From positions 5,437 through 69,436 of the forward strand of contig CAVVXE010000004.1 of the NCBI GenBank assembly GCA_963752165.1: a stretch of 64,000 nt of DNA. Reading direction: 5' to 3'. This document shows, piece by piece, positions 1 to 64,000 of this stretch. The number at the start of each line of letters is the position of its first letter. Within the stretch, counting starts at the first letter, position 1. The notes beneath the pieces are model-generated. The model made no database searches, was not told where the DNA came from, and saw only the letters and a program-made list of their open reading frames with translations. Source of the DNA: an uncultured Flavobacteriaceae bacterium. GTDB lineage: Bacteria; Bacteroidota; Bacteroidia; Flavobacteriales; Flavobacteriaceae. The position numbers and the translations under genes were made by a program.

Positions 1-2037
1 GGAAATATGCAATTCATCTGCCAGCTCTTTCTGGGTTGCCAATTGGTGAGGAACAAATTCGTGTAATGGTGGATCCAGGAGTCGGATGGTCACAGGAAGT
101 CCCTGCATGGCCTCGAAAATACCTTCAAAATCGCTTCGTTGCATAGGAAGGAGGTCTTTTAGGGCCTGTTTTCTTCCTTTCACGGTACTGGCGAGGATCA
201 TTTCGCGCATCGCCTTGATCCGGTCTACTTCAAAGAACATATGCTCGGTCCGCGTCAGGCCAATGCCCTGGGCACCAAAACTTCGCGCTACTTTGGCATC
301 TTTGGGCGTATCGGCGTTGGTACGCACCTTCATAGTAGCGTATTTATCTGCCAGTTCCATCAACTCTCCAAACTCCCCGCTTAACTCGGGTTCTCTGGTA
401 GCTACTTTACCTTCAATTATATTTCCGGTAGAACCGTTCAGGGAGATCCAGTCCCCGTCATGGAATTCCCTACCTTCTACTTTTAAGGTCCTGGTTTTGT
501 AATTGATCTTCAATGCTCCGGCTCCTGAGATACAACATTTTCCCATTCCCCTGGCTACTACTGCAGCATGGGAGGTCATCCCACCACGGGCGGTTAAAAT
601 ACCTTTTGCCAAATGCATCCCTTCCAGGTCTTCCGGGGAGGTCTCTGTTCTGACCAGGATGCTATACTTGTACTTGCTGGCCTCATCGGCAAAGAAGACG
701 ATCTGCCCGGTAGCAGCACCCGGTGAAGCAGGCAATCCCTGCGCTATGACCTCTGCTTCTTCCAGCGCTTTGGGATCGAAAACAGGGTGTAACAACTCGT
801 CCAGTTTAATGGGGTCGATGCGAAGCAGCGCTTCTTTTTCATCCAATATACCTTCTTCCAGGAGGTCCATGGCTATTTTGACCATGGCAGCTCCCGTGCG
901 TTTCCCATTCCTGGTCTGGAGGATCCAGAGCTTGCCCTGCTGAATGGTAAACTCCATATCCTGCATATCGCGATAATGACTTTCCAGTGTTTTCTGATAG
1001 CCATCCAATTCAAGGTAGATCTCCGGCATTAATTCTTCCAGGGAAGGATACATCCCCAAACGGTCTTCTTCCTTCACTTGTGCTAGTTTCGCCCAGCGCT
1101 CCGAGCCCACTTTGGTGATCTGCTGAGGTGTCCGCACCCCGGCCACTACATCTTCGCCCTGGGCGTTAATAAGGTATTCTCCATTGAACATATTTTCACC
1201 AGTTCCGGCATCTCTTGTGAAGCAAACCCCGGTTCCGGAATCATCGCCCATATTGCCAAATACCATGGCCTGAACATTTACAGCAGTACCCCAATCTGCA
1301 GGGTAGCCGTGCATTTTTCGGTAGTACCTTGCCCGATCACCATTCCAGCTGTCAAAAACGGCCATTACTGCCCCCCAAAGTTGTTCCCATGGGTCTGTTG
1401 GAAAATTCCGGCCTGTTTTTTTCTTCACGGCATCCTTAAAATCATAGACCAGGTCCTGAAGGTCCTGTACAGTAAACTCGGTATCCAGGCTGATATGCCT
1501 TTTGTCTTTTAAGTGGTCAATGATCTCTTCAAAAGGATCCTCATCCTCCTTGGTTTCCGGTTTCATCCCCATGACCACACCGCCATACATCTGGATAAAC
1601 CGCCTGTAGGAATCCCAGGCAAAGCGTTCGTTCTTTGTTTTTTTTATGATCCCTTCAATCGCCTCATCATTTAATCCCAGGTTCAGCACGGTATCCATCA
1701 TTCCGGGCATGGACACCCGGGCACCGGAACGTACGGAGAGCAGCAGCGGATTTTCATTATCTCCAAATTTGGCCTTCATGGTTTGTTCGATCTCCTGTAT
1801 GGCCTTTTCCACATCGGCCTTAATAAGGGAAATCACCTCTTTTTTGCCCAATTCGTTATATTCCGTACACACTTCCGTGGTAATGGTAAACCCGGGAGGA
1901 ACCGGAATACCGATCCTGCTCATTTCTGCCAGGTTGGCTCCCTTGCCACCTAGCAAATTTTTCATTTTACTGTTACCGTCGGCTTTTTTATTGCCAAATT
2001 TATATACCCTTGTTTTAATAGCTGTGGTTGCTTGCAT
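1..2037 (-). CDS. ppdK: pyruvate, phosphate dikinase (N-terminal ~680 codons; C-terminus runs off the left edge)
   Basis: My own reverse-strand translation from the ATG at 2037 gives MQATTAIKTRVYKFGNKKADGNSKMKNLLGGKGANLAEMSRIGIPVPPGFTITTEVC... and later GGMTSHAAVVARGMGK (phospho-His motif). The gene is absent from the ORF track because its frame is open at position 1. The + strand ORFs 86..2062 are its antisense shadows. Confidence 0.9.
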   Translation of the reverse strand, partial: MQATTAIKTRVYKFGNKKADGNSKMKNLLGGKGANLAEMSRIGIPVPPGFTITTEVCTEYNELGKKEVISLIKADVEKAIQEIEQTMKAKFGDNENPLLLSVRSGARVSMPGMMDTVLNLGLNDEAIEGIIKKTKNERFAWDSYRRFIQMYGGVVMGMKPETKEDEDPFEEIIDHLKDKRHISLDTEFTVQDLQDLVYDFKDAVKKKTGRNFPTDPWEQLWGAVMAVFDSWNGDRARYYRKMHGYPADWGTAVNVQAMVFGNMGDDSGTGVCFTRDAGTGENMFNGEYLINAQGEDVVAGVRTPQQITKVGSERWAKLAQVKEEDRLGMYPSLEELMPEIYLELDGYQKTLESHYRDMQDMEFTIQQGKLWILQTRNGKRTGAAMVKIAMDLLEEGILDEKEALLRIDPIKLDELLHPVFDPKALEEAEVIAQGLPASPGAATGQIVFFADEASKYKYSILVRTETSPEDLEGMHLAKGILTARGGMTSHAAVVARGMGKCCISGAGALKINYKTRTLKVEGREFHDGDWISLNGSTGNIIEGKVATREPELSGEFGELMELADKYATMKVRTNADTPKDAKVARSFGAQGIGLTRTEHMFFEVDRIKAMREMILASTVKGRKQALKDLLPMQRSDFEGIFEAMQGLPVTIRLLDPPLHEFVPHQLATQKELADELHIS

Positions 2038-2245
2038 GACTTATTATTTACACATCCAGTGATGTTCATTTGTGAGGGTGAAATTACTGTCATTGCCCGG
2101 TTATTTTTATGATAAATATCATATTAGCCCAGCGTCTGCAACTTTGGTTACAATAGGAATGGATAGTGAATGGAAAGTTGGAAGGTGGTTAAAATCCGCT
2201 AGCAGTGGTTATCTGAGTTGTGTAATTGAAACGTATTCAATTTAC

Positions 2246-3964
2246 TTATTCTACGGTAAAGGAGATCTTTTTGCTCACAGGTATGCCGGAACGGGATATT
2301 CCTTCCAAAATGATTTCAAATTCCCCGGTGAGGTCTGAGGTAAAAAAATGGGTCATAAGATCATCCCCATTCATTTCTATCTCCGGGATCCAGGCCAATT
2401 GCCTTCTGAAATCAGGGAGGTGTTTTTTATCTTCGAACCTTTCTCCGGAATAATCTTCTTTGTAATAGTTCTTTTTCAATCTGGGTGGTGCATAGGAAAA
2501 GGCCTGTGTGGCACTGTCCAGATAGTTTATGAACGTGTTGCCTTCCATAGTCGTGATATCGATAATTCCCTGAAAGGCATAGGAGCCATATAAATACTGG
2601 TCCCTTCCTATTTTGATATTCTTTATGGCCTTTGAGGGAAGCCCCAAAAGCTTGCCATGGTCGTCTATAAAAGCACCGTCGAGGAGCACAAGTGGCCTTT
2701 CCCCTGAGTCCTGTAAGGGAAGGGCAGGTCTCACTTTAAAGTCAACCTGTCCGTTCTTACCATCCTCTATCCAAACATGCTCCAAAATTTCCACAAAGGT
2801 TTCCCGTAACGTTGGGAACCGCGTATAGTCATCCAGGTCATAATTTGTCATAGGGCCCTGGTAAAAAGGTTCACTTGGTTTTGCTTGCAATATGGAATCG
2901 GGTCTGTTCTGGAAATAGGCATTTTCGATCTGATTCTGTATGCTCCGCTCCAAAATGGCACCCTTCATGGCTTCATCTAATTGAAAGTGAAAGAATTCCA
3001 GATTCCCAAAATCCGTAACGGTATCATTTTCCAGCTCTATACGCGTGGCCTCTTCCCGGATTCCCGTTGGCGTGATGTAGATAGTGTTTCCCGTGAAAGA
3101 ATGCTGGACCTCGGTGTTGAAGGTCCCGTTCGTATCGGGAGTGGCAATTTTAAAGACATTGTTTTCTCCCGGCAGGAAGATCATTAGTTTTCGAGAAAGG
3201 TCGTCCTGATCTGAAATGATCTTCCCCGAAATAAGATCTCCCCTTGTCTCCGGCAAAAAGGGCATTGCTGATCTTTTTGAGGGAGAGGGCTTATTTCCCA
3301 GAAATTCTGCAATCGTTTTTCTCCCTGCATTCGGTAGTGTTTCCTTTTTTCTGATCGATAGGGATAAAGTCCCCTGTAAGCCGGTCTTCGGTATTGCTTT
3401 TATGATGAGGTCTACCCGTTGCCGTTTTCCGTAGCTGCTTTTGTCAATAGCTAAGGTCATTATGCCATCATTATTGGGATGGTTCGTAATGCCTGCGTTA
3501 GCCGACGTATCTTTAGCCCTTGTTTTCAAAAAAACGGATTGATCCCCGCGATAGGGATTTAAAATGGTAAGGTCTGTTGTAAAAAAGGAATCAGGGCCTA
3601 AATTACGCATCCATTGGGTATAGCCTACTAATTTGTAATTCCCTGAAGGGATCGCTGCCGGAATAAAAAATTCGCTAGCTGCCGTCCCATCTATTAATTT
3701 CAATTTGTGATGAAATACCACTTCCTGGTCTTCGTTGACCAGGTCCACGTAGCCTATTTTACTGATAGGGCTGAGGGTTCCTTCTTCATGTAAAAGGGTA
3801 TAGAATTGATAATAGAGGTACTCTCCGGCTAAAGCGATCCCGGTATTGGAATGCAGGTAAACCGTTTCCACAGGAAGCTGCAGTAATGCCTGCTGTGCCG
3901 TTTGGGAATACAGACGACCCAGGGAACAGTATAAAACCAGGATGATGGTACTTATTTTTTTCAT
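2246..3964 (-). CDS. hypothetical secreted protein, last gene of the TonB-receptor locus
   Basis: 572-aa ORF with a signal peptide (MKKISTIILVLYCSLGRLYSQ). It lies 8 nt from the upstream DUF4249-like gene. The N-terminal VYLHSN..GEYLYYQFY stretch weakly recalls MG2-like starts of Bacteroidota surface proteins. Confidence 0.6.
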   Translation of the reverse strand: MKKISTIILVLYCSLGRLYSQTAQQALLQLPVETVYLHSNTGIALAGEYLYYQFYTLLHEEGTLSPISKIGYVDLVNEDQEVVFHHKLKLIDGTAASEFFIPAAIPSGNYKLVGYTQWMRNLGPDSFFTTDLTILNPYRGDQSVFLKTRAKDTSANAGITNHPNNDGIMTLAIDKSSYGKRQRVDLIIKAIPKTGLQGTLSLSIRKKETLPNAGRKTIAEFLGNKPSPSKRSAMPFLPETRGDLISGKIISDQDDLSRKLMIFLPGENNVFKIATPDTNGTFNTEVQHSFTGNTIYITPTGIREEATRIELENDTVTDFGNLEFFHFQLDEAMKGAILERSIQNQIENAYFQNRPDSILQAKPSEPFYQGPMTNYDLDDYTRFPTLRETFVEILEHVWIEDGKNGQVDFKVRPALPLQDSGERPLVLLDGAFIDDHGKLLGLPSKAIKNIKIGRDQYLYGSYAFQGIIDITTMEGNTFINYLDSATQAFSYAPPRLKKNYYKEDYSGERFEDKKHLPDFRRQLAWIPEIEMNGDDLMTHFFTSDLTGEFEIILEGISRSGIPVSKKISFTVE

Positions 3965-3972
3965 GAATTACG

Positions 3973-5196
3973 TTATTCCTCCCAAAAAGCGGGAACTATA
4001 TTGCTGCCAACTTCCGTACAGTCTCCACATCCCGCAGTGACCATGAGATAAGGGCCATATTCTTCAAAATTCAGCGGGTTGATCTCCGTATCGTAATTAT
4101 CGTAATAATCATAAAGTCCAAATTCAATGCCGTCAATCAATGGGGAAGTCCCCGCTATATTAATTAAGGGTGGGGAAGTAATCATACAATCAATCAGGTA
4201 ATCCGGTAATTCTTCTCCCGGGAACAGGTCCTGGTAATCAAAAAAGATACGTTTCTGGCTAACGGACGAAACTTCGAAAAACCCAATTACTTTCTCTGAT
4301 TCATTTTGTTCCGATCTGATATTTCCTTCTAAAAATCCGGTTTGTAACTGCGAGAAAAGGCTCTCGGAACTGGAAAGGGATTTTAAGGTCGCATAATAGG
4401 TGAAGGCTTCCCTACTCTGAACATATTGTTTAACGAGTATACTATAGCGGTGGGAAATGATATAGTTCTCCCTGCTAATGAACCGCACGGGAAACCTGCT
4501 TACCCTGTCCTCATTTAAGTCGGCCGTAGAGGTTTGTATGATATTTTTAGATAGCTCCGTGGCATAACAGGTCTTTTCTTCCCTCGATCTGGGCCGTAGG
4601 CCTACTTCCGGGAATGGCAAAGGGGCAATGACATATGCTTCAAGGTCATAGATATAGAAGGGTGCTATGATCTTATAGGTCTCTTCATATTCGTATTTAT
4701 AGTACGTAGCACTGTTAGAAGGATCATAGCTGTCTACATAAATAAAGACGCCTTCTATTTGATCATCTGCGATTTCGCGAACGGCGTATACATTCTCAAT
4801 CAGGGAACCGGCCCTTATACTGCTGGTTTCTGAAACATAAGAATTCCCGTCGGAAGTCGTGATAGACAAGGTATAAGCCCTTCCTTCTGCTGCCGCAAAA
4901 GGAACCCTGGAAAGATATTCCCCGCCTCCCTGGTGGTCAAAACCGAATACGGCACCGGTATCGTCCGTAATCTGAACAACGGCATCACTTTCCCCTGACA
5001 TGATGATCGTATCCAATGGAAAGGAGCGGGAAACCATAACGCTCTGCTGCTTGTTCTCATCTGTGATGGTTGCTTCTACCACCAAGGCGCTCTCAAATAC
5101 CGGATCCTTAAATTCGTATGGTTCCGTACAGGCAATGACCATAAGTATCACAGCACCGTAGAATAGAATTTTATGTAACACTTTATTCGCCATCAA
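3973..5196 (-). CDS. DUF4249-like lipoprotein
   Basis: 407-aa ORF with a lipobox (VIACTEP) followed by LVVEATITDE..QSVMVSRSFPLD, the pattern I associate with DUF4249. It overlaps the upstream TonB receptor gene by 4 nt, which is the usual partner arrangement. Confidence 0.7.
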   Translation of the reverse strand: MMANKVLHKILFYGAVILMVIACTEPYEFKDPVFESALVVEATITDENKQQSVMVSRSFPLDTIIMSGESDAVVQITDDTGAVFGFDHQGGGEYLSRVPFAAAEGRAYTLSITTSDGNSYVSETSSIRAGSLIENVYAVREIADDQIEGVFIYVDSYDPSNSATYYKYEYEETYKIIAPFYIYDLEAYVIAPLPFPEVGLRPRSREEKTCYATELSKNIIQTSTADLNEDRVSRFPVRFISRENYIISHRYSILVKQYVQSREAFTYYATLKSLSSSESLFSQLQTGFLEGNIRSEQNESEKVIGFFEVSSVSQKRIFFDYQDLFPGEELPDYLIDCMITSPPLINIAGTSPLIDGIEFGLYDYYDNYDTEINPLNFEEYGPYLMVTAGCGDCTEVGSNIVPAFWEE

Positions 5197-7979
5197 AACT
5201 TAAAATTATAGGTTATTGTTGGTACGGGAATCGTGAATATGGAGCTTTGCAATGCCTTGAGCTCGCCATTTTCCGTCACGAAAAAGACGGAAAAGGGATT
5301 GTTCCTGCCTAATACATTGTAGATGGAAATGTTCCAAAAACTATGGGCCAATTTTTTTAGCTTATGGTTGCCCTCAATATTAAAACCAAGGTCGAGTCTA
5401 TAATAATCAGGTATTCTAAAGGCGTTCCTGTCACTGTAATAAACATATTGCCCATTATCAAAAGTATAACTGCCAATGGGAAAGGTTACGGGTCGGCCGG
5501 TTTGGTAGATAAAATTGGCCGAAAGGCTAAAGCGTTTCGTGAATTTGTAGTTGAGCACGGCACTAAAATCGTGCGGTTTGTCGTAGTTCGTAGGGAAGAA
5601 TGCCCCGGCATTTACGCGCTCCTCGGCAAAGTCACTGTCTAACTTAAGGAAAGATCTGGAATAGGTATAGGAGATCCAGCCGTTTAGTATGCCGTTATTT
5701 TTTCGTGCCAGGAATTCGACGCCATACGATTTTCCATCCCCCTGCAGGGTTTCGGTCTCTATAGTCTGGTTTAGTAACAATTCGGATCCGACTTTAAAGT
5801 CAAGTATGTTCTCTGCGGTCTTGTAATACCCCTCCAGACTTAATTCATACGTATTTCCATCTATATTCTTAAACAGGCCTATACTGTATTGGTTCCCTAA
5901 TTGCGGTTTGATGTTGTTATCGGACAATTTCCAGGTATCTATGGGCGAAATGGTGGTATTGTTCGAAAGTCGGTGAATGTATTGATAGGTGCGGTTATAG
6001 CTCGCTTTCAGCGACAGGTCTTCCTGTATAAGATAGCGCCCGGCCAGTCTGATTTCGGGTCCACCGTAGGTGGTGGCAAATTCACCTTTTTCGAAGGTTT
6101 CGGTTCCCGTCCTCGTATCCTCATTTTTCGGGGCATTTTCCTGATAATTCCGTTCTTCCCTTGGGCCCAGCGCGGCAAAAAAGGAATAGCGAAAACCCAA
6201 ATCGAGCAAGAGCTTGTCGTTTATCTTATAACTGTCTGAAAGATAAATGGCAGACTCCAAAGCCCTTTCTTCAGCTATGTTTACTTCACTAATTTCTGAA
6301 TCGGCACCGATTGGCCTCAGGTAGCCCGGCTCCGTGCGGTAAAATTTAGCCATAATACCATAATCAAATTTATGGTCTGCGCTGTGCAGGTATTTTACCC
6401 TTAGTTTGTATTCGGTCTCGTTAATGGCAAACCCCAAATCAAAATCGTTATTGGTAGCGCCGTCATAGGCAATATTAAAATTATAGTAACTATTCGCCAC
6501 GGTTAGTTTGGCGGTATTCTTTTCATTGAACTTATGTTCCCAATCCAGGGAAAATAACCTGTTGCTATAGCCATATAAGGAATCTGAGGTGATACTAAAA
6601 TTATCCTTACTGAAATAGCCCGATGCCCTTACCGTATTGTTTTCGTCTACTTTATGGCTGTATTTGGCAATGACATCATAAAAAGACGCCTGACTATTTT
6701 TTAGCGATTCCTCGTCAAGGGAACGGAGAATCCAGTCAGAATAGGTACTCCTCCCGCCAATGAGCAAACCCGATTTTTCTTTTATAATTGGAACTTCCAG
6801 GGCAATACTGCTGGTTACAGGACCCAGGGCGGCCTCCCCGGAAAATTTTTCAGTGTTGGCATCTTTGGAAGTGATATCAAAAACAGAAGAAAGTCGGCCT
6901 CCATACTGTGCTGGTATTCCACCGGTAAATATTTGTACGTCCTCAGTGGTGAAGGGGTTGAGGGCCTGGAAAATTCCGAAAAAATGAGACGGGTTGTAAA
7001 TTACGGCATTATCCAACAGTATTAAATTTTGATCCGTGGAACCACCCCTGACGTTAAAACCTGCCGCACCTTCACCGGCTGTGGAAATGCCCGGAAGGGT
7101 AGTGGCCACCTTAAGAACATCGCGCTCACCGAGTATTAGGGGAATGTTCTTGGTCTCTTCCACCACCAGGGAGGTATTTCCTGTCAGGGCATCCTCCACA
7201 TTTTTGTTCGCGTCTGCAGCTACTACGACTTCATCCAGGTACTCCACACTTTCTTCCAGGACCACATTTAAGGTACCATTATTAAAGACAATAGCGCGCT
7301 TTACGGCACTTTCTATACCTATGGAACTGTATTTAAGTAAGTTTTCACCGCGGGGTACCCTGATCTCGTAATACCCCTTTTCATTGGTAGTGGTGCCGGT
7401 TCTTGCATCGTTTAGTGTTATGGTAAGATTTTGTAGGGGTTCCTGGGTCTTTCCATCCGTAACATACCCACTGATCTTAAACATTTCTGCACGGTTGTTC
7501 GGATTTTCCCTTCCAATCCGGACCGTCTCAATACTATTTTCCTTGTCCTTTTTGGGCTGGTCAAAAAATACAGGTCTGTTATCGCGCCTTGTGTCTTCCT
7601 GGATTATGGTATCCATAGACTTCCTTCCGAAGAATGAAGGCGGCAGCTCATTGTAAATAAGGCTGTTGTTGGTGAGTACAACCTGGTTTTCCGAATACCA
7701 GTAATAATTTAGGGTGGTTTCTGAAAGAATACTGTCCAAAATAGCCTTTACGGACATATTTGTAGCCGCCAGGTTTATAGTTTTCCCATTGAACCACGTT
7801 TTGTCATAATAGAAGAAGATACCTGCTTTTTTTTCAATTTCGTTAAGCACCTCTTGTATAGGTTGTTCCTGAAGACTGATGGATAATTTGGTGCTACTGA
7901 TACCCTCCTGCGCATTGGTAAAACAGCCGGATCCGAAAAGGATCAGGAAAACAAGTATTTTTAACCTATAAAGTTCCAT
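5193..7979 (-). CDS. TonB-dependent receptor with N-terminal STN-like and carboxypeptidase-regulatory-like domains
   Basis: 928-aa ORF with a signal peptide. It carries a CarbopepD_reg-like segment (ISGYVTDGKTQEPLQNLTITLNDARTGTTTNEKGYYEIRV) and a plug motif (GFNVRGGSTDQNLILLDNAVIYNPSHFFG). The C-terminal beta-barrel ends in aromatic ...TYNFKF. Confidence 0.85.
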   Translation of the reverse strand: MELYRLKILVFLILFGSGCFTNAQEGISSTKLSISLQEQPIQEVLNEIEKKAGIFFYYDKTWFNGKTINLAATNMSVKAILDSILSETTLNYYWYSENQVVLTNNSLIYNELPPSFFGRKSMDTIIQEDTRRDNRPVFFDQPKKDKENSIETVRIGRENPNNRAEMFKISGYVTDGKTQEPLQNLTITLNDARTGTTTNEKGYYEIRVPRGENLLKYSSIGIESAVKRAIVFNNGTLNVVLEESVEYLDEVVVAADANKNVEDALTGNTSLVVEETKNIPLILGERDVLKVATTLPGISTAGEGAAGFNVRGGSTDQNLILLDNAVIYNPSHFFGIFQALNPFTTEDVQIFTGGIPAQYGGRLSSVFDITSKDANTEKFSGEAALGPVTSSIALEVPIIKEKSGLLIGGRSTYSDWILRSLDEESLKNSQASFYDVIAKYSHKVDENNTVRASGYFSKDNFSITSDSLYGYSNRLFSLDWEHKFNEKNTAKLTVANSYYNFNIAYDGATNNDFDLGFAINETEYKLRVKYLHSADHKFDYGIMAKFYRTEPGYLRPIGADSEISEVNIAEERALESAIYLSDSYKINDKLLLDLGFRYSFFAALGPREERNYQENAPKNEDTRTGTETFEKGEFATTYGGPEIRLAGRYLIQEDLSLKASYNRTYQYIHRLSNNTTISPIDTWKLSDNNIKPQLGNQYSIGLFKNIDGNTYELSLEGYYKTAENILDFKVGSELLLNQTIETETLQGDGKSYGVEFLARKNNGILNGWISYTYSRSFLKLDSDFAEERVNAGAFFPTNYDKPHDFSAVLNYKFTKRFSLSANFIYQTGRPVTFPIGSYTFDNGQYVYYSDRNAFRIPDYYRLDLGFNIEGNHKLKKLAHSFWNISIYNVLGRNNPFSVFFVTENGELKALQSSIFTIPVPTITYNFKF

Positions 7980-8751
7980 TTTCCATCAATTTCTGGAGTT
8001 GTGTGAAGATTGATATCAAAGTGACCTCAGGATCGCGTTTGATGGCGTTGGTGTCATATAGCCTGTTTAAGTCTTTTTTATATTCAGGGAAAACGTTAAC
8101 CAGATCACCTTTTTTCCGCAAAGGATAGATGGTGTCCTTATAGTTGAAAAAATAGCTGATATCGTCCTGAAACTCATAATAAACCACCGTTTGGATGATC
8201 TTTCTGTACTTTTTCTTTTTGTGTTTCTTTAAAAGGGAAAGATTGTCTGAAGACCATAACAGCTCATGGAAACCACCGGTAATATCCGAGGTTTCATTGC
8301 CAACATTTATGAACGTTTTATTCGCTAGTTGAAATTCCTTTATTCTGGGGGTATATAATTTTAAAATGGGAAATTGCCACTTGTAGCCAATATCCAGCAA
8401 TAGATCGTCTGCATCAAGGTCATATTTTAAATTGACATTGCCATAAAATTGATTGTCGTAAACCAGGCTGCCTTTCATAAAGGCACTTGTCATGAAGAAT
8501 TTATGGCGCTCATTGATGGTCCGGTAGCGCTCAATATATTTTGTACCATTGTATAGTCCGGTATTTTCAGGACCAATAATACTGTCGACCATAATGAGTG
8601 ATTTAATCTCAATATTGGTCTGCGCCCTAACAGTGCCATGGATTTGGACCAGGCATATAAGAAGTATGAAGATGAATCTGTTCAATTGGCAGCTCTTGCA
8701 ATTAGCAAAGCATAAGGTAGTAATAATGTTTATAATGGCAACCCAGATCAT
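7966..8751 (-). CDS. hypothetical protein, first gene of the receptor locus
   Basis: 261-aa ORF overlapping the receptor start by 14 nt, with a hydrophobic N-terminus. I recognise no family. Confidence 0.5.
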   Translation of the reverse strand: MIWVAIINIITTLCFANCKSCQLNRFIFILLICLVQIHGTVRAQTNIEIKSLIMVDSIIGPENTGLYNGTKYIERYRTINERHKFFMTSAFMKGSLVYDNQFYGNVNLKYDLDADDLLLDIGYKWQFPILKLYTPRIKEFQLANKTFINVGNETSDITGGFHELLWSSDNLSLLKKHKKKKYRKIIQTVVYYEFQDDISYFFNYKDTIYPLRKKGDLVNVFPEYKKDLNRLYDTNAIKRDPEVTLISIFTQLQKLMENGTL

Positions 8752-9459
8752 TGAAGCAGGTTACATTATGTCTTAAATAATCCATATGGTTTGCGTACTT
8801 CACCAGGATGCAAAATGTAATTTACATTGATTGTCAGTCAATTATGAAAATGAGAGGCCTAAAACGATGCACCTGACCTGTTTCGCAAGTTTTAACACTA
8901 TTCACGGTAAAATAAAGTTTGACTTTATATTTAGAATAAATAGTATTTCCCGATACACTATTTGAAGTTTATCTAGTTCACCTGGTGCTGTACCATTTGG
9001 TCAACAATATGACAACAATAAATGGAAAAAATTAATAAGCACAGGACAAAAAAGACAAACTTTAGTTGGTTTTTTTGTTTTTAATATTAGCCCTAATTTA
9101 GACGAAAAAGTAATTGGCTCAATTAAAGGTACCTCAGTTACATGTAATGTGAAGGAGTATATATGTTATAAGTTTTGTGCATGATTTGAATTAAATACCG
9201 TTAATGATTTCATGCTTCTTTACTAATCTAAAACTATTCAGAACATTTTATGGCCATGTAAAAAGATAATTTGAATCGATACGCTACTATTATCTTATTT
9301 TTTTATCGCATTTTTTTCAAGCTTTACTATTTCTGAATTATTTAAAAATTTATTCTAGCTACTATAGCTTAGATACCAGACCTCAAAATGGATAAGTAAT
9401 CGTCTTTAAAATTGTATCAATAATTATAATTTATTTGCCGGAAGTAATTACAAAAATTC

Positions 9460-10729
9460 ATGAATAATAACAATCTTAACAGATTCCCTTTAGTTTGGAA
9501 AACTATCACGCTACTATTTTTATTATTTTCCCTTGGCATTTTTTCTCAATCCAATAAGCGATACTATTCCAACGTGTCCTGTTAAATCATTACCAGATCT
9601 TTTTAAAAAGAAAGATTCCGTACTTACCTTCAAACCTATTAAGGAAAGTTTTTTTTTGGTGATTCCAGTTGTTGGATCTTCACCGGCAACAGGGTTTCTA
9701 TTCGGAGCCGTTACCCAATATACATTTAAAGGGAAACAGGCTGAAGCCAAATACTCTTCTTTTAATTTTGGCGCAACGTATACCACTAAAAAGCAATTAC
9801 TGGTTAACGTTAAAAACACCATATTACTAAATACTAACAAAATATACTTAAATGGTGATTGGCGGTATTATATTTTTTCGCAAAATAATTATGGTTTGGG
9901 ATCAGATATCATACCTCCAAAAAGAAATGATGAAAATTTTGTTTTAGAAGAATTGTCACAACCTATGGGATATGATTATCTTAAATTTCATCAAACGGTA
10001 TCGTTTAGGATAGGGGGTGATTTTTATATTGGAGGAGGGATACATTTAGATGGGTATACCAATATTTCAGATAAGTTGTTAGACGTCCCAAACAATGTAT
10101 TAACAGAGCATTATAAGTACAGTGAAAAGTACGGTTTTAGTACCAACGAATATTACGTTAATGGCCTGAGTCTTAATTTTGTTTTTGATTCGCGAGACAA
10201 CCAGGTGAATGCTAATAATGGATTGTATTTCAACATTAATTTTAGAGACAATCCTGTATTAAGGAAAAATCAGTCATCAAGTTCTGTATTGTTCACGGAA
10301 TTAAAGTATTATATCCCTTTGAGCAAAACAAATGCGCAACATGTGCTGGCTTTTTGGACCTATGGCCAATTTTTAACCCATGGAAATCTACCTTACTTAA
10401 ATTTGCCGGCCATTGGTTGGGATAAAACAAGTAGGGGTGGACGTGGTTATGTACAGGGTCTGATTAGAGGGCAGAATTTAGCATATTTGGAAACCGAATA
10501 TCGCTTCCCTATTTCCTGTAACCAGTTAATTAGTGGCACCGTATTTGCCAATTTTACTACAGCCAGTGATAAAGACAGACAAGTAAAGCTTTTTAATGCT
10601 GTTCAGCCGGCTTTTGGTATTGGGTTGCGCATATTAATTGATAAAGCAACCCGCACAAATCTGATATTAAATCAGTCTTGGGGAAGACAATCTAACGCTT
10701 TTTATTTAAATGCTGGTGAAGCATTTTAA
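9460..10729 (+). pseudogene. Omp85/BamA-family (surface antigen D15-like) outer-membrane beta-barrel with an apparent frameshift between signal peptide and mature part
   Basis: ORF 9533..10729 (TTG-initiated in the track) has the small Omp85-like architecture and ends in ...NAGEAF. A good signal peptide (MNNNNLNRFPLVWKTITLLFLLFSLGIFSQS) starts at ATG 9460 in a different frame and stops at 9585. One indel in 9533-9585 would join the two. Confidence 0.65.
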
Positions 10730-10748
10730 TAAGCGAAAAAGCTTATTT
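10727..10748 (+). terminator. weak AT-rich hairpin after the Omp85-like gene
   Basis: aataagc-gaaaaa-gcttatt overlaps or follows the stop codon. Confidence 0.35.
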
Positions 10749-11057
10749 AATTAGTTGTCCTTTTGGTCTTTAATACTGTTCTTTAAAAACAACAAAGCAT
10801 CCCTATTTGCTGTATGCAAGAAGGAAAGCCTTTCATTGTAATATCAGATTCTCCTGAAACTACACCTTATCTCATCTTTGAAATAAGCAATATAACATCA
10901 TGTTTGCCGTCTGGAAGGGACTCAATATTTTTATACAAAATCTATAATAGCAAATAAAAATTATAAAAAAGTATTCCAACAATTTAATTTTTATCCATTT
11001 ATAGTCTTAAGCCTAAAACTAGTAGTACTTTGGCGACTGTAAGTACAAGAAAGAGAA

Positions 11058-12455
11058 TTACTTTCCGATACAGAAATTGGCAAAAATGTTACCCAGCAGG
11101 TCATCACTAGTAATTTCCCCGGTAATCTCCCCAAAATGGTAAAGGGCCTGACGGATATCAACCGCCAGCAGGTCGCCCGAAAGACCGACATCTAATCCTT
11201 CCTTCACTTTTTGGATCTCCTCGAGTGCCCTGTTCAGCGAATTATAGTGTCGGGTGTTGGTAACGATGGTTTCGTTGTTTTTGAGTGCCCCTGTATTCAC
11301 CAGGTCTAACAAGCGCTTTTTAAGCTGCTCTGTCCCCTCATTGTTTTTGGCCGATAGGAAGATGGCTGATGGGAAGGCATCCTTTAAAGCAAGAAGTTGC
11401 TCGTGCTTTAATTTGTCAACTTTATTGATCAATAAAATAAACTGCTTTTTAGGATAGGTAGTGGTGATGGCCTCCAGCTTCTCACTGATGGCCTCAATAT
11501 TTTCATGATGGTTCGCTAATACATCGGCATCTACCAGGTATAAAACAACCTGTGCTTTTTCTATTTTTTCATGGGTCTTCCGTATGCCGATTGTTTCCAC
11601 TGCATCTTCGGTCTCCCGAATCCCGGCGGTATCGATAAAGCGAAAACCAATGCCCTCAATGGTCAGTTCATCTTCGATGGTATCCCTGGTCGTACCCGGA
11701 ATGGGGCTTACAATGGCACGCTCCTCGTTTAACAGGGCGTTTAACAGGGTCGATTTCCCTACATTAGGTTCCCCTACGATGGCAATGGGGATGCCATTTT
11801 TAATAACATTGCCAAGGGCAAAGGAATCGATCAGGTGTTTCAGCACGTTCTGGATCCTGGACAGCAGGGCATTGAACTGTGTTTTGTCTGCAAATTCCAC
11901 ATCTTCTTCTGCAAAATCCAGTTCCAGTTCAATGAGGGAGGCAAAATTGAGCAACTCGTCCCGCAATATTTTGATCTCATGGCTAAAGCCACCCCGCATC
12001 TGCTGCAATGCCAACTGGTGGGAGGCCGCATTTTCAGAGGCGATAAGGTCGGCCACGGCTTCAGCCTGACTCAGATCCAGTTTGCCATTTAAAAAGGCAC
12101 GCAGGGTAAACTCGCCCGCTTCCGCCATACGGCATCCGATGCGCAGGAAGAGCTGTATGATCTCCTGCTGGATATAGGGGGAACCGTGGCAGGAAATTTC
12201 CACCACATCTTCCCCGGTGTAGGAGTGAGGGCCTTTGAAGACGGTTGCCAGGACCTGATCCAGTGTTCTGCTGCCTTCCTGAAGATAGCCAAGGTGAACG
12301 GTATGGCTTTTTACGTTGCTAAGATCCTTTCCGCTGACCGCATGAAATTTTCCTGCGCTCATGGCGATCGCTTCCTTTCCGGATATTCGTATCACGGCAA
12401 TAGCTCCGGCACCTGAGGGGGTAGCCAAGGCGATGATGGTATCTTTTGGAAGCAT
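11058..12455 (-). CDS. mnmE: tRNA uridine-5-carboxymethylaminomethyl modification GTPase MnmE
   Basis: DTIIALATPSGAGAIAVIRISG N-terminus, G-domain GEPNVGKSTLLNAL, and the invariant C-terminal CIGK. I prefer ATG 12455 (MLPKD...) to the track's TTG at 12473. Confidence 0.92.
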   Translation of the reverse strand: MLPKDTIIALATPSGAGAIAVIRISGKEAIAMSAGKFHAVSGKDLSNVKSHTVHLGYLQEGSRTLDQVLATVFKGPHSYTGEDVVEISCHGSPYIQQEIIQLFLRIGCRMAEAGEFTLRAFLNGKLDLSQAEAVADLIASENAASHQLALQQMRGGFSHEIKILRDELLNFASLIELELDFAEEDVEFADKTQFNALLSRIQNVLKHLIDSFALGNVIKNGIPIAIVGEPNVGKSTLLNALLNEERAIVSPIPGTTRDTIEDELTIEGIGFRFIDTAGIRETEDAVETIGIRKTHEKIEKAQVVLYLVDADVLANHHENIEAISEKLEAITTTYPKKQFILLINKVDKLKHEQLLALKDAFPSAIFLSAKNNEGTEQLKKRLLDLVNTGALKNNETIVTNTRHYNSLNRALEEIQKVKEGLDVGLSGDLLAVDIRQALYHFGEITGEITSDDLLGNIFANFCIGK

Positions 12456-12605
12456 AGGAATACTTTTCGACAAAAATAGGTAAAAGTCATGGATCAGAAT
12501 AAAAAGGCAGCTGTTCGATTATTGGGCTTGAACATACCATTCAAATAAGGAATTAATTTAGGAAATTGGTACTTTTACTCTCCAAAATTAATTTATTCTA
12601 ATGCG

Positions 12606-13019
12606 ATGAAAAATATAGCCACATTGAGTGTTTTATTCTGGTTGTTTAGCTGTAGCCTAGTTATGGGACAGGAAACATCTGCTACTCCAAAGGTAGAAGC
12701 GCGACTGCAGGAAATGAAGGAGGTACAGGCTAAAGTGGATAAAGCTGAAAAAGCCGCAAAAAAAGTGGAGAGGGCACAAAAGAAAGCAGAAAAAGAAGCG
12801 AAGCAAAGGAAGCAACTTAAGGATGATATACGGGACAAAACGCGCGCTATTGATAAAGATCAGGATCGCGTTTCTAAATTCAAGGAGAAACTCGACAGTG
12901 ATGGGGCCAAAGGAAAATTGTCTCCAAATGATATTGAGGCCCTCAATGAGAAAATAAGTAAATTGGAAGCGCGAATAGTTAAGAACCAGGCCTACTTAAA
13001 AAAATTAGAGAAGAAATAA
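12606..13019 (+). CDS. secreted lysine-rich coiled-coil protein, function unknown
   Basis: 137-aa ORF with a signal peptide, then a highly charged K/E/A-rich helical sequence. The minus-strand ORF 12593..12838 is its shadow. Confidence 0.6.
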   Translation: MKNIATLSVLFWLFSCSLVMGQETSATPKVEARLQEMKEVQAKVDKAEKAAKKVERAQKKAEKEAKQRKQLKDDIRDKTRAIDKDQDRVSKFKEKLDSDGAKGKLSPNDIEALNEKISKLEARIVKNQAYLKKLEKK

Positions 13020-13092
13020 AGGTTTTGGTAGTTTATATGTAACATTTTAAGCGAAATAGCTACCAATTAATAGCAACTTAAAATTTACAGTA

Positions 13093-13455
13093 ATGGAAGT
13101 CATCAATCAATCAGTGTTACGGGAAGACAGGCAACTGCTGGTTATAACCCACTTAACGCAATTATTATCGTATTTCATCGGATTTGGCGGACTCATCACC
13201 CCCCTGATCATCTGGTTAACCTCCAAGGACCGCGTAGAAGACATGGATGAACACGGAAAGGCGATCATCAATTTCCAGCTAAGCCTAATCCTTTATTTTA
13301 TCATCAGTATCCCGGCCATTCTTTTATTGGGATTGGGTATTTTAGGGATTATAGGGGTAGTGATCTTAGGCTTTGTTCTGCCTATCGTCAATGCCGTAAG
13401 GGCTAGCAATGGGGAAGCTCCCAGTTACTTTATGACCATTCGATTTATAGCATAA
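13093..13455 (+). CDS. DUF4870-like small membrane protein
   Basis: 120 aa. HLTQLLSYFIGFGGLITPLIIWL...HGKAIINFQLSLILY matches my memory of the DUF4870 pattern; two or three TM helices. Confidence 0.6.
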   Translation: MEVINQSVLREDRQLLVITHLTQLLSYFIGFGGLITPLIIWLTSKDRVEDMDEHGKAIINFQLSLILYFIISIPAILLLGLGILGIIGVVILGFVLPIVNAVRASNGEAPSYFMTIRFIA

Positions 13456-13459
13456 AAAA

Positions 13460-13480
13460 AATCCGGTTAAAAACCGGATT
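13460..13480. terminator. bidirectional rho-independent terminator between convergent genes
   Basis: aatccggt-taaaa-accggatt is flanked by an A-run upstream and a T-run downstream. It lies between stop 13455 (+) and the dnaN stop at 13487 (-). Confidence 0.8.
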
Positions 13481-13486
13481 TTTTAT

Positions 13487-14606
13487 TTAGTTATTCAACA
13501 TCACCGGCATGACCAGCATGGTGACATGCTCGCCTTCATCCAATCCATCGATAGGGGTAAGGATCCCGGCACGGTTGGGCAGGCTCATCTCCAGGGATAC
13601 TTCATCAGAGGAAAGATTGCCGAGCATTTCCACCAGGAAGCGGGAATTAAAGCCAATCTGCATATCATCGCCCTGATAGGAACAGGTAAGCCTTTCTTCC
13701 GCCTTGTTGCTGTAATCGATGTCCTCGGCGGATATGTTCAATTCTGCCCCGGCGATTCGCAACCTTATTTGGTGCGTGGTCCGGTTCGAGAAAATGGAGA
13801 CCCGTTTTACGGAACTCAACAGCTGATTTCTTGAGATCGTAAGCCTGTTCGGATTCTCTTTTGGGATCACCGCTTCATAGTTGGGGTATTTCCCGTCGAT
13901 CAGCCGGCAGATCAGTTCTGTATTGTCAAAACTGAATTTTGCATTGCTGTCATTGTATTCCACTTTTACCATTTCCTCACTGCCCGCCAAGATCCCTTTC
14001 AATAAGTTCAACGGCTTTTTAGGCATGATGAATTCGGTAACTTCCGATGCCTTCACGTCATTTCGCTGGTATTTGACCAGCTTGTGTGCATCCGTGGCCA
14101 CAAAGGTTAAACTCTCAGGGGAGAACTGAAAGAAAACACCGCTCATTACAGGCCTCAGGTCATCATTACCGGCGGCAAAAATGGTTTTGGTAATGGCGGT
14201 TGCCAGGATATCCCCGACAATAGTGGTAGTACTTGGATCGCCCAGTTCAATGGCTTTGGGGAATTCGGCCCCATCGGCATAGGCCAGGGCATATTTCCCG
14301 TAATTGGAGCTGATCTCCACGGTATGATTATCTTCCACCACAAAGGTCAAAGGTTGTTCCGGAAAGGTTTTCAGGGTATCTAAGAAGAAGCCTGGCCGGG
14401 ACCGCAATGGTTCCTTCAGTATCCGATTCCACTTCCAATACAGCACTCATGGTGGTTTCCAGATCGGAGGCAGAAACGGTCAATTTCTTTTTTTTCAATT
14501 CAAAAAGGAAATTATCCAGGATTGGTAAGGTGTTGCTACTGTTGATAACACCTCCCAATACTTGTAGTTGTTTTAACAGATAGGTACTTGATACTATGAA
14601 TTTCAC
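13487..14606 (-). pseudogene. dnaN: DNA polymerase III beta sliding clamp, frame interrupted by one indel near 14380-14390
   Basis: ORF 14328..14606 gives the DnaN N-terminus (MKFIVSSTYLLKQLQVLGGVINSSNTLPILDNFLFE...GTIAVPARLLL). ORF 13487..14446 continues in another frame (DTLKTFPEQPLTFVVEDN ... VMPVMLNN). The total span is 1120 nt, i.e. 373 codons plus 1 nt. Confidence 0.9.
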
Positions 14607-14731
14607 AGGTTTGATTTTTGGTTTACGTTTAGATCAGCAACATTTGAATACTTGTTTCAAAAAACCAACGGCCTTGCATGAAAGCAAATATATCCAAATG
14701 GACCTTTTCCGTAAAACTTACTTATTAACAC

Positions 14732-16399
14732 TTATTTTGAATAGTGACCTTTACGAAACATCTGAAATAGGAAACCTAAGAGTAAAATAAAGAGCAGCGG
14801 AACCCCAATGTTAATGAGCTGCCACTTCATCCTTTGATCAGCGATCTTTTCGGCATCCAGCAACGGAATGCGTACTTCCTTATTGCGAATGTTTATAAGT
14901 CCGGTATCGTCAAGGAGATAATTCACGCAATTCAGCAAAAATTCCTTGTTTCCATAGAAATTATTGGTCCATTGGTCGTAGCCCAACTCCAGAGGTCGTC
15001 CTTGCTTCAATTGGTTTTTGATAATATCCCCGTCTGCAATGACGATCATTTTGTTATCCGGCCCTTCCTCTTTGCTTCTTTCTAGTGCTACAGGATGGAT
15101 CCTGTTGGTATAGGCCGATACAAAAGCCCCTTCTATAAGGACCGACAGGGGTTGATCCCCATTGGTGTACTGCGCTTTATCCGGCGGGCTATTCAGCAGA
15201 TCGAACCCGATCTCCGTGGGCACTGATTCTAATCTGGATATGGGCGAACTTTGGGCCAAAATTGTCTTGGTATAGGCATTTGGTAAGGTGTCAAGGGCAC
15301 TTGTAAACTGGTATTTGACTGCCTCTATATTTCGGTTGACAGGATGGTTGTTTTTTGAAAATACCATGGGGTTGTATGGCCAGGGCACCGGATTGTATTC
15401 TGAACTGCTGCCCTCTCCACTGGCCAGGACGATCTGGGTACAATAGAGGTCCTTCACAAGGACAGGCTTTAAGCGAAGCCCATACCGGAATAAAAGATCA
15501 TCCAGATTGAGCTCCCATGGCAGCGCAATGCCGCTTCCCCGTTCATTATTGAGACTGTCCAGGTCCATGGCAACGGGATCTACCATCCACAGGGATTTCC
15601 CTCCGTTAACCATAAACTGGTCGAGCAGGTATTTTTCAGTTTCTGAAAAAGCAGTAGTAGGCCTGGCAATGACAGCCAGGTCAAAGGTCTTGAGCTGGTC
15701 GAACACCTTTTGCGGGTTGGTGTCCACGGAGTCAAGCGTAATGGCCCCAATGTTGTAATATTCACGAAGGCTGGTAAGAAAATCGGCCATATAGATATCC
15801 TCCAGTTCCCCATTTCCCTTCAGTACTGCAATTCGTTTCTTTTCCTGCACCTGCAATTTTGTAAAGGCATCGGCAAAGGCGTATTCCAGATTCTGCACCG
15901 AATTATTGATGCGGTCTTCCGTATTGGCCCCTAATTTGTTTTTGAGCAGGGCCACCTTTACGGTTTTATTTTGGTAGGTAACCATAGCCCAGGGGAATAC
16001 CAGTTCCTGAGATCGCTTCCCTTCCTCCTCAATCATGACATTGGCAGGCGTAAGTCCAATGCTTTGCAGTTGTGCGATAGTAGCGTCGGCTTGTTCCGCA
16101 TCTTCCAGGGGATCTTCAAAGCTAAATTTTATAGCACGGTTTACCGTGGCAAATTCTTCCAGAAGCTGGGATGTCTCTACTTTCAGTCGCTCAAATTCTG
16201 CCGGCAACTTTCCCTCTAGCAATACATCGATGATCACGGTCGACTCAAATCCGGATACTAATTGTTCCGTTGTTTCCGAAAGGGTGTAGCGCTTATCCTC
16301 AGTGAGATCGAAACGTGCATATACAAAACCGGCAAGCAGATTTAGAACGACCACGCCAATGAAAACCGCACCGATATGTAGTACTGTCTTTTTTTTCAC
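14732..16399 (-). CDS. gldG: gliding-motility-associated ABC transporter substrate-binding protein GldG
   Basis: 555 aa with N- and C-terminal TM anchors. It lies immediately downstream of, and overlaps by 4 nt with, a GldF-type permease. Size and arrangement match gldF-gldG of flavobacteria. Confidence 0.8.
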   Translation of the reverse strand: MKKKTVLHIGAVFIGVVVLNLLAGFVYARFDLTEDKRYTLSETTEQLVSGFESTVIIDVLLEGKLPAEFERLKVETSQLLEEFATVNRAIKFSFEDPLEDAEQADATIAQLQSIGLTPANVMIEEEGKRSQELVFPWAMVTYQNKTVKVALLKNKLGANTEDRINNSVQNLEYAFADAFTKLQVQEKKRIAVLKGNGELEDIYMADFLTSLREYYNIGAITLDSVDTNPQKVFDQLKTFDLAVIARPTTAFSETEKYLLDQFMVNGGKSLWMVDPVAMDLDSLNNERGSGIALPWELNLDDLLFRYGLRLKPVLVKDLYCTQIVLASGEGSSSEYNPVPWPYNPMVFSKNNHPVNRNIEAVKYQFTSALDTLPNAYTKTILAQSSPISRLESVPTEIGFDLLNSPPDKAQYTNGDQPLSVLIEGAFVSAYTNRIHPVALERSKEEGPDNKMIVIADGDIIKNQLKQGRPLELGYDQWTNNFYGNKEFLLNCVNYLLDDTGLINIRNKEVRIPLLDAEKIADQRMKWQLINIGVPLLFILLLGFLFQMFRKGHYSK

Positions 16400-17130
16400 T
16401 TTTTAGAACTGGTCTTTAGTTGATTCACCGTCAGAAATAAAAAAAGGAAGGTAATGCTCCCGAAATAGACCAGATCCCGGGTATCCAGAATACCCCGGCC
16501 CATCTGTTCGAAATGCGCTTCCATCCCCAGGTTGGAAACAAACAAGGCCAGGGCGCCATTGGCAATGGAGGCTGATAACGCATTAAAGCCGAAATAACCC
16601 GCAAAACAGATCATAAGGCTTACCAGAAATGCCACGATCTGATTTTCCGTCAGCACGGAAGCAAACAATCCGATCGAGGTATAAGCGCTGATAAGCAGGA
16701 ACATCCCTGCATAAGCTCCTATGACCAAACCGGAATCAAAGTTACCCTGAGTGGTACCTAATGCCGAAATGCAGATCACATAGATCACTGTGGGGATCAT
16801 TGCTGCCATAGCCAGGGTAAATGTGCCCAGAAACTTACCCAAAACCAATTGCCAGGGCGAGATAGGCTTAATAAGCAATAGTTCGAGCGTACCTGTTTTT
16901 CGTTCTTCGGAAAAACTTTTCATCGTAAGTGCCGGGATCAGGAAAAGGAAAATAAAAGGCGCCAGCAGGAAGAAGCCGGACAAGTCGGCAAAGCCATTGT
17001 CAAAGATGTTAAAAGGCCCCCGGACCACCCATAGCAAAAGACCGTTCAATACCAGAAACAAACCCATTACCAGATACCCCGTAGCCGAGGTGAAATAAGA
17101 CGTGATCTCTCTTTTAAAAATGGCAAGCAT
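16396..17130 (-). CDS. gldF: gliding-motility-associated ABC transporter permease GldF
   Basis: 244-aa polytopic ABC-2-type permease (MLAIFKREITSYFTSATGYLVMGLFLVLNG...) coupled to gldG. Confidence 0.8.
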   Translation of the reverse strand: MLAIFKREITSYFTSATGYLVMGLFLVLNGLLLWVVRGPFNIFDNGFADLSGFFLLAPFIFLFLIPALTMKSFSEERKTGTLELLLIKPISPWQLVLGKFLGTFTLAMAAMIPTVIYVICISALGTTQGNFDSGLVIGAYAGMFLLISAYTSIGLFASVLTENQIVAFLVSLMICFAGYFGFNALSASIANGALALFVSNLGMEAHFEQMGRGILDTRDLVYFGSITFLFLFLTVNQLKTSSKK

Positions 17131-17135
17131 ACTAT

Positions 17136-17432
17136 TTAGTTAAATGCATGTACTTTTTCTACGCTCCAGGCCTGTGGCCGGTCATCGAAAAGCAATTTGG
17201 TGCGCGACCAAACGTGCTTAAAGAAATCGGACTGCCGGTAGGCTTCCAGATGCTTCTCCGAAGCCCAATAACTATAGGTAAAAAAAACAGCGGGATCTTT
17301 GGTGTCCTGATATAATTCCAATAAGGAACATCCATCAAAATTCCGTATCACCTCTTTCGTTTCCTCAAAAAGTTGCTCAAAACTAGCAATATTTTCTTTT
17401 TTGAAGTGAAGTTTCACAATCCGTACGATCAT
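17136..17432 (-). CDS. antibiotic-biosynthesis-monooxygenase (ABM) domain protein
   Basis: 98 aa with a ferredoxin-like ABM pattern (IVKLHFK...FFTYSYWASEKHLEAYRQSDFFKHVW). Confidence 0.65.
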   Translation of the reverse strand: MIVRIVKLHFKKENIASFEQLFEETKEVIRNFDGCSLLELYQDTKDPAVFFTYSYWASEKHLEAYRQSDFFKHVWSRTKLLFDDRPQAWSVEKVHAFN

Positions 17433-17467
17433 TTATTTAAAATTGATAGTTATGGTGTCCCTGTAGT

Positions 17468-18265
17468 CTAACCCCAATAGGGTAGAAGCACCTCCCACCG
17501 TATTGGGATCACTTTTGTAGATGGCAAGTTCAATATAATTGGCAGAATTGAACAAGGCCAGCAGGTCGCCCGGACCCTTGCGCTGTCCCCGTCAAGGTCA
17601 AAGTTGATGATATCGCTGTAGTTATTCACAATCTCGGTGATCTTTTTGTTACGCGCAATTAACTCGAAAATCGCGTCCTTTTCGATAGGCATCAAAAAGG
17701 CCCTTCCTGATATTGGAAATGACATTCCCGTAGTTGTCAATATAAATGACATTTCCCACTATTGTATCTCCGTTGTTGGTCATCCTCGGGGCAAATTCCT
17801 TTAGCTTCTTTCAGGTCCGTAAAGTTTTTACCTACGACCTCCAGGGTACCACCCCGTGCGAGATGACAGGCAACTTTCACGAAGACTTCAATAACGGGAA
17901 ACGACCCCGGGGTTGGGATTGGGAATATTGATTTCGACAACTTTATCAGGTTTGATTTCAGCGGTGATCAGACTGCTTACGCCGTTGTTCGCCAGGATAA
18001 AATAATGGCCATCGACCAAGACGGCCAGATGTTGATTTTCAACCGTGCGTTCGGCGTCTACGCCCACAATATGAATGGTACCTTTCGGAAAGGTCTGTAG
18101 GCAGTTTTTCAGGATGTAGGCACACTCCTGAATATTAAAGGGGCTGATGTCATGGGAAATATCAACAATTTTCGCATCGTCAGTTCCTTATAGATAGTCC
18201 CTTTTAAAGCACCTACAAAATGGTCTTTATAGTCCAAAATCTGTAGTTAAGGTGATGATTGCCAT
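17468..18265 (-). pseudogene. SAM hydroxide adenosyltransferase family (DUF62) gene with multiple frameshifts
   Basis: Reverse-strand reading from ATG 18265 gives MAIITLTTDFGL / KDHFVGALKGTIYKEL.DAKIVDISHDISPFNIQECAYILKNCLQTFPKGTIHIVGVD... It is broken several times; track fragments 17468..17752 and 17737..17940 are later pieces. Confidence 0.7.
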
Positions 18266-18397
18266 GCAGCAATGTTGATATGTTTTTGATTATTCAAACT
18301 GATTTTTTACTTAAGTTTGTTAAACAAAATTAAACAAAAAAATCAGCGTTTCGAAATTTATCTTTAAGGTCCCAACCCTAAAAATAATCGATCTTCA

Positions 18398-19360
18398 TTG
18401 AACGAACTAATTCTAGAGCTTACCGACATCAGTCCGACGGGAATTTTTTGGACAACAAAACGAGAATATTGAACTGCTTAAAAAGTACTTTCCGAAATTA
18501 AAGATTGTTGCCCGTGGCAGCAAGATAATGGTTTATGGCGATGAGGATCTGTTGGATGAATTCGATAGGCGCTTCGATATGCTCACGGCCCATTTCGTGA
18601 AATACAACAAACTCGATGAAAATGCCATTGAGCGGGTGCTTGCCCGTAATGGTCAGGAAGACTACGCAATCCCCGTTGCAAGCAGTGGGGAAACCTCTGG
18701 TTCACGGGGTAAGGCGGGAAACTGATCAAGGCACAGACCGAAAACCAGCGAAGACTGGTCGATGCGGTAGCAAAGAACGACATGGTTTTTGCCATCGGCC
18801 CTGCCGGTACCGGGAAGACCTATACAGGGGTTGCATTAGCGGTACGGGCTTTAAAAAATAAGCAGGTAAAACGGATCATTTTAACCAGACCGGCTGTGGA
18901 AGCAGGGGAGAACCTCGGGTTTTCTGCCGGGCGACCTCAAGGAAAAACTGGATCCCTATATGCAACCCCTATATGATGCCTGCGGGATATGATCCCCAGA
19001 GAAAAACTGGTCCATTACCTCGAGAACGGTACGATACAAATTGCGCCCATGGCCTTTATGAGGGGCCGTACCTTAGATCATGCCTTTGTGATCTTGGATG
19101 AGGCACAGAATACTACCCATGCCCAGATGAAAATGTTTCTGACCCGTATGGGCAAGGATGCCAAGTTTTTGACTGACGGGCGATCCGGGACAGATAGACC
19201 TTCCCAGGACGGGTCATCTCCGGATTGAAGGAGGCCTTGCTGATCCTGAAAAATGTGGAGGGCATAGAGATGATCTACTTGGACGACAAGGACGTTATTC
19301 GCCATAAATTGGTCAAAAAGGTCATCGATGCCTATAAGAGACATAGAACATCAGAATTAA
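18398..19360 (+). pseudogene. phoH: PhoH-family ATPase with multiple frameshifts
   Basis: Pieces lie in three frames: [106 protein letters not shown], and (antisense of the 19078..19344 ORF) KDVIRHKLVKKVIDAYK. Two shifts sit at homopolymers (T-run ~18920, C-run ~18980). The ends are approximate. Confidence 0.8.
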
Positions 19361-19369
19361 GACTGACCT

Positions 19370-20333
19370 ATGAGCAATACAATTACTTCCACCAATTTTA
19401 ATTTTCCCGGGCAGCAATAGTGTCTATAAAGGAAAGGTACGGGAAGTTTATGCGCCTGGAAAATGACCTGCTGGTCATGGTCGCCACCGACAGGCTTTCT
19501 GCTTTTGATGTGGTGATGCCCAAAGGGATACCCGTACAAAGGGCAGATCCTGAATCAGATCGCCACCAAGATGATGGCTGCGACGCAGGATATCGTCCCC
19601 AATTGGTTACTGGCCACCCCAGATCCCAATGTGGCAGTAGGCCAGGCCTGTGAACCTTTAAGGTGGAAATGGTGATCAGGGGCTATTTATCCGGCCATGC
19701 GGCAAGGGAATACAAAAGCGGGCAAGCGTATCCTATGTGGAGTGCCTATGCCGGAAGGGATGAAGGAGAACGATGCGTTTCCCGGCAACCGATCATTACC
19801 CCAGCCACCAAGGCCGAAAAAGGAGACCACGACGAGGATATTTCCAGGGAAGACATCCTGAGACGGGAAATTGTATCGTGAGGCGGACTATGAGGTTCTT
19901 GAAAAGTACACCAGGGCTTTGTTCCAAAGGGGCTCGGAGATCGCTGCCGAAAGGGGACTTATCCTGGTGGATACGAAATATGAATTTGGCAAAAAAAAGG
20001 ATGGGACACATTGTGCTGATCGATGAGATCCACACCCCGGACTCTTCCCGTTATTTTTATGCTGAAGGCTATCAGGAACGCCAGGACAGGTCCGAACCTC
20101 AGAAACAACTTTCCAAAGAATTTGTACGGCAGTGGCTCATTCAAAATGGCTTTCAGGGATTAGAAGGACAAACCGTTCCCGAAATGTCAGATGACTATAT
20201 AACGACCGTTTCAGAACGATATATTGAACTTTACGAAAACATTACCGGTGAACCTTTCCAGAAAGCCGACATTTCCAATATCCAGGAACGGATAGAGGCT
20301 AATGTTCTGAATTATCTCAGAGAGTTGCTTTAA
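19370..20333 (+). pseudogene. purC: phosphoribosylaminoimidazole-succinocarboxamide (SAICAR) synthase with several frameshifts in the 5' two thirds
   Basis: [16 protein letters not shown] at 19370. Then [64 protein letters not shown] and an intact tail [23 protein letters not shown]... Confidence 0.8.
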
Positions 20334-20467
20334 GACCAGATTCCTTATGGTCTATTATTCCTGCGGGACCATCTTGTGTCGATAGTACCTGAGTTTTACA
20401 GGTTCCTTTTTTCTTTTTCCTTCTCTCGAAATATATGACTACAAGGATGGGGAAGAGCAAGCAAGTT

Positions 20468-21109
20468 TTATAACGGGGCGGCGATCAGTCCTTCCACCTG
20501 CAATTGCGTTATGATCTTTTTCACATAGTCATTAACCACATTGGATATATTAGAGGGATCAACGATAGTAAAGGTACCCACCCAGACCAGTGATTTGTTC
20601 GCTTCTTTTTTGAGATTATAGATGGATGTTTCTACCTGGTATACCTTGTATTCATTGTAATAACCGGGGTTGAAATAAACATCCTGGAATCTGTAGTAAT
20701 AAGGGCCAAACCGGTACCACAGTTGTGGGCCAAAAGTATAGTAACCGCCGGAACGGTATTGTTGCCTCGTATTTATGCCAATCACTGCAGTTATTATAAC
20801 GGCATCGTACCCATCTGCGATGAGTTGTTCTTTCATTGCATCTATTTCCTGCTCACTTTTCCTTGAATCGGTAAAAGCACCATCCAGAACCTCGGTGCTT
20901 TCATAGGCATCAATATTTCTTTGTTTGAATTCAAATTTCAATCGTTCTTCAAATATTTTTCGCGCCGTAAGGTTGTCCGTAAGCCCTATGACCAATAATT
21001 TATTAGGCTGGAAAGTAGTAACTTCTGTATTTCTCCAACTATCGACAAATCGGGTTGATGAACATGCCGATACCAATAGGAGTCCGAGTATGATTATAAT
21101 TTTTTTCAT
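20468..21109 (-). CDS. hypothetical lipoprotein
   Basis: 213 aa with a lipobox LLVSAC and a Tyr/Gly-rich C-terminal half. I recognise no family. Confidence 0.6.
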   Translation of the reverse strand: MKKIIIILGLLLVSACSSTRFVDSWRNTEVTTFQPNKLLVIGLTDNLTARKIFEERLKFEFKQRNIDAYESTEVLDGAFTDSRKSEQEIDAMKEQLIADGYDAVIITAVIGINTRQQYRSGGYYTFGPQLWYRFGPYYYRFQDVYFNPGYYNEYKVYQVETSIYNLKKEANKSLVWVGTFTIVDPSNISNVVNDYVKKIITQLQVEGLIAAPL

Positions 21110-21180
21110 CCGGCTATATTTTAGGATTTACGTTTGTAGAATAAGCCATTGCCTGGCAGCCCAAGAGTACTATTTTAAAG

Positions 21181-21210
21181 GAAACCGCGGTGCGCTAGCA
21201 CCGCGGTTTC
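21181..21210 (-). terminator. strong GC-rich hairpin downstream of the pfkB-family gene
   Basis: gaaaccgcggtgc-gcta-gcaccgcggtttc has perfect 13-bp arms. On the minus strand it is followed by a moderately T/A-rich stretch. Confidence 0.6.
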
Positions 21211-21416
21211 CCAGAAGCTGTCAATACTGCCCTGTAAACGCTATCTTTACTTGTACCCATTGCTAGGTTCGTTCATCATTCAAATGCATAAAGGGTGCCT
21301 GTAACAGCTTCCAATCTTATGGATCTTAAATCCCCCACGATTTATAAATCCATGTTTCGTATATTTCAAAGAGCTGAATTCTTCGTAACCTATCTGAAAT
21401 ACTAAAGTACTCCGGA

Positions 21417-22403
21417 TTAAAAGGGTTTAAAATGACCTAGGTCAGGTGTGGCATCTTTTTTATTTTTTTTGCCTTCGGCCAAAAGCCATTCGTACAGTTT
21501 ATCTGCATCTTCTTTCTTGCAAAGTTGCGTTCCGGGGTGCAGCGTGGCAGCAGTACCACAGGCGATCCCATAGCGTACCATTTCACTATAGGATCTACCC
21601 TTTATAAGGCTGAGTACCATCCCGGCAACCATACTATCGCCCGCACCAATCGTACTTTTCTGGTGTACGGTGGGGGCAGCAATGTGCTCCATCACATCCC
21701 TGCTTGCCAGAAAGGCTCCTTTGGGCCCCAGGGAAACAACGAGTACCTCAATTGCATAGTCCTTTAGTAGCTTTTGGGATATGGATTCCAGTTCCAAAAC
21801 AGAGATAGATGCTACACCGCACATAATGCTTAACTCTGACAGATTGGGTTTCATTAAAAAAATATCGGCTTCCAAACTGGGTAAAAGGGCTTCGCCGGAG
21901 GTATCAAGAATGAACCTTCCTTTTTTCCTTGCTACGATGTTTGATACCCGTACATAAAAATCGGGTGGTATTCCTAACGGCAGTTTTCCACTGGCTACCA
22001 AATAATCGTTCTCTTCTACAGAACCTTCCACCTCTGTAAGGACTTTCTGCCATTCCTTTTCTGTTACATGAGGCCCGGGAACGCCAAAGCGATATTGCAA
22101 ATTAGTTAGGGTGTCCCTGACAGAGAGGTTATCACGTGTCCATCCCTTAATAGGAATTACTTTTTGATCAATCCCTTCATTGGATAAAAGTTGCTGCAAA
22201 TGGGCTCCTGTAGGCCCCCCGGCAATATACATACAGAGCGAACTTCCTCCCAGTTTTTTAAGGGCACGGGAAATATTTACACCGCCACCTCCGGCGTAAT
22301 AATCGGGCGACGCACACCGTAACTTTTTATTCGGAATAACACCTGCCACGGAAGTATCCTTATCTAAAACAGGGTTCATTGTAAGGGTGATGACGTTGTT
22401 CAT
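21417..22403 (-). CDS. pfkB: PfkB-family sugar kinase (1-phosphofructokinase / 6-phosphofructokinase II type)
   Basis: ITLTMNPVLDK...AGGGGVNISRAL N-terminal motif and the C-terminal ribokinase signature STIGAGDSMVAGMV. Confidence 0.8.
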   Translation of the reverse strand: MNNVITLTMNPVLDKDTSVAGVIPNKKLRCASPDYYAGGGGVNISRALKKLGGSSLCMYIAGGPTGAHLQQLLSNEGIDQKVIPIKGWTRDNLSVRDTLTNLQYRFGVPGPHVTEKEWQKVLTEVEGSVEENDYLVASGKLPLGIPPDFYVRVSNIVARKKGRFILDTSGEALLPSLEADIFLMKPNLSELSIMCGVASISVLELESISQKLLKDYAIEVLVVSLGPKGAFLASRDVMEHIAAPTVHQKSTIGAGDSMVAGMVLSLIKGRSYSEMVRYGIACGTAATLHPGTQLCKKEDADKLYEWLLAEGKKNKKDATPDLGHFKPF

Positions 22404-22674
22404 TTTTTATCAGATTTAAGGCCAGTAAGAATATTGGAATTCATAAACGTGTAGCTCTTTATCATAGTTATTCGTTAGTACCTTATTCCAGTGGTTCTAC
22501 GGACAAAGAAAATAAGGTAAGGCCTATTTTACAATGACCGCTATCATACCGTATCCGGGATGTCGTGAATGGATACTTCATTAGGCTACCATCGTAGTTT
22601 TCCATAGTGCAAATGACCCAGGTCATTTCTGCTAGCTTGCTGATAATGTACTTTAGAAGCTCAAGAAAAAAAGC

Positions 22675-22911
22675 ATGCAAACTACTTTTGAACTGCAAAA
22701 GCGCGCATCCGGAATGGATGCAAAGCTGATTCTGGAAAATTTAAAAACGTTGGAAAACATCTGGAATATCTCGATAGACAGGGAAAATACCAGCGTTTCC
22801 TTCGAGTACCTTACTTGGGGAGATCTGGAAAAAGTACGAAGGGAACTTCATGAACTGGGGTATGCCATGATCAATGATACCCATAGATTTGATATCCAGG
22901 AAAATACCTGA
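22675..22911 (+). CDS. small hypothetical protein
   Basis: 78-aa ORF, no recognised family. It sits just upstream of the L,D-transpeptidase gene on the same strand. Confidence 0.35.
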   Translation: MQTTFELQKRASGMDAKLILENLKTLENIWNISIDRENTSVSFEYLTWGDLEKVRRELHELGYAMINDTHRFDIQENT

Positions 22912-22940
22912 GGGCACCTAAAACGCAACACCCAAGGAAA

Positions 22941-23864
22941 ATGAGACGGATGGTAGTATGGATTTCGACATTGCTTGTAGTCCTGACATTCCTGTCCTGT
23001 AAAAATCCAACGACATCTTTAGGTTCTGAAACTTTGGAAGATGAGGAAGTTATAAGTGCCATTCAAGAATTCCCCGTATGGATTGCTGTCACCGATACCG
23101 TGCGGGTAAAGGACTTTTTCCGGTACATGGATTCCCTGGTCGTGGCGTATGATTCATTATCGGACTACCCACTAACCGAGCATATCCTGGTGCGTTCAAA
23201 TCCATGGATCATGGATACCCTGGTGAATACGGATTATTACCGTATGATGGAACGGGACTCCTTTGTGTACGACCAAAGGCAGCTTATAGTGCTGCGGCCA
23301 GCCGATTCGATCTTGATACCTGAGGGAACAATGGCCAATCGGATGATCGATAGAATGAAGAAAACTCATATCGATCTTAATATCCCGGAATTCAAATTGC
23401 GAATTTATGAAGGCAGGGCTTTGTTGTATACATTGCCCGTACGGGTGGGACAAAACAGGGAACGCTACCTGGCCATGGGGGATAAGGTTACGGATTTAAG
23501 GACCAAGACAGGCGAAGGATATATTGTGGGCCATCGGCGCGATCCGACTTTCTATAACCCTGTGGACGGAAAAAGGTTTTATCTGACGAAAAGGGACGAT
23601 GGAAAAACGACCATGATGCCCCGGATACCATGGATCGAAACGGAGATCAACGGTTTTCAGAATGGTCAACTCATACACCCGACCACTAATCCCAAATCCC
23701 TGGGAAAGGCCTATTCCAATGGCTGTATCGGTACCCGTGAAGCAGACGCGTGGATCATCTATTACTATGCGCCCATCGGCACGCCGGTCACTATACGATA
23801 TGAGCTGATGGTAAAGGATTCACTCGGGAAAGATATAGTGTTAAAGAATGTTTATGACTGGTAA
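22941..23864 (+). CDS. L,D-transpeptidase (YkuD domain) protein
   Basis: 307 aa with a signal/lipoprotein N-terminus (LTFLSCKN) and the catalytic motif HPTTNPKSLGKAYSNGCIGT. Confidence 0.8.
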   Translation: MRRMVVWISTLLVVLTFLSCKNPTTSLGSETLEDEEVISAIQEFPVWIAVTDTVRVKDFFRYMDSLVVAYDSLSDYPLTEHILVRSNPWIMDTLVNTDYYRMMERDSFVYDQRQLIVLRPADSILIPEGTMANRMIDRMKKTHIDLNIPEFKLRIYEGRALLYTLPVRVGQNRERYLAMGDKVTDLRTKTGEGYIVGHRRDPTFYNPVDGKRFYLTKRDDGKTTMMPRIPWIETEINGFQNGQLIHPTTNPKSLGKAYSNGCIGTREADAWIIYYYAPIGTPVTIRYELMVKDSLGKDIVLKNVYDW

Positions 23865-23925
23865 AAGGGTTGAAATTGAGGACAGATTTACATTTATAGA
23901 GGAATTCACTTAAAATCATTGAACT

Positions 23926-24651
23926 ATGAACAAGCGCAAATTTTTAGAACAGGCCGCTTTACTATCCGCAGGTGCTTCCTTTGCACCCACTGTGCTATTG
24001 TCTGCCTGTAAATCAGAACCAAAAAAAGAAGAAAAAATGGAACCAGTAAGTAGTGTCGCCACAGTATTCAAACTGCCCGAAATTCCGTATGGATACAATG
24101 CCTTTCCGGATACGATTGATGCCAGGACCATGGAAATACATCATACCAAACACCATCAGGGGTATACCGATAAACTCAATGCGGCTTTGAAAGAAGCAGC
24201 TATTTCCGGAAAGACAATAGAAGAGATTTTAAGCATGGACCCACTTCCTGCCGCTATGCGAAACAATGGCGGAGGGTATTACAACCATTCGTTGTATTGG
24301 GAGATCTTAACCCCGGGAGGTACCATGAGCGAGGCGTTCCGTAACAAGATCGCACTGGATTTTGGTTCCGTGGATGCTTTTATGAATGAGTTGTCGGATG
24401 CAGGCGCAAAGCGTTTTGGCTCTGGCTGGGCCTGGGTCATACAGGACAAGGATAATACATTGCGGATTTTTTCAACCCCCAATCAGGATAACCCCTTGAT
24501 GAAAGCAGCGGAGATGCATGGGACACCTCTTATGGGTATTGATGTTTGGGAGCATGCCTATTATCTGAAATATCAAAACAAAAGAGGGGAGTACCTTCAG
24601 AATATTCTGAAGATCATTAATTGGGAAAAGGTGGAAGCCAGAATGATCTGA
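23926..24651 (+). CDS. Fe/Mn superoxide dismutase with an export signal
   Basis: LPEIPYGYNAFPDTIDARTMEIHHTKHHQGY and the DVWEHAYYLKYQNKR motifs. It has a ~40-aa N-terminal extension (MNKRKFLEQAALLSAGASFAPTVLLSAC: Tat-like plus lipobox). Confidence 0.9.
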   Translation: MNKRKFLEQAALLSAGASFAPTVLLSACKSEPKKEEKMEPVSSVATVFKLPEIPYGYNAFPDTIDARTMEIHHTKHHQGYTDKLNAALKEAAISGKTIEEILSMDPLPAAMRNNGGGYYNHSLYWEILTPGGTMSEAFRNKIALDFGSVDAFMNELSDAGAKRFGSGWAWVIQDKDNTLRIFSTPNQDNPLMKAAEMHGTPLMGIDVWEHAYYLKYQNKRGEYLQNILKIINWEKVEARMI

Positions 24652-24695
24652 TTTTCTTCTTGTTTCTTGATTAAATGAACAAATTGATGTTCTCA

Positions 24696-24725
24696 AAAAC
24701 CCGGGACCTACGTTCTGGGTTTTTC
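24696..24725 (+). terminator. rho-independent terminator of the SOD gene
   Basis: aaaaacccggga-cctacg-ttctgggttttt is a stem with one G-T wobble, followed by a T-run. Confidence 0.65.
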
Positions 24726-24898
24726 ATTAATAGCCATGGAAAGGGGCTCTTCCGTTTGACCATTCCAGCCTGGACCGTTTTAGGATAATGGGGAATTTTT
24801 AGAATTTGGATCTGGGGAAGCGCTGAATTATCGCCTTTAAATTTTGGTGTTCACTATCGAAGCCACAACCATATTATTTTATAAAGGAAACACCAAAG

Positions 24899-24933
24899 GC
24901 AAAAAAAAAGACCCCATCAGCGTAGCTGACAGG
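24899..24933 (-). terminator. terminator of the 24959..25402 gene
   Basis: On the minus strand, ccctgtcagc-tac-gctgatgggg (two mismatches) is followed by a T-rich tract (tc + T9). Confidence 0.55.
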
Positions 24934-24958
24934 GATTTTAGATGTTATTTCAATGCGA

Positions 24959-25402
24959 TTAATTTCCTTCACTCAGTGAAAAACTACCGTCACCGGTAAA
25001 TTCAGTTACCTGAATGGTCACGGTCCATATCCCGGAAGCACCTGATGAAGTTACACCGCCAATAGTATCGGGTTCAGTACTACCATCGATGGTACGGTCG
25101 AGTACTACACTTCCTTCTGAATCCTCCACGATCATCCGAAAGGTTCCTGCTGAAGAAGCTGTGATATCTGCATTGTAGTCTGCCGTATTGAGGTTATTGT
25201 TCCAAATAAAGGAACGTGCCACAGAACCTCCGTTACCCGTAAAACTGGCATCAATATCACCGTTAAAATCCGAACGGTCTCCCACCAGTAAGGTGTTGTT
25301 TACAGTTATCCTTGCAAAGGAGTCATCATCTTTGTTGCATGCCACGAAAAAAATTACGGCCATTACAAGGGTTGCCATTTTCAATAATCCTGTACTTTTC
25401 AT
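24959..25402 (-). CDS. hypothetical lipoprotein
   Basis: 147 aa with a lipobox FFVACNK; Thr/Ser/Gly-rich, probably a beta-sandwich. Confidence 0.55.
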   Translation of the reverse strand: MKSTGLLKMATLVMAVIFFVACNKDDDSFARITVNNTLLVGDRSDFNGDIDASFTGNGGSVARSFIWNNNLNTADYNADITASSAGTFRMIVEDSEGSVVLDRTIDGSTEPDTIGGVTSSGASGIWTVTIQVTEFTGDGSFSLSEGN

Positions 25403-25633
25403 AAAAACTATTTTAAATTTATTATGACATAACGAGGTATAAATAATGATATTCTATTAATGCTTCTTATGGTATTCATAATTATTTTTAATGAATTAAT
25501 CCGAATTCATTCATAATGTTCTAAGGTAAGATGCGATTTTAATACACCTTTTGCAGAGCACTGAAATGAATCTTTGTGCTTTGAGAAGCGAATTGCAGCC
25601 TGAATTATATCCTTTATGATTGGTTACCTTTCG

Positions 25634-26440
25634 TCATCTTTTTTTACGTAATTCCTCATTAATTAGTGAAATAATGGATTCTATTTTAATTTTCACACCT
25701 ACAGATTGAGCATTGGTGTAATCTGTATTGGCCCACATTAAAGTAAGATAATCTGTCATATCCGGATTATTGATCAAATCAATTGGACTTGTTACCTCCA
25801 GTAAATCTTCAGGCCATTCAGTCCGGGCTGAAATATTTAACAGATTCCTATCCATAAAGGAAAAATCTGTGAGAAAATTTTTAACGACAGGGCCAATTTG
25901 GTAATTGGCTATTAAAAATGGGAAGTATCGGTCTTCAACCAGATTAAATATCACCAACTCTTCTTCTTCAAGCTCATCTAAAAAGCTTGGAAAGGATGTG
26001 ATGCTATTTCTTAATTCTAAATTTGTCAGCAAATAAAGGTTGCCAGAATTAGTTAGTTCGTCGGTTACACCAAGATCCGGGTCAAATGTGGGCCTCGTTA
26101 ATGTTCTGCTAATATGTAGATTTACGGTATCAATGTTTAGTTGATCTTCTTTTAAATTTCTATAAGTCAGCAGTTTAAGGGAAGATTTCAAAATATCATT
26201 TCTAGATTCAATCTTGATATCCAACTGGTTTAAGTTATTTGTATATTCATTTAATAATTGCGTTAATAAGAGTACTTCTTGTTTTCTGTTCTGGCGGTCT
26301 TGATTCCATGTATTTAATTGCAATGCTATTAAAATACCAATAACTACCAGCACAATCTCACCAATGGCATACTTCAGATATTTGCCTGTTTTATTTTTCT
26401 TCATAAGGTCGTAGCGTATTTTTCGAAAGAATTTTATCAT
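25634..26440 (-). CDS. DUF6090-type membrane-anchored protein, paralog 1
   Basis: N-terminus MIKFFRKIRYDLMKKNKTGKYLKYAIGEIVLVVIGILIALQLNTWN is shared with four other loci in this window. The C-terminal ~200 aa diverge. Confidence 0.75.
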   Translation of the reverse strand: MIKFFRKIRYDLMKKNKTGKYLKYAIGEIVLVVIGILIALQLNTWNQDRQNRKQEVLLLTQLLNEYTNNLNQLDIKIESRNDILKSSLKLLTYRNLKEDQLNIDTVNLHISRTLTRPTFDPDLGVTDELTNSGNLYLLTNLELRNSITSFPSFLDELEEEELVIFNLVEDRYFPFLIANYQIGPVVKNFLTDFSFMDRNLLNISARTEWPEDLLEVTSPIDLINNPDMTDYLTLMWANTDYTNAQSVGVKIKIESIISLINEELRKKR

Positions 26441-26500
26441 GGGTTCGGGATGAAGGTTAGCAATGCATATGGTAAAGCAGCTCCTGTGACTACATGCTTT

Positions 26501-26668
26501 TTATAGCTGGGCAGCGTTGTTATTTTTCTTCAAATAGTTGATAATGATTCCAAGCTGTCTTAAATGGTAGATATCGTGATGAAGCATTCCATTAATAACA
26601 AAGCTGTATTCATAATTGCCTTTAAAATCGGTATCGTATACTTGCAGGCACTTAATTTTACACCTCAT
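26501..26668 (-). pseudogene. C-terminal remnant of a DinB-family gene
   Basis: 55-codon ORF (below the track cut-off): MRCKIKCLQVYDTDFKGNYEYSFVINGMLHHDIYHLRQLGIIINYLKKNNNAAQL. HHDIYHLRQLG matches the last DinB His motif. Full-length members are ~160 aa. Confidence 0.4.
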
Positions 26669-26677
26669 TGGCGGTGG

Positions 26678-27892
26678 TTAATTCGTTGATTCATTTGCCT
26701 TTAAAACGCGCAATACATTTCCCCCAAGAATTTTATCGATATCATTAGGGCTATAACCTCTCTCTAACAAGGCCTTTGTGATGAGTGGGAAACCAGTAAC
26801 ATCGTTCAGTTGGAGCGGTGTGATCGTGATTCCATCAAAATCAGAGCCCAAACCAACATAATCTACTCCAATTAAGTTGGCGATATAATCAATATGGTCG
26901 ATGAGTATTGATAATGGGGGTCTTATTTCATTTGCCTCTTCTGTGTATTTACGAAAAAGCTGATACTCTACGATCCATTCATCCTTAACGATCGTTAAAA
27001 GCGAATCAGTTTCTTCCTTATGTCGTTCAAAAAAGGCGTCTGACTTCTTCGCAAAACCTTTATCAATAAAAGGCGGGTTGAAATTTACCTGAATAACACC
27101 ACCATTCTCAGCGATGGCCTTAATCTGGTCATCTTTTAAGTTTCGTTGATGATTGCATAATTGATACACAGAACTATGCGAGGCTATAACGGGTTTCGTG
27201 GTAGTTTTCATGACGTCCTTAAACGTTTGCTCTCCCACGTGGCTAACATCCACTAACATTCCTAATTCATTCATTCTTTTAACAACCTGTTTGCCGAAAT
27301 CGGTTAATCCTTTCTGCTTCAGATCTTCATTGAATGTTTCATCATTGGCGCTGGTTGCCCATGGGGTAGAATTGTTCCAGGTTAGCGTCATATACCTTAC
27401 ACCGCGTCTGTAAAGGCTATCCAGTTTGCTTAAATCATTTTCTATCATGTGGCCTCCCTCCACACCAAGCATTGCCACTGATTTTCCTTGCTTTACAGCG
27501 TTCAGGACTTCATCACCGTCAGTAGCTATAACAATTTTATCAGGATCGCGGGAAATTATCGCCTCTAAGGAGTCAATCTGTCTATTGGCAAAATCGAATG
27601 GGTTCATCTGACTACCTGTGCAGAAAACCGAAAAGAATTGTACATCCACGCCTCCTTTTTTTAATCGCTCCAGATCAATATGTGTCCTTCCTGTTAAATC
27701 CCTGTCAAATGCAAGCGTGTTTTCTGTATAGTCTAAGATTAAGTCATCTGTTACGAGCATCAAAAAATCATTATGACCATCAACTACAATAGCCTCATCA
27801 TGAATTTCTTGGAAGGTTTTGGGTTCAGATCCTTTATCCGGTGACGATTTGCAGGAGGATAAAATAAAAAATAATACCACTAAATACCTCAT
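26678..27892 (-). CDS. membrane dipeptidase, peptidase family M19
   Basis: 404 aa with a lipoprotein signal (ILSSCKS) and the VVDGHNDFL, MLGVEGGH and VDVSHV motifs of renal-dipeptidase-type enzymes. Confidence 0.8.
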   Translation of the reverse strand: MRYLVVLFFILSSCKSSPDKGSEPKTFQEIHDEAIVVDGHNDFLMLVTDDLILDYTENTLAFDRDLTGRTHIDLERLKKGGVDVQFFSVFCTGSQMNPFDFANRQIDSLEAIISRDPDKIVIATDGDEVLNAVKQGKSVAMLGVEGGHMIENDLSKLDSLYRRGVRYMTLTWNNSTPWATSANDETFNEDLKQKGLTDFGKQVVKRMNELGMLVDVSHVGEQTFKDVMKTTTKPVIASHSSVYQLCNHQRNLKDDQIKAIAENGGVIQVNFNPPFIDKGFAKKSDAFFERHKEETDSLLTIVKDEWIVEYQLFRKYTEEANEIRPPLSILIDHIDYIANLIGVDYVGLGSDFDGITITPLQLNDVTGFPLITKALLERGYSPNDIDKILGGNVLRVLKANESTN

Positions 27893-28336
27893 ACTCTTGA
27901 ATTCAGGATGTTGCTTCTAATTGCAGCCAACCTTTTTGTCTTAGGATGGTGGCGTGGACAAAGAACTAACTTACTAAAAATGGAACGAACCAGGGAGAAA
28001 TCCGTGGGAATTTTTGGAAGCAGACTTGTGTTGGGCAATTATATTTACGCCATGCTGCAAACATGCTAACAAATAATTTCGCTATTATATTTTTTTTAAT
28101 AAGGTAATCTGCTAAGTCTTAATTATTGGTTGGTATTTTCGTTGAGATTAGTCTTGGGTCTGTAGTTCCAGCAGCATCTGTCATTTTTAAATTTTTTATA
28201 AAAAATGATTGAGGTAACAAATTTGTCAATAAATCTGAGGCGGGAATCTGATACGATTAACTAAATTGTCAGTTTCATGTGTGACAATTGTTGTCAGGTT
28301 TTGTCTTTAACTTGAGATAAGTAAATAAATTACCAA

Positions 28337-30037
28337 ATGAAAATCTACCTATTCATTTTCACAATAATCGATAGTAGCGAAATAAGACGTATTGCTATTA
28401 ATAGTATAATTTCCTTACTTTTTTTAAATTCATTTTGTTTAAAAGCCCAGGTTTTAACTAAAGAGGAAATAATTGCCGATTTACGGCAAATGGTCGACAT
28501 TATTGAGGCTACACATACAGATCCCTATTATTTTGGAGGAGGGAAATTGGCATTTCATAGAAGGTTCCAGGAATTGCTGACTTCAATTCCAGAACAAGGT
28601 ATGACCATTAATAATTTTGCAGAGATAACCCAACCTTTTTTGGCAAAAATAGGAGATGGTCATACGTATATTATTCCCCCTAATTGGTATTCGGACCAAC
28701 GGTTAGGTTTGCCATTAGAATTGAAGGTTATAGAAAAAGAGATGTATGTTTCGGGTGTGTATTCAGAGAAATATAAATTTTTACTTAATTCAATTTTATT
28801 AGAAGTAGAAGGTATTTCTGTAAATGAATTATTAGAAAGGCAAAAACTTATTTTGGCAGCAGAAAATGAGTATCACAACCTAAGAAGGCTTATTGATGGA
28901 TTAGCAAGCCTGGTAAAATTAAAACTATTATTACCTGAGATTGCCGATATCAAAACAATAAAAGCAAAATTTAAAGATCCAGATGGAAATACATTTCAAA
29001 TTTCTTTTGTACTGAATGATTTAGAAAGGAAATCCATTATTACAAACAATTCCTCAATTTCACTCCCAGCTATTAAAAAATCAGATTTTGTATTTGATTA
29101 TATTGATGAGGATAAGAAAACAATTTTGTTGCGAATTGAAGATATGCAGACGTATAGAGAATGTCATGAACATTGGCGATTTTACGGTAATTATTATGAG
29201 GAATTAGCCAGAAAAACGTATGAAAGATTTCATGAAAAACCTGCAATGGCCAATCTAAATCTTGTTATTGACAACTTGCCCTCGGCAACAGAGTGCTTTA
29301 GAGATTTAGTTATTACCATGAAAAATGATAGAACCGAAAATCTAATTATTGATTTACGAAAGAACCCCGGAGGAGTTTCGAATATTACAGAAATATTAAT
29401 GTACTTCCTCTATGGAAAAGAAAAAATCATAGACGTAAGAAATCGAAGTTATCAAATCAGAAAACATTCAGAGATTTATTATCAGTATAATCCAGGGGAA
29501 AAATTCGATCCAATAAGCGCGTCAAGGACTTTGCCAATTACGATTAATGATTACGATTTTGAAGAAGAAAAACGCTATTTATCTTCTAAAAACAGCGAAT
29601 ATAAAAGAGTACAAATCTTAAAGGAACTAGATGAGATGGCTTCGCATATGCCAACATTTAATAGGGAGTATTTAACAGGAAAATATGAGGGTTTGTATAC
29701 GCCAAAAAATGTTGTTGTTTTAACAACAGAACGTACATTTAGTTCTGCATTCTGGATGTTACAATACTTTGCTAAAAGTAACGCAATAATTGTTGGAACA
29801 CCTTCCGGTCAGGCACCAAATACATTTTCGGATCAAAATCCATTTGAATTAAAAAATAGTGGTTTAAATTTCTATTTAACGTATAAAATGGGTTATTCTT
29901 TTCCTGAACTGGATGATACTATTGACGTACTTATGCCAGATTATTTATTAACGTACGATAAACTTAAATCCTATAATTTCGATCCAAATGCTGAAGTTAT
30001 TTATGCACTAGAAGTACTCAACAAAAAAAGGAATTAG
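28337..30037 (+). CDS. S41-family (tail-specific protease-like) peptidase
   Basis: 566 aa with LIIDLRKNPGGVSN and TERTFSSAFW motifs typical of S41 serine peptidases. It is the only + strand gene in the block between ~25.6 and 31.7 kb. Confidence 0.65.
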   Translation: MKIYLFIFTIIDSSEIRRIAINSIISLLFLNSFCLKAQVLTKEEIIADLRQMVDIIEATHTDPYYFGGGKLAFHRRFQELLTSIPEQGMTINNFAEITQPFLAKIGDGHTYIIPPNWYSDQRLGLPLELKVIEKEMYVSGVYSEKYKFLLNSILLEVEGISVNELLERQKLILAAENEYHNLRRLIDGLASLVKLKLLLPEIADIKTIKAKFKDPDGNTFQISFVLNDLERKSIITNNSSISLPAIKKSDFVFDYIDEDKKTILLRIEDMQTYRECHEHWRFYGNYYEELARKTYERFHEKPAMANLNLVIDNLPSATECFRDLVITMKNDRTENLIIDLRKNPGGVSNITEILMYFLYGKEKIIDVRNRSYQIRKHSEIYYQYNPGEKFDPISASRTLPITINDYDFEEEKRYLSSKNSEYKRVQILKELDEMASHMPTFNREYLTGKYEGLYTPKNVVVLTTERTFSSAFWMLQYFAKSNAIIVGTPSGQAPNTFSDQNPFELKNSGLNFYLTYKMGYSFPELDDTIDVLMPDYLLTYDKLKSYNFDPNAEVIYALEVLNKKRN

Positions 30038-30255
30038 ACAAAAATATTATCCTGATTTAGATGAAATAAAAGCATCAAATACTCTAAGTTCCGCAATGGT
30101 TTTATCAACGTGTTTATGTAAGATCAGATACATGTTTTAAGCACGTTATTTAGCAAATACATACTGAATAGACAGGAGCAAAGCGAACTGGTGTAAGCAA
30201 CTTTCGGAAGCAGGCTTGCAACAACCAATTATTGTTACAGGTCGTATTGCTTTGG

Positions 30256-30969
30256 TTATTTTAGTATTTCAATTTCCTTTTGAATCTCTTCCCGCAACGC
30301 TAAATTCATTTCAATAGCGCTCTTCATTAAATTAAGTGAAAACTTTTTCACATTTATCTGGTATTTAGCAAGTTGTAATAGGTTCGTAGTTTCTATTTTC
30401 TCTTTCACTAATTCATCTGTGACTGACAAATTTTGGTCATAGTCCGTATTGTTTAAAACAAATGGAATGACCCTGTCATTAGTAAAGGTCTCTCCATATT
30501 GCGATACGGTCTTTAATCGTTCGTACATCTGTTCATAATAGCTGGTCATATTGTTTTTCAATTGGATGTTTTTCATTGCTGAAAACATGCCATTTGCCTT
30601 AAGACCCGAGTAAGAGTTATTGCTTTTGTAAAAATAGAAGTAGTCATCTAAATTATAAAACAAAGAATCCAAAGCAATATTCTCATAGTCGCCATTAGAC
30701 AATTTTGTCAAATAAGAGACCCTTTTCAGATTTGAGGATTCGAACCCTTTCAAATTAAGTTCATCTTGTTTTAAGTCGTTTATAATTTGTGCGAGGGCTA
30801 TTTTAAGGTCATCATTTTTTTTTCTTTGCTCATTCCAATTAGTTACCTGAAGGGCAAGAAGTATTCCAATCATAACAAGCACAATTTCTCCTACGGCATA
30901 TTTTAAGTATTTGCCTGTTTTATTTTTCTCCATAAGGTCATACCGTATTTTTCGAAAGAATTTTAGCAT
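30256..30969 (-). CDS. DUF6090-type membrane-anchored protein, paralog 2
   Basis: MLKFFRKIRYDLMEKNKTGKYLKYAVGEIVLVMIGILLALQVTNWN; lies in tandem with paralog 3. Confidence 0.75.
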   Translation of the reverse strand: MLKFFRKIRYDLMEKNKTGKYLKYAVGEIVLVMIGILLALQVTNWNEQRKKNDDLKIALAQIINDLKQDELNLKGFESSNLKRVSYLTKLSNGDYENIALDSLFYNLDDYFYFYKSNNSYSGLKANGMFSAMKNIQLKNNMTSYYEQMYERLKTVSQYGETFTNDRVIPFVLNNTDYDQNLSVTDELVKEKIETTNLLQLAKYQINVKKFSLNLMKSAIEMNLALREEIQKEIEILK

Positions 30970-30975
30970 TCGTCA

Positions 30976-31734
30976 CTATTTAAGTTCTTGATCGATCAGG
31001 TTTACAAGGTTGATCGTTGATTGTTCAAGAATAGCATAAAAATCTTTCAGCTGTGTACATTGATAGTATCTCGAAATAAGCAGGGCCTCAAGTATTCTAT
31101 CGGATAAAAATTGTTGGGTATCAATGGGGATAGGTTCCCGCGGATCCTTTTTATAGATCTTTTGTACATAGTCCCAGGGATTGTCTTTTTGAAAGATTAT
31201 AGGATATTCATCAATAATATAGGCCTCATATCGCAATTGAATATTATCGTTTGATATGGATTCTCTCTCGTTTGCACTTTCAATCAATGAGTAATAGTCC
31301 AAAATTGCCGTCCGTAGTTTTTCACTTAAAGAAGGGATTTCATTGGATTGGGTGATTGTTTCAATAGCATTTTTGTTTGGTCGAAAGTCAAATTCCCGAA
31401 TCAAAAGGGTTAAATACTTTTTCAGGTATTTATCAACTGGTATTTCCGTTCTTATCTGGCGCATGGATGAATCTGCATAATTTACATGGGCCTCCATTGT
31501 TGTGCGCAATTCATTCAATTGTATCTGGTCTTCTTTAAGGTTTTCCTTTAATATTGCTAAATGGTCTTTTGTGGATTGGTCAATTTTTTTTCGTTCATTC
31601 CAATTGCTTACCTGTAGTGCAATTAAAATTCCAATCACAACAAGAATTATTTCACCAATTGCATATTTCAAATATTTGCCCGTTTTATTTTTCTCCATAA
31701 GGTCTTTTCTGATGGCCCTAAAAAATTTAATCAT
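30976..31734 (-). CDS. DUF6090-type membrane-anchored protein, paralog 3
   Basis: MIKFFRAIRKDLMEKNKTGKYLKYAIGEIILVVIGILIALQVSNWN. Confidence 0.75.
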   Translation of the reverse strand: MIKFFRAIRKDLMEKNKTGKYLKYAIGEIILVVIGILIALQVSNWNERKKIDQSTKDHLAILKENLKEDQIQLNELRTTMEAHVNYADSSMRQIRTEIPVDKYLKKYLTLLIREFDFRPNKNAIETITQSNEIPSLSEKLRTAILDYYSLIESANERESISNDNIQLRYEAYIIDEYPIIFQKDNPWDYVQKIYKKDPREPIPIDTQQFLSDRILEALLISRYYQCTQLKDFYAILEQSTINLVNLIDQELK

Positions 31735-32146
31735 TGGTTAGCGGTTTACTATAAAAATGGTCCGACTAAAAATCTGTTACAAATGAGATATCGTAAATAG
31801 TTTGCCGGATTTTTTTGGTTTATATTTCGCTAAATATAGGCATACATTTTATGAGGAGCGGTCTTTTAATTGCCCCCTTAAACTATTCGCACCATTTATT
31901 AAAGTTTAAGTTATATAGTTCCTATTGTATAAACAACTTTCAAAGCGTCAAATTAGGCATTGTTTCCATGTTTCTTAAGTAAGCTTTAGACAAACAATTC
32001 TTATCTTTATATACTAATTTAGGCTGGTGATTTCGGAGGCTCCCATTCTCGTACCAACACCTTTGCCGTTACCTCGTGTCCCTCCAAGCCTGCAGAAATT
32101 ATTATGGTAACCATTATTCTAGTAACAACACTAACTTCGAGTTAAG

Positions 32147-33721
32147 GTGAATTTTAAAAAATACATAGCAGAGCTTAAAAGGCGTAATGTATTTAGATCG
32201 GCGATAACTTATTTGGTGATAGCGTGGGTAATTGCCCAGGTATTTGATATTGTCCTTCCAGCGTTCAGTGCCCCTAATCATTTTATGAAAACCTTGATTT
32301 TCACATTGATTATAGGCTTTCCGATCAGCCTGGTCATAGCCTGGAATTATGAATTCTCTCCAAAGGGAATTAAAAAAATAAAAAATGCGGAACCAAAGAA
32401 CTTACTAACAGCTCAATCTGCAGAACAACCTACTGCTGACAATAAAAAGCTGGTGGTCCTGCCTTTTCGGAATATTAGTTCGGATAACGATAGCAATTAT
32501 TTTAGTGATGGGTTAACGGAAGAAATAATTATTCGCTTGTCAGGAATCAATGATCTTGACATTACTTCACGAAGTACCTCCATGCGCTTTAGAGATTCTG
32601 AAGCGGACATTGTTTCATTGGGTCGTGAATTGAAAGCGCGGTATGTGTTGCAAGGCACTGTGCGCAAACATAAGGAGGAGTTGAGAATAACAACGGAATT
32701 GATTGATATAGAAAACGATTCTGAACTTTGGGCCGAGATTTACCAAGGGAAGATGGCAGACGTTTTTGATATTCAGGAACAGGTATCCAAGAAGATTGTT
32801 AATTCATTACAACTGAAGCTTTCGGCCAAAGAAAAAGAAGCATTAAGCAAAATAGAGACAATGAATGTTGAGGCGTATGACGCTAACCTGAAAGCTCGCG
32901 AATTTCTGTTCAGGTATACAAAGAACTATCTTCTTTTGTCCATAGATCTTTTTCAAAGGGCCATAGATTTAGACCCACACTATGCAGTTGCATATGCGGG
33001 TATGAGCGAGGCCTGTGCCCTGTTATATGAAACACATGATAAAAACGTTAAATGGATCAAAAAGGCGGAAGATTCGGCACTAAAAGCCCTTATTTATCAT
33101 CCTGCCTCATCTGAGGCGTATAGCGCCCTGGGACTGGTCTACGGCAACAAGAATTTACTGAACGAAGCACTGATAGCTGCTGAAAAGGGAATTTCATTTG
33201 ACCCTGACAATTTTTTTGCCTACTGGGTCAGGGGTAGGCTTTATAGAATAACGGGGAGGGATTTGGACGCGGTAAATGATTTTAATAAGGTCTTGGAACT
33301 TAATGGTGATTTTCATTCTCCTTACGGTGACTTGCAGATGGCCTATGAAATATTGCAGGATAAAAAAATGCTACAGCATACTATTGAACGGGCCGCAGAC
33401 TTTTACCCCTCTTATTTAATGCATCACCCGGATGACTCTCGTGCCCACCAATTTTACGCCTTTACATTGAAAAGGCTGGGGCGCTTAGAGGAGGCAAAAA
33501 AAGAAATGAATAAAGGGATTGAGCAAAACCCGAACGACCCTATTATTATTTATAACGCCGCTTGTTTTTATACCCTGATAGGGGATAAAAAAGCCGCTAT
33601 AAAAAGTCTCAAAAAAGCAATAGCATGTGGGTTTGAAAATTATGCATATCTCAAACATGATCCGGATCTTCGCAACTTGTACGAGGATGCCGATTTTATT
33701 GAGCTAATGAAAGACAAATAA
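32147..33721 (+). CDS. membrane-anchored TPR-repeat protein with a TolB-N-like module
   Basis: 524 aa (GTG start). It has the N-terminal RRNVFRSAITYLVIAWVIAQV anchor, a VVLPFRNISSDNDSNYFSDGLTEEII module, then multiple TPR-like repeats. Confidence 0.7.
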   Translation: MNFKKYIAELKRRNVFRSAITYLVIAWVIAQVFDIVLPAFSAPNHFMKTLIFTLIIGFPISLVIAWNYEFSPKGIKKIKNAEPKNLLTAQSAEQPTADNKKLVVLPFRNISSDNDSNYFSDGLTEEIIIRLSGINDLDITSRSTSMRFRDSEADIVSLGRELKARYVLQGTVRKHKEELRITTELIDIENDSELWAEIYQGKMADVFDIQEQVSKKIVNSLQLKLSAKEKEALSKIETMNVEAYDANLKAREFLFRYTKNYLLLSIDLFQRAIDLDPHYAVAYAGMSEACALLYETHDKNVKWIKKAEDSALKALIYHPASSEAYSALGLVYGNKNLLNEALIAAEKGISFDPDNFFAYWVRGRLYRITGRDLDAVNDFNKVLELNGDFHSPYGDLQMAYEILQDKKMLQHTIERAADFYPSYLMHHPDDSRAHQFYAFTLKRLGRLEEAKKEMNKGIEQNPNDPIIIYNAACFYTLIGDKKAAIKSLKKAIACGFENYAYLKHDPDLRNLYEDADFIELMKDK

Positions 33722-33726
33722 GTCAA

Positions 33727-33969
33727 TTAATCCGATGGCGTTTTTTTCTTTTTTCGATTTCTTATGAATGCGAATGATAGTAGTAATCCGATCAGTACAA
33801 AAATTGAATAGAAAGATTGCCCGGTAAATTGAATCTTTGTCGCTGACCATTCAAAAGATTCGGAGCTACCTTCACTTGCTATTATTTCAATTCCATCCAG
33901 TGTAATGGCCACTGCCACTGCGATAAGGATAAGGAAGATTATTTTCAAAAGTGGATTCGGGTTGTTCAC
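33727..33969 (-). CDS. small two-TM membrane protein
   Basis: 80-aa ORF with two hydrophobic helices and a basic C-terminal tail. It is the last unit of the minus-strand run. Confidence 0.45.
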   Translation of the reverse strand: MNNPNPLLKIIFLILIAVAVAITLDGIEIIASEGSSESFEWSATKIQFTGQSFYSIFVLIGLLLSFAFIRNRKKKKTPSD

Positions 33970-34007
33970 GTTTTAATGTACTTTATATAATGTTAGCGTA
34001 TACCTCT

Positions 34008-35288
34008 CTATTTAGTTGGCTTAATTATTTTCCCGCCTTTCATTACGAATGCTACCCGGGTTAATTCGGAGATATCATCAAGAGGGTTTTTCTTTGTGGC
34101 TATAATATCTGCCAATTTACCAACCTTAATGCTTCCAATTTCGTTATCCATCATAAGTAACGTTGCATTTACCTTAGTGCCCGCCAGTATTGCCTGGAGA
34201 GGGGTCATTCCTATTTCAGTAAGTAACTGGAATTCCTTACCAGCAAAATTAGGGGGGAATCCAACATTGTCTGAACCTACCCCTACTTTTACCCCTCTTT
34301 TTATTGCTTTCTCATACATCTTCCAGGAAGCCTCGCGGTGCTTAATTGTTAATTCATACATTTTTGCCTGCGCCTTGCTGTTCTTCCAGGTTTCGAGTCC
34401 ATATTCACTTACACACAAAGTAGGGATGAGATATGCATCATGCACTAAAAACAGGTCAATACTTTCATCATTAAGGAAGGTGCCATGTTCTATGGATCTC
34501 GCCCCAAACGTAATGGCTTTATTGATGCCTTCAGTAGCATGGGCGTGCGCCATGACAGGAACACCCCTTCTTTTTGCTTCCTCCATAGCAGCAATAATTT
34601 CTTCATCGCTAAAGTGAACATTTTGCGGATTGTCCCCTTCAGACATAAAAGCACCGGTAATTAAAAGCTTGATCCAGTCGCTTCCAAATTTTATTTCTTT
34701 CCTAATAGCCTTTTGAATTTCATCTTTACCATTAACGACCAGCCCATCAGCAATAACGGATTGTTCAGGTGCTATAAAATTGATATCGCCTCCTCCGCCT
34801 GTAACGGATAAATAATGCCCTGCACCAAATATTCTCGGGCCATCAAACAGACCGGTGTTTATAGCATCCCTAATTTCAAAATGGGCATATTGTGTATCGG
34901 CATCACCGGCTACCCGTATTGTCGTCCAACCTTCGTTAAGCCAATCCTGAACTACTTTTAACCCCCTGAGTGCATTAAAGGCAGATGATCCTTTTATATG
35001 ATTTACCTGGTAATCGTCTCCATATATTAAGGGATGCACATGTGCATCAATTAATCCGGGCAGCACTGTATATTCTGTTAAATCTATTATTTTATGATCT
35101 GATTTTATAAGATCTCTGCTGCCAATTTGTACGATTCGTTCTTTATCGATGATCACTACCATATCCGTATAAACCTTATCATCTTCAGCTGTGATCAGCT
35201 TGCCACAAATAATGGCGGTTTTATCCTGGGCAGTAAGCGCAAGGGAAAACATCATTATCATAAGTGTAGATACCAATACTTTTTTCAT
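34008..35288 (-). CDS. amidohydrolase-family metallohydrolase (Xaa-Pro dipeptidase / imidazolonepropionase-like)
   Basis: 426 aa with a signal peptide, PGLIDAHVHP metal motif, VMAHAHA and a C-terminal GSIKVGKLADIIA motif. Confidence 0.8.
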   Translation of the reverse strand: MKKVLVSTLMIMMFSLALTAQDKTAIICGKLITAEDDKVYTDMVVIIDKERIVQIGSRDLIKSDHKIIDLTEYTVLPGLIDAHVHPLIYGDDYQVNHIKGSSAFNALRGLKVVQDWLNEGWTTIRVAGDADTQYAHFEIRDAINTGLFDGPRIFGAGHYLSVTGGGGDINFIAPEQSVIADGLVVNGKDEIQKAIRKEIKFGSDWIKLLITGAFMSEGDNPQNVHFSDEEIIAAMEEAKRRGVPVMAHAHATEGINKAITFGARSIEHGTFLNDESIDLFLVHDAYLIPTLCVSEYGLETWKNSKAQAKMYELTIKHREASWKMYEKAIKRGVKVGVGSDNVGFPPNFAGKEFQLLTEIGMTPLQAILAGTKVNATLLMMDNEIGSIKVGKLADIIATKKNPLDDISELTRVAFVMKGGKIIKPTK

Positions 35289-35576
35289 TTTTTATCTTTT
35301 AATTTTAGGTTGAAAGGTACGGTCTCGTATAACCGTGAGCCACGGGTTTTAAGTTACTAATTTTCGGTTTAGCACTGATGTTAGCAATTTCAAGTGGATC
35401 GGGATGAGCGCTAACAGTTTTCGCACGTTTAGCAGCGGCTTTAGACGTATGTATCCGACTAACAGGAATGGATACCCGGACGTTCATTTGCTATTCACAG
35501 AGCACCGAACCCGCTATTAAATGTACATGTTGTTATGCGTTGTAAAAAATTAACTATTCCAAGGACCCTATTATTT

Positions 35577-36116
35577 TCAATTAAAAAGTACTCTGGGTGG
35601 CTCCCAGGTGATAGGGTCGCCTACAACGCCATGAGCAGGACTAACTACTTCCATCCAATGTGGCGTCACTTTAATTAAGGCAAAATCTTCCGACTTGTTT
35701 GGATAGAACGCTTCCCACGCTACTTTCCATCTCTTTTCTTTTTCTTCAGGACTAGTTACTATTTCAGCTTCACCGTGAATGGTGACATATCCCGAACCAT
35801 CATTTGCTAAATAATATAGCGTTACACTTGGATTTTTTTTGATTTGATAGACCTTTCTGCTTTTTGGGTTTGTTCCAAACCACACGGTAAAATCGATTTC
35901 AGGAGCAAAGGGGTCCATTGTTCTTACCCTGGGATGACCTTCCTGATCTATGGTAATGAGTGCACACGTCTTGGCAGAAGTCATTATTTCTTTAGCCGCA
36001 TTGGTCAATTTCTGGTGCAGTGAATCTAACGGCACCCTATTTTGAGAGAATCCCACAGAAGCGAGTAAAAGAAAAAGTGCGAAAATTGCGCAGCTCGCTG
36101 TATTGATTTTTTTCAT
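35577..36116 (-). CDS. pyridoxamine 5'-phosphate oxidase-fold protein (general stress protein 26-like), exported
   Basis: Start preferred at MKKINTASCAIFALFLLLASVGFSQ (36116). GHPRVRTMDP...FGTNPKSRKVYQIKKNPSVTLYY is the PNPOx-like pattern. Confidence 0.7.
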   Translation of the reverse strand: MKKINTASCAIFALFLLLASVGFSQNRVPLDSLHQKLTNAAKEIMTSAKTCALITIDQEGHPRVRTMDPFAPEIDFTVWFGTNPKSRKVYQIKKNPSVTLYYLANDGSGYVTIHGEAEIVTSPEEKEKRWKVAWEAFYPNKSEDFALIKVTPHWMEVVSPAHGVVGDPITWEPPRVLFN

Positions 36117-36140
36117 TTTGATATTTTGCAATAATAGCCC

Positions 36141-36242
36141 TCGGCATTCAACCATTGAAGCCGGTTTTAGGTCTATTTAAATGTAGGAAATTTCAGGGTA
36201 GTTCTAAAGTAGTTATGAATTAAAGTCGTTGTTGTGCTTTCG
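36141..36242 (-). repeat. intergenic repeat member, duplicated with the adjacent gene end at 46480-46575
   Basis: cattcaaccattgaagccggttttaggtctatttaaatgtaggaaatttcagggtagttctaaagtagttatgaattaaagtcgttgttgtgc. Confidence 0.75.
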
Positions 36243-37001
36243 TTATTTTTGATCATATAAAATTTCCAATTCTTTTTCAATCTCGTTCACAACGACCTCT
36301 GATTTCTTAATCAATTCCTTTAAGCTATTAATATTCCAATTTCTATTTGAAATGATTTCGGCGTTAATACTTTTAAACGTATCGTCCTTAATCAGCTCAT
36401 TATAATTGAAAGGTTTTGTTACTTCAATATATCCTGAAATGCTATCTTGTAAAAAATACCTTCTAAAGTGGTTGACATGATAAGGATAAGAAATATTTTG
36501 CTGCAGGTTATTTGCCCAAACCTCATTTTCTTCTTTAATAATCAAAAATTCATTTTCGAACAAAACGCTCAAGTTTTGTCGTAAGCTATCATTGGTAATT
36601 AAATCGATTCCCTTGGATTTTAAATAGGCATAACCACCCGAAATGGGATTTGAAGAAACAGTCCAAAAATAGGTGCTAAATGGTTTGAGGAGAATATCGT
36701 CAAAAGGCCTTTTGTTATCTAAATAATCTAGTATCAATACATTATATGCCAAATATTCCTTTTCTGATTCAATTGTTCTTCCAAAGGATTTAATGCTACC
36801 TCTAATATTTGCCTTTAATTCATTGAGTAATTCAATTTCAACAAGCTTGGATGCTTTTTCATTATTTAAATTATTCAGGTATAAAGCGAGCAGAATTCCA
36901 ATGACAATTAGGATTACTTCGCCAGTGGCATACAGCAGGTATTTACTGAATTTATTTTCGGTTAATAGCTTTTGACGAATTCGTCCAAAAAATTTAATCA
37001 T
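36243..37001 (-). CDS. DUF6090-type membrane-anchored protein, paralog 4
   Basis: MIKFFGRIRQKLLTENKFSKYLLYATGEVILIVIGILLALYLNN. Its 3' ~210 nt plus downstream repeat are duplicated at 46505-46786. Confidence 0.75.
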   Translation of the reverse strand: MIKFFGRIRQKLLTENKFSKYLLYATGEVILIVIGILLALYLNNLNNEKASKLVEIELLNELKANIRGSIKSFGRTIESEKEYLAYNVLILDYLDNKRPFDDILLKPFSTYFWTVSSNPISGGYAYLKSKGIDLITNDSLRQNLSVLFENEFLIIKEENEVWANNLQQNISYPYHVNHFRRYFLQDSISGYIEVTKPFNYNELIKDDTFKSINAEIISNRNWNINSLKELIKKSEVVVNEIEKELEILYDQK

Positions 37002-37300
37002 AATTTCAATATTTTAAAGCCAGCGCACTACCTGGCACTTCACTATCAAAAGTCTGTCAGACTTTTGATATCCGTTCGGCCCTCAAAAGCGTTTTATCAT
37101 TGGTTATTAGTTGTTCCCGATACCCAGCCCGATCCCGATAGCTATCGGGATCGGTATTGGAAAGCAGAAGAAATTTGCGCTGGCAAAGCGATCCCTGAAC
37201 GTTCAGCCATAGAAGCCAGTTTTAGTTTTTATTAAAAATAGGGAATTTTGAATTAGTGCTGAAGTAGCGCTGAATGACAGTTATTGTTGGCATTTCGTTG
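37002..37300 (-). repeat. composite intergenic repeat region with two perfect palindromes
   Basis: 25-nt palindrome atcaaaagtctgtcagacttttgat (37045-37069) and TCCCGATAGCTATCGGGA (37133-37150). Then gcgctggcaaagcgatccctgaacgttcagccatagaagccagttttagtttttattaaaaatagggaattttgaattag...gttattgttggc. Confidence 0.75.
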
Positions 37301-37373
37301 TTTTTCCGGTTTTATAACAATCCCGGTTATATTCAGATTTCAAGTGTACTGATAAATTAGCTTTGTTTGATTA

Positions 37374-37934
37374 TTATTGAAACAAGACATACCTGGGTGG
37401 CTTTAAACCATTCAGTCGCATAGAAACAAGCATCTGTCCTCTGTGGTGCGTTATATGGTCTGCAAGTAATAATAGAATTTGTCTTTTTGTTCTGTCCGAC
37501 CCAAAATAGTCGAGTCTTTCCTCAAGTTTATTGAGGTCAAAATTTGAGATAAATGCTATTGTTTTGTCAAATGTCCTGTCGATTGTGGCAATCATTTCTT
37601 TTTTTGATTTATTGTCGACCTTCAGTTCCGTGTCGGTATTCCAATCTCTGGCTTCACGGCCGCCCATTAGTGATTGACTATGCCAATCCATCGCCCAGCC
37701 AATATGCATTAAATTTTCTGCAAAACTCATTGATTCTGGCGTTGCTTTGAAATCATATTGGTCCTCCGGCATCGTTTCCGCCACAAGAATTAAATACTTT
37801 TTTGAATTTTCCAATCGCTCCAAATAGTCCTTGATAAAGTCATTTTCCTGGGCGAATAGAGGCGATGCGTAGGAAGAAGACAATAGTATGGAGGTCAGTA
37901 TTAATATGTGTTTTAGGGTTCTCATCTGGTTCAT
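37374..37934 (-). CDS. DinB-family protein, exported
   Basis: Start preferred at MNQMRTLKH (37934). C-terminal LADHITHHRGQMLVSMRLNG is the DinB signature. Confidence 0.75.
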   Translation of the reverse strand: MNQMRTLKHILILTSILLSSSYASPLFAQENDFIKDYLERLENSKKYLILVAETMPEDQYDFKATPESMSFAENLMHIGWAMDWHSQSLMGGREARDWNTDTELKVDNKSKKEMIATIDRTFDKTIAFISNFDLNKLEERLDYFGSDRTKRQILLLLADHITHHRGQMLVSMRLNGLKPPRYVLFQ

Positions 37935-37969
37935 TTTTAAATTTCCGTTTCGTTTTTTTACAATGAATA

Positions 37970-38098
37970 CCAATGGTCCTGGCCATGATTTGGCGGACCC
38001 TGACCTTTTGACCATTCAAGCCGCTTCTAGTTTTAATTAAAAATAGGAAATCTGAATTAGTTGATAGGCAGTACTATAGTATAGGGGTTGTTAGCCCA
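37970..38098 (-). repeat. intergenic repeat member
   Basis: ccaatggtcctggccatgatttggcggaccctgaccttttgaccattcaagccgcttctagttttaattaaaaataggaaatctgaattagttgataggcag...ggggttgttagc. Confidence 0.75.
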
Positions 38099-38105
38099 CA
38101 GTGCT

Positions 38106-38558
38106 TCATTTCTCCTCCAGGGCAACGAAAAGTTGTGATTTTATTTTCCATATTCCCGACTCTTTGGTCCACATGGCTGAATAATTACCATTGATTATAG
38201 CCTTGTTACTTTTCTCCGGGTCATACCCATTCCAAATGCCGCTTTCCCAGGCCAAACCTCTTTTCGAATTCACTATAATTTCCCTGGTATCACGTATCCA
38301 ATACATCTTGCTTTTCCCACCGTCTAAAATATATCTTTTCAATGCCTCTTTTCCGCATAACAAAGTTCCATTTCCAGTAGTTGTTACTACATCATCTGTC
38401 AAATATGAAAGTACTTCTTCGTTGTCATACGATTTAAGTGCTGCATTTGACGCATTTCTGATCCTTGATATTTGCGCTGTATCGGTTTGAGAAAACAGCT
38501 CCGATGTAAAAATGAGGGTACATACTACTGCAAAAAGGATATGTTTAGTTTTTTTCAT
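38106..38558 (-). CDS. SnoaL/DUF4440-like (NTF2-fold) protein, exported
   Basis: 150 aa with a signal peptide. Pattern ...YLTDDVVTTTGNGTLLCGKEALKRY...NYSAMWTKESGIWKIKSQLF. Confidence 0.65.
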   Translation of the reverse strand: MKKTKHILFAVVCTLIFTSELFSQTDTAQISRIRNASNAALKSYDNEEVLSYLTDDVVTTTGNGTLLCGKEALKRYILDGGKSKMYWIRDTREIIVNSKRGLAWESGIWNGYDPEKSNKAIINGNYSAMWTKESGIWKIKSQLFVALEEK

Positions 38559-38606
38559 TTGTTATCCATATTTATAATTCCCATTCGATTTGATGTTCCG
38601 GTATTT

Positions 38607-38735
38607 GCCCTAACGCTTTCTGGCTATTATTCCCGCCAGAGGTGGGCAAGGTGGCACGCCTGCCTGCCTTTGGCAGGTGTTAGGGGCGAAGCTAGCGGAG
38701 GATCTAACAGCTTTGTCGTTGGAAATTCACGTCGG
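38607..38735 (-). repeat. intergenic repeat member containing a 78-nt unit bounded by CCCTAAC / GTTAGGG
   Basis: gCCCTAACgctttctggctattattcccgccagaggtgggcaaggtggcacgcctgcctgcctttggcaggtGTTAGGGgcgaagctagcggaggatctaacagctttgtcgttgg. Confidence 0.8.
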
Positions 38736-38966
38736 CTAAGTCAGCTTTGACCGTTCACTGCTCATATTTTAAATTGAATTCTTGTATTCTAAACTACACA
38801 AATCATTTGTTTTAATGGACCTAATCTGGCTACCTGCTATTAGGGCATACGCACCACTGCTGAATAAAAAAGCATTCAATACCTGCTGCATCGCATCACT
38901 TCTTTATATGACAGGAACAAATTAATATAGCAGTTTTTCTGGCAAAGGCTGTTTCTCAATTCTTTA

Positions 38967-39320
38967 TTACTTGGCAGCTGCACTTTTGCTGATTGCCCCA
39001 AGGGCAATGAATAAAATGGCTGTAAGAGGCCAAATATAAAGTAACGGGAAACCAAGTACGCTATAATTGATTATTGCCAAGACAAAATAAGCAACCAAAG
39101 CGATAATACCTCCGGTTAATTCCCATTTCCATGCAAGCCCAAGCCCGGTCAGACCTAATCCTGCTAGTGACAATTGTAAAATGGCGTTGTTGGTAAGGGG
39201 TCCTGCGGTTTCTTCATCAATTAAAGTCTCACCGATAAACATAAATAAAGAGAATACGATTATCAGACCGCTTAATACCCGCAGGATCCACCGAAATGTA
39301 TTGTATTGTTTTGTGCTCAT
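38967..39320 (-). CDS. small polytopic membrane protein
   Basis: 117-aa ORF with three or four hydrophobic helices; no recognised family. Confidence 0.5.
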   Translation of the reverse strand: MSTKQYNTFRWILRVLSGLIIVFSLFMFIGETLIDEETAGPLTNNAILQLSLAGLGLTGLGLAWKWELTGGIIALVAYFVLAIINYSVLGFPLLYIWPLTAILFIALGAISKSAAAK

Positions 39321-39623
39321 ATTTTTTCTTTTCCAATAGTTGTCTTAGCTACAGGGTAATTCAGTTTCCCATTTTTTATTGCAAAGTGGTTGCTGCACTC
39401 CACAGTGTTGCTTTTTATTATTTTAGGTGGTCAAACCCTAATGTTATTCCGAACCAAACTTCTTTTTAATCAAACGCATAATGGTCTCTTATGCCTTTCA
39501 GATATTGGCTTTAAGGTACGAATTTTCGGTTTGGCAAAGTCATGAGTATTTTCGTGAATTGGAACGCTGTTCCGGCCATAAGGAACAGCAAAGCCACTTG
39601 TGGGTATACCATGTTGCAGCACC

Positions 39624-40196
39624 TTATTTTTTATTTTTATAAAGTTCAATTGCTTTTAAATAGTTTCTTCCACCAGTCGCTGTTTGGTCGTGTAGGAATC
39701 CATTCAATTCAGGATGATTTTCATCAATCCAGGTTACAAGTCCATCCCTGTTTTTGACAAATGTCGAATCATTGAAAATAATGTATTCTGTTGTTTCAAT
39801 ACTGGTTATTTTATCATGATCAAATCTTATAACCTGATTAGTGACGATCGGTTCTTCGTGCAGAAATAAGATCCTTTTATCGATTTTTGAAATCTTCGCT
39901 TTGATAATTTTATACTCTTGCTCAATTTGAAGGATTTTGTAGGTTGGCTCAAATACAGCATCCCATTTCAACCATTCAACATATTCTTTCAGAGAAAATG
40001 TCTGTTCATAGCCATATTCGGTTTCCTTTGTCACAAGGCTATCGGTCAATAAAAGAGCTATTTTTGTAATATCGGCATTATCAAGAGCCGCATAATATTT
40101 TTTAGCAATTCCCAATTTGTCAATTTCCTGATCAGAATTTTTACAGGAAATGAGTCCGATTAGTAACAGTAATGGTAGCATTACAGTTTTTTTCAT
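39624..40196 (-). CDS. hypothetical lipoprotein, possibly NTF2-like fold
   Basis: Start preferred at MKKTVMLPLLLLIGLISC (40196). AKKYYAALDNADITKIALLLTDSL resembles SnoaL-like N-termini. Confidence 0.5.
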   Translation of the reverse strand: MKKTVMLPLLLLIGLISCKNSDQEIDKLGIAKKYYAALDNADITKIALLLTDSLVTKETEYGYEQTFSLKEYVEWLKWDAVFEPTYKILQIEQEYKIIKAKISKIDKRILFLHEEPIVTNQVIRFDHDKITSIETTEYIIFNDSTFVKNRDGLVTWIDENHPELNGFLHDQTATGGRNYLKAIELYKNKK

Positions 40197-40220
40197 GCGT
40201 AATTGGTTTTGCGTAATGTG

Positions 40221-40284
40221 CAATAACGGTAGGTATATGAGCCGTCCCGATAGCTATCGGGATAATGGCTTATAAACCTTATTG
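40221..40284 (-). repeat. 64-nt imperfect palindrome with an 18-bp perfect core TCCCGATAGCTATCGGGA
   Basis: caataacggtaggtatatgagccgTCCCGATAGCTATCGGGAtaatggcttataaaccttattg. The arms pair over about 30 nt with a few bulges. It lies between the S9 peptidase stop and the next start. Confidence 0.75.
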
Positions 40285-40293
40285 TGTGCAGTA

Positions 40294-42303
40294 TTACTCT
40301 TCAATGAGTTCGTCTATAAACTGCATCATTGCAGAAAAAAGATAAATACCCTCTAGAGGACTTTGGCCATCTCCCGTATGTCCTGCACTGGAAGCTTCTA
40401 TATACCATAAGTCACCTCCGTTTTCTTCGATTGTCTTAACAATTTTTCTCGCCGATTCAACTGACACTCTTGCATCTCTTGCACCTTGATACATGAATAA
40501 GGGTTTGGTTATATATTGCGCATTTGTAACAGGAGAAACTTGTCTGATGGCGGCATTTATTTCCGGGTTAGTCCTCTCGCCAATTTCAGCTTCATCCCAT
40601 CCAACAAGCAGTCCAGCTTCCCTTTGGGCGTCAGGATCTAACGTAGCTCCATTTATACTAATTCCTCCTAGAAATAAATCAGGATATTTAGCCAATGATG
40701 CCATGGTCATAAATCCTCCCCAGGAAACTCCCCCTACTACTATTTTTTCAGGGTCAAGGTCTTTCTGGGTTTTTATCCAACTGACAAGGGCTTTTACATC
40801 TTCAATTTGTTTGCCTCTTTTATTTTGGTCATCCGACTTTTCAAACGAAACCCCATATCCTGTAGATCCCCTGTAATTGGGCGTAATTACAGCATATTTG
40901 TTTTGTGTCATCTGAGCTGCCAGCGTGCTATAGGGTTCATCATAGGCATCCGGTCCTCCATGAAACATGACCAGTACAGGGTATTTTTTGCCTGAAGTTT
41001 GTTTTGGCTTATAGATATATGAGTGAATGCCTTCCATCACCCCAATAATGGAGTCTGTGGTCGGATACGTAAATTCTTCAAAAGTAATTTCAGGATTAGT
41101 TGGAGCCGAAGGATCAGGATCAATTACTTTGAAAGAAGCACTTTCAATATCCAACAAGCACATTTCGGTACTATTTAATGAGTACTTTGAGAAGTAGACT
41201 TTATTCTTCTTCGGGTGAACAAGGAAGGGGTAAATGTCATATGTTACCTGTACCGGGTTTTTATTATCATCATACAGGGTGATATTCTTTTTTTCAATTC
41301 GGTCATAGGCGAGTAGTTTACCATACCCTTTGTTCAAATAATAATATACAAGGTACCGCTGATCAGCAGTTAGTGCTATATGGCCAATATCTCCTTCAAG
41401 CTCAGGAGACCGTTGGGTCAGCATTTTTGTATTTTTATTATACTCCCAGATTACTGAAAATTCATTGGAAAGACCAGTCGTGCCTGTACGCACATAGTAG
41501 GCAATAGAATCACTTTTGGTATTTAGAAAACGCTGATGCCGTGAATACCAGGTAAATTGAGTTCCATGAAAATATTTTGATTGGCCTTCCTCTTCAAATT
41601 CCAGTTCAGCAACACCGGTTTCAAGGTTTACGCGATATAGCTTTCCATCCTGTTCGCTAAACGATTGCAGTATATAGGCATATTCCATTTTAGGGTCAAA
41701 TCCCTGCACCTCAACCAGCCCCTGGAATGTACACAGTGCGCTGGGAGCACTGTCATTTTCTAATGACATTTTGTATAAGGTGTTTATTGATGTTTGATGG
41801 TCTTCATTATAGACCAGTAAGATTGAATTATCGGGTGAAATGCCAAAACCGGAAACTGATGAATTACCAACAAATATCGTATCGGTTTTCCCTGTTTGAA
41901 GATTGAGTCTCAATAAGTCTCTATCCTCTTCAGCATTTTTTACATTTAAATAAAGAAATGCCCCGTCATTCATTCTTCGGACCGAACTGCCGTAAGCGGG
42001 ATAGGGAAGTATGCCCGGAAAGGGGGAAATTGAGTCTGTTTCTGAATCTGCAACGAAGGAGCCATTAGGCTTTCTGAACAGCAAATTCTGATTATTGTCG
42101 AAACCCACCATTATTGAATAATTAGGCGCGGCAGAAAAAGATAAGATAGATATTGCACTGCCTATTCCAATTTTTGGAACATTTTTCGTTGTCAATGATC
42201 CAGGCTTGGGTACACCGATAATTAGAAGTACAATTACAACTAATCCTATCAATCCAATGATTGATAGAAAAATCCACTTTATAACCCTTAGGAGTTTTTT
42301 CAT
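40294..42303 (-). CDS. S9-family prolyl oligopeptidase / dipeptidyl aminopeptidase-like serine peptidase
   Basis: Start preferred at MKKLLRVIKW (42303). A beta-propeller-like N-terminal half is followed by an alpha/beta hydrolase half with VGGVSWGGFMT (GxSxG) and C-terminal SAGHTG. Confidence 0.8.
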   Translation of the reverse strand: MKKLLRVIKWIFLSIIGLIGLVVIVLLIIGVPKPGSLTTKNVPKIGIGSAISILSFSAAPNYSIMVGFDNNQNLLFRKPNGSFVADSETDSISPFPGILPYPAYGSSVRRMNDGAFLYLNVKNAEEDRDLLRLNLQTGKTDTIFVGNSSVSGFGISPDNSILLVYNEDHQTSINTLYKMSLENDSAPSALCTFQGLVEVQGFDPKMEYAYILQSFSEQDGKLYRVNLETGVAELEFEEEGQSKYFHGTQFTWYSRHQRFLNTKSDSIAYYVRTGTTGLSNEFSVIWEYNKNTKMLTQRSPELEGDIGHIALTADQRYLVYYYLNKGYGKLLAYDRIEKKNITLYDDNKNPVQVTYDIYPFLVHPKKNKVYFSKYSLNSTEMCLLDIESASFKVIDPDPSAPTNPEITFEEFTYPTTDSIIGVMEGIHSYIYKPKQTSGKKYPVLVMFHGGPDAYDEPYSTLAAQMTQNKYAVITPNYRGSTGYGVSFEKSDDQNKRGKQIEDVKALVSWIKTQKDLDPEKIVVGGVSWGGFMTMASLAKYPDLFLGGISINGATLDPDAQREAGLLVGWDEAEIGERTNPEINAAIRQVSPVTNAQYITKPLFMYQGARDARVSVESARKIVKTIEENGGDLWYIEASSAGHTGDGQSPLEGIYLFSAMMQFIDELIEE

Positions 42304-42329
42304 AATAAGACATCTGTTACCAATTGTAA

Positions 42330-42486
42330 ACAACGGTCCCGGCTATGATTATGCTTTGATTGTAGCGAGCCTGCCTACCTTTTGCAGGTCCTGGCCTTTC
42401 CACCATTTTTCCGCTTCCAGTTTTATTTAAAAATAGGAAATTTTGAATTAGGTGAAGGGCAGCGCTACATGATAGGCGTTGTTGAA
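42330..42486 (-). repeat. mosaic intergenic repeat, near-twin of 46422-46575
   Basis: acaacggtcccggc...gcctgcctaccttttgcaggtcctggcctttccaccatttttccgcttccagttttatttaaaaataggaaattttgaattaggtgaagggcagcgctacatgataggcgttgttgaa. Confidence 0.8.
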
Positions 42487-42494
42487 CGCAGGTT

Positions 42495-42617
42495 GTTAAT
42501 TCAGTGTTAGTTTCTTTTTCTTTCCGATAAATACATACAGAAGTGAGCCTAAAATCGGAAGAAGTATAACTGCCAAACAAAAAGTCCCAATGAAAAATCT
42601 GTAATTACTTTATCCAT
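42495..42617 (-). pseudogene. tiny PLDc_N-like membrane ORF, apparently frameshifted
   Basis: MDKVITDFSLGLFVW... in one frame is followed by AVILLPILGSLLYVFIGKKKKLTLN in the next. LPILGSLLYVFIGKK is the motif of PLD-nuclease-N-terminal small proteins. T5 runs lie nearby. Confidence 0.3.
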
Positions 42618-42655
42618 AATAGTTGGTTCAATAAATTTTATTAAGTTTAATTTCG

Positions 42656-43927
42656 TTATTCCTGTGTGGATAAAAGTCCTAAACGTTCTCCCATCAATAG
42701 GTGTTTGTATGAATTCCCATCATCTTCCTTTGGAGCGTCTAACGTAAACGTAACCCCATCCTGAAAGATCATTATAAAATCTGATCCACCAAATGCAAAA
42801 TGGCCAAGCATATCGCCTTTTTTTACTTTTGTGCCTAATGTAACGTTTTTTTCAAAGTTGACCGAGCCAACTACTGCCATTCCTATTGGCATTAGAGCAA
42901 CCAATCCAAATTCATCGGTTTCCAAAATTACACATCCTCTTGTCTCAACAGACTGCCATCCGGTTTTGGCTGATGGGTTAAATGCATACCGGTTGTTCTC
43001 CTGGTCCCACCATAGTTGGCCACCCGTAGGATTGATGCCTTGAATTATCCTGGCTTCTTTTATAGTTCCGCTTAGCGGAAAGTGGTACCTGTGATAGTCG
43101 TTTACATTTAAAAAGGAATGGGTAAATGTACCGTTGGCAAATGCGTCTTTGTACGGACTGTCCTCACCAATAAGTTTTGAGATGGATTTTAGCGTAGCCG
43201 ACTTTACCGGCACTCCGTCTTTTTCCATCAGGTTGGAGTTATCGTCTATTTTCCAAACACCCATAGGTTGTGAATCGGCATATGAAACTACTACCGCGTC
43301 CAGGTCAGGACTTGCAATGGGGCGCATGTCTGGAGATTTTAAATATCTGGCAAAGAACTGATTAAAGCTTTTCCAGTTAGAAGGATCTTCATACCAGCCA
43401 TTTTGCAATCCAAAAGCAGGATCGTTTAACGCCATTTGGTAATATTCTTCATTCCATGAATCTACTGTGTCGAGAAAAGCACCCCATGATTTGTTAAAGC
43501 TTATAAGCCATTTTGCAAATGGTTCATAATACTGCAAAGAATTATTCACCAATCCTTTTCCTTCAAGTTCTGGCAATGGTTGATCAATTAGGAAATAAAA
43601 CGCACAAAACCCTTGAAATATATGATCAAATATTTCCGGATATTCTCCCTTTTTAACAACTGCCCATGGCATGGTTGCTTCGGTCCAAGTTATAAACTCA
43701 TAATACTCCTCAAGGGTTTGAGCAGGATTCATATTACTGTTTGAATTGATTTGCTTTGCTTTGTCTAAAGAAGACTGCAGCATTGATTTTAGTTCTGGGT
43801 TACTTTCCACCAAGGCAATTAATTCTTTTGTAGCTTCACCGTATTTAACTTCTTTTTTGGTAGTATCACAGGAAACTATACTGAAAACTATTAAGAATAT
43901 GAGTATAAGGTTCTGAATGTGTTTCAT
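42656..43927 (-). CDS. phosphatidylserine-decarboxylase-family (pyruvoyl-type) protein with lipoprotein signal
   Basis: 423 aa with a lipobox FSIVSCD and C-terminal GDMLGHFAFGGSDFIMIF, which resembles the self-cleaving G-S motif region of PSD-like proenzymes. Confidence 0.65.
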   Translation of the reverse strand: MKHIQNLILIFLIVFSIVSCDTTKKEVKYGEATKELIALVESNPELKSMLQSSLDKAKQINSNSNMNPAQTLEEYYEFITWTEATMPWAVVKKGEYPEIFDHIFQGFCAFYFLIDQPLPELEGKGLVNNSLQYYEPFAKWLISFNKSWGAFLDTVDSWNEEYYQMALNDPAFGLQNGWYEDPSNWKSFNQFFARYLKSPDMRPIASPDLDAVVVSYADSQPMGVWKIDDNSNLMEKDGVPVKSATLKSISKLIGEDSPYKDAFANGTFTHSFLNVNDYHRYHFPLSGTIKEARIIQGINPTGGQLWWDQENNRYAFNPSAKTGWQSVETRGCVILETDEFGLVALMPIGMAVVGSVNFEKNVTLGTKVKKGDMLGHFAFGGSDFIMIFQDGVTFTLDAPKEDDGNSYKHLLMGERLGLLSTQE

Positions 43928-43960
43928 TTATGAATATTTTTTTATTTTATTTAATGAATG

Positions 43961-44172
43961 TCAACGGTCCTGACTATGTTTCTCGCCAGAGGCGGGCAAG
44001 GCGGCGAAGGTTAGGGGCGAAGCTAGTGCAGGATCTAACGGTCTTGTTGTTCGAAATTCGCGCTGTCAAAGCGATCCTTGACCTTTCAACCATTGAAGCC
44101 AAGTATAGTTTTATTTAAAAATAGGAATTTTTGAATTAGTTGGAAGGAAGCGTTGAATTTTAGCCGTTGTTG
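43961..44172 (-). repeat. long composite intergenic repeat (~210 nt, four modules)
   Basis: tcaacggtcctgac...cgccagaggcgggcaagg...gttaggggcgaagctagtgcaggatctaac...gcgctgtcaaagcgatccttgacctttcaaccattgaagcc...ttttatttaaaaataggaatttttgaattagttggaaggaagcgttgaattt. It extends into the last codons of ORF 44160..44576. Confidence 0.8.
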
Positions 44173-44576
44173 GCATTAGTATTTGATTTTAGAATTTCCT
44201 GTATTTGATCAATATGATCAGTTCTTAGATTCGTTAATTTGAAATGAAATATTGATCCATCCTTTCGAAATATTTCTAAACGTTCATTCTTAATAACAAA
44301 TGAAGCTATTTTATTAAATGAGATGGTTTTTGATACCAGTGAATTAAGCTTTATGGTTATTCCTTTTTTATTCCAACCTATATAATTCCTAAAAAAGAAT
44401 TGCTTTCCGATAAAAATAATGGATAATCCAAAACCTATAATTCCGGAGACCGCCTGAAGAGTAGCATCTCGGTTATTGAAAGATGCGTAAATGTAAATAA
44501 TCAGGAATATAACCATTGGAATAGCCAAGACCTTATTTTTACGACTATCCAGTTTATCAAAGTATACTCTTTTCAT
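44160..44576 (-). CDS. hypothetical membrane protein (two TM helices plus small soluble domain)
   Basis: 138-aa ORF, 1 nt from the upstream 60-aa ORF. Its last codons (..ANNG stop) lie inside the intergenic repeat. Confidence 0.5.
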   Translation of the reverse strand: MKRVYFDKLDSRKNKVLAIPMVIFLIIYIYASFNNRDATLQAVSGIIGFGLSIIFIGKQFFFRNYIGWNKKGITIKLNSLVSKTISFNKIASFVIKNERLEIFRKDGSIFHFKLTNLRTDHIDQIQEILKSNTNANNG

Positions 44577-44577
44577 T

Positions 44578-44760
44578 TCATATTATTAATTTAATTAATC
44601 TGTAAATATAGAAAATGCCAATCAAGGACATTATTCCGCAAACCCAGTATTCAGCTTTCGAATAGTAATTTATCCCTCCAATTATTCCGAAAGCAATCCA
44701 TAAGAGGTTTGCTACAATTTCACCATTGTGCGATGTGTTCTTCTTATCTTGTTCAGTCAT
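44578..44760 (-). CDS. small two-TM membrane protein
   Basis: 60-aa ORF forming a two-gene unit with 44160..44576. Confidence 0.4.
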   Translation of the reverse strand: MTEQDKKNTSHNGEIVANLLWIAFGIIGGINYYSKAEYWVCGIMSLIGIFYIYRLIKLII

Positions 44761-44767
44761 ATTATTA

Positions 44768-44875
44768 CCAACGGTCCTGGCTGTTTCGCTTGGAGGACAG
44801 TTCCTTGTTTTATTTAAAAATAGGAATATTTGAATTAGTTGGAAGGAAGCGTTGAATTATAAGCGTTGTTGCATT
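44768..44875 (-). repeat. intergenic repeat member (~105 nt)
   Basis: ccaacggtcctggc...gttttatttaaaaataggaatatttgaattagttggaaggaagcgttgaattataagcgttgttgc. Confidence 0.8.
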
Positions 44876-44881
44876 AATTTC

Positions 44882-46072
44882 TTATCTCTTTTCCATATAA
44901 CTTTTTACCAAATCCATTAAAGCCCTTCCGTGAACATTTTTAGCCATAACCACGCCTTTATCATCAAGAATGAAGTTGGCCGGAATGGTCCGAACACGGA
45001 TTTTTTTTAAGAAAGGTGCATCATCTCCTTGCAAATCTGATGCTTGTAACCAGCGATTTGCCCCATCGCGCTCTACAGCTGCTCTCCAGGCAGACTCATC
45101 ACTTTCCAGACCATAAGCAACAATTTGTAAACCCTGGTCATGATATTCATCCCAAATAGGGACTAAAACCTCGCGGTTTTCCTTTCGGCAAGGAGCACAC
45201 CAGGATGCCCACAAGTCTATGATAGTGAGCTTGCTGCCTAATTGGTCTTTAAGAGAAAGTGTATCCTTTGTTAGCATGGGAAACGTGAGATTTGGAAATT
45301 CATCTCCTACTAAAACAGGTAAATTAGCGGGATCACTTTCTTTACAAAGCTGTTTTACCCATGGATGATCTGGTTGTTTTTCCGTCCATTTATTGCATTG
45401 ACTCACCAAAAATTCAGGCACACGCTCATAATAATTCTCCGGACTTACCCATCGTAATGCCACCAATGCCGGCATAAGGTAGGGTGTGCTATTTGCAAAC
45501 TTTATCAGCTCGGTCTGATATTGTAAGATAGCCTGTTCCTTTTCCATCAATTCACTGCCATCTTCTAATTCCCAATGCTTTCCTGCAAGATAGGTTTGGT
45601 ACGCTTTCTCCCTGATATCCCTTAGGTCTAACAAAGCATTATTAATTTCTGAAGGGTGTTCAATTGAAAAACTTTTTTGAAATTCATTCCATTTAGCAGT
45701 GATTTGAAGAGGCTCTCCTGATTGCCATAGAATTGGCATAAAGTTAGACATCATTGGATTATCCGTTTGTAAATAATTAGGAGCCTTTCCGGATAGCTGT
45801 ATGGCTACTTCCAGCAATACAGGTTCTTTAGTTTTTGGCAAGTTGTTGAACTCAAAGCTACCATCAGAATTTACTACAGCAGAATCTATGACTTTTCCAA
45901 AATATGAAGCAGCTACCTCCCGTAAGGTTTCAGGTTCAATTAGATACATCTTTATGTCTTCCTTTTCTGTACCTTCTATTCTTCCTGCTATATCGGCAGG
46001 AGAATGACAAGCTATTTGAGTTAGGGCCATGAAGATAAGACCGGTAATATTTTTTAAAGGAGTAGTTCTCAT
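44882..46072 (-). CDS. TlpA-family thiol-disulfide oxidoreductase with N-terminal extension
   Basis: Thioredoxin-fold motif LTIIDLWASWCAPCRKE in the C-terminal third of a 396-aa exported protein. Confidence 0.8.
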   Translation of the reverse strand: MRTTPLKNITGLIFMALTQIACHSPADIAGRIEGTEKEDIKMYLIEPETLREVAASYFGKVIDSAVVNSDGSFEFNNLPKTKEPVLLEVAIQLSGKAPNYLQTDNPMMSNFMPILWQSGEPLQITAKWNEFQKSFSIEHPSEINNALLDLRDIREKAYQTYLAGKHWELEDGSELMEKEQAILQYQTELIKFANSTPYLMPALVALRWVSPENYYERVPEFLVSQCNKWTEKQPDHPWVKQLCKESDPANLPVLVGDEFPNLTFPMLTKDTLSLKDQLGSKLTIIDLWASWCAPCRKENREVLVPIWDEYHDQGLQIVAYGLESDESAWRAAVERDGANRWLQASDLQGDDAPFLKKIRVRTIPANFILDDKGVVMAKNVHGRALMDLVKSYMEKR

Positions 46073-46087
46073 TTTGTCAAATTAATG

Positions 46088-46152
46088 CCAACGGTCCTGG
46101 CAATGATTCCCGCCAGAGGCGAGGAAGGCAGCGATGAATTATAGGCGTTGAT
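46088..46152 (-). repeat. short (65 nt) member of the intergenic repeat family
   Basis: ccaacggtcctggcaatgattcccgccagaggcgaggaaggcagcgatgaattataggcgttgat. It has terminal CAACG/CGTTG inverted ends and an inner CCCGCC-aga-GGCG(A)GG stem. Confidence 0.75.
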
Positions 46153-46205
46153 AGTATATGTTTTTGATTTATTGAAAATCGAGTGGTTTTAATGATTCCT
46201 TGAAC

Positions 46206-46403
46206 TTACTCTTTTAGTTGCTTTTCAGATTTTCTTTTGATTTCCTGACGAATAAAACTACCCAAACTTATAAAGGATATCACTAGAAGAAAACCGTACT
46301 CTTTCAATGGATTATCTGGCCATAAATCGATTAGAGTAACAATTAGGGCGACTGAATTTACGATAATTAATATCCAAAGTAATAGTTTAACGATACGATT
46401 CAT
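46206..46403 (-). CDS. small two-TM membrane protein
   Basis: 65-aa ORF with two hydrophobic helices, flanked on both sides by the repeat family. Confidence 0.4.
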   Translation of the reverse strand: MNRIVKLLLWILIIVNSVALIVTLIDLWPDNPLKEYGFLLVISFISLGSFIRQEIKRKSEKQLKE

Positions 46404-46421
46404 TTTTCTTTTTTAAATATA

Positions 46422-46575
46422 CCCTAACGGTCCTGGCTCTGATTATAGCAAGCCTGCCTACCTTTTGCAGGTCCTGGCCTTTCCACCATTTTTCCGCTTC
46501 CAGTTTTATTTAAAAATAGGAAATTTCAGGGTAGTTCTAAAGTAGTTATGAATTAAAGTCGTTGTTGCGCTTTCG
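46422..46575 (-). repeat. mosaic intergenic repeat (GGACCGTT end + 75-nt module + TTTAAATAAAAC module)
   Basis: The + strand reads accctaacggtcctggc...agcctgcctaccttttgcaggtcctggcctttccaccatttttccgcttccagttttatttaaaaataggaaattt... The 75-nt core is identical to 42369-42443. Confidence 0.8.
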
Positions 46576-46786
46576 TTATTTTTGATTAATTAAAATTTTC
46601 AATTCTTTTTCCATCTCGTTCACAATGACTTCTGATTTCTTAATCAAGTCCTGTAAGCTGTTAATATTCCAATTTCTATTGGAAATGATTTCGGCGTTAA
46701 TACTTTTAAACGTATCATCCTTAATCAGCTCATTATAATTGAAAGGTGTTGTTACTTCATTATATCCAGAAATGCTATCATTTTAA
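46576..46786 (-). pseudogene. 3' fragment (about 70 codons) of a DUF6090-type gene
   Basis: 46505-46786 aligns by eye (~9 in 10 bases) with 36160-36450, the 3' end of paralog 4 plus its downstream repeat. Homology stops abruptly at ~46786. Confidence 0.7.
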
Positions 46787-46789
46787 ATC

Positions 46790-46963
46790 TTTAGATATAA
46801 GTGGACCACTAGAGGCTAACTAAATAAGCAGATAGCAGAACAACTTCATATCTCTACATTAACCGTTAAGAAACATCTGTCCAATAGCTACAATAAACCC
46901 GAGGTCCGTAATCGTACCTCCATGCTAAATAAAATTCTAAATCAGAATAAATTTACTTTATAA
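46790..46963 (+). pseudogene. remnant of a LuxR-type HTH (response-regulator C-terminal) gene
   Basis: The frame ending at TAA 46961-46963 reads G*LNKQIAEQLHISTLTVKKHLSNSYNKPEVRNRTSMLNKIL. This is the LuxR HTH signature with an in-frame stop and no upstream receiver domain. Confidence 0.55.
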
Positions 46964-47049
46964 TACACCCTTAATACTCCTTTAGTAGTACCGCTCTTTT
47001 TAATTATCCCGTTATCTTTATCAATTATTTAACCAACTGATTTACAGTG

Positions 47050-47292
47050 ATGAATATAACATCCAAAACGGGGTCTATCTATCAAATTAGATTGAATGGG
47101 GAAATCAATACCGCACTCATAAATTTGATTGACAACATGCAGGTAACACAGGAAGCTGATAAAAAAGTCATAAAACTTGTAGGTTGGCTACCAGACCAAT
47201 CTTCATTACTAGGCTTATTAATTAGTTTGAATGAAATTCGTTATGAAATTCTATCAATAGAAATTTTTTCAACTAATGAAGTAACCATATAA
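47050..47292 (+). CDS. small hypothetical protein
   Basis: 80-aa AT-rich ORF immediately upstream of the D-aminoacylase-like gene; no recognised family. Confidence 0.35.
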   Translation: MNITSKTGSIYQIRLNGEINTALINLIDNMQVTQEADKKVIKLVGWLPDQSSLLGLLISLNEIRYEILSIEIFSTNEVTI

Positions 47293-47318
47293 ACAATTAA
47301 ATACTACTCAATAAAAAC

Positions 47319-48953
47319 ATGAAAAACAATTTACTAATGCTATGTATTTTCTTGGCATCGCTATCCTACGGTCAACAGAAAACAACTTCAAACGACACCT
47401 ATGATCTCGTCATTTTAAACGGTCGTGTCATAGATCCTGAAACGCTCTTTGACGATGTCGCAAATGTGGGCATCAAGGACGGTCGCATTGTCGCGATTAC
47501 TAAAAAGGCAATCAAAGGCACAGAAACTGTGGATGCAACAGGTAAAATTGTTGCGCCCGGCTTCATTGATACGCATTTCCACTTTCAAACGCCAATCGGT
47601 TATTCCCTTGGATTGCGCGATGGCCTGACCAGCAGCATGGATTTCGAGATGGGCTGTGCGGGATCCTATATCGACCGCTGGTATAAAGATCGTGCCGGTG
47701 TGACCCAGGCCAACTATGGCATCGCGGTGAGTCACGAGTTTGCCCGCGCAATGTTCATCGACGGTTCAGACGGCGCCGATTACCTGAAAGACGGCCCCAT
47801 AGCCGCTTACACCACCCGGGCGAAAACGGGCTGGAGCCAAACACGTCCCACCCTGGAACAGGGCAACGCAATTCTCCAAGAGATTGACAAGGGCCTACAG
47901 GCTGGTGCCGTGGGAGTCGGCAGCACCGTGGGCTACATGAGAGAGGGCGTCTCTTCACGCGAGATGTTTGAAATACAGAAAGTCGGCGCACGCTATGGTC
48001 GCCCTACCGGCGCACATACACGCTATACGCTTGGCAACGACACACAAGAGAATAATGGCGCGCAGGAACTTATTGCCAACGCCGTGGCGCTTGGCGCCCC
48101 AGCGATCGTCGAGCACTTCAACAACCCCGGCTGGCGCCTTGCGCACGAAATGGTCACCGGGCTTCAAGAGCAGGGCCACAATATATGGGGTGAAATCTAT
48201 CCCTACGCTGCGGGTTCCACCACGATTAATGCTTCGTTCCTGGAGCCTCAAGTCTGGCTCGATGTCATGGGTAATCGCTATGAAGATACCATGCTGGATC
48301 CGGTCACGAATGAGTATTATACCCTGGAGACTTATAAGGCCACCGTCGCATCCGAACCGACCAGGCCGATCGTCATTTTCAAGATGCCCGAGGAAGACCA
48401 GGCGAAGTGGTTGACGCTCAAAGGTGTGACCATGGCCAGCGATGCGGTTGGAGCCACGCCCTACCTCGCACCATGGGATTACCCGATGGACTCACTTGGC
48501 GGCACCCACCCCCGCACGGCTGGTGCCCGAGGCGCTACGATAAGACTAGGTCGGGAAAACAACATCCCGATGATGCAGCTAATGTCGATCCTTAGCTACA
48601 ACGCAGCTAAGCATATGGGCGATACGGGGCTGAAGTTCATGCAAGAGCGCGGCCGCATCCAGACCGGCATGGTTGCCGATATCGTGGTGTTTGACCCGGA
48701 AACCTTCAGGGATAATTCAACCTACCAAAAGGGTGCTGTCCCTTCAACGGGCATGAGAGCGGTGATCGTCAACGGTCAGGTGGTTGTGCGCGACGATGTG
48801 CAACTCCCGGTTTTTCCTGGTCAGCCGATCCGTTTTGAACCGGAAGACAAGCCGCGTTTCGAGCCGATCTCGGTAGAATCGTGGAATGCCCAATTCTCGA
48901 CCGGTATGCCATCTGGATTCACGGGAGGTGTTCCTGAGGACCACAAACACTGA
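47319..48953 (+). CDS. N-acyl-D-amino-acid deacylase (D-aminoacylase)-like amidohydrolase, exported
   Basis: Signal peptide, then YDLVILNGRVIDPE...GIKDGRIVAI...APGFIDTHFHF and C-terminal GRIQTGMVADIVVFDP. The body is GC-rich and the 5' ~80 nt is AT-rich. Overlapping ORFs 47415..48595 are shadows. Confidence 0.75.
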   Translation: MKNNLLMLCIFLASLSYGQQKTTSNDTYDLVILNGRVIDPETLFDDVANVGIKDGRIVAITKKAIKGTETVDATGKIVAPGFIDTHFHFQTPIGYSLGLRDGLTSSMDFEMGCAGSYIDRWYKDRAGVTQANYGIAVSHEFARAMFIDGSDGADYLKDGPIAAYTTRAKTGWSQTRPTLEQGNAILQEIDKGLQAGAVGVGSTVGYMREGVSSREMFEIQKVGARYGRPTGAHTRYTLGNDTQENNGAQELIANAVALGAPAIVEHFNNPGWRLAHEMVTGLQEQGHNIWGEIYPYAAGSTTINASFLEPQVWLDVMGNRYEDTMLDPVTNEYYTLETYKATVASEPTRPIVIFKMPEEDQAKWLTLKGVTMASDAVGATPYLAPWDYPMDSLGGTHPRTAGARGATIRLGRENNIPMMQLMSILSYNAAKHMGDTGLKFMQERGRIQTGMVADIVVFDPETFRDNSTYQKGAVPSTGMRAVIVNGQVVVRDDVQLPVFPGQPIRFEPEDKPRFEPISVESWNAQFSTGMPSGFTGGVPEDHKH

Positions 48954-48969
48954 TCGTGACAATTACACC

Positions 48970-49006
48970 CAACGGGTTAATAAATAGTTTTTTTATTAAT
49001 CCGTTG
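48970..49006 (+). terminator. AT-rich hairpin after the D-aminoacylase-like gene
   Basis: caacgggttaataaa-tagtttt-tttattaatccgttg has one mismatch and is bounded by ACCCAAC ... GTTGCTG. Confidence 0.5.
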
Positions 49007-49033
49007 CTGTTTAAATGAGTAAATAAAATCAAA

Positions 49034-50785
49034 ATGAAAAAAATAGTATTCACACTTTTAGGAATCTTACTATTGCTATCTTCTTGTAAAGAAGGTGCCA
49101 AAAGTAATAAGGAAACGCCTGCGTCTTCTTCTGATATAACCATCTATTATGGTGGTGACATTATTACCATGGAAGGAGAAGAAGCACAATATGCTGAAGC
49201 TGTGGTTCAGCAAAATGGCAAAATCACTTTCGTAGGTACACTAAAAGACGCAGAAAAACAATTTCCCAAAGCCAACAAAAACGATTTGCAAGGCAAAACA
49301 CTTTTACCTGGATTTATTGATGGGCATGGCCACCTTTATCTAACAGGTTTTTACAATATGATGGCCAATCTAATGCCTCCGCCAGATGGAAATTGCAATA
49401 GTATTCAAGGCGTAGTAGATGAGATGAATACATGGAAAGATTCAGAAAAAGGGAAGTTTTTTTTGAACAAGTTTGGATGGCTGGTCGGCTTTGGGTATGA
49501 CGATTCTCAATTGGCAGAAAAAGAACATCCCACGGCCGATGACCTGGACAAAGTAAGCACGGAAGTTCCTGTCATTATTGTACATCAGTCAGGTCATTTG
49601 GGTTCGGTGAACCATAAGGCATTGGAAGTTTTCAATATCACGAAAGAGAGTCAAGATCCAGTAGGAGGTCACATCAGAAAAGATGCCGATGGCAATCCAA
49701 ATGGAATCCTTGAAGAAACCGCATTTCAGCCCTTACAATTGCAAATGTTGCCCAAAATAGACGATGAAATAGATGCTAAAATTGTTGAAAACGGACAAAA
49801 AATGTATGCCCAATTTGGATACACCACTGCACAGGAAGGTGGCGGCGTTACAGGCTTTAACAATTCTTTGAAAAAAGCGGCAGATAACGGAGAACTTTAT
49901 ATAGATTTGGTAAACTACCCGGTTATGGATATGGGCATTGAAGCCATGGACAGCAAGTATTATACAAAAGATCATAGTTACTTGAACCATTATCGTGTAG
50001 GCGGGGTAAAATTAGTATTGGATGGGTCACCACAGGGAAAAACGGCATGGCTTACCCAGCCCTATTTTGTACCACCTTCAGGGAAAGACCATCATTATCA
50101 TGGGTACCCTAAATATACAAAGGAAGATGCGCAAAAATTTATTGATCAGGCGTTCCAAAATCAATGGCAATTATTGGCGCACACCAATGGAGACGCTGCT
50201 GTGGATGAATTTCTTTTCGGCATCAAGGAGGCCTTAAAAAATCATGGCTACGATGATCATCGTTCCACAATAATTCATGGGCAGGTGATTCGGAAAGATC
50301 AGATCCAACAAATCGCTGATTTAAATGTGCTCGCTTCCGAGTATGCGGTACATACCTTCTATTGGGGCGACTGGCATTTAAACTCAGTGCTAGGATCGCC
50401 ACGGGCAGAATACATCTCGCCTACCAGAGACCTTATAGACGCAGGAATTAATTTAACCAGTCATTCAGACTGCCCGGTGATACCCCCCAATTCATTAAGA
50501 ATAATCGATGCTACCACAAACCGGGTAACCCGAAGTGGATTGATACTCGGCCCAGGACAGCGGACGACGCCTTATGAAGCCTTGCTTTCACAAACGCGTT
50601 GGGGCGCTTATCAGTATTTTGAGGAAGACCACAAAGGGACGCTCACCGTAGGCAAATTGGCTGATTTTGTGATTTTAGACCAAAATCCGCTAAAAATTGA
50701 TCCCATGAAGATTCATACCATAAAAGTGGCAGAAACCATCAAGGAAGGGAAACAGGTCTATGAAAATAATGATTCCAATTATTAA
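49034..50785 (+). CDS. amidohydrolase-3 family (YtcJ-like) metallohydrolase, lipoprotein
   Basis: Lipobox LLLSSCKE, then LLPGFIDGHGHL, LVLDGSPQGKTAW, AHTNGDAAVD and a C-terminal GTLTVGKLADFVILD motif. Confidence 0.8.
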   Translation: MKKIVFTLLGILLLLSSCKEGAKSNKETPASSSDITIYYGGDIITMEGEEAQYAEAVVQQNGKITFVGTLKDAEKQFPKANKNDLQGKTLLPGFIDGHGHLYLTGFYNMMANLMPPPDGNCNSIQGVVDEMNTWKDSEKGKFFLNKFGWLVGFGYDDSQLAEKEHPTADDLDKVSTEVPVIIVHQSGHLGSVNHKALEVFNITKESQDPVGGHIRKDADGNPNGILEETAFQPLQLQMLPKIDDEIDAKIVENGQKMYAQFGYTTAQEGGGVTGFNNSLKKAADNGELYIDLVNYPVMDMGIEAMDSKYYTKDHSYLNHYRVGGVKLVLDGSPQGKTAWLTQPYFVPPSGKDHHYHGYPKYTKEDAQKFIDQAFQNQWQLLAHTNGDAAVDEFLFGIKEALKNHGYDDHRSTIIHGQVIRKDQIQQIADLNVLASEYAVHTFYWGDWHLNSVLGSPRAEYISPTRDLIDAGINLTSHSDCPVIPPNSLRIIDATTNRVTRSGLILGPGQRTTPYEALLSQTRWGAYQYFEEDHKGTLTVGKLADFVILDQNPLKIDPMKIHTIKVAETIKEGKQVYENNDSNY

Positions 50786-50805
50786 TAGTTAAAAAAACAA
50801 AAATC

Positions 50806-51735
50806 ATGAAACAATTAAAAACAGTATCTGCTGACAAAAGTATTGCTCAGAAGATCGAGAAAATTACCCAAGGGCTGGTTGGCCGCATTGGTGTGGCTGC
50901 ACAGGAACTTAGTTCAGGGCTGCATGTCAGCATAAATGGCGATGAAACCTTTTGTATGGCGAGTGCTTATAAAGTAGCGATCGCCGCGAAAGTGATGGAT
51001 CTCGTGGACAAAGGGGAACTCAGTCTCGACCAGATGGTCGACGTCCCGCAAGACATGTATGTCGCCGGCGTAGTTGCGATTGCCGAGAGATTCCCCTACC
51101 CCGGGGTCCAGTTCTCGTTAGCGAACTTGATATATCCGATGATCACAGAGAGTGACAACACGGCGACCGACGTTTGCATGAAGCTAGTAGGTGGACCAGC
51201 AGCGGTGACCGAGAACCTCCGCAGGCTCGGGATCACCGACTTCAGAGTCGACAGGCCTGTCCGCGGGATTCTCATGGATTTCTACGGCCTGTCAGCGGTC
51301 AACCCAGTTGCTATCGTTGAGGCCATCGGCAAGAACCCTGCACTGGTGGCGGCCCAGGTTGATTGCAATCTAGACTTCGAGGCGGATCCCCGCGATCACA
51401 CTTCGCCCAATGCGTACCTGCAACTCCTGCTTGCCATCGACAATGGCACGGCGATGAGCCCGAAAAGCCGTGAGTTCCTGCTAGGTGTCATGTCGCGCAC
51501 GCGCACCGGCGATGGCCGACTCAAGGGATTGTTGCCCAAGGGAACGCCCGTAGCACACAAGACCGGAACCTTAGGCGGAGTTGCCAACGACGTGGGCTAT
51601 ATCACACTTCCCGACGGTCGAAGATTTGCCATTGCGGTGTTCACCAACAGCAGCATGACACCCGCTGAGGACAGAGAACGCGCTATTGCAGAAGTTGCCC
51701 GCGCTTTATACGACTTTTACTATCTCCAGTCATAA
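50806..51735 (+). CDS. class A beta-lactamase-family serine hydrolase, copy 1 (no signal peptide)
   Basis: SxxK (MASAYK), SDN (ESDNTA) and KTG (HKTGT) motifs are present. It is GC-rich and starts 20 nt after the upstream stop with MKQLKTVSADKS, which has no hydrophobic leader. Confidence 0.8.
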   Translation: MKQLKTVSADKSIAQKIEKITQGLVGRIGVAAQELSSGLHVSINGDETFCMASAYKVAIAAKVMDLVDKGELSLDQMVDVPQDMYVAGVVAIAERFPYPGVQFSLANLIYPMITESDNTATDVCMKLVGGPAAVTENLRRLGITDFRVDRPVRGILMDFYGLSAVNPVAIVEAIGKNPALVAAQVDCNLDFEADPRDHTSPNAYLQLLLAIDNGTAMSPKSREFLLGVMSRTRTGDGRLKGLLPKGTPVAHKTGTLGGVANDVGYITLPDGRRFAIAVFTNSSMTPAEDRERAIAEVARALYDFYYLQS

Positions 51736-51762
51736 GGCAAATAAGATTTTTCATGCATAAGA

Positions 51763-51812
51763 CCTTGGTTGCGACGGGCGGCGCGAAATGGTGCCGCCCA
51801 ACCAAGGCTTTT
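51763..51812 (+). terminator. long GC-rich hairpin between the two beta-lactamase-like genes
   Basis: ccttggttg-cgac-gggcggc...gccgccc-aaccaagg followed by cttttgg. Confidence 0.6.
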
Positions 51813-51861
51813 GGTTCTCATATCAGATAAACTCAATTATTAATATTTAAAAAATAGAATC

Positions 51862-52848
51862 ATGAAAAAACACATTGTACTTTTATTTACTGTAATAATC
51901 TCGTCATTATTTGCAGTTCAACCGGCATTAGCTCAGAAGCAAAATATAAAAGATGTTTCTCAGAAGATAGAGAAACTTACGGAGAAGCTGGTTGGCCGCA
52001 TTGGTGTGGCTGCACAGGAAATTGGCGGCGACGAGGTCATCGCGATCAATGGTGATGAGACCTTCGCCATGGCCAGCACCTATAAGGTGGCGATCGCCGC
52101 GAAAGTGATGGATCTCGTGGACAAGGGGGAACTCAGTCTCGATCAAATGGTCGACGTTCCGCAAGACATGTATGTCGCCGGCGAAGTTGCGATTGCCGAG
52201 AGATTCCCTTACTCTGGGGTCCAGTTCTCGTTAGCGAACTTGATATATCCGATGATCACAGAGAGTGACAACACGGCGACCGACGTCTGTTTGAAGCTGG
52301 TAGGTGGACCAGCAGCAGTGACCGAGAACCTGCGCAGGCTCGGGATCACCGACTTCAGGGTCGACAGGCCTGTCCGCGAGATTCTCATGGATTTCTACGG
52401 CTTGCCAGCGGTCACCCCGGAAGCTATCGTTGAGGCCATCAGCAAGAACCCGGCACTGATTGCGGCCCAGCTTGATCCTAATCCGGACTTCGAGGCGGAT
52501 CCCCGCGACCATACAACGCCCAATGCATACCTGAAACTCCTGCTTGCCATAGACAATGGCACAGCGATGAGCCCTGAAAGTCGTGAGTTCCTGCTGGGCG
52601 TCATGTCGCGCACGCGTACCGGCGCCGGCCGACTCAAGGGATTGCTGCCGAAGGGAACGCCCGTAGCGCACAAGACCGGAACCTTAGGCGGAGTTGCCAA
52701 CGATGCTGGCTATATCACGCTCCCTGATGGTAGACGATTTGCTATCGCCGTGTTCACCAACAGTAGTGAGACGCCCTCTGCTGACAGAGAACGTGCTATT
52801 GCGGAAGTTGCCCGCGCTTTATATGACTTTTATTATTTAAAGTCATAA
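51862..52848 (+). CDS. class A beta-lactamase-family serine hydrolase, copy 2 (with signal peptide)
   Basis: MKKHIVLLFTVIISSLFAVQPALAQ leader (AT-rich), then a GC-rich body about 9 in 10 residues identical to copy 1. Motifs MASTYK, ESDNTA, HKTGT. Confidence 0.85.
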   Translation: MKKHIVLLFTVIISSLFAVQPALAQKQNIKDVSQKIEKLTEKLVGRIGVAAQEIGGDEVIAINGDETFAMASTYKVAIAAKVMDLVDKGELSLDQMVDVPQDMYVAGEVAIAERFPYSGVQFSLANLIYPMITESDNTATDVCLKLVGGPAAVTENLRRLGITDFRVDRPVREILMDFYGLPAVTPEAIVEAISKNPALIAAQLDPNPDFEADPRDHTTPNAYLKLLLAIDNGTAMSPESREFLLGVMSRTRTGAGRLKGLLPKGTPVAHKTGTLGGVANDAGYITLPDGRRFAIAVFTNSSETPSADRERAIAEVARALYDFYYLKS

Positions 52849-52884
52849 AACACATATTTATTTAACTATTAAAAATTAAACATT

Positions 52885-54153
52885 TTGAGTAAACAAGACA
52901 GAATAAACGAGATGCTAAACTTAGTAACTCCCATGAGCAAATGGAAAAAGCCGCAATCAGTTGATTTTGTTGATGCTGCTACAAAACGATATAGTTTTCC
53001 AAACTGGCAATCAGGAAGCGAAGATTCCATTTATTACAATTTACATATACCGGAATTTTTTAAATGTTGTGTGGTGCCAGCACCAGCGAATTCAACTACT
53101 ATAGAACGAGATCTTCATCCTGATTTATTGGATATAACTTTTACTGCATTTGACGGAACTACTACGCCTACTTTAAAAGAGTATTTAGGGGGAAAACGGC
53201 AGGTGCAAGCCATGATGATGGCGCACAAAGGAAAAGTGGTCTTTGAAACGTATCCGGGAATGAATCCAAATGATATACACATATGGATGTCGGCAGCTAA
53301 AACAACGGTGGGTTTATTGATTATGCTTCTTGCTGAAGATGGTAAGATAGATCTTGAAAAACCAATACCTACCTATGTACCAAGGTTAAAAGGTTCAGCT
53401 TGGGAAAAGGTAAGTGTAAAAAATGCCATGAACATGTCATCCGGACTTGATATTGAAGAAACGATAGAGAATCTATTGAATCCAAAATCCTGGATTGCGA
53501 ATTGGTTTACCGCTGCTTTTGAAGAAGGAAAAGGGGATTGGATAGCAATGGCTCAAGATGCACAACCTTTACCAAATGAATCTCCAGGTGAGCGTTTCAG
53601 ATATTCTGGTGCTAACACCATGATGCTGGTGCTTGTCACGGAACATGTAACAGGTATGCGGTGGCAAGAATACTTTAATGAACGCGTATGGTCTAAGATG
53701 GGAGCAAAAGGACAGTTCATTTGTGCACTTGCAGAGGGTATTCCATTAGGTGCAGGGCTTCACAATTGTACACCGGAAGATTTTCTTCGTTTTGCATTAA
53801 TACATACACCAAGCTGGAATGCAGTAGCAAGCGAACAGATCGTTTCAGATAATGTACTTAAAGCCATCCAAGATCTAGGAAACCATAAAGCCTATAAAGG
53901 ATCTACAGAAGAACAGTATGGTTCCGATTGGTTTGGAGAAGTTCCGGAAAAAAATACAGCACAATGGGATCATTATTTTCCTGATGGAGGCATGTTCAAA
54001 CACGGAAATATGGGGCAAGGGATCTATGTAGATCCGAAGCGTGACTTTTGTGGAATATACTTTGGCTTAGCCCCAAATCAAGATGAAATATCGGGAATCG
54101 ATCATTCACCCGGGTATTTAAGAGCTGCAGCGAAAAAGTTAGCAGGGAAATAA
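52885..54153 (+). CDS. beta-lactamase-related (class C / DD-peptidase / esterase-type) serine hydrolase
   Basis: 422 aa (TTG start in the track). SxxK motif in IWMSAAKTTVGLLI and general family-VIII esterase/aminopeptidase-like layout; no signal peptide. Confidence 0.65.
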   Translation: MSKQDRINEMLNLVTPMSKWKKPQSVDFVDAATKRYSFPNWQSGSEDSIYYNLHIPEFFKCCVVPAPANSTTIERDLHPDLLDITFTAFDGTTTPTLKEYLGGKRQVQAMMMAHKGKVVFETYPGMNPNDIHIWMSAAKTTVGLLIMLLAEDGKIDLEKPIPTYVPRLKGSAWEKVSVKNAMNMSSGLDIEETIENLLNPKSWIANWFTAAFEEGKGDWIAMAQDAQPLPNESPGERFRYSGANTMMLVLVTEHVTGMRWQEYFNERVWSKMGAKGQFICALAEGIPLGAGLHNCTPEDFLRFALIHTPSWNAVASEQIVSDNVLKAIQDLGNHKAYKGSTEEQYGSDWFGEVPEKNTAQWDHYFPDGGMFKHGNMGQGIYVDPKRDFCGIYFGLAPNQDEISGIDHSPGYLRAAAKKLAGK

Positions 54154-54167
54154 TAAATTAGTATAAG

Positions 54168-54208
54168 AAAAGGGCTCTGCCCGTAAAGCAGAGCTCTTTT
54201 AAAATGGA
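54168..54208 (+). terminator. hairpin element copy 1 (terminator-like, repeated three times)
   Basis: gggctctgc-ccgtaaa-gcagagctc followed by ttttaaaa. Related copies lie at 56168-56220 and 57576-57620. Confidence 0.65.
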
Positions 54209-54309
54209 GACCAAAAGCTTTATATCCATACACGATCTGGAAACGCTTATTTACAGCTTGCTTACTGTACTGTAAACTCTAATATAGCAAGTCCAGGATA
54301 TTCAGGAAC

Positions 54310-55155
54310 CTATTCAGGAAACAGAAAACTAACCGTAAACTGAATTTGACCTCCCTTGGCTCCAAGATCCGGTCTGACAGCATTATAATAGTAAGCTAGT
54401 GAGCCTTTAACGGCTTGATCTCCAAAGTGACCTAGTTTTGATACACTTAATCCGAAAGGAACAACGGCTTTTTGACCTTTCTCTGCATTCCAGTTTACAG
54501 TAATGGTAGGTCCAGTGCCTACTGTCCAACCTTTTGGTAAGTTGTAATTAATAAAATATTGAGTAAAAAATGAATTTTGAGGTCTCTCTTCTGAGCTGGC
54601 TTTATAATAGCCCCAGTTTTGAGCGGCCACAAAACCTAATGTCCATTTTCCAATACCGGTAAACATAACTACAGAGGGGCCAACGGCAAATCTGCCATTG
54701 CCCAATTCTGGTGATGTTGTGGCAGGAATGATGAGGCTTGGACCAAATCCGTAGGCGGTTTTACCGATAGGCTTTGGCGAAAAAAACGCAGTATAATTGA
54801 TTGCCCCAACTCCAAAAGTCTGCCCTGTTTCTGAATTGAGATCTGGCTGTATCTGGATAGGGATAATAGCCCGATTAATCATATTCCAATCTTTACCTAT
54901 TTTAGCAGGAAGTACAGGCTCTACGTTCAATACATATTGAGTTCTATCAAACTCGCCATTACCAAAGAAAAAATTGAATTGAAAAGGTATACTAATTAGT
55001 GATGCAATGGGATTTTGAGAAGCTTCAACAAGATCTTGTTGAGCATTATTGCTAGATTCAGCATTAGAAGAATCGGCTGGTGTCACTTGACCGTAGCTAT
55101 AAATAAAACATAACATAACCAGGGCAGCTGCCAGTATTATTTCTTTAGATTTCAT
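54310..55155 (-). CDS. outer-membrane beta-barrel channel, possibly Phenol_MetA_deg-type transporter family
   Basis: 281 aa with a signal peptide. NPIASLISIPFQFNFFFG...LNVEPVLPAKIG..WNMINRAIIPI matches my recollection of that family. It is the only minus-strand gene inside the + strand hydrolase block. Confidence 0.5.
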   Translation of the reverse strand: MKSKEIILAAALVMLCFIYSYGQVTPADSSNAESSNNAQQDLVEASQNPIASLISIPFQFNFFFGNGEFDRTQYVLNVEPVLPAKIGKDWNMINRAIIPIQIQPDLNSETGQTFGVGAINYTAFFSPKPIGKTAYGFGPSLIIPATTSPELGNGRFAVGPSVVMFTGIGKWTLGFVAAQNWGYYKASSEERPQNSFFTQYFINYNLPKGWTVGTGPTITVNWNAEKGQKAVVPFGLSVSKLGHFGDQAVKGSLAYYYNAVRPDLGAKGGQIQFTVSFLFPE

Positions 55156-55412
55156 TTTTATATAATTTAAGATATGAAGAATATATAGTTTGGCGTCTTT
55201 TACATAGCCAATGAAATATTGATTTTATTTTTTAATTTTCAAAAATTTATTTCAAATCAATATTAAAAATAGTATAATTTATAGCTTATAAAATTAGATT
55301 CGTGATGAATACTCCTTTTTTACTACTTAAGTAGTAGATCATTTATTACACGTTTTTTTTACCTTTTGATTGTATTATAAACTGGTGCTTTAGCACGGTG
55401 AATGACCAGTGG

Positions 55413-56163
55413 TGGGAAAGTGCCATGAACGTGTCATCCGGACTTGATATTGAAGAAACTATAGCGAATCTATTGAATCCAAAATCCTGGATTGCGAATT
55501 GGTTTACCGCTGCTTTTGAAGAAGGAAAAGGGGATTGGATAGCAATGGCTCAAGATGCACAACCTTTACCCAATGAATCTGCAGGTGAGCGTTTCAGATA
55601 TTCTGGTGCGAATACCATGATGCTGGTGCTTGCCACGGAACATGTAACAGGTGTGCGATGGCAAGAATACTTTAATGAACGGGTATGGTCTAAGATGGGA
55701 GCCAAAGGACAGTTTATTTGTGCGCTTGCAGAGGGCATTCCTTTAGGTGCAGGGCTTCACAATTGTACCCCGGAAGATTTTCTTCGTTTTGCATTAATAC
55801 ATACACCAAGTTGGAATGCAGTAGCAAGCGAACAGATCGTTTCAGATGATGTACTTAAAGCCATCCAGGATCTTGGAAATCCATAAAGCTTATAAAGGAT
55901 CTACAGAAGAACAGTATGGTTCAGATTGGTTTGGAGAAGTTCCGGAAAAAAATACAGCACAATGGGATCATTATTTTCCTGATGGAGGCATGTTCAAACA
56001 TGGAAATATGGGACAAGGGATCTATGTAGATCCGAAGCGTGACTTTTGTGGAATATACTTTGGCTTAGCCCCAAATCCGGATGAAATTTCAGGAATTGAT
56101 CATTCACCCTGGCTATTTAAGAGCTGCTGCAAAAAAGTTAGCAGGGAAATAATAAATGAGTAA
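55413..56163 (+). pseudogene. duplicated 3' two thirds of the 52885..54153 serine hydrolase gene, frameshifted
   Basis: 55413-56200 aligns with 53401-54205 with a few mismatches per 60 nt. It has a 12-14-nt gap near the start, a 1-nt insertion at ~55880 and another at ~56110. The track shows it as two ORFs (55398..55886, 55846..56163). Confidence 0.85.
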
Positions 56164-56167
56164 CCAA

Positions 56168-56220
56168 AAGAGCTCTGCCCATAAGCAGGGCCCTATTAAA
56201 TAACTTTAAAACAGAAAATT
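56168..56220 (+). repeat. hairpin element copy 2 (degenerate) abutting the amidohydrolase start codon
   Basis: agagctctgcccataagcagggccc...ctttaaaacagaaaatt. The final 17-mer is identical to 57604-57620. Confidence 0.7.
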
Positions 56221-57570
56221 ATGAAAAACTTAAAAATGAAACTACTAACCACAGCAATTGCCTTGATTGGATGGTATTCGGTCGCTATTGCACAGGACAA
56301 GCCAAAACAAATTACACTTTTTACCAATGTACAGGTATTTGATGGCGTATCCGATAAACGGTTCAAATCGGATGTTTTGGTTGAAGGAAACATCATCAAA
56401 CAAATATCTAAAGAACCTTTGATGGTTGCACAAACTGATAATGTGACCATCATAAACGGTGAAGGGCGCACGCTGATGCCTGGCCTTACAGATTGTCATT
56501 GGCACAGCATGGGGGCCTATATGACTGAGAACCCGTTTGCGGCTGGTGCGGGCAAACTAAATCTCGTGGCGGTCCATGGGTCGGAAAAGACGCTTATGCG
56601 GGGCTTCACCACAGTGAGAGACGTGGGCGGCCCTGTATTTGATGTAAAGGCGGTAATCGACGAGGGTATGTTCGTTGGCCCCCGGATCTACGCTGCGGGT
56701 TCGATGATTTCCCAAACATCTGGACATGGCGATTTCCGTAGCCCGATTGATATCCCTCAAAGCTATTCACGACAGCTTACTCCGCAAGAAAGGATGGGTA
56801 CGGTCGCGATCGCAGACGGCAGGGCACAAGTCATGCAGCGCGTGCGCGAGAACCTGATGCATGGGGCGGCCTTTATCAAGCTCATGGGCGGTGGAGGTGT
56901 CGCTTCCCCTTCGGATCCTCTCGACGTATCGCAATACACCATCGATGAAATCGCTGCAGCAGTTGAAGTCGCGGAGAACTGGGGCACCTATGTGACCGTT
57001 CACTCCTATACCGCGAAGGCGATCCAGAACGCGATCCGCGGCGGTGTCCGTAATGTAGAGCACGGCCAGTTGATTGACGAGGAAACAGCAAAACTTATGA
57101 AGGAGAAGAATACTTCAGTTGTTATGCAGCCCTTCTATAACGATGAGGATGCCATCCCACTGCCAAAAGGTTCATTTGCGGAAAAAAAATACCAGCAACT
57201 GATCTCAGGAACCGATAATGCCTACGCCTTAGCAAAGAAATATAACTTGCTCCTCGGATTTGGGACAGATTCGCAGGGTAATCCGGCACTCGCAGAGCGT
57301 CAGGGGGCTCAGTTGGCGAAGCTCGTCCGCTATTTCGAGCCGTGGGAAGTGCTGAAGATTGCGACCAGCCAGAACTATCAGATCATGAAGCGTTCCGGGC
57401 CTCGTGATCCCTATCCCGGTGAGAACGGTGTGGTTAAAGAAGGTGCATTAGCCGACCTGCTTTTGGTAGACGGAAATCCCCTGGAGGATATTGACCTCAT
57501 TGCCGATCCGCATAAAAACTTCGTGATCATCATGAAAGACGGCGTGATCTACAAAAATTCTATAAAATAA
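56221..57570 (+). CDS. amidohydrolase-family metallohydrolase (Xaa-Pro dipeptidase-like), exported
   Basis: Signal peptide, then PGLTDCHWH, VTVHSYT, NVEHG and a C-terminal GALADLLLVDGNPLEDI motif. The first ~250 nt are AT-rich and the remainder GC-rich. Confidence 0.8.
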   Translation: MKNLKMKLLTTAIALIGWYSVAIAQDKPKQITLFTNVQVFDGVSDKRFKSDVLVEGNIIKQISKEPLMVAQTDNVTIINGEGRTLMPGLTDCHWHSMGAYMTENPFAAGAGKLNLVAVHGSEKTLMRGFTTVRDVGGPVFDVKAVIDEGMFVGPRIYAAGSMISQTSGHGDFRSPIDIPQSYSRQLTPQERMGTVAIADGRAQVMQRVRENLMHGAAFIKLMGGGGVASPSDPLDVSQYTIDEIAAAVEVAENWGTYVTVHSYTAKAIQNAIRGGVRNVEHGQLIDEETAKLMKEKNTSVVMQPFYNDEDAIPLPKGSFAEKKYQQLISGTDNAYALAKKYNLLLGFGTDSQGNPALAERQGAQLAKLVRYFEPWEVLKIATSQNYQIMKRSGPRDPYPGENGVVKEGALADLLLVDGNPLEDIDLIADPHKNFVIIMKDGVIYKNSIK

Positions 57571-57575
57571 AAAGA

Positions 57576-57620
57576 AGAGAGCTCTGCCCGTAAAGCAGAG
57601 CCTCTTTAAAACAGAAAATT
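57576..57620 (+). terminator. hairpin element copy 3
   Basis: agagagctctgc-ccgtaaa-gcagagcctct followed by ttaaaacagaaaatt. Confidence 0.65.
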
Positions 57621-57799
57621 AAGGCAATTTTAAAAAACAAACCGCTTTTTCTTTTCGCCTTTGGTTTTGTTTTGACTAAATAACGACAAGAAAATTGTGT
57701 GTCACATCCAAAATGATCTATGATAAATAGATGAACAAAAGTTTATAAACAAAAAGGACGCTTCAATAAGAGAAGTATTCTTTAATACAGATAGCTAAA

Positions 57800-59380
57800 A
57801 TGAAAGAATCAAATATGAAAGAATCAAATATGTTCGATGACGACGCGGCCAGCCTCGCGCGGCTGTGCGACACCGGCCTATCCCTAGACCCGCAGCGAAT
57901 CGCCCTCATCCAGGACAAGCGGTCCATGACGTATGCAGAGCTCGAGCAGCGCATCAATCGGGTCGCCAATGGGCTGATCTCGCTCGGAGTAGAGCCGTTC
58001 GAGCGCGTCCTCGTCATCTTCGAGAACGACATCCGCTTCCCCGAAGTCCTGCTCGGTATCGTCAGGGCCGGCGCCGTAGCGGTCCCGGTCAACTTCAAGT
58101 TCAAGTTGCCGCAGCACATCGATCTGGCTCAGGACTGTGGGAGTCGCATCATCTTCGGCAGCGCCGGGATGGCCGAATCTGTCCTCGGCTGCCTGGCCGA
58201 GGGGGGTGCCGAGGTCGGTATCGTCGTCGATGCCGACCGGGGTCCGCTTCGAAGCTATGAGGACTGGCTGGCCTCATCTTCGCCCGAACACTGCGATCAT
58301 GGGTCGGCCGGCAGGGAGGTCTGCATCCAGGCGTACACCTCGGGCTCGACCGGACGGCCCAAGGGGGTTCTTCTCTCGCACCGTGGGCTTCTGCGTAACG
58401 CTCAGCTCCTGGCGGAGTACAACCGGATCGACGAGAACTCACGGGTCTTGTTGTCGACGCCGCTCTTCCACATGAACGCCACTGGCGCGGGGCTCCTCCC
58501 ATGCCTGAGCCAGGGTGGCTCGGTGGTCATTCTCAAGGAGTTCGACGCGGAGCGCGTGATCGACGCGATTGAGACGCACGGCTGCACGTACACCACCGGT
58601 GTACCGGCCACGTACAAGCTGATTCTGGATGCCGCGCGACAAAGAACGCAGGTGGATGTCTCCAGCCTCGAGTTCATCACAGTGGGGTCTGCTCCCATGA
58701 CACGAGCGCTTCTCGACGAACTGGTCCAGACCTTGCCGGGTGTCGATGTGATCGAAGGGTACGGGCTGACGGAATCTGGGCCCATCATCACCATGAATCC
58801 ACGCGGCCGAAACAAGCTGGGCACGATTGGTCCCGCTCTTCCGGGCTTCGAGTGCAAGGTCATCGACTCCGACGGGAACATTTTGCCACAGGGAGAGGCG
58901 GGAGAACTTGTCGTGCGGAGCGAGTGCAACGCCCTCGGCTATTACAACCGGCCGGACGCCCAGGCAGAGCGCTTCCGGGACGGCTGGGTGTATACCGCGG
59001 ATATGGTGTCGTGCGACCCCGACGGCTGGTTCACCTTCAGGGGGCGCGTCGACGACCAGATACAAGTGGGAGGCGAGAACGTCTTCCCGGCCGAAGTCGA
59101 GAACATCCTCTCCACGAATCCGGAAGTGCGGGACGTCTGTGTCGTTCCTGTACCCCACAAGGTGAAGGGCCAGGTTCCGGTGGCATTCGTGGTACGCAAG
59201 GTCGGGTCGAAGCTCAGCGAGAAGGAACTTATCGACTACTACATTGAGCGCGGACCCGCGTATTCCCATCCGCGCCATATCTACTTCATCGACGAGATGC
59301 CACTCTTGGGGACCAAGAAAACAGACCTGAAGGCTCTTCAAAGACAGGCTCTTGAAAGGCAGGCTCGCGAGTCAGGTTAA
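57800..59380 (+). CDS. AMP-dependent synthetase/ligase (acyl-CoA synthetase, ANL superfamily)
   Basis: AMP-binding signature YTSGSTGRPKGV plus GYGLTESG and a C-terminal LGTKKTDLKAL-type lysine region. It is very GC-rich and carries many shadow ORFs. The true start may be ATG 57830 (MFDDD...). Confidence 0.85.
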   Translation: MKESNMKESNMFDDDAASLARLCDTGLSLDPQRIALIQDKRSMTYAELEQRINRVANGLISLGVEPFERVLVIFENDIRFPEVLLGIVRAGAVAVPVNFKFKLPQHIDLAQDCGSRIIFGSAGMAESVLGCLAEGGAEVGIVVDADRGPLRSYEDWLASSSPEHCDHGSAGREVCIQAYTSGSTGRPKGVLLSHRGLLRNAQLLAEYNRIDENSRVLLSTPLFHMNATGAGLLPCLSQGGSVVILKEFDAERVIDAIETHGCTYTTGVPATYKLILDAARQRTQVDVSSLEFITVGSAPMTRALLDELVQTLPGVDVIEGYGLTESGPIITMNPRGRNKLGTIGPALPGFECKVIDSDGNILPQGEAGELVVRSECNALGYYNRPDAQAERFRDGWVYTADMVSCDPDGWFTFRGRVDDQIQVGGENVFPAEVENILSTNPEVRDVCVVPVPHKVKGQVPVAFVVRKVGSKLSEKELIDYYIERGPAYSHPRHIYFIDEMPLLGTKKTDLKALQRQALERQARESG

Positions 59381-59810
59381 GGAACGGGGCCTTCTCCGCT
59401 CCCCCGCTGAATTGCCATAGCGAGTGTTTACCGGACTTGGAGCCCGGGACGGGGCTTGCATCGCCTACCCACGATGATAATCGATCAGGACATCGGCACC
59501 GTCAAGAAGTCCTTCCCGCTGACCCGGTTGGCCAGGTTGTCTTTATTGTCGATGCAGAGGTAAGGGGTGCTAAGGCGTGGGATCTCTTCAAAAAAGGGGC
59601 TTTCCTTTTCGCATACAGAAGGGATTACTGATTGGAATTCGCTTTTTCAATGAGTTCTTAACAGTACGTCGGGCCCTGGCGGGATTGATGACGTGCAACC
59701 GCATTTTGCAATAAAAATGACAATAGTAGCAACTGATCTACTGATCCAAGTTACTTTTCCTTCTTTATTTGTAAGCGGAAAATTTTTTCTGTTTATAAAT
59801 AATTTTTTGA

Positions 59811-59879
59811 AACGAACTATCTCCGAGGCAGAGCCATAGTAGTACCTGCCGGCCGGCAGGCAGGTTTCGCTCGTTTCAT
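59811..59879. repeat. structured intergenic element with 16-bp perfect palindrome
   Basis: gaaacga...ccgaggcagagccatag...CCTGCCGGCCGGCAGG...tcgtttc. Outer 7-bp arms GAAACGA/TCGTTTC. The gaggcagagcc motif recurs at ~59983. Confidence 0.5.
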
Positions 59880-60018
59880 ACGCAATCAAGTTGAGCACAA
59901 GCTTTGACCTAAAAAGGTCAAAAAACAAAATTATTTGATTTGGATTCCAGTTTTCACTGGAATAACATTTTATCGGATACCTCGAGGCAGAGCCTAGAGG
60001 AATTCTTTTTGATTAAAT

Positions 60019-60426
60019 TTATATACTTGTTGAATTTCCTTGTTCATCGATATGAACAAATATCATTTCAGTTGCACATACCTCTTTCTGTGACCTTGTG
60101 TTAAACACTTGTACATACATTGTTATTGAAGTTTTACCAATGCCTGTAATGGTACCGTTGATACTTATAATGTCCTTAACTTTTACAGGGGCTTCAAATA
60201 ATACTTCACTCATTTTCAATGTAACAACTCGTCTATGACCAATTACCTGAGAGACGTGTCCAGATGCAGCTTCATCAATCCATTGTAAAAGGAATCCACC
60301 AAATAAATTATCATTAAGGCCAACATCTTTAGTCATGCAAACCTTCTTTTGCATGAGTTGACGTTCTAAGTACCCTTGATCTATTCCTAGTCTTTTGCAC
60401 TTAGCATTTATATCTTCATTTACCAT
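60019..60426 (-). CDS. acyl-CoA thioesterase, hotdog fold (YciA-like)
   Basis: 135 aa. LFGGFLLQWIDEAASGHVSQ...VVTLKMSEVLFEAPVKVKDIISING pattern. Confidence 0.7.
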   Translation of the reverse strand: MVNEDINAKCKRLGIDQGYLERQLMQKKVCMTKDVGLNDNLFGGFLLQWIDEAASGHVSQVIGHRRVVTLKMSEVLFEAPVKVKDIISINGTITGIGKTSITMYVQVFNTRSQKEVCATEMIFVHIDEQGNSTSI

Positions 60427-60442
60427 TTTATCCTATAATTTG

Positions 60443-60646
60443 TTAACACTCAACTGCTGCTTGTAAGCAGCTTGCTTTATTATTTGATACTCTATTTACC
60501 AATCCCCACTGATAAGCTTTATCTATAGCTATAAAAGTACCTGAATAGATAAGCTCTTTTGCTCGGTAGCGACCAATGTATTTTGGAAGTCTTTGGGTTC
60601 CACCAAAAGCAGGTAATACACCCCCATTTAACCTTAGGCTGTCCAA
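60443..60646 (-). pseudogene. internal fragment of an enoyl-CoA hydratase/isomerase (crotonase) gene
   Basis: LNGGVLPAFGGTQRLPKYIGRYRAKELIYSGTFIAIDKAYQWGLVNRV is the crotonase core. There is no N-terminal half upstream, where the GC-rich porin gene stop lies at 60717, and the frame ends prematurely. Confidence 0.65.
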
Positions 60647-60716
60647 AAACTGCTTGCTTCATTGCAAAAATAAAATCCCTAGGGTGCATTTGGGCGCATC
60701 CGGGCCTCTGTTGGGA

Positions 60717-62093
60717 TCAGAATGTCATTTGGCCTCGCAAACCGAACACGGCTACAGCATTCTTGTCGGGGTTCAAAGCCGGATTAAAAACAATTTGCAG
60801 GTTGGGCGACATCCTTAGGTTCTCGGTAACCTGGATCCTGAAGTAGACCTCGCTTATCCATTGGTCGTTGAGGTCGACCCCGAACGTAGCCGAATTAGGG
60901 CTGCCCCAGTTGAGGCCGACGCCAAGCTGGTGACTGCCGGGCTTGCTCTGGTATCCAAAACCAGCGCTTACCGCCTTATCGTAAAGGCCCCCGCCTTCAT
61001 GAGCCCAAGCGGCACGCAAGAACGGCAACCAGTGATTGCCCACAACATGGGAGAAAGACACATTGACGCCCCATCCGCTCTTCACGCCGCTAACGTCACT
61101 ATCATCCTGCTGCCAGACCGCGATATGCGCATTGTTGAACAAAAATCGCTTGCCACCTTCGGTGATCCCGATCTCCACGCTCTTCCAGGTGTTGAAGTCA
61201 CCGAAGAAAGTCTCGAAGCCGCTGAACATGGATGTCGGCTGGAAACCGGCGTCGATGATGCTGGCCGCCGCATAAACGTGGTCGGTCAGATAGCCGCCGA
61301 TCATCACGCCAAGCGCAGCGTCCGGCAACGTAATCATCGTGTTTGAGCCGATGGTAAAGGCCAGATTGTGAAAGCCGCTCCAAGGACTGGCCAACGCGTA
61401 AATATCGAAATATTCCTTCATATCAAGAAAGCCGACACGGAAGACAGCACGGTCCTCGGCGAAGACCTGCTTCCAATAGAGCGTGGTCGCGCGAAAGTGA
61501 TCGTTGTTGAAGACAGGTTCTGGCGTACCGACAAACCCGACTTCTACGCCGAAGGCTGCCGGTAAGATGTCGGTGTAGGCGTGCCGGTGTTCGATCTTGA
61601 ACTCAATGCTACCGGTGTTCGCTTTGCCGCGGTTCAGCAAGTCCCAGCCCCCAAAGAAGCGGAAGACCCCAGAGGCCGATGTGTTTTCGCCGAGGCTGTT
61701 GGTCGCGGCGAAACCCACTGCGAGGTAATCGCCGCCGAACCTGAGCCCTATGCTATCGGCAATACCAGCCTTCCATTTTTCCCACGGTTCGAGGAGATTG
61801 AGGTTGAAAAGATCTTTCTTCTCCTCGCGAGTATCCCTCAGGAGCGTATTAACTGCGTCGGGTCCACTCAAAGGGTCATGTTTAAGGTCCTGCGCGAAGG
61901 CAGGTTGCCAGCACATAGAGAATAAGAGCGCAGCCAGTGCCGCGACTCTCAGCCTTGGTGACAACAGGGCGTCTGCCGCACAGTAAAGATGCCCAAGGAG
62001 GGCGTTTCGCCCGGCGCTCAGACAAGAGCAACAGCCGACTTGGTCCAGGCGGCTGCGCATCGTGATTAAGGAAGATTGTAGTAAGCTCATCAT
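60717..62093 (-). CDS. carbohydrate-selective porin OprB-family-like outer-membrane channel
   Basis: GC-rich ORF ending in ...VFGLRGQMTF, with the leader RLRVAALAALLFSMCWQPAFAQ. Start placed at MMSLL (62093), but MRSRL (62060) is also possible. The track ORF start 62207 reads through a crotonase remnant in another frame. Confidence 0.6.
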   Translation of the reverse strand: MMSLLQSSLITMRSRLDQVGCCSCLSAGRNALLGHLYCAADALLSPRLRVAALAALLFSMCWQPAFAQDLKHDPLSGPDAVNTLLRDTREEKKDLFNLNLLEPWEKWKAGIADSIGLRFGGDYLAVGFAATNSLGENTSASGVFRFFGGWDLLNRGKANTGSIEFKIEHRHAYTDILPAAFGVEVGFVGTPEPVFNNDHFRATTLYWKQVFAEDRAVFRVGFLDMKEYFDIYALASPWSGFHNLAFTIGSNTMITLPDAALGVMIGGYLTDHVYAAASIIDAGFQPTSMFSGFETFFGDFNTWKSVEIGITEGGKRFLFNNAHIAVWQQDDSDVSGVKSGWGVNVSFSHVVGNHWLPFLRAAWAHEGGGLYDKAVSAGFGYQSKPGSHQLGVGLNWGSPNSATFGVDLNDQWISEVYFRIQVTENLRMSPNLQIVFNPALNPDKNAVAVFGLRGQMTF

Positions 62094-62094
62094 T

Positions 62095-62256
62095 TTAGGA
62101 TCTTGTAAAAACTGGGTGTCTTTTCTCAACAAATGCTTTGGTACCTTCTGCTTTGTCATGAGAGTTAGCAACCACTCCAAAAACTGTTGCTTCCTGGTGG
62201 ATACCATCTTTATCGTATGTATTGATTGTTTTATAACTAGTACTCATTTTTTTCAT
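62095..62256 (-). pseudogene. C-terminal remnant of a crotonase-fold gene
   Basis: 53-codon AT-rich ORF: MKKMSTSYKTINTYDKDGIHQEATVFGVVANSHDKAEGTKAFVEKRHPVFTRS. EG..AF.EKR.P.F is the canonical crotonase C-terminus. Confidence 0.5.
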
Positions 62257-62307
62257 TTAATATTTATCTAATTGTTTGTTTTTCTACTGGCTTACCCCAT
62301 TCTCAAG

Positions 62308-62337
62308 TTACCTCCAGGCGCGTTTGCCTGGAGGTAA
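62308..62337 (-). terminator. perfect 12-bp-stem hairpin downstream of the MarC gene
   Basis: ttacctccaggc-gcgttt-gcctggaggtaa. Confidence 0.5.
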
Positions 62338-62409
62338 GCATTGGATAAGCTTTTGTTGTCGTTTGATGACATCAATTAGCAGGCTGCAGCCGCCATTGTA
62401 AATGGTAGC

Positions 62410-63039
62410 TTAGCCCTTGGCTGGAAGTTCTTGCAGTACCCCGAGATCGGTTAGACCCCAAATCATCAACTGAATCCCCAAAGCGACTAGCAATAATCCC
62501 ACAATAACTGACACCACTTTAAGCGCTGCCGGGCCTATCGCGCTAAGAATCTTATGCGCCCCCAAAAGAAAGACAAAGTTAAATGCCATAACCGCGAGTA
62601 TCAATCCTATCATTAACGCCATTTCACTCGTTCCAGGTGCGGCTGCAGATAAGGTAACAATCGCAACAAGGCCATGAGGTGTTGCCATCAATGGCATGGC
62701 CAGAGGGAAAACGGCGATATTGGGCGATAGTTCCACATCGGCGTTCGCCCCTTCTTGTGACTTGCTTCCAAGCACCATTTCGAGTGCATAGAGCATCAAA
62801 ATAACTCCCCCTGCAAACTTCAAAGCGGGAATTGATATGTGAAACACATCCAGCAGGAATTCGCCGGCAACCACAAAAAGGATTGATACGATAGTTGCTA
62901 CTAGCACCGTTCTTATAGCGATGCGGCGCCTTAAGCCGGCATCGGCATCGGATGTCAATGTAGCATACACAATTGCCGATTTAAGCGGCCCCAGAGTAAT
63001 TAAAAAAATTACAAAAAGTTCTGATATTCCAAAATTCAT
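62410..63039 (-). CDS. MarC-family (UPF0056) integral membrane protein
   Basis: 209-aa polytopic protein. N-terminal FVIFLITLGPLKSAIVYATLT resembles the MarC family start. Confidence 0.7.
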   Translation of the reverse strand: MNFGISELFVIFLITLGPLKSAIVYATLTSDADAGLRRRIAIRTVLVATIVSILFVVAGEFLLDVFHISIPALKFAGGVILMLYALEMVLGSKSQEGANADVELSPNIAVFPLAMPLMATPHGLVAIVTLSAAAPGTSEMALMIGLILAVMAFNFVFLLGAHKILSAIGPAALKVVSVIVGLLLVALGIQLMIWGLTDLGVLQELPAKG

Positions 63040-63212
63040 CTTTTTACTTTATTTAGTTATGTTTTTTTATTTTCTCAGTAGGTCAGCTCAAGGCTGAAAA
63101 CTGATGGCTATTTAGCTTTCCATCCTGGTGCAAGTTTTTCTGCAAAAGCACGGGTACCTTCTGTGCGTCGATAGGTCTATTGGTATCTTATCAGGATGTT
63201 AATCCCAATTAA

Positions 63213-63237
63213 AGAAGGTCGAAAATCTCGACCTTCT
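63213..63237 (-). terminator. terminator of the enoyl-CoA hydratase gene
   Basis: agaaggtcga-aaatc-tcgaccttct has perfect 10-bp arms, followed on the minus strand by tttaatt. Confidence 0.6.
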
Positions 63238-63303
63238 TGCACCATTCGTTCGGCAACTCAGGCATCACAGCTCGAGTAACCCCTCGCTTTGTAAGTAGCA
63301 AGT

Positions 63304-64000
63304 TTATTTTGGAAACATGCAACCAACAAATTTTGACGTGTCCAGCGGGTCTTGAAAATTCGCTTTGCGCTTATTTATGAAAGCGTCGGCTCCCTCGTGG
63401 AGGTCCGGCGTACGTTGTAGCACATCGAGCACGTTAAGCAGCTTCGCAATCGCCTGCTCCTCTGGCAAGTAAATACCATATCGCAACGCCTGCTTAGCGG
63501 CACAGATAGCCTGCTTTGGAGCGCTTGCAAGCCTTGCAGCAATTTTTTGTGCATTTGCAACCACCTCGCCCTTAGGCTTAATATGATTCGCGTAGCCCCA
63601 TGCAAGTGCTTGTTCTGCATCAATCATATCGCCCAGTAAAAACAACTCACTGGCACGACCAATACCGATACGCCTTGTTATACGCACTGAGCCTCCACTA
63701 CCAGGTATGGCGCCAAGGTTTATTTCGGGAACACCGAATTTTGAATTTTCAGCAATAACAATGATGTCAGCGCCGGCTGCAAGTTCCATACCTCCGCCTA
63801 GCGCATAACCTTCAATAGCCGCGACTGTGGGTTTCGGGAAATTGGCAAATTTGGTGAATGTTACGTTCTCAGGACCGAGCTTGGTAGACACGACGGTACC
63901 ATCCGCCATAAGTCCTGGAAATTCATGGATGTCAGAACCGGTTCCGAAAGCGCGTTCACCGTCGCCTGTGAGTACAACCGCCCCTATCGCTGGGTCAGCC
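63304..64000 (-). CDS. enoyl-CoA hydratase/isomerase (crotonase) family protein, N-terminus beyond the right edge
   Basis: The frame stays open upstream of the track's Met: ...DPAIGAVVLTGDGERAFGTGSDIHEFPGLMADG...AAIEGYALGGGMELAAGADIIV...EGADAFINKRKANF. Confidence 0.85.
   Translation of the reverse strand, partial: ADPAIGAVVLTGDGERAFGTGSDIHEFPGLMADGTVVSTKLGPENVTFTKFANFPKPTVAAIEGYALGGGMELAAGADIIVIAENSKFGVPEINLGAIPGSGGSVRITRRIGIGRASELFLLGDMIDAEQALAWGYANHIKPKGEVVANAQKIAARLASAPKQAICAAKQALRYGIYLPEEQAIAKLLNVLDVLQRTPDLHEGADAFINKRKANFQDPLDTSKFVGCMFPK

Follow-up and report, generated by a model that had tools for sequence, protein, structure and literature searches.

A co-directional array of unrelated genes and foldable repeats in a Flavobacteriaceae contig: a probable array of mobile gene cassettes without a visible integrase

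The stretch of DNA analysed here (the window) covers 64,000 nucleotides of a contig from an uncultured Flavobacteriaceae bacterium. Between 33727 and 46403 it carries 14 ORFs, all on the minus strand, plus a truncated copy of a DUF6090 gene, and one repeat family lies between the genes. A co-directional array of unrelated genes and repeats had been proposed in an initial reading made from the letters alone (the sequence-only reading), and this description is confirmed for a run of about 13 kb in which neighbouring genes are mutually unrelated and share one strand. Families were assigned by a Pfam search of the 53 ORFs of the window. In the coding direction the first gene is a 65-aa ORF (46206-46403), followed by a TlpA-like thiol-disulfide oxidoreductase (Redoxin/TlpA, 44882-46072), a pair of small ORFs (60 and 138 aa) that lie 1 nt apart and form one unit (44160-44760), a PS-decarboxylase-like (PSD) ORF (PS_Dcarbxylase, 42656-43927), an S9 peptidase (Peptidase_S9, 40294-42302, likely start at an ATG near 42302), a 199-aa lipoprotein (39624-40195, likely start at an ATG near 40195), a membrane protein (DUF7670, 38967-39320), a SnoaL-like ORF (DUF4440, 38106-38558), a DinB-family ORF (DinB_2, 37374-37934, true start 37934), a DUF6090 ORF (weak match, 36243-37001), a PNPOx-fold ORF with a signal peptide (PNPOx, 35577-36116, true start 36116), an amidohydrolase (Amidohydro_1, E = 2.9e-43, 34008-35288) and, as the last ORF, an 80-aa membrane protein with a weak DUF4345 match (33727-33969). 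Pfam backs most of the labels first given to these genes; the exception is 'NTF2-like', unconfirmed since the 199-aa protein has a weak bPH match only. No Pfam family was found for the 138-, 60- and 65-aa ORFs, and a 34%-identical homologue of the 138-aa protein is located after TlpA in a related array (L085). The gaps between ORFs measure 38, 288, 87, 372, 90, 408, 303, 70, 322, 232, 1, 121 and 133 nt. In several cases the ORF calls overrun the repeats, the true starts being 20-45 nt past the repeat end (PNPOx, DinB, S9 peptidase and lipoprotein).

The array terminates at a convergent TPR gene on the plus strand (32147-33721). Its upstream end holds the truncated 3′ fragment of DUF6090 (46580-46790, minus strand), a duplication of the DUF6090 end: the last 212 nt of the intact ORF (36243-36454) recur at 46.58-46.79 kb, as part of a 294-nt duplication (46494-46787, 91% identical to 36161-36454) that includes part of a repeat. 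The interval 46.56-47.33 kb contains only this fragment, an 81-aa ORF and a LuxR-type HTH fragment.

Gap-to-gap BLAST, with E-values as low as 1e-41, showed that the repeat family comprises seven copies of a 65-nt module together with other shared modules, all at 36.1-46.6 kb and all in the orientation of the genes; a BLAST search for further copies in the rest of the 64 kb gave chance-level matches only. The end motif YYRGRRCCRTT occurs six times on the minus strand at 37.9-46.4 kb; elsewhere in the window, both strands counted, there are two occurrences. The family had been said to occupy almost every gap, which holds for nine gaps with BLAST-detectable copies, while the other four (33970-34007, 35289-35576, 39321-39623 and 40224-40293) have diverged copies or other repeat subtypes. 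The elements measure 56 to about 324 nt and not 64-210 nt as first estimated, and the start within 0-75 nt of the stop codon has an exception in one site that begins 170 nt past it. Read in the coding direction, a site opens with (G)CCAAC-AACG soon after the stop. The first inner arm of the stem has the consensus GCTATAATTC and is separated from its partner GAATCATAGC by about 10-250 nt of variable sequence; CCAGGAC, conserved and unpaired, comes next, and the site closes with CGTT-GGYA about 10-45 nt ahead of the next start codon. Long forms carry in addition a conserved AT-rich unpaired insert of 65-100 nt.

Taken along the minus strand from the upstream end, the first site is E46 (46420-46570), a chimera whose 5′ part matches E36 and whose 3′ part is 97% identical to E42, with the switch between the parent copies falling inside the shared core. 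E46b (46086-46153) is a short form with 60 nt from AAC to GTT, and the similarity of other genomes' TlpA loci starts at its GTTGGCA. E44b (44766-44874) lies directly after TlpA and was found by model R1 (E = 0.002), and E44a (43959-44175) is a composite long form with three CARGACCGTT-like motifs (bottom-strand z = -1.9). The long form E42 (42328-42487) runs from GTTCAACAACGCC to AGCCGGGACCGTTGTTT, and the short hairpin site at 40221-40286 consists of CACAATAAGG, a stem of GGTTTATAAGCC and GGCTCATATACC, and then ACCGTTATTG. Two diverged 'type 2' sites have an inner module in common, a weak one at 39475-39620 (5′ end GCTGCAAC, 3′ end GAGACCATTATGCG) and one at 35316-35545, of which the 3′ end ACGGTTATACGAGACCGTACC is a near-match to the post-PSD site of another locus (L093). 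E38b (38608-38939, about 324 nt, bottom-strand z = -3.0) ends in AGCCAGAAAGCGTTAGGG, and E38a (37968-38096) has the 5′ end GGCTAAC and the 3′ end GGCCAGGACCATTGGTA. The long forms E37 (37010-37292, with two unrelated palindromes nested in its centre) and E36 (36129-36237, 5′ end GCACAACAACG, 3′ end GGGCTATTATTG) have decayed 3′ ends. A possible remnant, CGCTAACATTATATAAAGTACATTAAAAC (33970-33998), is weak and rests on reading the sequence alone. Outside the region first flagged, a short hairpin site was seen by eye on the plus strand (48966-49009; CACCCAACGGGTTAATAAA, a short loop, then TTTATTAATCCGTTGCTG) between two plus-strand amidohydrolase genes and in the same orientation as both. A decayed long-form copy at 24752-24835 (minus strand), recognized by eye and missed by BLAST, and decayed copies at 25595-25614 and 26455-26523, also by eye, place others at 24.7-26.5 kb; therefore the variable region is wider than first flagged. 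The window array looks partly decayed: one site is chimeric, the 3′ ends of others have decayed, and the upstream end holds a truncated gene and scraps of pseudogenes.

These features could also be read as REP/BIME- or MITE-like mobile palindromes that have spread into the gaps of an accessory region, with gene flux and homologous recombination at the repeats and no cassette-specific recombination. The mosaic build of the window elements, the E46 chimera, the 294-nt duplication that takes in part of a repeat, and a second unrelated palindrome nested in two elements all speak for this explanation. The folding of the sites bears on it. The short forms (44-78 nt) fold end to end as single-stranded DNA with z of -3.0 to -4.5, so that the bottom strands are foldable, as the sequence-only reading required. 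The bottom strand of 40221-40286 reaches -14.5 kcal/mol (z = -4.5), and its cognate duplex (-15.2 kcal/mol) is the best among all partners; short forms of relatives have z = -4.1, -3.0 and -3.1, E42 folds end to end on the bottom strand at -24.0 kcal/mol (z = -3.1), and a 68-nt candidate at 48945-49012, which contains the plus-strand site, has z = -4.3. Several long forms of the window fold no better than shuffles (z 0.1 to -1.9), E46 among them (z = 0.1), and a model built from four short forms recovered only two window sites with E below 0.01. On pairing each half with its own partner and with the halves of other sites, the bottom-strand mean was -7.53 against -5.96 kcal/mol for 23 sites (p about 1e-4), and -10.96 against -5.90 for 17 stem types (p <= 2e-5); the cognate half was the best partner in 9 of the 17 stem types, cases with arms more than 70-140 nt apart included. 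Compensatory changes are found in the homologous post-PSD site, which has TGTATAACCG/CGGTTATACG in L093 and GTGTATAAGTA/TACTTATACAC in L144. Stem halves thus co-vary between site types, which suggests selection on pairing and not copy-and-paste of one sequence, contrary to what mobile palindromes alone would give.

Stability was greater for the bottom than for the top strand at 24 of 33 sites (Wilcoxon p = 0.01), and on the bottom strand G.T pairs number 32 of 391, against 9 of 312 on the top strand. Composition accounts for part of this asymmetry, as a bias of 0.34 kcal/mol towards the bottom strand is also present in non-cognate pairs. The asymmetry fits a folded non-coding DNA strand and not a sense RNA, and it has to be weighed with the possibility that the hairpins function at the RNA level (in termination, processing or stabilisation, or as 5′ leaders of the flanking genes), their repetition reflecting a reused regulatory module. 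The constant position directly after a stop codon and before the next start, and the orientation fixed relative to the genes, would be expected of such a module. The insert of the long forms contains TTTA-N19-TAnnTTTA, a match by eye that is promoter-like, the Bacteroidetes promoter consensus being TTTG-N19-21-TAnnTTTG. A site in L144 has a group II intron immediately on its 3′ side, and class C group II introns are known to insert after terminator-like hairpins (PMC3001079). Nevertheless, the strand whose pairing tolerates G.T is the complement of the mRNA, there are no T runs after the hairpins, and an Rfam search of the sites gave no match, even at E <= 1. Identity of up to 97% between gaps beside unrelated genes, along with homologous sites across genera, points to common descent and mobility, and breakpoints at the level of genes are left unexplained by an RNA role, which we regard as very improbable.

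Those breakpoints are seen when two genes of the array are followed into other genomes. TlpA is 75-90% identical across many Flavobacteriaceae genera and occurs in six different neighbourhoods, and the PSD-like protein (77-93% identical across genera) in five, so that gene order is not strictly conserved. On the upstream side, similarity sets in with the GTT that closes the preceding repeat or a few bases ahead of it. All TlpA loci have GTTGG[CT]ATTAATTTGACAAA-ATG and diverge immediately 5′ of GTT (18 of 20 nt identical past GTT, about 3 of 7 before it), and the upstream break of PSD is of the same kind. At one locus (L089) the TlpA unit has direct copies of one site type on both flanks, the pattern expected from insertion between two sites. 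Two close relatives, L093 and L094, are collinear in blocks of 99, 95 and 93% identity that are interrupted by swapped gene blocks adjoining sites. Similarity does not in every case stop right after GTT-R-R, as first stated: one break in L093/L094 falls about 7 nt before GTT, and those of the window PSD and of block C of L093/L094 fall at or before the 5′ edge of the site. Breakpoints off GTT favour the mobile-palindrome explanation, as do the single copies that lie apart from one another on a 443-kb contig (L023 and L035) and the integrase found nowhere. On the other hand, the TlpA break is sharp, and the 7-12 nt of conserved sequence available there are too short for RecA-type exchange, and no target-site duplications were seen. 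Sites keep to the gaps between co-directional genes and share their orientation, not only in the window but also in seven blocks of Flavobacteriaceae genomes that a 20-mer from the repeat picked out and in the arrays L085, L093 and L144, less clearly in L092, and family motifs on metagenome contigs are co-oriented with genes 49:9. The examined copies all have one orientation relative to the genes, unlike REP/BIME pairs or MITEs, so the scatter in both orientations that would have counted against cassettes did not appear. The related arrays also contain ORF-less units and, in L085 and L093, ParE and PemK toxin pairs, as integron arrays do; chromosomal integrons are known to include toxin-antitoxin cassettes (PMC13108822). 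The group II intron beside a site in L144 is likewise company typical of integrons. Mobile palindromes without cassette-specific recombination thus remain unlikely in our judgement, less so than an RNA function.

Since the same genes stand in different neighbourhoods with similarity ending at the repeats, the locus behaves like an integron cassette array. Pfam on the 53 ORFs, tblastn with IntI1 and inspection of the scraps at 46.6-47.3 kb revealed no tyrosine recombinase in the 64-kb window, which bears out the absence of a visible integrase noted at the outset. None lies at the array start in L093 (beside tRNA-Phe next to coaX) or L086 (beside two tRNAs), nor in the related genome loci examined or the family-positive metagenome contigs, save for an integrase of island type in L089, 5 kb away from TlpA. 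A narrower version of the reading we prefer would be an ordinary CALIN, an integron remnant with true attC sites and a classical IntI elsewhere in the chromosome. The layout parallels the attC of aadA1 box for box: GTCTAAC / AATTC / GTTCAAGC / centre / GCTTAACT / CAAGC / GTTAGAT (confirmed in 1962 plasmids) compares with GCCCAAC / AACG / GCTATAAT / centre / ATCATAGC / CCAGGCC / GTTGTGC in the L085_2136 site, and one extra base in the 3′ arm resembles an extrahelical base. Bacteria commonly carry CALINs, and Bacteroidetes have been reported to contain In0-type integrases that lack attC sites (PMC9024848). Against a true attC, pairing of the outer four R″/R′ box positions is at chance (3.83 against 3.78 of 7); the two sides of the unpaired spacer are unequal, about 1-4 nt (5′) and 6-7 nt (3′), giving lengths of 4 and 7 nt where attC has about 5 and 5; GTTGGCA, the R′ consensus, deviates from GTTRRRY; and a length of 200-320 nt combined with a conserved unpaired insert would be atypical of attC. 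No IntI was seen, and IntegronFinder surveys record almost no integrons in Bacteroidetes (PMC9024848). This remnant can be kept only as a tentative possibility, somewhat ahead of the mobile palindromes.

In our view the region probably represents a mobile gene-cassette array, integron-like in its working, with non-canonical sites and an unidentified recombinase encoded elsewhere. The proposal of a CALIN-like array or a new cassette-type system is supported to this extent, none of the refuting results named beforehand having occurred; the sites themselves are not canonical attC, their pairing lying inward of the AAC/GTT triplets. Membership in the integron family is not shown, given the chance-level outer R-box, asymmetric spacer, unpaired long-form insert and missing integrase. 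A unit would usually be one ORF followed by a recombination site, whose non-coding strand may form an imperfect hairpin (single-strand folding in the cell is inferred). A site-specific recombinase encoded elsewhere would then exchange strands at or just before the 3′ GTT, both enzyme and exact crossover being inferred, and cassettes could be excised, inserted and exchanged between arrays and between genera. The scheme builds on what is observed: the repeat family, its orientation, fold and co-variation, the differing neighbourhoods of two cassette genes and the breakpoints beside GTT.

Among known systems, the RAYT-associated REP/BIME elements are likewise intergenic palindromes with mosaic modules after stop codons between co-directional genes. 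REPs are 20-40 nt long against 44-320 nt for the sites here, occur in both orientations (alternating within BIMEs) against a uniform orientation, and are spread chromosome-wide at high copy without gene-level breakpoints, whereas here genes move with sites. The pdif modules of Acinetobacter plasmids, built on XerC/XerD sites, share genes, singly or in small sets, bounded by short recombination sites, many contexts and a recombinase elsewhere; pdif sites are 28-bp double-strand XerC-spacer-XerD sites in alternating orientation around modules, whereas the present ones are all direct repeats with a hairpin layout and nothing dif-like. From integron arrays the locus differs in that the bases paired around the triplets are the inner ones (CAACG(G)/(C)CGTTG) instead of the outer RYYYAAC/GTTRRRY positions, the asymmetric unpaired spacer is conserved in sequence (CCAGGAC), many sites of 120-320 nt have an AT-rich insert common to several genera, neither array end yielded an IntI, two arrays start beside tRNA genes, and the host family has, to our knowledge, essentially no reported integrons. 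The resemblance to integron arrays lies in the co-directional run of unrelated genes, small for the most part, and in the imperfect-palindrome site (5′ AAC, 3′ GTT) after each of them, whose centre varies and whose inner stem has an extra base. It extends to units lacking an ORF, to toxin-antitoxin cassettes, to arrays with no integrase beside them, to a non-coding strand that folds better, and to mobility at the level of genes, with breaks at the 3′ GTT.

All 14 open reading frames (ORFs) at 33727-46403 of the window lie on the minus strand, and Pfam identified among their products an amidohydrolase, a PNPOx-fold protein, DUF6090, DinB, DUF4440, DUF7670, an S9 peptidase, a PS-decarboxylase-like protein (PSD) and a TlpA/redoxin (TlpA, a thiol-disulfide oxidoreductase). 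The first small ORF gave only a weak match to DUF4345 and a 199-aa protein only a weak match to bPH, while three small ORFs had no Pfam family. The gaps between the ORFs measure 38-408 nt with a single exception of 1 nt. Several ORF calls extend into the repeats, and for four genes, all with a signal peptide, the true starts lie 20-45 nt past the repeat end. The window is chromosomal, with mnmE, dnaN and gldF/G-type genes at 11-17 kb; no tRNA gene was found in it, and Rfam, which has no attC family, gave no match in it. An apparent frameshifted small membrane ORF (MDKVITDFSLGLFVWQ... / ...LYVFIGKKKKLTLN) was also seen at 42490-42655 (minus strand), between the PSD gene and the repeat site E42. 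Paralogues of DUF6090, about 250 aa long and bearing a membrane helix at the N-terminus, are repeatedly found in or beside arrays, both in the window (25634-26440, 30256-30969, 30976-31734, 36243-37001 and a 3′ fragment at 46580-46790, the last within a 294-nt duplication of 36161-36454 at 91% identity) and in other genomes (loci L023, L083, L092 and L093); no function was assigned to them and they may simply be a common cassette family.

A 65-nt module is present in 7 copies in the window, and other modules are common to the gaps in differing combinations. On searching each gap against the whole window by BLAST, copies were found only at 36.1-46.6 kb, all gene-oriented and with E down to 1e-41. 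The co-directional array of unrelated genes and repeats that the sequence-only reading had described is confirmed. Of the end motif YYRGRRCCRTT the array has 6 minus-strand occurrences, against two elsewhere in the window with both strands counted. In the coding direction the element starts with (G)CCAACAACG soon past the stop codon and ends with ...GCCAGGACCGTT(G/A) at 10-45 nt before the next start. Of the window's 13 sites and candidate sites on the minus strand, 7 have both triplets, AAC at the 5′ and GTT at the 3′ end, and the remaining ones show AAG, ATT or GTA variants or have lost one end; the triplets are likewise in inverse orientation in L085, L093 and L144, which are loci from other genomes. 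Every site copy examined is co-oriented with its genes. REP/BIME elements are 20-40-nt palindromes that occur in many copies and in either orientation and are accompanied by a RAYT gene. They were rejected, as the orientation of the copies examined is uniform, the lengths range over 44-320 nt and the window ORFs include no Y1 transposase. MITEs were set aside too, as no target duplications were seen and both orientation and layout are contrary to them. The same holds for pdif/Xer modules, where 28-bp XerC/XerD sites alternate in orientation around each module, whereas all sites here are direct repeats and nothing dif-like was seen.

A 20-mer of the repeat scanned over one genome per species gave 84 stretches, mostly chance matches, and the same element was found in seven blocks from Eudoraea and Flavobacteriaceae MAGs, always between co-directional genes with the orientation unchanged and with short, diverged versions in the adjacent gaps. 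The metagenomes gave 48 stretches, about 18 of which are real family members. A covariance model (R1) built from four short forms, i.e. compact hairpin sites, and not iterated recovered only the sites E46b and E44b in the window at E < 0.01, because long variable centres defeat the model. A search for any AAC-hairpin-GTT structure, with the triplets forced to pair, was rejected as a detector, giving 25 matches with z <= -3 over the whole window, mostly intragenic; as AAC...GTT is its own reverse complement, such a scan is also without strand information. IntegronFinder requires of an array that its attC covariance model match two or more sites within 4 kb, and the spacing here, below 4 kb, would satisfy this if the sites were accepted as attC. 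By eye we located a short site between two plus-strand genes (48966-49009, plus strand) and decayed copies at 24.7-26.5 kb, so the variable region is wider than the one originally flagged. Owing to this short site, the plus-strand run of hydrolase genes at 47319-55886, made up of four beta-lactamase-family genes and two amidohydrolases, may represent a further array that diverges from the first; near-identical 45-nt stretches near 53693 and 55690 suggest a recent paralogue duplication within it. Exactly where the minus-strand array and the plus-strand run diverge there is a C-terminal LuxR/GerE helix-turn-helix fragment (LNKQIAEQLHISTLTVKKHLSNSY) without its N-terminal part (46820-46960, plus strand), adjoined by an 81-aa ORF without known function (47047-47292, plus strand).

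The site anatomy is clearest in the short forms of 44-78 nt in L085 and L093. In these the 5′ outer box R′′ (consensus TGCCAAC) is followed by AACG and an inner arm (GCTATAATTC); past a variable centre come the partner arm, which has an additional base (GAATCATAGC), then CCAGGAC, which stays unpaired, and finally the 3′ outer box R′ (GTTGGCA). Modelled as ssDNA, the short forms fold over their entire length, with z of -3.0 to -4.5; the values are -15.1 kcal/mol and z = -4.1 for L085_2136, and -14.5 kcal/mol and z = -4.5 for the window site at 40221-40286. Thus the bottom-strand fold, proposed earlier as a check, is obtained for the short forms and is unimpressive for the long elements of the window, for which z is 0.1 to -3 and mostly 0 to -2 when folded whole. 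Within the window the fold is clear at 40221-40286 and 48966-49009, moderate at E42 and E38b, and absent at E46. We dropped the inference from these poor long-form folds that the sites are not attC-like, as the short forms of relatives show the stem and the long forms carry inserts. The insert is AT-rich, conserved (...GAAATTTCCTAYWTTTAAATAAAAC...GGCTTCAATGG...) and common to different genera. Read in the coding direction, it contains TTTA-N19-TA(C/T)(A/T)TTTA at 44108-44172, 42420-42484 and 46503-46567 of the window and at 4097-4249 and 6653-6822 of L085. The Bacteroidetes promoter consensus is TTTG-N19-21-TAnnTTTG, which the insert resembles, and it might drive the next cassette. Also, a separate perfect palindrome of 18-20 nt, (A)TCCCGATAGCTATCGGGA(T), lies within the central part of two sites (window 37132-37151 and 40245-40263). 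It is also present in L035 (1220-1913) and in L093 (528-1411), where two pseudo-copies of a tRNA gene contain it, and it has the look of a small palindrome that is mobile in its own right.

The inner arms vary by site type with complementarity kept (GTATATAGCG/CGCCATATAC, AATAAAATCC/GGATTTTATT, GGTTTATAAGCC/GGCTCATATACC and GCCTAAGCGTAATGCGG/CCGCACTACGCTTAGCC). When each 5′ half was paired with every 3′ half, cognate halves gave -10.96 kcal/mol as opposed to -5.90 kcal/mol (sd 0.56) for non-cognate ones (p <= 2e-5), the cognate half was the best partner in 9 of 17 cases, and the advantage persisted with arms more than 100 nt apart. The non-coding strand is the more stable one in 24 of 33 sites, with 32 G.T pairs on it against 9 on the coding strand, a bias that is in part compositional. 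Of the attC hallmarks examined, the AAC/GTT triplets and the stem fold stood, while the complementarity of the 7-nt boxes R′′ (RYYYAAC) and R′ (GTTRRRY) did not: Watson-Crick pairs number 3.83 of 7 in cognate and 3.78 of 7 in non-cognate boxes, and the outer four positions, with about 1.1 of 4 paired, are not above chance. Pairing instead runs inward of the triplets, CAACG(G)/(C)CGTTG, and the spacers are asymmetric, about 4 and 7 nt, a geometry that differs from attC. The fold agrees with the L-box criterion of attC, which asks for a stem containing unpaired features, a terminal structure that varies and a bottom strand that is recombinogenic when folded. As a control, the canonical aadA1 attC was found exact in 1962 plasmids, and its box layout parallels that of the sites.

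Mobility is indicated by TlpA, whose protein homologues are 75-90% identical in many genera and which occupies six different neighbourhoods, i.e. the window, a 15-gene co-directional array including a ParE toxin pair (L085), Abyssalbus ytuae (L086), Gillisia, where it is a lone gene between molybdopterin-enzyme genes and the nuo operon (L087 and L091), L088, and L089 together with L090. Common to all six is GTTGG[CT]ATTAATTTGACAAA-ATG, with divergence immediately 5′ of GTT; in the comparison of the window with L085, 18 of the 20 nt following GTT are identical, as against about 3 of the 7 preceding it. Most genomes have a second small site immediately upstream of TlpA that moves along with it, and the window break is at the inner site. 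In L089 the whole TlpA unit lies between direct copies of a third site type, as, judged from the sequence, an insertion between two sites would leave. The position after TlpA is occupied by very different versions of the neighbour, a 138-aa ORF in the window (44160-44576) and a counterpart of only 34% identity in L085 (11581-12006), TlpA itself being 90% identical.

The PSD-like protein is 77-93% identical across Robiginitalea, Muriicola and others, in five neighbourhoods (window, L092, L093, L094 and L144). Its upstream break falls at ...GACC|GTTG[AG]CATTC in the window, L093 and L144, and downstream of PSD the similarity of the window to L093 and L144 reaches only as far as the 5′ edge of the next site in those two loci. 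A further PSD-like protein (P0150), 82% identical to that of the window, is labelled as from a Balneolaceae MAG, a different phylum-level group, which reflects either a binning error or a long-range cassette transfer. Two close relatives, L093 and L094, share collinear blocks of 99, 95 and 93% identity broken by swapped genes (a 186-aa gene and DUF6090 in L093, DUF1801 and an ion channel in L094), with breaks at or near sites. One break is at GTT, with 2 mismatches in the preceding 12 nt and 0 in the following 100 nt, a second lies about 7 nt before GTT, and a third just before a site. From the TlpA, PSD and L093/L094 positions taken together, the breaks cluster at sites, mostly at their 3′ end and not always exactly. 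Cassette boundaries at the GTT of the preceding site are thus borne out, with exceptions at the 5′ edge of sites, and the claim that similarity stops at GTT holds for TlpA, PSD and one L093/L094 break but not for the breaks about 7 nt earlier or at the 5′ edge. The resolution cannot separate G|TT from CC|GTT. Crossover in the AT-rich core of the long form was rejected, as the breaks in other genomes map to the 3′ end. The changing neighbourhoods, the swaps and the breaks at sites together support the reading of the locus as a cassette array.

The search for an enzyme agrees with the absence of a visible integrase reported before. No tyrosine recombinase or transposase was found among the 53 larger window ORFs, no recombinase scrap in a six-frame reading of 46.56-47.33 kb, and nothing relevant by tblastn with IntI1 against the window and all loci. 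IntI is not present at the visible array heads of L093 and L086, and no recombinase was found in other related loci or the 48 metagenome stretches, which covers loci only and not whole genomes. The single IntI1 match in the metagenome stretches (L121) was rejected as a chance match, in a contig that is AT-rich and probably from Firmicutes. In L089 an integrase of the island type, which is split, lies 5 kb from TlpA. A complete integron, which would need an IntI with its specific insertion beside attI at the array head, was therefore not found in the window or the loci examined. The array of L086 (Abyssalbus) starts right after two tRNAs, downstream of mutS (4018-4511), and that of L093 after a tRNA-Phe-like gene and two degenerate copies, adjoining coaX (528-1411).

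The window array looks at least partly fossil, because E46 is chimeric, its 5′ part resembling E36 and its 3′ part E42, the 3′ ends of E36 and E37 are decayed, and the upstream end is a truncated DUF6090 adjoining the LuxR helix-turn-helix fragment. In other genomes, some array units flanked by sites hold a ParE or PemK toxin gene together with a small partner ORF upstream of it (L085 3577-4096; L093 2052-2611 and 2870-3389). Both attC sites and terminator hairpins are known targets of class C group II introns; one group II intron lies directly 3′ of a site in L144 (8515-10400), in the cassette direction (Rfam RF01999, 109.8 bits; RF00029, 66.6 bits), with an RT ORF carrying RVT_1 and GIIM. 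IS1111-attC elements also target attC sites, and an IS110-family transposase gene is found inside the array, full length in L094 (7726-8691) and truncated in L093 (8138-8677).

Integrons are the textbook device for gene capture and shuffling. According to surveys they are nearly confined to Proteobacteria and a small number of further groups. For Bacteroidetes the surveys list only In0 (integrases without sites) and a single complete integron in Salinibacter (PMC9024848), while elsewhere Bacteroidetes are named among the phyla with some integrons (PMC9668308; PMC2426708). Our literature search found nothing specific on integrons, CALINs (cassette arrays without an integrase) or such arrays in Flavobacteriaceae. 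If our reading is true, these marine polymer degraders, a major bacterial group, possess a cassette pool of their own, common to genera such as Robiginitalea, Eudoraea, Gillisia and Abyssalbus, which would explain single secreted or envelope proteins of 80-90% identity amid completely different neighbourhoods. There would also be a second, diverged type of attC-like site, which keeps the triplets, the inner stem and the unpaired stretch of classical attC and has lost the outer R-box pairing, and so would show what recombination needs. Models tuned on proteobacterial attC may then miss such arrays in metagenomes, and a concrete question is raised as to which enzyme acts on these sites.

Only tentatively, and with more doubt than confidence, we propose a family-wide cassette system of marine Flavobacteriaceae, integron-like in logic and of a distinct type, in which a non-classical recombinase would move conserved cassettes between genera. 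Its sites would pair inward of AAC/GTT and keep a conserved unpaired CCAGGAC of 6-7 nt, and many would carry a conserved insert of 65-100 nt as a possible promoter for the next cassette. The arrays would stand at tRNA genes or among core genes without an integrase at the head, TlpA and the PSD-like gene being examples of the highly conserved cassettes that would be moved. Given such sites and heads, the recombinase would not be a classical adjacent IntI and possibly no IntI at all. On the mechanism by itself we are somewhat more assured, and consider it probably integron-like, with no enzyme identified. The nearest known thing is a chromosomal integron array or CALIN, from which these arrays differ in that their sites are without the 7-bp R box and no adjacent IntI was found. 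They resemble it in their triplets and inner stem, in the bias towards the bottom strand, in the breaks at cassette ends and in being arrays.

Follow-up and report, generated by a model that had tools for sequence, protein, structure and literature searches.

The right-hand part (47.3 to 64 kb) of the DNA analysed here, a 64-kb stretch from an uncultured Flavobacteriaceae bacterium (hereafter the window), is probably a chromosomal catabolic cluster of a Eudoraea-like flavobacterium, built from a cross-phylum gene pool and made up of an operon-like series of genes for secreted amide-bond hydrolases (47.3-57.6 kb) and an acyl-CoA module (57.8 kb to past 64 kb). Its patchwork of GC-rich and AT-rich blocks is a record of repeated two-way gene exchange and not an assembly error, and the host range of the cluster genes is unusually wide, extending to at least nine bacterial phyla. 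The mosaic is older than the window genome and may have been imported partly in an already assembled state.

The GC content at 47.3-64 kb switches between ~0.30-0.41 and ~0.53-0.61, with 13 flips within 16.7 kb. Calculated on the block coordinates of the preliminary description, GC was 0.554 (47.40-48.95 kb), 0.556 (50.85-51.80 kb), 0.560 (51.99-52.85 kb), 0.525 (56.47-57.57 kb), 0.606 (57.83-59.65 kb), and 0.557 (60.65-62.06 kb) in the GC-rich blocks, intermediate (0.474) at 62.3-64.0 kb, and 0.411, 0.386, 0.295, 0.367, and 0.336 in the AT-rich stretches at 49.0-50.8, 52.86-56.47, 57.57-57.83, 59.65-60.65, and 62.06-62.3 kb, respectively. When scored in 200-nt intervals, GC reached 0.55 or more in 29.5% of intervals at 47.3-64 kb versus 0.4% at 1-47.3 kb, and state flips (a change from ≤0.42 to ≥0.52 GC) numbered 7.8 per 10 kb versus 2.3 per 10 kb elsewhere in the window. 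GC3 was 0.54-0.77 in GC-type genes, 0.25-0.38 in AT-type genes, and ~0.25-0.55 in the backbone. The repeated flips of composition noted earlier were thus borne out by all three measures, as were the long ORFs in several frames over the GC-rich blocks (e.g., a 300-aa antisense ORF at 58439-59341). Block edges track gene bodies and not entire ORFs; in secreted proteins, the GC-rich part begins 75 to 250 nt past the start codon, 3' of the signal peptide, and continues to the stop codon or slightly beyond it. The AT-rich blocks hold cluster genes of Bacteroidota type, along with intergenic DNA and signal-peptide leaders of host type. Rapid change in unconstrained sequence, and not grafting, could account for the AT-rich leaders, except in amiA, where the hybrid was seen directly.

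Table 1. Features of the cluster and its left edge (coordinates of the window)
Feature	Coordinates	Strand	Basis or remark
AT-rich leader/promoter region with 81-aa ORF (47047-47292)	46809..47318	+	Homologous to region upstream of AT-type paralogue amiB in L001
amiA, D-aminoacylase-family amidohydrolase, 544 aa; GC-rich block 1	47319..48953	+	NCBIfam NF006560, Pfam Amidohydro_3
ytcJ, YtcJ-like Amidohydro_3 lipoprotein, 583 aa, AT-type, Bacteroidota-derived; AT block 49.0-50.8 kb	49034..50785	+	Pfam PF07969, E 6e-110
bla1, class-A beta-lactamase-like, 309 aa; GC-rich block 2	50806..51735	+	NCBIfam class A, 226 bits
bla2, tandem paralogue of bla1, 328 aa, with signal peptide; GC-rich block 3	51862..52848	+	NCBIfam, 232 bits
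serH, PF00144 serine hydrolase (CubicO/class-C-like), 422 aa, AT-type	52885..54153	+	Pfam PF00144
Terminator-like hairpin after serH	54148..54204	+	Repeat D7; 77% copy after amiC, 57555-57611
281-aa secreted protein, no assigned family, within 1.25-kb insert	54310..55155	-	blastp 24-28% to small putative outer-membrane family
5'-truncated duplicate of serH 3' end, pseudogene scar flanking 1.25-kb insert	55417..56162	+	95% to 53420-54163; repeats D1, D3, D6
amiC, Amidohydro_1, prolidase/ochratoxinase/carboxypeptidase type, 449 aa; GC-rich block 4	56221..57570	+	NF051886, PF01979
Duplicated hairpin, RBS, and first codons of amiC-type gene	57555..57642	+	Repeats D4, D7
Class I adenylate-forming acyl-CoA ligase, 526 aa; GC-rich block 5	57800..59380	+	PF00501, PF13193
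GC-rich 3' flank co-transferred with ligase	59381..59540	+	Contains 45-70-nt element at 59404-59473
4HBT (hotdog) thioesterase, 135 aa, AT-type	60019..60426	-	PF03061; GC 0.34; same gene in L089
Fragment of a second enoyl-CoA hydratase gene (ECH2), residues ~113-205, frameshifted, scar	60422..60701	-	tblastn with Vibrio ECH2; 86-87% nt to L087, L088
OprB-family porin, ~436-441 aa; GC-rich block 6	60717..62042	-	PF04966
ECH2 C-terminal fragment, residues 224-262, scar, other side of OprB	62098..62214	-	tblastn, blastn
MarC/NAAT-family membrane protein, 209 aa, intermediate GC	62410..63039	-	PF01914, TIGR00427
Enoyl-CoA hydratase ECH1, runs off window end, intermediate GC	63304..64000	-	PF00378

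In the hydrolase row, amiA (GC 0.54, GC3 0.61) is a hybrid in alignment, with a promoter and signal peptide of the resident AT type (amiB-like), a body of the cross-phylum GC type, and a crossover at ~47470-47560; positions 46809-47588 are 82% identical (blastn) to 3255-4034 of the related Flavobacteriaceae contig L001. Homologues with 80-87% aa identity occur in Planctomycetota, Alpha- and Gammaproteobacteria, Gemmatimonadota, and Acidobacteriota (dS 0.41-0.6), and relatives in the PDB include N-acyl-D-Glu deacylase, D-aminoacylase, and OngB. In amiC, the 5' ~150-250 nt are AT-rich and the body is GC-type; it is 91.3% identical (nt) to a "Proteobacteria" MAG, with a dS of 0.19 to a Gammaproteobacteria MAG, and has PDB relatives 3mkv, 3feq, 4c5y, and 3be7. 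These PDB relatives support the enzyme assignments. The AT-type genes ytcJ (GC 0.42) and serH (GC 0.40) have their counterparts in Flavobacteriaceae (90-95% aa) and Bacteroidota (89-98% aa), respectively. The 281-aa secreted protein had no match in Pfam or NCBIfam; the putative outer-membrane family that it resembles co-occurs with the cluster in 21 loci, and the insert carrying its gene is also present in the Flavobacteriaceae MAG L028.

The two bla genes both exceed the cut-off of the NCBIfam class-A model (200 bits). bla1 (GC 0.545) starts 20 nt 3' of the ytcJ stop codon and has no signal peptide; the bla2 core is ~91% identical to it at the nucleotide level (direct repeats D2/D5, spacing 1113 nt). 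The bla-like family, found at 80-91% aa identity in at least nine phyla (Bacteroidota, Calditrichia, delta- and Gammaproteobacteria, Chloroflexota, Planctomycetota, Actinomycetota, Acidobacteriota, and Gemmatimonadota; the nearest non-Bacteroidota alleles of bla1 are from Chloroflexia, dS 0.24), has the SxxK, SDN, and KTG motifs and a ~32-residue insertion in the Omega-loop, and its best Glu166 candidate varies (E/G/Q). No specific named beta-lactamase family reached its cut-off for these proteins. The closest structures include LRA-5 and PBP-A, the latter of which acts as a DD-peptidase; deposited mutants (V166E, L158E) indicate wild types without Glu at that position.

The acyl-CoA module starts with the most GC-rich block of all (ligase; GC 0.61, GC3 0.77). 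Ligase homologues reach 80-83% aa identity (Tateyamaria pelophila, Vibrio aestuarianus) and then drop sharply to ~50%, and at the nucleotide level the region is 89% identical over 1712 nt to Tateyamaria, 89.8% to locus L008, and 94.5% to locus L087. The element in the ligase 3' flank, for which no significant fold was found in the 59404-59473 region, is present in three copies in L008 and two in L087. The porin is 84% (nt) and 75% (aa) identical to an IS-flanked Tateyamaria copy, and in Tateyamaria a MarC gene likewise adjoins OprB and the ligase gene. The 496-aa ORF of the porin extends too far upstream. ECH1 is 79-80% (aa) identical to its counterpart in V. aestuarianus and 91-92% to those in an Acidobacteriota MAG and a Bythopirellula isolate; in locus L089 it is followed by a complete ECH2, and in relatives a CoA-transferase and a MaoC hydratase come after the module.

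Local recombination, as proposed in the preliminary description, is visible as scars, namely, the hybrid amiA, a partial duplication of 744 nt, and broken enoyl-CoA hydratase fragments. The segment from this duplication through amiC (55417-57587) is 94.6% identical to 11502-13670 of L001. Positions 57571-57642 match 12245-12326 of L001, and in Eudoraea adriatica an amiC paralogue occupies the position equivalent to 57555-57642; this sequence is the scar of a paralogue displaced by the CoA module and marks the left edge of the module.

Each of the six GC-rich genes (amiA, bla1, bla2, amiC, ligase, and OprB) was 84-95% identical at the nucleotide level to genomes of other phyla, with dS of ~0.1-0.5. 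These matches include isolates of Planctomycetota and Alphaproteobacteria, and the wider gene families belong to high-GC Proteobacteria, Planctomycetota, Acidobacteriota, Gemmatimonadota, Actinomycetota, and Chloroflexota. Between the window and other phyla, dS was 0.08-0.21 for the ligase, 0.19 for amiC, 0.23-0.24 for bla, 0.24 for OprB, and 0.41 for amiA (for comparison, 0.28-0.34 for AT-type genes of the window versus E. adriatica); most of the cross-phylum partners are Nanopore MAGs that derive from one small set of samples, with many loci at contig ends, and the shared genes are inter-genome repeats, such that mis-joins or cross-polishing could affect some labels (e.g., L012, "delta proteobacterium") and some of the very low dS values. 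Isolate-to-isolate comparisons are free of metagenome artefacts, and dS was unsaturated with isolates alone: E. adriatica and Bythopirellula share amiA at 84% nt identity (dS 0.53) and bla at 84% (dS 0.37), and amiA dS between E. adriatica and two Roseibium copies was 0.51-0.55. Trees of bla and amiC were incongruent with taxonomy. The multiple acquisitions from high-GC donors proposed earlier thus stand, in that the GC-rich genes are xenologues with unsaturated cross-phylum dS, with amendments to the details. The count of six separate patches needs revision, bla1 and bla2 being paralogues that are both already present in E. adriatica, so that most events predate the window genome. The top matches of the GC-rich genes are Flavobacteriaceae genes of the same composition (97-98% aa), which the preliminary description would have taken as refuting horizontal transfer; that rule was badly posed, since the next tier of matches crosses phyla.

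Exchange is two-way, with AT-type genes also moving out into high-GC genomes. In 150-nt tiles, other-phylum matches were limited to GC-type genes and a few AT-type genes. Among the latter, amiB (GC 0.42) is found at 91-92% nt identity in Acidobacteriota and Gammaproteobacteria loci with a GC of 0.55-0.60, and ytcJ (gene GC 0.44) is found at 86% aa identity in Gammaproteobacteria MAG loci with a GC of 0.55. The AT-rich stretches, described earlier as host-like sequence, are no inert host DNA but cluster genes (ytcJ-like, the PF00144 hydrolase, and amiB in relatives) that have in turn been exported to high-GC phyla. Bacteroidota alleles have a GC just 5 to 8 points below that of alleles in high-GC hosts. 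A Marinilabiliales contig and an Acidobacteriota contig share a 2.63-kb segment of AT-type amiB plus GC-type bla at 92.5% identity, with both loci internal to long contigs; at least this two-gene block moves between phyla as a unit, and thus part of the patchwork may have arrived in finished form and not have been put together in this locus.

Backbone genes include gldG/gldF, mnmE, and dnaN, and the nearest relatives are Eudoraea, Lutimonas, and Namhaeicola, in agreement with the flavobacterial locus proposed earlier, and the neighbourhood is rich in peptidases (M19, S41, S9, and Amidohydro_1). A chimeric metagenome assembly, in which shared genes led to the fusion of high-GC reads with a flavobacterial contig, is hardly credible, even though the window derives from a MAG contig (71,975 nt), frameshifted genes typical of long-read error are present, and related loci often lie at contig ends with adjacent contig numbers, the cluster acting as an inter-genome repeat. 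The hydrolase part has the same gene order and per-gene GC in a cultured isolate, E. adriatica DSM 19308 (amiA 0.54, ytcJ 0.41, bla1 0.54, bla2 0.54, serH 0.40, and amiC 0.51), and the mosaic is inherited within the Eudoraea group. Moreover, independent contigs with 92-99% identity run across every junction: L090 (99% to 41866-52843) covers the one between backbone and island, L089 matches 55495-59800 at 98% and 60013-64000 at 92%, and L001, L023, and L028 span the remaining junctions, which often fall inside ORFs that stay intact. Isolate and contigs together exclude the chimera that the preliminary description had allowed for. Vertical descent of native genes, with high GC and cross-phylum identity arising from codon or amino-acid constraints on conserved enzymes, is just as improbable; dN/dS of 0.1-0.3 indeed indicates purifying selection, and the chromosomal location of the cluster, close to mnmE, is comparable in the window and L001, but GC3 shifts by as much as overall GC does, synonymous sites are unsaturated between phyla (dS 0.1-0.55), distribution is patchy, trees are incongruent, and the same genes appear as AT-rich or GC-rich patches according to host.

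Entry of a single all-GC-rich cluster, of the kind seen in Gamma- and Alphaproteobacteria, into an ancestor, with the AT genes as later native insertions or strongly ameliorated copies, is unlikely. It is true that amiA, amiC, GC-type serH, and bla occur side by side in high-GC genomes (e.g., L018, L019, and L013), and that the mosaic in the hydrolase part was in place before the window genome and E. adriatica diverged. The GC-type genes nevertheless differ in their nearest foreign relatives and strongly in dS, and AT-type serH and ytcJ are not ameliorated copies, dS to GC-type orthologues in other phyla being saturated and aa identity just 69-73%. The CoA module is missing from the E. adriatica locus and L001 and present in L089 and L054, and the step from 98% to 92% identity along L089 (55.5-59.8 versus 60.0-64.0 kb) shows recent recombination. 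A conventional mobile element (ICE, integron, or composite transposon) with hallmark genes outside the window or decayed is less likely still. IS elements do border the CoA module in Tateyamaria, L087, and L088, such that transposition probably mobilises it in those hosts, and the contig runs ~8 kb past the window; within its 64 kb, however, there is no mobile-element gene (integrase or transposase), tRNA, or island-bounding repeat, inverted repeats are limited to terminator-like hairpins, the left backbone is core chromosome, and no carrier was found among PLSDB plasmids or viral contigs. For the cluster as a product of repeated exchange, we infer a mechanism from the scars by themselves: homologous cluster genes or paralogues would serve as anchors for recombination that brings in segments of one or a few genes, with homology-facilitated or Campbell-type integration or paralogue crossover as candidate routes. 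Such recombination would place imported mature domains behind resident promoters and signal peptides and leave partial duplications and gene fragments, and the genes would keep much of the composition of their source, the transfers being recent on the time scale of amelioration.

In 80 loci with bla, co-occurring families were D-aminoacylase-like proteins (58 loci), amiC (42 loci), two PF00144 types, DcaP porins, MlrC, M19 dipeptidase, and ThrE. More tentatively, the cluster may serve periplasmic cleavage of amide or D-amino-acid peptides or of N-acyl compounds (bacterial necromass), with the released acid converted to a CoA thioester and hydrated.

When compared with known systems, bla shares its SxxK, SDN, and KTG motifs and its match to the class-A model with subclass A2 enzymes (PER, VEB, TLA, and CGA/CIA), LRA-5, and PBP-A, and its best structural matches are 6v4w, LRA-5, TLA, and PER (TM ~0.7-0.87); it differs in ~30% identity, the Omega-loop insertion, and lack of a conserved Glu at the best Glu166 fit. 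LRA-5 is described as a poorly active beta-lactamase precursor (PMC12777564). D-aminoacylases (3gip and 1m7j) match amiA weakly at family level (E ~1e-20, partial), and the Sgx9260/Cc2672/ochratoxinase group (3mkv, 3feq, 4c5y, and 3mtw) matches amiC in sequence at family level. Genomic or catabolic islands and IS-bounded composite transposons likewise have atypical composition, accessory metabolic cargo, and, as for the CoA module in other hosts, flanking IS, but the window is without integrase, tRNA target, IS, or bounding repeats, and its composition alternates gene by gene and not as one block. Carbohydrate-active gene clusters have also entered Bacteroidota across habitats; the porphyranase PUL is reported to have passed from marine bacteria to gut Bacteroides, staying in one phylum and riding an identifiable mobile element; there, too, nutrient-acquisition genes spread horizontally and were grafted into Bacteroidota loci, whereas here transfer is between phyla with no vehicle evident. 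The term "mosaic operon" is in use in the literature; mosaic operons reportedly arise via horizontal transfer and xenologous gene displacement in situ (Omelchenko et al., Genome Biol 2003). Similar to these, the cluster is conserved, individual genes have distant-taxon affinities unlike those of their neighbours, and orthologous AT-type and GC-type versions of serH fill it in different hosts. In contrast, exchange here involves at least nine phyla at dS of 0.1-0.5 and is two-way, with mirror-image composition mosaics, fluid gene order, and breakpoints inside genes, just past the signal peptide.

Composition flipped repeatedly along the island at 47.3 to 64 kb, as the preliminary description had claimed and where it had placed the flips, both in a 200-nt sliding GC profile and in block means. 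With the blocks delimited as in that description, mean GC was 0.554, 0.556, 0.560, 0.525, 0.606, and 0.557 in the GC-rich blocks, 0.411, 0.386, 0.295, 0.367, and 0.336 in the AT-rich stretches, and 0.474 at 62.3 to 64.0 kb. GC was ≥0.55 in 29.5% of sliding windows over 47.3 to 64 kb versus 0.4% over 1 to 47.3 kb, and changes between low and high states numbered 7.8 versus 2.3 per 10 kb. The spurious ORFs in multiple frames over the GC-rich blocks were real as well. GC3 was 0.54 to 0.77 in GC-type genes (GC-rich, with cross-phylum alleles) versus 0.25 to 0.38 in AT-type genes (Bacteroidota-type alleles), with the backbone at 0.25 to 0.55; since GC3 separated the genes as overall GC did, the pattern belongs to the DNA and is not an amino acid effect.

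The blocks were identified by Pfam, NCBIfam, and PDB sequence searches (see the table). The GC-rich stretch of each secreted protein started only past the signal peptide, and intergenic DNA fell among the AT-rich blocks. By sequence, amiA is a member of the Amidohydro_3/PRK09061 subfamily of the D-aminoacylase family, matching PDB 3gip, 1m7j, and OngB at E values of 1e-17 to 1e-20 and scoring barely above the NF006560 cutoff (342.7 versus 340 bits). The bla1 product lacked a signal peptide and its gene started 20 nt past the ytcJ stop (50785-50806); this 309-aa form was also found in Eudoraea adriatica and other Flavobacteriaceae, and its dN/dS of 0.07 to 0.10 indicated purifying selection. 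The signal peptide of bla2 was normal.

Features of the island and its left flank (positions in the window unless a locus is named)
Feature	Position (nt)	Strand	Composition	Remark
DUF6090 paralogues (four)	25634-26440, 30256-30969, 30976-31734, 36243-37001			interspersed with peptidase genes
M19	26678-27892			
S41	28337-30037			
Amidohydro_1	34008-35288			
S9	40294-42333			
Intergenic repeat pairs	36161-36453 vs ~46496-46789; 42353-42443 vs 46436-46526			secondary blastn matches of L090
Shorter intergenic repeat copies	near 37170, 38000, 38680, 42420, 43950, 44110, 44810, 46070			
amiA	47319-48953		GC-rich	D-aminoacylase-family amidohydrolase
YtcJ-like	49034-50785		AT-rich	Amidohydro_3 lipoprotein
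bla1	50806-51735		GC-rich	class-A beta-lactamase-like
bla2	51862-52848		GC-rich	class-A beta-lactamase-like; tandem with bla1, core ~91% identical
serH	52885-54153		AT-rich	PF00144 serine hydrolase
281-aa secreted protein	54310-55155	minus	AT-rich	in 1.25-kb insert
Truncated second copy of serH 3' end	55417-56162		AT-rich	
amiC	56221-57570		GC-rich	Amidohydro_1, prolidase/ochratoxinase/carboxypeptidase group
Acyl-CoA ligase	57800-59380		GC 0.61, GC3 0.77	
GC-rich element 3' of ligase	59404-59473; L008 16026-16068, 17208-17260, 19177-19224; L087 9602-9669		GC-rich	
4HBT thioesterase	60019-60426	minus	AT-rich	
OprB porin	60717-62042		GC-rich	
MarC	62410-63039		intermediate GC	
Enoyl-CoA hydratase	63304 to beyond 64000		intermediate GC	

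The left part of the window was core chromosome (mnmE, dnaN, gldF/gldG-type gliding ABC components, SOD, and PfkB), followed up to the island by an AT-rich, peptidase-rich stretch (M19, S41, S9, Amidohydro_1, and four DUF6090 paralogues); clusters at 90% identity named Eudoraea, Lutimonas, Namhaeicola, and "Flavobacteriaceae bacterium." As a whole, 25 to 47 kb looks like a peptide degradation neighborhood. Mean GC was 0.433 in the core-gene part (1-25000) versus 0.368 in the peptidase/DUF6090 part (25001-47300), with a dip to 0.29 at 9 to 10 kb; the backbone itself is thus heterogeneous, and "host-like" composition is a range, with no single value. Families of intergenic repeats (~65 to 290 nt, 78 to 97% identical) were dispersed in the AT-rich backbone immediately left of the island. 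At 17400-20333, the PhoH-like and SAICAR synthase coding sequence was split into many short frame-shifting ORFs, and dnaN (13487-14446) was apparently short at its N terminus, which suggests long-read indel errors or pseudogenes; the island genes were intact.

A patchwork of this kind could be an assembly chimera, and some features of the data lean that way. The cluster fell at contig ends (L011, L012, L016, L023, L034/L001, L040, L041, and L090), and same-sample contigs assigned to different phyla bore adjacent numbers (3986/3987/3988, 8224/8225, and 2389/2390), so that the shared genes seem to act as repeats between genomes, at which long-read assemblies break or become tangled. The preliminary description had asked whether the junctions were chimeric; we found them reproduced in independent contigs and in a cultured isolate, and the chimera was rejected. 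In E. adriatica DSM 19308, GC of amiA, ytcJ, bla1, bla2, serH, and amiC was 0.54, 0.41, 0.54, 0.54, 0.40, and 0.51, the same per-gene values as in the window, at 86 to 92% nucleotide identity. Two contigs came from sample ERZ25039603: L090 (75 kb) was 99% identical to 41866-52843 and spanned the boundary between backbone and island, and L089 (8.8 kb) was 98% identical to 55495-59800 and 92% identical to 60013-64000, a jump that is in itself a recombination signature, and covered all junctions of the right half. The remaining junctions were covered by the homologous contigs L001 (Flavobacteriaceae)/L034, L023, and L028. A "delta proteobacterium" locus (L012) 92 to 98% identical to the window, AT-type genes included, was set aside as evidence of export because it takes up the last 11 kb of its contig, where a misjoin is possible; that terminal stretch bore flavobacterial-type AT genes. 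Its taxonomic label may be wrong, as may some others, many loci lying at contig ends. Contigs of 1.7 to 3 kb with cluster genes (P0021, P0025, P0038, and P0078) were labeled Paracoccaceae, Lysobacterales, Desulfobacteraceae, or "Proteobacteria" in public MAGs; such labels reflect either true presence of the genes or misplacement by composition-based binning.

An alignment scan for bla with one genome per species gave 78 loci. Contigs with bla1 had been looked up through a cluster representative, the exact bla1 of the window having no record there. Relatives at 80 to 91% amino acid identity occurred in Flavobacteriaceae, Cytophagales, Marinilabiliales, Calditrichia, delta- and Gammaproteobacteria, Chloroflexia/Anaerolineae, Planctomycetota, Acidimicrobiales, Acidobacteriota, and Gemmatimonadales, and relatives at 63 to 78% occurred in many Rhodobacteraceae isolates, Bythopirellula, Desulfosarcina, Vibrio atypicus, and others. 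[quoted passage not shown] Amidohydrolases of the amiA type, amiC, and two PF00144 types were recurrent partners of bla, in varying order. As in a mosaic operon, neighboring cluster genes showed different phylogenetic affinities (per-gene identity and GC over 80 loci; tile analysis).

Cross-phylum dS (Nei-Gojobori) was unsaturated, at 0.08 to 0.55 overall with isolate-to-isolate pairs included. Values were 0.19 for amiC against a Gammaproteobacteria MAG, 0.24 for bla1 against Chloroflexia, 0.23 for bla2 against Calditrichia, and 0.41 for amiA against Gemmatimonadales; the AT-type genes of the window and E. adriatica differed by 0.28 to 0.34, and dS between AT-type and GC-type orthologues of serH was saturated. 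Comparisons restricted to isolates, which remove metagenome artifacts, gave 84% nucleotide identity between E. adriatica and Bythopirellula polymerisocia for both amiA (dS, 0.53) and bla (dS, 0.37), and an amiA dS of 0.51 to 0.55 between E. adriatica and the two copies of Roseibium aggregatum. Phyla were mixed in the bla and amiC trees (neighbor joining on identity distances, without support values), with Bacteroidota alleles in two or more groups that nest among lineages of high GC; this nesting favors import into Bacteroidota, possibly with secondary export to Chloroflexia. Bacteroidota alleles lay 5 to 8 GC points below those of high-GC hosts, which suggests partial amelioration. With deviant GC and GC3, near-identical distant copies at unsaturated dS, and incongruent trees, the genes were acquired horizontally.

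Movement was also seen in the other direction. The AT-type YtcJ gene (GC, 0.44) was found at 86% amino acid identity inside Gammaproteobacteria loci of GC 0.55, and amiB, an AT-type paralogue of amiA (GC, 0.42) present in L001 and absent from the window, was 91 to 92% identical in nucleotides in Acidobacteriota and Gammaproteobacteria loci of GC 0.55 to 0.60. A Marinilabiliales contig and an Acidobacteriota contig shared a two-gene block of AT-type amiB and GC-type bla, including its internal composition junction, at 92.5% identity over 2.63 kb; in each, the block lay in the interior of a long contig. As judged from these sequences, exchange is bidirectional and the mosaics are portable. The interpretation offered in the preliminary description, multiple acquisitions from high-GC donors with local recombination, was supported in part and extended.

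Several scars were visible in the island. In the window, amiA is a hybrid: its upstream region, start, and signal peptide matched amiB of L001 and its body matched amiA, with the switch at ~47470 to 47560 coinciding with the first composition junction. A 744-nt duplication of the serH 3' end (95% identical) lay on both sides of the 1.25-kb insert, and L028 had the same junction. A second copy of a hairpin, RBS, and first codons of an amiC-type gene was present 3' of amiC (57555-57642), where E. adriatica carried an amiC paralogue; this scar marks the entry point of the CoA module. Permuted ECH2 fragments (60422-60701 and 62098-62214) flanked OprB, and L089 had a complete ECH2 after ECH1. Across hosts, serH occurred in AT-type and GC-type forms and amiB/amiA hybrids existed; gene order depended on the host, so that positional replacement was seen only at the amiB'-'amiA hybrid and the amiC-paralogue scar. 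The scars would match homology-anchored integration (Campbell-type or homology-facilitated illegitimate) together with crossover between paralogues.

The ligase of the CoA module had homologues at 80 to 83% amino acid identity in Tateyamaria pelophila and Vibrio aestuarianus, the next tier being only ~50%. Against Tateyamaria, nucleotide identity was 89% over 1,712 nt of the ligase region and 84% for the OprB gene, and dS was 0.19 (isolate) and 0.24, respectively; dS of the ligase against an Acidobacteriota MAG was 0.10. The ligase dN/dS of 0.3 to 0.65 against its nearest cross-phylum relatives, versus 0.1 to 0.3 for the hydrolases, suggests relaxed constraint or adaptation once the gene had been transferred. 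The ligase lay beside ECH1, ECH2, CoA-transferase, and MaoC in V. aestuarianus and in loci L087 and L088. For the module, the pathways of phenylacetate (paa), carnitine (cai), and itaconate were considered and not adopted, each gene set being present only in part.

The bla-like family retained S72TYK, S135DN, and K271TG (the SxxK, SDN, and KTG motifs of class A) in all of 50 sequences, and bla1 and bla2 scored 226 and 232 bits with NF033103, the NCBIfam class A model (cutoff, 200). An insertion of ~32 residues lay in the Omega loop between the R-x-(D) and R-D-x-T-T-P loop ends; the best-fitting candidate for Glu166, the Glu of "REILMD," was variable (E/G/Q), so that this position had no conserved Glu. 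An AF2 model of bla2 (pLDDT, 77) and a PDB fold search gave a class-A fold with a helical Omega-loop insertion, placement of the general base being beyond the reach of the model; the nearest structures were a Chitinophaga enzyme, LRA-5, TLA, PER, and PBP-A. Beta-lactamase activity of the genes in the window is putative and unproven. Families co-occurring with bla in 80 loci were D-aminoacylase-like proteins (58 loci), amiC (42 loci), two PF00144 hydrolases, DcaP-like porins, MlrC, M19 dipeptidase, ThrE, and small outer membrane proteins. Such families include N-acyl-D-amino-acid deacylases, D-stereospecific PF00144 peptidases, M19 dipeptidases acting on L-Xaa-D-Xaa, MlrC of microcystin degradation, and Xaa-Pro or Xaa-Arg carboxypeptidase-type amidohydrolases. 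From what is established about these families, the predicted targets of the cluster are the amide bonds of N-acyl compounds and of peptides that contain D-amino acids or are otherwise unusual, and the CoA module would activate and hydrate the acid released by the hydrolases.

A mobile element could have carried these genes, and for the CoA module there are hints of one: IS elements lay on either side of OprB, MarC, and the ligase in Tateyamaria, and transposases were near the module in L087 and L088. In the window, no IS copies flanked the module as in a composite transposon, and no ORF of ≥120 aa had an integrase or transposase Pfam domain. A 45- to 70-nt GC-rich element 3' of the ligase had several intergenic copies, 90 to 95% identical, in two high-GC genomes (L008 and L087) and could be a small repeat traveling with the module; a DNA fold of the ligase 3' flank (59381-59540) gave a z-score of +1.0, so that neither structure nor an attC-like or terminator signal was evident. 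An integron was not indicated either, the window having no integrase domain and its genes being followed only by terminator-like hairpins, as judged without a dedicated attC model. A tRNA scan and an Rfam scan of the window were both empty, and no repeats bounding the island were found in the window, the right end of the island lying outside it. Distant-mode blastn of both island halves against PLSDB plasmids gave only 64 to 72% matches to rhizobial and Vibrionaceae amidohydrolases, and neither bla nor the ligase had relatives among IMG/VR viral contigs; no plasmid or phage vehicle emerged.

We tentatively read the island, with somewhat less than even confidence, as a node of a sediment-wide network in which individual secreted-hydrolase genes and small, preassembled AT/GC mosaic blocks would move like cassettes, in both directions and among at least nine phyla, without a recognizable mobile element, integrating on homologous cluster genes and so gaining the promoter and signal peptide of the recipient. 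The cargo would be a toolkit for recalcitrant amide and D-amino-acid peptides, including an undescribed class-A-fold clade with an expanded Omega loop. If this is true, chromosomal nutrient-scavenging genes, besides plasmid resistance genes, can circulate among most major phyla of a coastal or sediment community on a timescale comparable to species divergence, and E. adriatica, Bythopirellula, Roseibium, and Tateyamaria offer a culturable system for vehicle-less transfer. Portable, bidirectional patchworks would make donor inference from GC alone harder, and binning too, given the short gene-bearing contigs with proteobacterial labels, and the clusters would be break points of long-read metagenome assemblies. 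The cluster would also hold an uncharacterized, very widely shared class-A beta-lactamase-fold family with beta-lactams or D-peptides as candidate substrates.

Literature searches turned up no earlier account of this cluster. In this genome, the region does not qualify as a classical island, an integron, or a transposon and comes nearest to the concept of a mosaic operon that arises through xenologous displacement; what is unusual here is the breadth of at least nine phyla, the relatively recent date, the two-way direction, and the gene or sub-gene grain of exchange with no evident vehicle.

Follow-up and report, generated by a model that had tools for sequence, protein, structure and literature searches.

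The window analysed here, a stretch of 64,000 nt from the chromosome of an uncultured member of the Flavobacteriaceae, harbours an island of hydrolase genes between 47 and 60 kb that belong to a gene pool common to sediment bacteria of many phyla. The genes considered below, all on the forward strand, code for a D-aminoacylase-like amidohydrolase of the PRK09061 family (47319..48953), two class A beta-lactamase-like proteins (bla1, 50806-51735, and bla2, 51862..52848), an amidohydrolase (56221..57570) and an acyl-CoA ligase of the AMP-binding family (57800..59380). No tRNA genes were found, and a search for inverted repeats yielded a single weak one.

Based on their sequences, bla1 and bla2 are predicted members of the class A beta-lactamase family. 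They score 226.5 and 232.2 bits, respectively, against NF033103, above its cut-off of 200, and their translations contain the S-x-x-K (STYK/SAYK), SDN and KTG active-site motifs. In HMM searches, neither reached the cut-off of any named beta-lactamase subfamily, and residues 168-216 (approximately 45 positions) have no counterpart in 6V4W, the closest solved structure. The 56221-57570 product matches the Amidohydro_1 Pfam family (1.3e-29), with 3MKV (5e-63), 3FEQ and 4C5Y as matches in the PDB, and the HxH metal motif formed by H93 and H95 is invariant in 44 homologs. Its AlphaFold model (pLDDT 87.8) shows beta-strands at residues 31-87 and barrel strand beta1 at 89-94. These features place it in the prolidase/ochratoxinase-like group of the amidohydrolase superfamily, with a predicted TIM barrel and an accessory beta-sandwich. 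The Xaa-Pro dipeptidase equivalog NF051886 was not retained, the protein reaching 210 bits for a cut-off of 500.

The first-pass annotation had described composition switches in four of these genes (D-aminoacylase, bla2, amidohydrolase and ligase), with host-like, AT-rich 5' ends fused in frame to GC-rich cores. We submitted 42 ORFs of the window to a change-point test with permutation on GC3, and only five have a significant change point; in the other 37, it is not significant (p>=0.05). GC3 rises from 0.43 to 0.65 at codon 98 of the D-aminoacylase gene, from 0.37 to 0.68 at codon 57 of bla1, from 0.21 to 0.64 at codon 33 of bla2 and from 0.34 to 0.59 at codon 74 of the amidohydrolase gene (p<=0.003 in each case), and from 0.20 to 0.78 at codon 10 of the ligase gene (p<=0.007). 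The switches are visible at third codon positions and thus do not merely reflect the amino-acid make-up of signal peptides. All four genes named initially do switch, and bla1, left out of that list, has to be added; every ORF is intact across its switch, as had been stated. The description of the 5' ends as host-like holds in part. Their GC3 values (0.20-0.43) resemble those of the neighbouring genes at 25-47 kb (0.25-0.42); with the housekeeping genes at 1-25 kb reaching 0.42-0.61, they overlap only part of the host range.

Separate comparisons of the two parts of the split genes, as the first-pass annotation had suggested, revealed different nearest relatives in the amidohydrolase, bla1, bla2 and D-aminoacylase genes. 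The cores are 82-95% identical at the nucleotide level to genes from MAGs and isolates of about ten phyla, and the 5' parts match low-GC lineages other than those of the cores. Maximum chi-square breakpoint tests (2000 permutations) on the main triplets gave p<=0.0005 throughout, with parental similarity flipping across each breakpoint; the breakpoints sit in conserved motifs close to the GC3 switches. Common nearest relatives and a common composition gradient for both halves, which would speak against recombination, are observed for the nearest alleles only (L001, L002, L027 and L053), because these carry the same junctions and gradient; one step further out, the two halves part. Identical junctions are present in the isolate Eudoraea adriatica DSM 19308 (L002) and in more than ten independent MAGs, and are therefore older than the window genome. 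The cores are under purifying selection (dN/dS 0.06-0.49). The best 5' relatives are 76-94% identical at the nucleotide level and no near-identical parental donors were found; hence, the parents are to be understood as lineages rather than as identified sequences. Together, the sequence comparisons support the earlier interpretation that the switches mark recombination junctions. Very probably, these are true mosaic genes, in which low-GC Bacteroidota-type 5' modules have recombined in frame onto GC-richer cores.

In bla2, codons 1 to ~44/56 are related to a low-GC bla lineage. Homology to GC-rich copies begins at 51994, and the core, from ~51994-52027 onward, belongs to a GC-rich lineage, with 87-88% nt identity to copies from Gammaproteobacteria. 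The breakpoint maps to the interval of codons 44-56, or to codons 54-56 in the maximum chi-square test (p<=0.0005), across which informative sites change from 67:5 to 46:242; the GC3 switch lies at nt ~99, close to the ~125 nt proposed initially. Relative to L027, the 5' part is 81-91% identical and the core 66%; relative to L032/L040, the values are ~40% and 87-88%, respectively. bla2 thus appears to be a chimera of an L027-like low-GC bla gene and an L032/L040-like GC-rich one. In bla1, the leader (50775-50805), which is homologous to that of bla2, and a low-GC 5' segment of about 57-59 codons together span 50775..50980, with a breakpoint at codon 59 (p<=0.0005).

The D-aminoacylase gene has a more complex structure. 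Its codons 1 to ~35 (47319-~47429), which encode MKNNLLMLCIFLASLSYGQQ as signal peptide plus the beginning of the mature protein, are assigned to an AT-rich paralog lineage from Bacteroidota. Similarity then shifts to the GC-rich lineage over codons ~37-56 and to the low-GC L027:5280/L001:3959 lineage over codons ~61-76, and the GC-rich core extends beyond codon ~76. The 5' part is 80-94% identical to L057/L010 and the core 30-55%, with the reverse for the GC-rich relatives; the breakpoint falls within codons 33-37 (p<=0.0005), with informative sites split 36:3 before it and 84:590 after it. By these identities, the gene is best described as a fusion of an AT-rich paralog similar to L057/L010 with a GC-rich lineage similar to L025/L035. 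The pattern reported for its start is therefore found, although in the form of a patchwork of at least three lineages over the first ~76 codons.

The amidohydrolase gene appears as a three-module mosaic, composed of a signal peptide (56221-56295), a low-GC N-terminal beta-sandwich segment (56296-~56450) and a GC-richer core that extends from the breakpoint to 57570. The breakpoint (p<=0.0005) maps to codons 77-82 (56449-56466), within NGEGRTLMPGLTD, and the switch had been placed with fair accuracy at ~250 nt, before PGLTDCHWH. In the AlphaFold model, the breakpoint marks the edge of the N-terminal beta-sandwich and immediately precedes barrel strand beta1 with its H93 and H95 residues. An alternative breakpoint relative to type D is found at codons 53-54 (p<=0.0005). 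The core is uniform across amidohydrolase types A to E (85-100% identical). In types C, D and E, residues 85-449 are 89-95% identical and residues 26-84 only ~50-64%, and type C relatives keep the signal peptide at 84%. The best relatives of the N-domain are 76-83% nt identical, and a search with this domain alone returned short fragments only. The N-domain recurs on the paralog L013:4344, whose core is 51% identical, and the signal peptide on the tandem paralog L002:11410, with a core 45% identical. That the N-domain is common to the paralogous L013:4344 subfamily points to recombination between homologs. The paralog at 34008..35288 of the window, which had been put forward as a partner, can be discarded, with a core identity of 26% and no N-terminal match.

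Another type of junction was found at the 5' end of bla2. Its 5' cassette (51826..51936) is composed of a leader devoid of a Shine-Dalgarno motif (GATAAACTCAATTATTAATATTTAAAAAATAGAATC, 51826-51861) and of the signal peptide MKKHIVLLFTVIISSLFAVQPALAQ (51862-51936), which ends at GCTCAG, i.e. at the AxA↓Q cleavage site. At the DNA level, this cassette is common to four families, namely class A beta-lactamase, a PF00144 serine hydrolase, amidohydrolase and an unassigned OMP-like protein, and the homology among them stops at GCTCAG, the signal-peptidase site. In addition, three copies of an intergenic module were identified. Copy 1 (54173..54204), after the serine-hydrolase gene, consists of the terminator-like hairpin GGGCTCTGCCCGTAAAGCAGAGCTC. 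Copy 2 (56160..56220), with a hairpin and a leader lacking a Shine-Dalgarno motif (CTTTAAAACAGAAAATT), adjoins the start codon of the amidohydrolase gene. In copy 3 (57555..57642), the hairpin and leader are followed by a dead start (AAG GCA ATT TTA AAA). This is what is left of the 5' end of a peptidase-C45/AAT-like gene, of which Eudoraea has an intact version (L002:12821). An integron-type or other recombinase-driven cassette system, which we also considered, is not supported, as no integrase or transposase domain was detected in the ORFs scanned, tRNA genes are missing, the only inverted repeat is weak and the repeat unit is a terminator-like hairpin plus leader.

In the ligase gene, the leader (57748-57799) and the first 11 codons (MKESNMKESNM), at 57748..57832, are also found in the Marinilabiliales copy L010, whereas the alphaproteobacterial copy L046 has different ones; from TTCGATGAC (57833) on, the core of the L046 copy shows 93% nt identity. 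The switch announced at the start of this gene is thus genuine but limited to the leader and the first 10 codons, which suggests that the initiation region is the relevant unit.

The 5' modules follow the lineage of the host. Each of the 12 Bacteroidota loci, like the window, combines an unstructured leader devoid of a Shine-Dalgarno motif with an MKNLKMKLL signal peptide. The same core lineage (>=91% nt) is found with other signal peptides in Planctomycetes, Calditrichia, Ignavibacteria, Gemmatimonadales and 'proteobacterial' MAGs, and these non-Bacteroidota copies mostly have Shine-Dalgarno-like motifs (AAGG/AGGA/GGAG). One exception, L003, is labelled 'delta proteobacterium' and has a Bacteroidota-type leader, MAG labels being crude. 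The folding energies of the start-codon regions range from -0.3 to -5.3 kcal/mol in the window versus -8 to -16 kcal/mol in the proteobacterial copies. Bacteroidetes initiate translation without Shine-Dalgarno pairing, with tuning by mRNA structure (PMC6847099). Like the native genes described there, the window leaders are devoid of Shine-Dalgarno motifs, A-rich and almost unstructured, and the proteobacterial copies have AAGGAG; the new element here is that the leader appears to have been acquired by a horizontally transferred core. We infer that a host-type 5' module would enable expression and export in Bacteroidota, whose ribosomes work without Shine-Dalgarno pairing, and that swapping the 5' end may have adaptive value. 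Both types of signal peptides resemble ordinary Sec signals, however, and export alone may therefore need no swap.

A mechanism can be proposed along these lines. The 5' module is made of an A/T-rich unstructured leader without a Shine-Dalgarno motif followed by a Sec signal peptide and, in both amidohydrolases, also takes in part of the N-terminal subdomain. Both routes envisaged in the first-pass annotation have a counterpart here. Recombination between homologs of different GC contents is seen in bla2, the D-aminoacylase and the amidohydrolase; with such partners, the crossovers lie in the short conserved stretches GRIGVAAQEIGG, YDLVILNGRVIDPET and GGRTLMPGLTDxHWH, as expected if co-resident alleles or tandem paralogs underwent homologous recombination or gene conversion. 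Replacement of a leader by a host-type signal peptide is represented by the bla2 cassette: with unrelated partners, one leader-plus-signal-peptide cassette is fused exactly at the signal-peptidase site, which implies that the joining was illegitimate or microhomology-mediated and that selection for function came afterwards. In each event, either the core was presumably replaced in a resident gene or the leader captured by an incoming gene. The chimeras formed before the window genome split from its relatives and then spread. We tentatively propose that host lineages may possess their own 5' adaptors, made up of a leader that suits their way of initiating translation, a signal peptide and, in some cases, an N-terminal subdomain, onto which incoming hydrolase cores from a sediment pool common to many phyla would be plugged by recombination at conserved motifs or exactly at the signal-peptidase site. 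The expression barrier to transfer between phyla would then be overcome in one step, and one adaptor could serve several unrelated enzymes.

Conceivably, although we would not count on it, the mosaics are a neutral by-product, in which tandem paralogs and incoming alleles frequently exchange modules through gene conversion and unequal crossing-over. The 5' ends would then match the host only as the resident part, and the GC-rich cores would be overwritten by allelic replacement, with no selection for host-type expression signals. The correlation with the host could arise from resident 5' ends and cores sweeping in, with no selection for compatibility. Tandem paralogs indeed have 5' modules in common, in GC-poor as well as GC-rich genomes (L002:10001/11410, L037:10001/11546), the hairpin-plus-leader repeats that flank genes could anchor recombination, and remnant fusions and dead starts (L002:6864-7052 and 57604-57642 in the window) show the shuffling to be error-prone. 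Nevertheless, the 5' module follows the host lineage very closely while one core lineage spans at least five phyla, a single cassette occurs in versions with and without a Shine-Dalgarno motif, and the ligase exchange is restricted to the leader and 10 codons. Far less plausible is a local origin of the low-GC 5' ends without recombination, through selection favouring weak mRNA structure or a codon ramp where genes start, through the amino-acid composition of signal peptides or through faster amelioration of N-termini under weak constraint. GC-rich relatives also dip mildly in GC3 over their first ~10 codons, signal peptides contain many Lys, Ile, Leu and Phe codons, and the ligase switch is just 10 codons long; the switches nevertheless reach 33-98 codons and are visible at synonymous sites, none of the 37 other ORFs of the window has a change point, and the closer relatives of the 5' segments sit on very different cores, with a sharp flip in parental similarity that already contradicts this explanation. 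Finally, an assembly or binning chimera joining reads of low-GC and GC-rich organisms, for which the location of the breakpoints in conserved motifs, where mis-joins are possible, and the proximity of many related loci to contig ends might argue, can practically be dismissed given the intact frames, already the initial argument against random chimeras, the purifying selection on the cores, and the identical junctions in the Eudoraea isolate and in many long-read MAGs obtained independently from separate samples.

Genuine recombination, as favoured above, has precedents. Mosaic penicillin-binding-protein genes are products of intragenic recombination after horizontal transfer. Other cases include a mosaic aph(3')-IIa gene (PMC4437187), mosaics that result from partial transfer (PMC3241670) and gene conversion subsequent to duplicative transfer (PMC3337133). 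As in known mosaic genes, adjacent segments here have different nearest relatives, breakpoints lie in conserved stretches, and a resident and an incoming homolog are involved. In contrast with them, the exchange consistently concerns the 5' end, with its leader and signal peptide and, in some cases, an N-terminal subdomain, the partners differ strongly in GC content and belong to different phyla, the 5' module correlates with the initiation mode of the host, and unrelated genes share one cassette. Mosaic genes are already known; the host-matched swapping of 5' ends is a new form of them.

Lepore-type fusion genes arise by unequal crossing-over between tandem paralogs. Similarly, related loci such as L001 and L057 hold two tandem D-aminoacylase paralogs where the window holds one gene; this gene corresponds to the first paralog upstream and over its 5' end, and to the second type over its body. 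The identities are only ~82-84%, however, and with at least three segments in the window gene, a single deletion is no explanation. In variable surface lipoprotein families such as vsa, vlp and vsp of Mycoplasma, alternative bodies are placed behind a single promoter and signal-peptide region, which acts as a shared 5' expression cassette. By analogy, conserved leader-plus-signal-peptide DNA precedes different mature regions here, with a junction just past the signal peptide. Unlike in those systems, there is neither a recombinase nor an inverted recombination site, nothing points to phase variation, the bodies belong to unrelated enzyme families, and each copy is a complete gene of its own.

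A main barrier to functional gene transfer between distant phyla is believed to lie in foreign promoters, ribosome-binding sites and export signals. For transfer into Bacteroidota, where initiation does without Shine-Dalgarno pairing, this barrier should be particularly high. The genes described here represent a concrete, repeated natural case in which it appears to have been crossed by a swap of the 5' end, a possible route for transferred genes to become expressed in a new host. As the junctions are mapped to a few codons and matched natural controls are available (the same core with different 5' modules across phyla), the question is directly testable. It bears on the movement of environmental beta-lactamase-like genes between phyla. 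As a side observation on these genes, bla1 is devoid of a signal peptide, which is unusual for class A beta-lactamases, and its orthologs in L001, L002, L005, L013, L053 and L057 share this feature.

The low-GC 5′ ends joined in frame to GC-rich cores, which the first-pass annotation had described and attributed to either recombination or leader replacement, are a genuine feature of a few genes. A GC3 change-point test with permutation found a significant change point in only five of the 42 window ORFs, all with intact reading frames; thus, the switch is real, gene-specific and visible at synonymous sites. Going from before to after the change point, GC3 rises from 0.43 to 0.65 at codon 98 of the D-aminoacylase-like gene (47319), from 0.37 to 0.68 at codon 57 of the class A beta-lactamase-like gene bla1 (50806), from 0.21 to 0.64 at codon 33 of its neighbour bla2 (51862), from 0.34 to 0.59 at codon 74 of the amidohydrolase gene (56221) and from 0.20 to 0.78 at codon 10 of the acyl-CoA ligase gene (57800). 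The four genes listed initially all switch, but bla1 had been missed, and the ligase switch is confined to the first 10 codons. Hereafter, the 5′ module denotes the leader and signal peptide, sometimes with an N-terminal subdomain, and the core denotes the remaining, GC-richer catalytic part.

The window chromosome is that of a Bacteroidota, as it codes for a TonB-dependent receptor with a CarboxypepD_reg domain, a GldG-like ABC auxiliary protein and MnmE, the latter 74–77% identical to the nearest named MnmE proteins, from Muriicola and Sediminicola, which places the host among the uncultured Flavobacteriaceae. Mosaic composition begins at 47 kb and continues beyond. The host genes are of two compositional kinds, with GC3 of 0.42–0.61 at 1–25000 (except ORF 9533) and of 0.25–0.42 at 25000–47000; the second, low-GC block is perhaps a variable region in its own right.

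Relatives of the amidohydrolase with 75–97% amino-acid identity were collected from related loci of other genomes (denoted L001, L002 and so on, with positions after the colon). They include loci of two isolates, Eudoraea adriatica DSM 19308 (L002) and Roseibium aggregatum IAM 12614, and named proteins from Marinobacter, Sulfitobacter and Shewanella. Long-read MAGs carrying a relative are labelled Flavobacteriaceae, Cyclobacteriaceae, Marinilabiliales and Cytophagales within the Bacteroidota, and also Calditrichia, Ignavibacteriaceae, Planctomycetes, Gemmatimonadales, Acidobacteriota, Chloroflexia and several proteobacterial classes. Most related loci combine the amidohydrolase with a D-aminoacylase, an Amidohydro_3 lipoprotein, a class A beta-lactamase-like protein, a serine hydrolase and the ligase, in shuffled order. 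A search of the plasmid collection with 47000–59500 gave no match and hence no known plasmid vector. No tRNA genes were found in the mobile-element check, no integrase or transposase among the ORFs scanned, and no island-bounding repeats.

When the amidohydrolase is split at the switch point, as the first-pass annotation had suggested, its 5′ part and core have incongruent relatives. Residues 85–449 share 89–95% identity among the five allele types (A to E), and residues 26–84 of type A, that of the window, are only ~50–64% identical to those of types C, D and E. Type C retains the signal peptide of the window allele (84% amino-acid and 85–88% nucleotide identity), and type B keeps the N-domain (92% nucleotide identity) with a different signal peptide. 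As types B and C keep different parts of the 5′ end, the gene consists of three modules. The N-terminal modules recur on paralogs whose cores are only 45–52% identical: the N-domain in L013:4344, and the signal peptide in L002:11410, a tandem neighbour in Eudoraea, and in the Roseibium paralog L037:11546. Maximum chi-square analysis placed the breakpoint at codons 77–82 (56449–56466), or at codons 53–54 relative to type D (p≤0.0005). In the AlphaFold model (pLDDT 87.8), residues 31–87 form the N-terminal strands of an accessory beta-sandwich, and residues 89–94 form barrel strand beta1 with H93 and H95, which puts the junction at a predicted domain boundary. The core of the window allele is uniformly 85–100% identical to its relatives and contains no extra mosaic segments. 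The paralog at 34008..35288, suggested initially for a breakpoint comparison, is not the recombination partner: it aligns in the core alone, at 26% identity, with the N-terminal part unmatched. A protein search with the N-domain alone brought up just 17 short fragments; no low-GC donor of full length was among the matches. In the Ignavibacteriaceae allele L015:10001–11293, core patches at ~codons 96–106 and 126–136 show identity to the window falling to 68–73% and elevated GC3, as in the proteobacterial type F; these patches point to more mosaicism in other alleles.

For bla2 (51862–52848), similarity is reciprocal between two sets of relatives. Nucleotide identity to a low-GC bla lineage (L027, L018) is 81–91% over codons 1–48 and ~65% in the core; relative to the gammaproteobacterial copies L032, L040 and L033, it is ~40% in the 5′ part and 87–88%, locally 91–100%, in the core. 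The maximum chi-square breakpoint lies at codons 54–56 (p≤0.0005), with informative sites split 67:5 upstream of it and 46:242 downstream; it is ambiguous over codons 44–56 because GRIGVAAQEIGG is conserved in both parents. The exact bla2 sequence is absent from the contig index. At residues ~168–216 (52363–52509), the omega-loop region, ~45 residues lack an equivalent in the closest class A beta-lactamases of known structure, and the HMMER match to 6V4W is in two stretches split around this region. The bla1 gene (50806–51735) shares the bla2 leader but has no signal peptide, and its first ~59 codons form the low-GC segment. This signal-peptide-free form (MKETKTVSADKSIAQKIEK...) is conserved in at least six loci (L001:7697, L002:2125, L005:3389, L013:789, L053:4643 and L057:7698); the lack of a signal peptide, unusual in the class A beta-lactamase-like family, suggests that these proteins might have a cytoplasmic role. 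Between bla1 and bla2, a GC-rich nested hairpin (CCTTGGTTGCGACGGGCGGCGCGAAATGGTGCCGCCCAACCAAGG; 51763–51807) amid the AT-rich spacer is a possible terminator or repeat element.

The D-aminoacylase has at least three segments. Codons 1 to ~35 match an AT-rich paralog lineage of Bacteroidota (L057:2, L010:3272, L001:1454) at 80–94% identity, which is just 30–55% in the core. Codons ~37–56 are 86–94% identical to GC-rich alphaproteobacterial copies, and codons ~61–76 are similar to low-GC sequences of a third lineage (L027:5280, L001:3959). Maximum chi-square analysis puts the main breakpoint at codons 33–37 (p≤0.0005). Related loci harbour two tandem D-aminoacylase paralogs, and the window upstream region matches the first, making unequal crossing-over plausible; with this number of segments, a single deletion is insufficient. 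In Eudoraea, a 62-residue ORF (L002:6864–7052) begins with the signal peptide of the D-aminoacylase and the initial ~20 residues of its mature part, and ends in the C-terminal ~20 residues of an amidohydrolase (..DPDKNFVVIMKDGKIYKNTLK); recombination of this kind has here left a by-product without function. The ligase is 93% identical at the nucleotide level to the alphaproteobacterial L046 from TTCGATGAC (57833) onward; the leader and first ~10 codons differ, and the window leader is also that of the Marinilabiliales copy L010. The ligase start (57800–57829) is an exact tandem duplication, MKESN-MKESN, and the L046 homolog (~11390) starts with a diverged duplicate, METTN-MGMTN.

The bla2 5′ module is a cassette of a ~36 nt leader and 75 nt coding for MKKHIVLLFTVIISSLFAVQPALAQ. 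Its DNA-level homologs precede other bla genes, amidohydrolases of two types (L002:4114 and L014:9905), a PF00144 serine hydrolase (L080 and others) and a 263-residue OMP-like protein (L083). Homology stops at GCTCAG, the AxA|Q cleavage site, and both GGAG-bearing and GGAG-free versions of such cassettes occur. A terminator-like hairpin followed by a leader is also repeated between genes in Bacteroidota loci, and in the window at 54173–54204, 56160–56220 and 57555–57642. This module could be a recombination anchor; being limited to Bacteroidota loci and L003, it has no cross-phylum role. At 57604–57642, a second copy of the amidohydrolase leader precedes AAG GCA ATT TTA AAA, with a dead start codon; this is what remains of the 5′ end of an AAT/peptidase-C45-like gene, which Eudoraea still has intact (L002:12821–14062). 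The serine-hydrolase gene has its last ~740 bp (53420–54163) duplicated at 55417–56157 with 95% identity, the copies flanking a minus-strand OMP-like ORF (54310–55155, GC3 0.28) and a very AT-rich stretch (55140–55380, GC 0.17–0.20). As the serine hydrolase directly adjoins the amidohydrolase in L001, L002 and L053, the region 54204–56157 looks like an insertion with an accompanying duplication.

Within one amidohydrolase core lineage (≥91% nucleotide identity), the 5′ module follows the host. The window and each of the 12 Bacteroidota loci carry the signal peptide MKNLKMKLL behind the leader CTTTAAAACAGAAAATT, in which there is no Shine-Dalgarno motif, and copies from other phyla have other signal peptides after AAGG, AGGA or GGAG. 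The sole exception is L003 (CAVQMW010000005.1, ‘uncultured delta proteobacterium’, locus GC 0.51), whose bla and amidohydrolase genes carry Bacteroidota-type leaders without Shine-Dalgarno motifs and matching signal peptides; mis-binning, a crude label or very recent transfer could account for it. Between −30 and +42 relative to the start codon, the window genes have 19–26% GC and folding energies of −0.3 to −5.3 kcal/mol, versus AAGGAG, 40–54% GC and −8 to −16 kcal/mol for proteobacterial copies, a folding comparison that leaves out the L025 amidohydrolase and the L057 paralog. These features of the window leaders fit the report that Bacteroidetes do not use Shine-Dalgarno motifs and adjust initiation through the structure of the mRNA and through A residues upstream (PMC6847099). 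We infer that the match between host and 5′ module may be under selection. Neutral shuffling, in which resident 5′ ends persist and cores are overwritten, is a possible alternative to this adaptive part. With dN/dS of 0.06–0.49 in the cores, the chimeric genes themselves are maintained by selection.

Recombination is the preferred origin of the junctions, with no near-identical donors found. In-place evolution of AT-rich gene starts cannot explain them, as it accounts neither for the flip in parental similarity nor for the length of the composition switches. An assembly artefact, already argued against in the first-pass annotation, is excluded by identical junctions in the Eudoraea isolate genome and many independent assemblies, and the events are therefore older than the window genome.

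Horizontal transfer is known to give rise to mosaic genes, and duplicative transfer to be followed by gene conversion (PMC3241670, PMC3337133, PMC4437187). Here, by contrast, the exchanged unit is consistently the 5′ expression and export module, correlated with the initiation mode of the host, and one leader-plus-signal-peptide cassette serves unrelated enzymes. The literature searched gave no description of such a consistent swap, of its correlation with initiation mode or of a cassette reused in this manner; on natural signal-peptide exchange after transfer it yielded engineering work only, and on these genes in Eudoraea, nothing.

The region 47319–63909 encodes the two class A beta-lactamase-like proteins, the D-aminoacylase, three kinds of amidohydrolase, the serine hydrolase, the acyl-CoA ligase, a 4HBT thioesterase (60019–60426), an enoyl-CoA hydratase (63304–63909) and an OprB porin. 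The Eudoraea locus (L002:1–14062) additionally encodes an MlrC/M81 peptidase and an AAT (6-APA acyltransferase family) protein. Speculatively, this gene content recalls an island for the catabolism of a beta-lactam or of a peptide containing D-amino acids.
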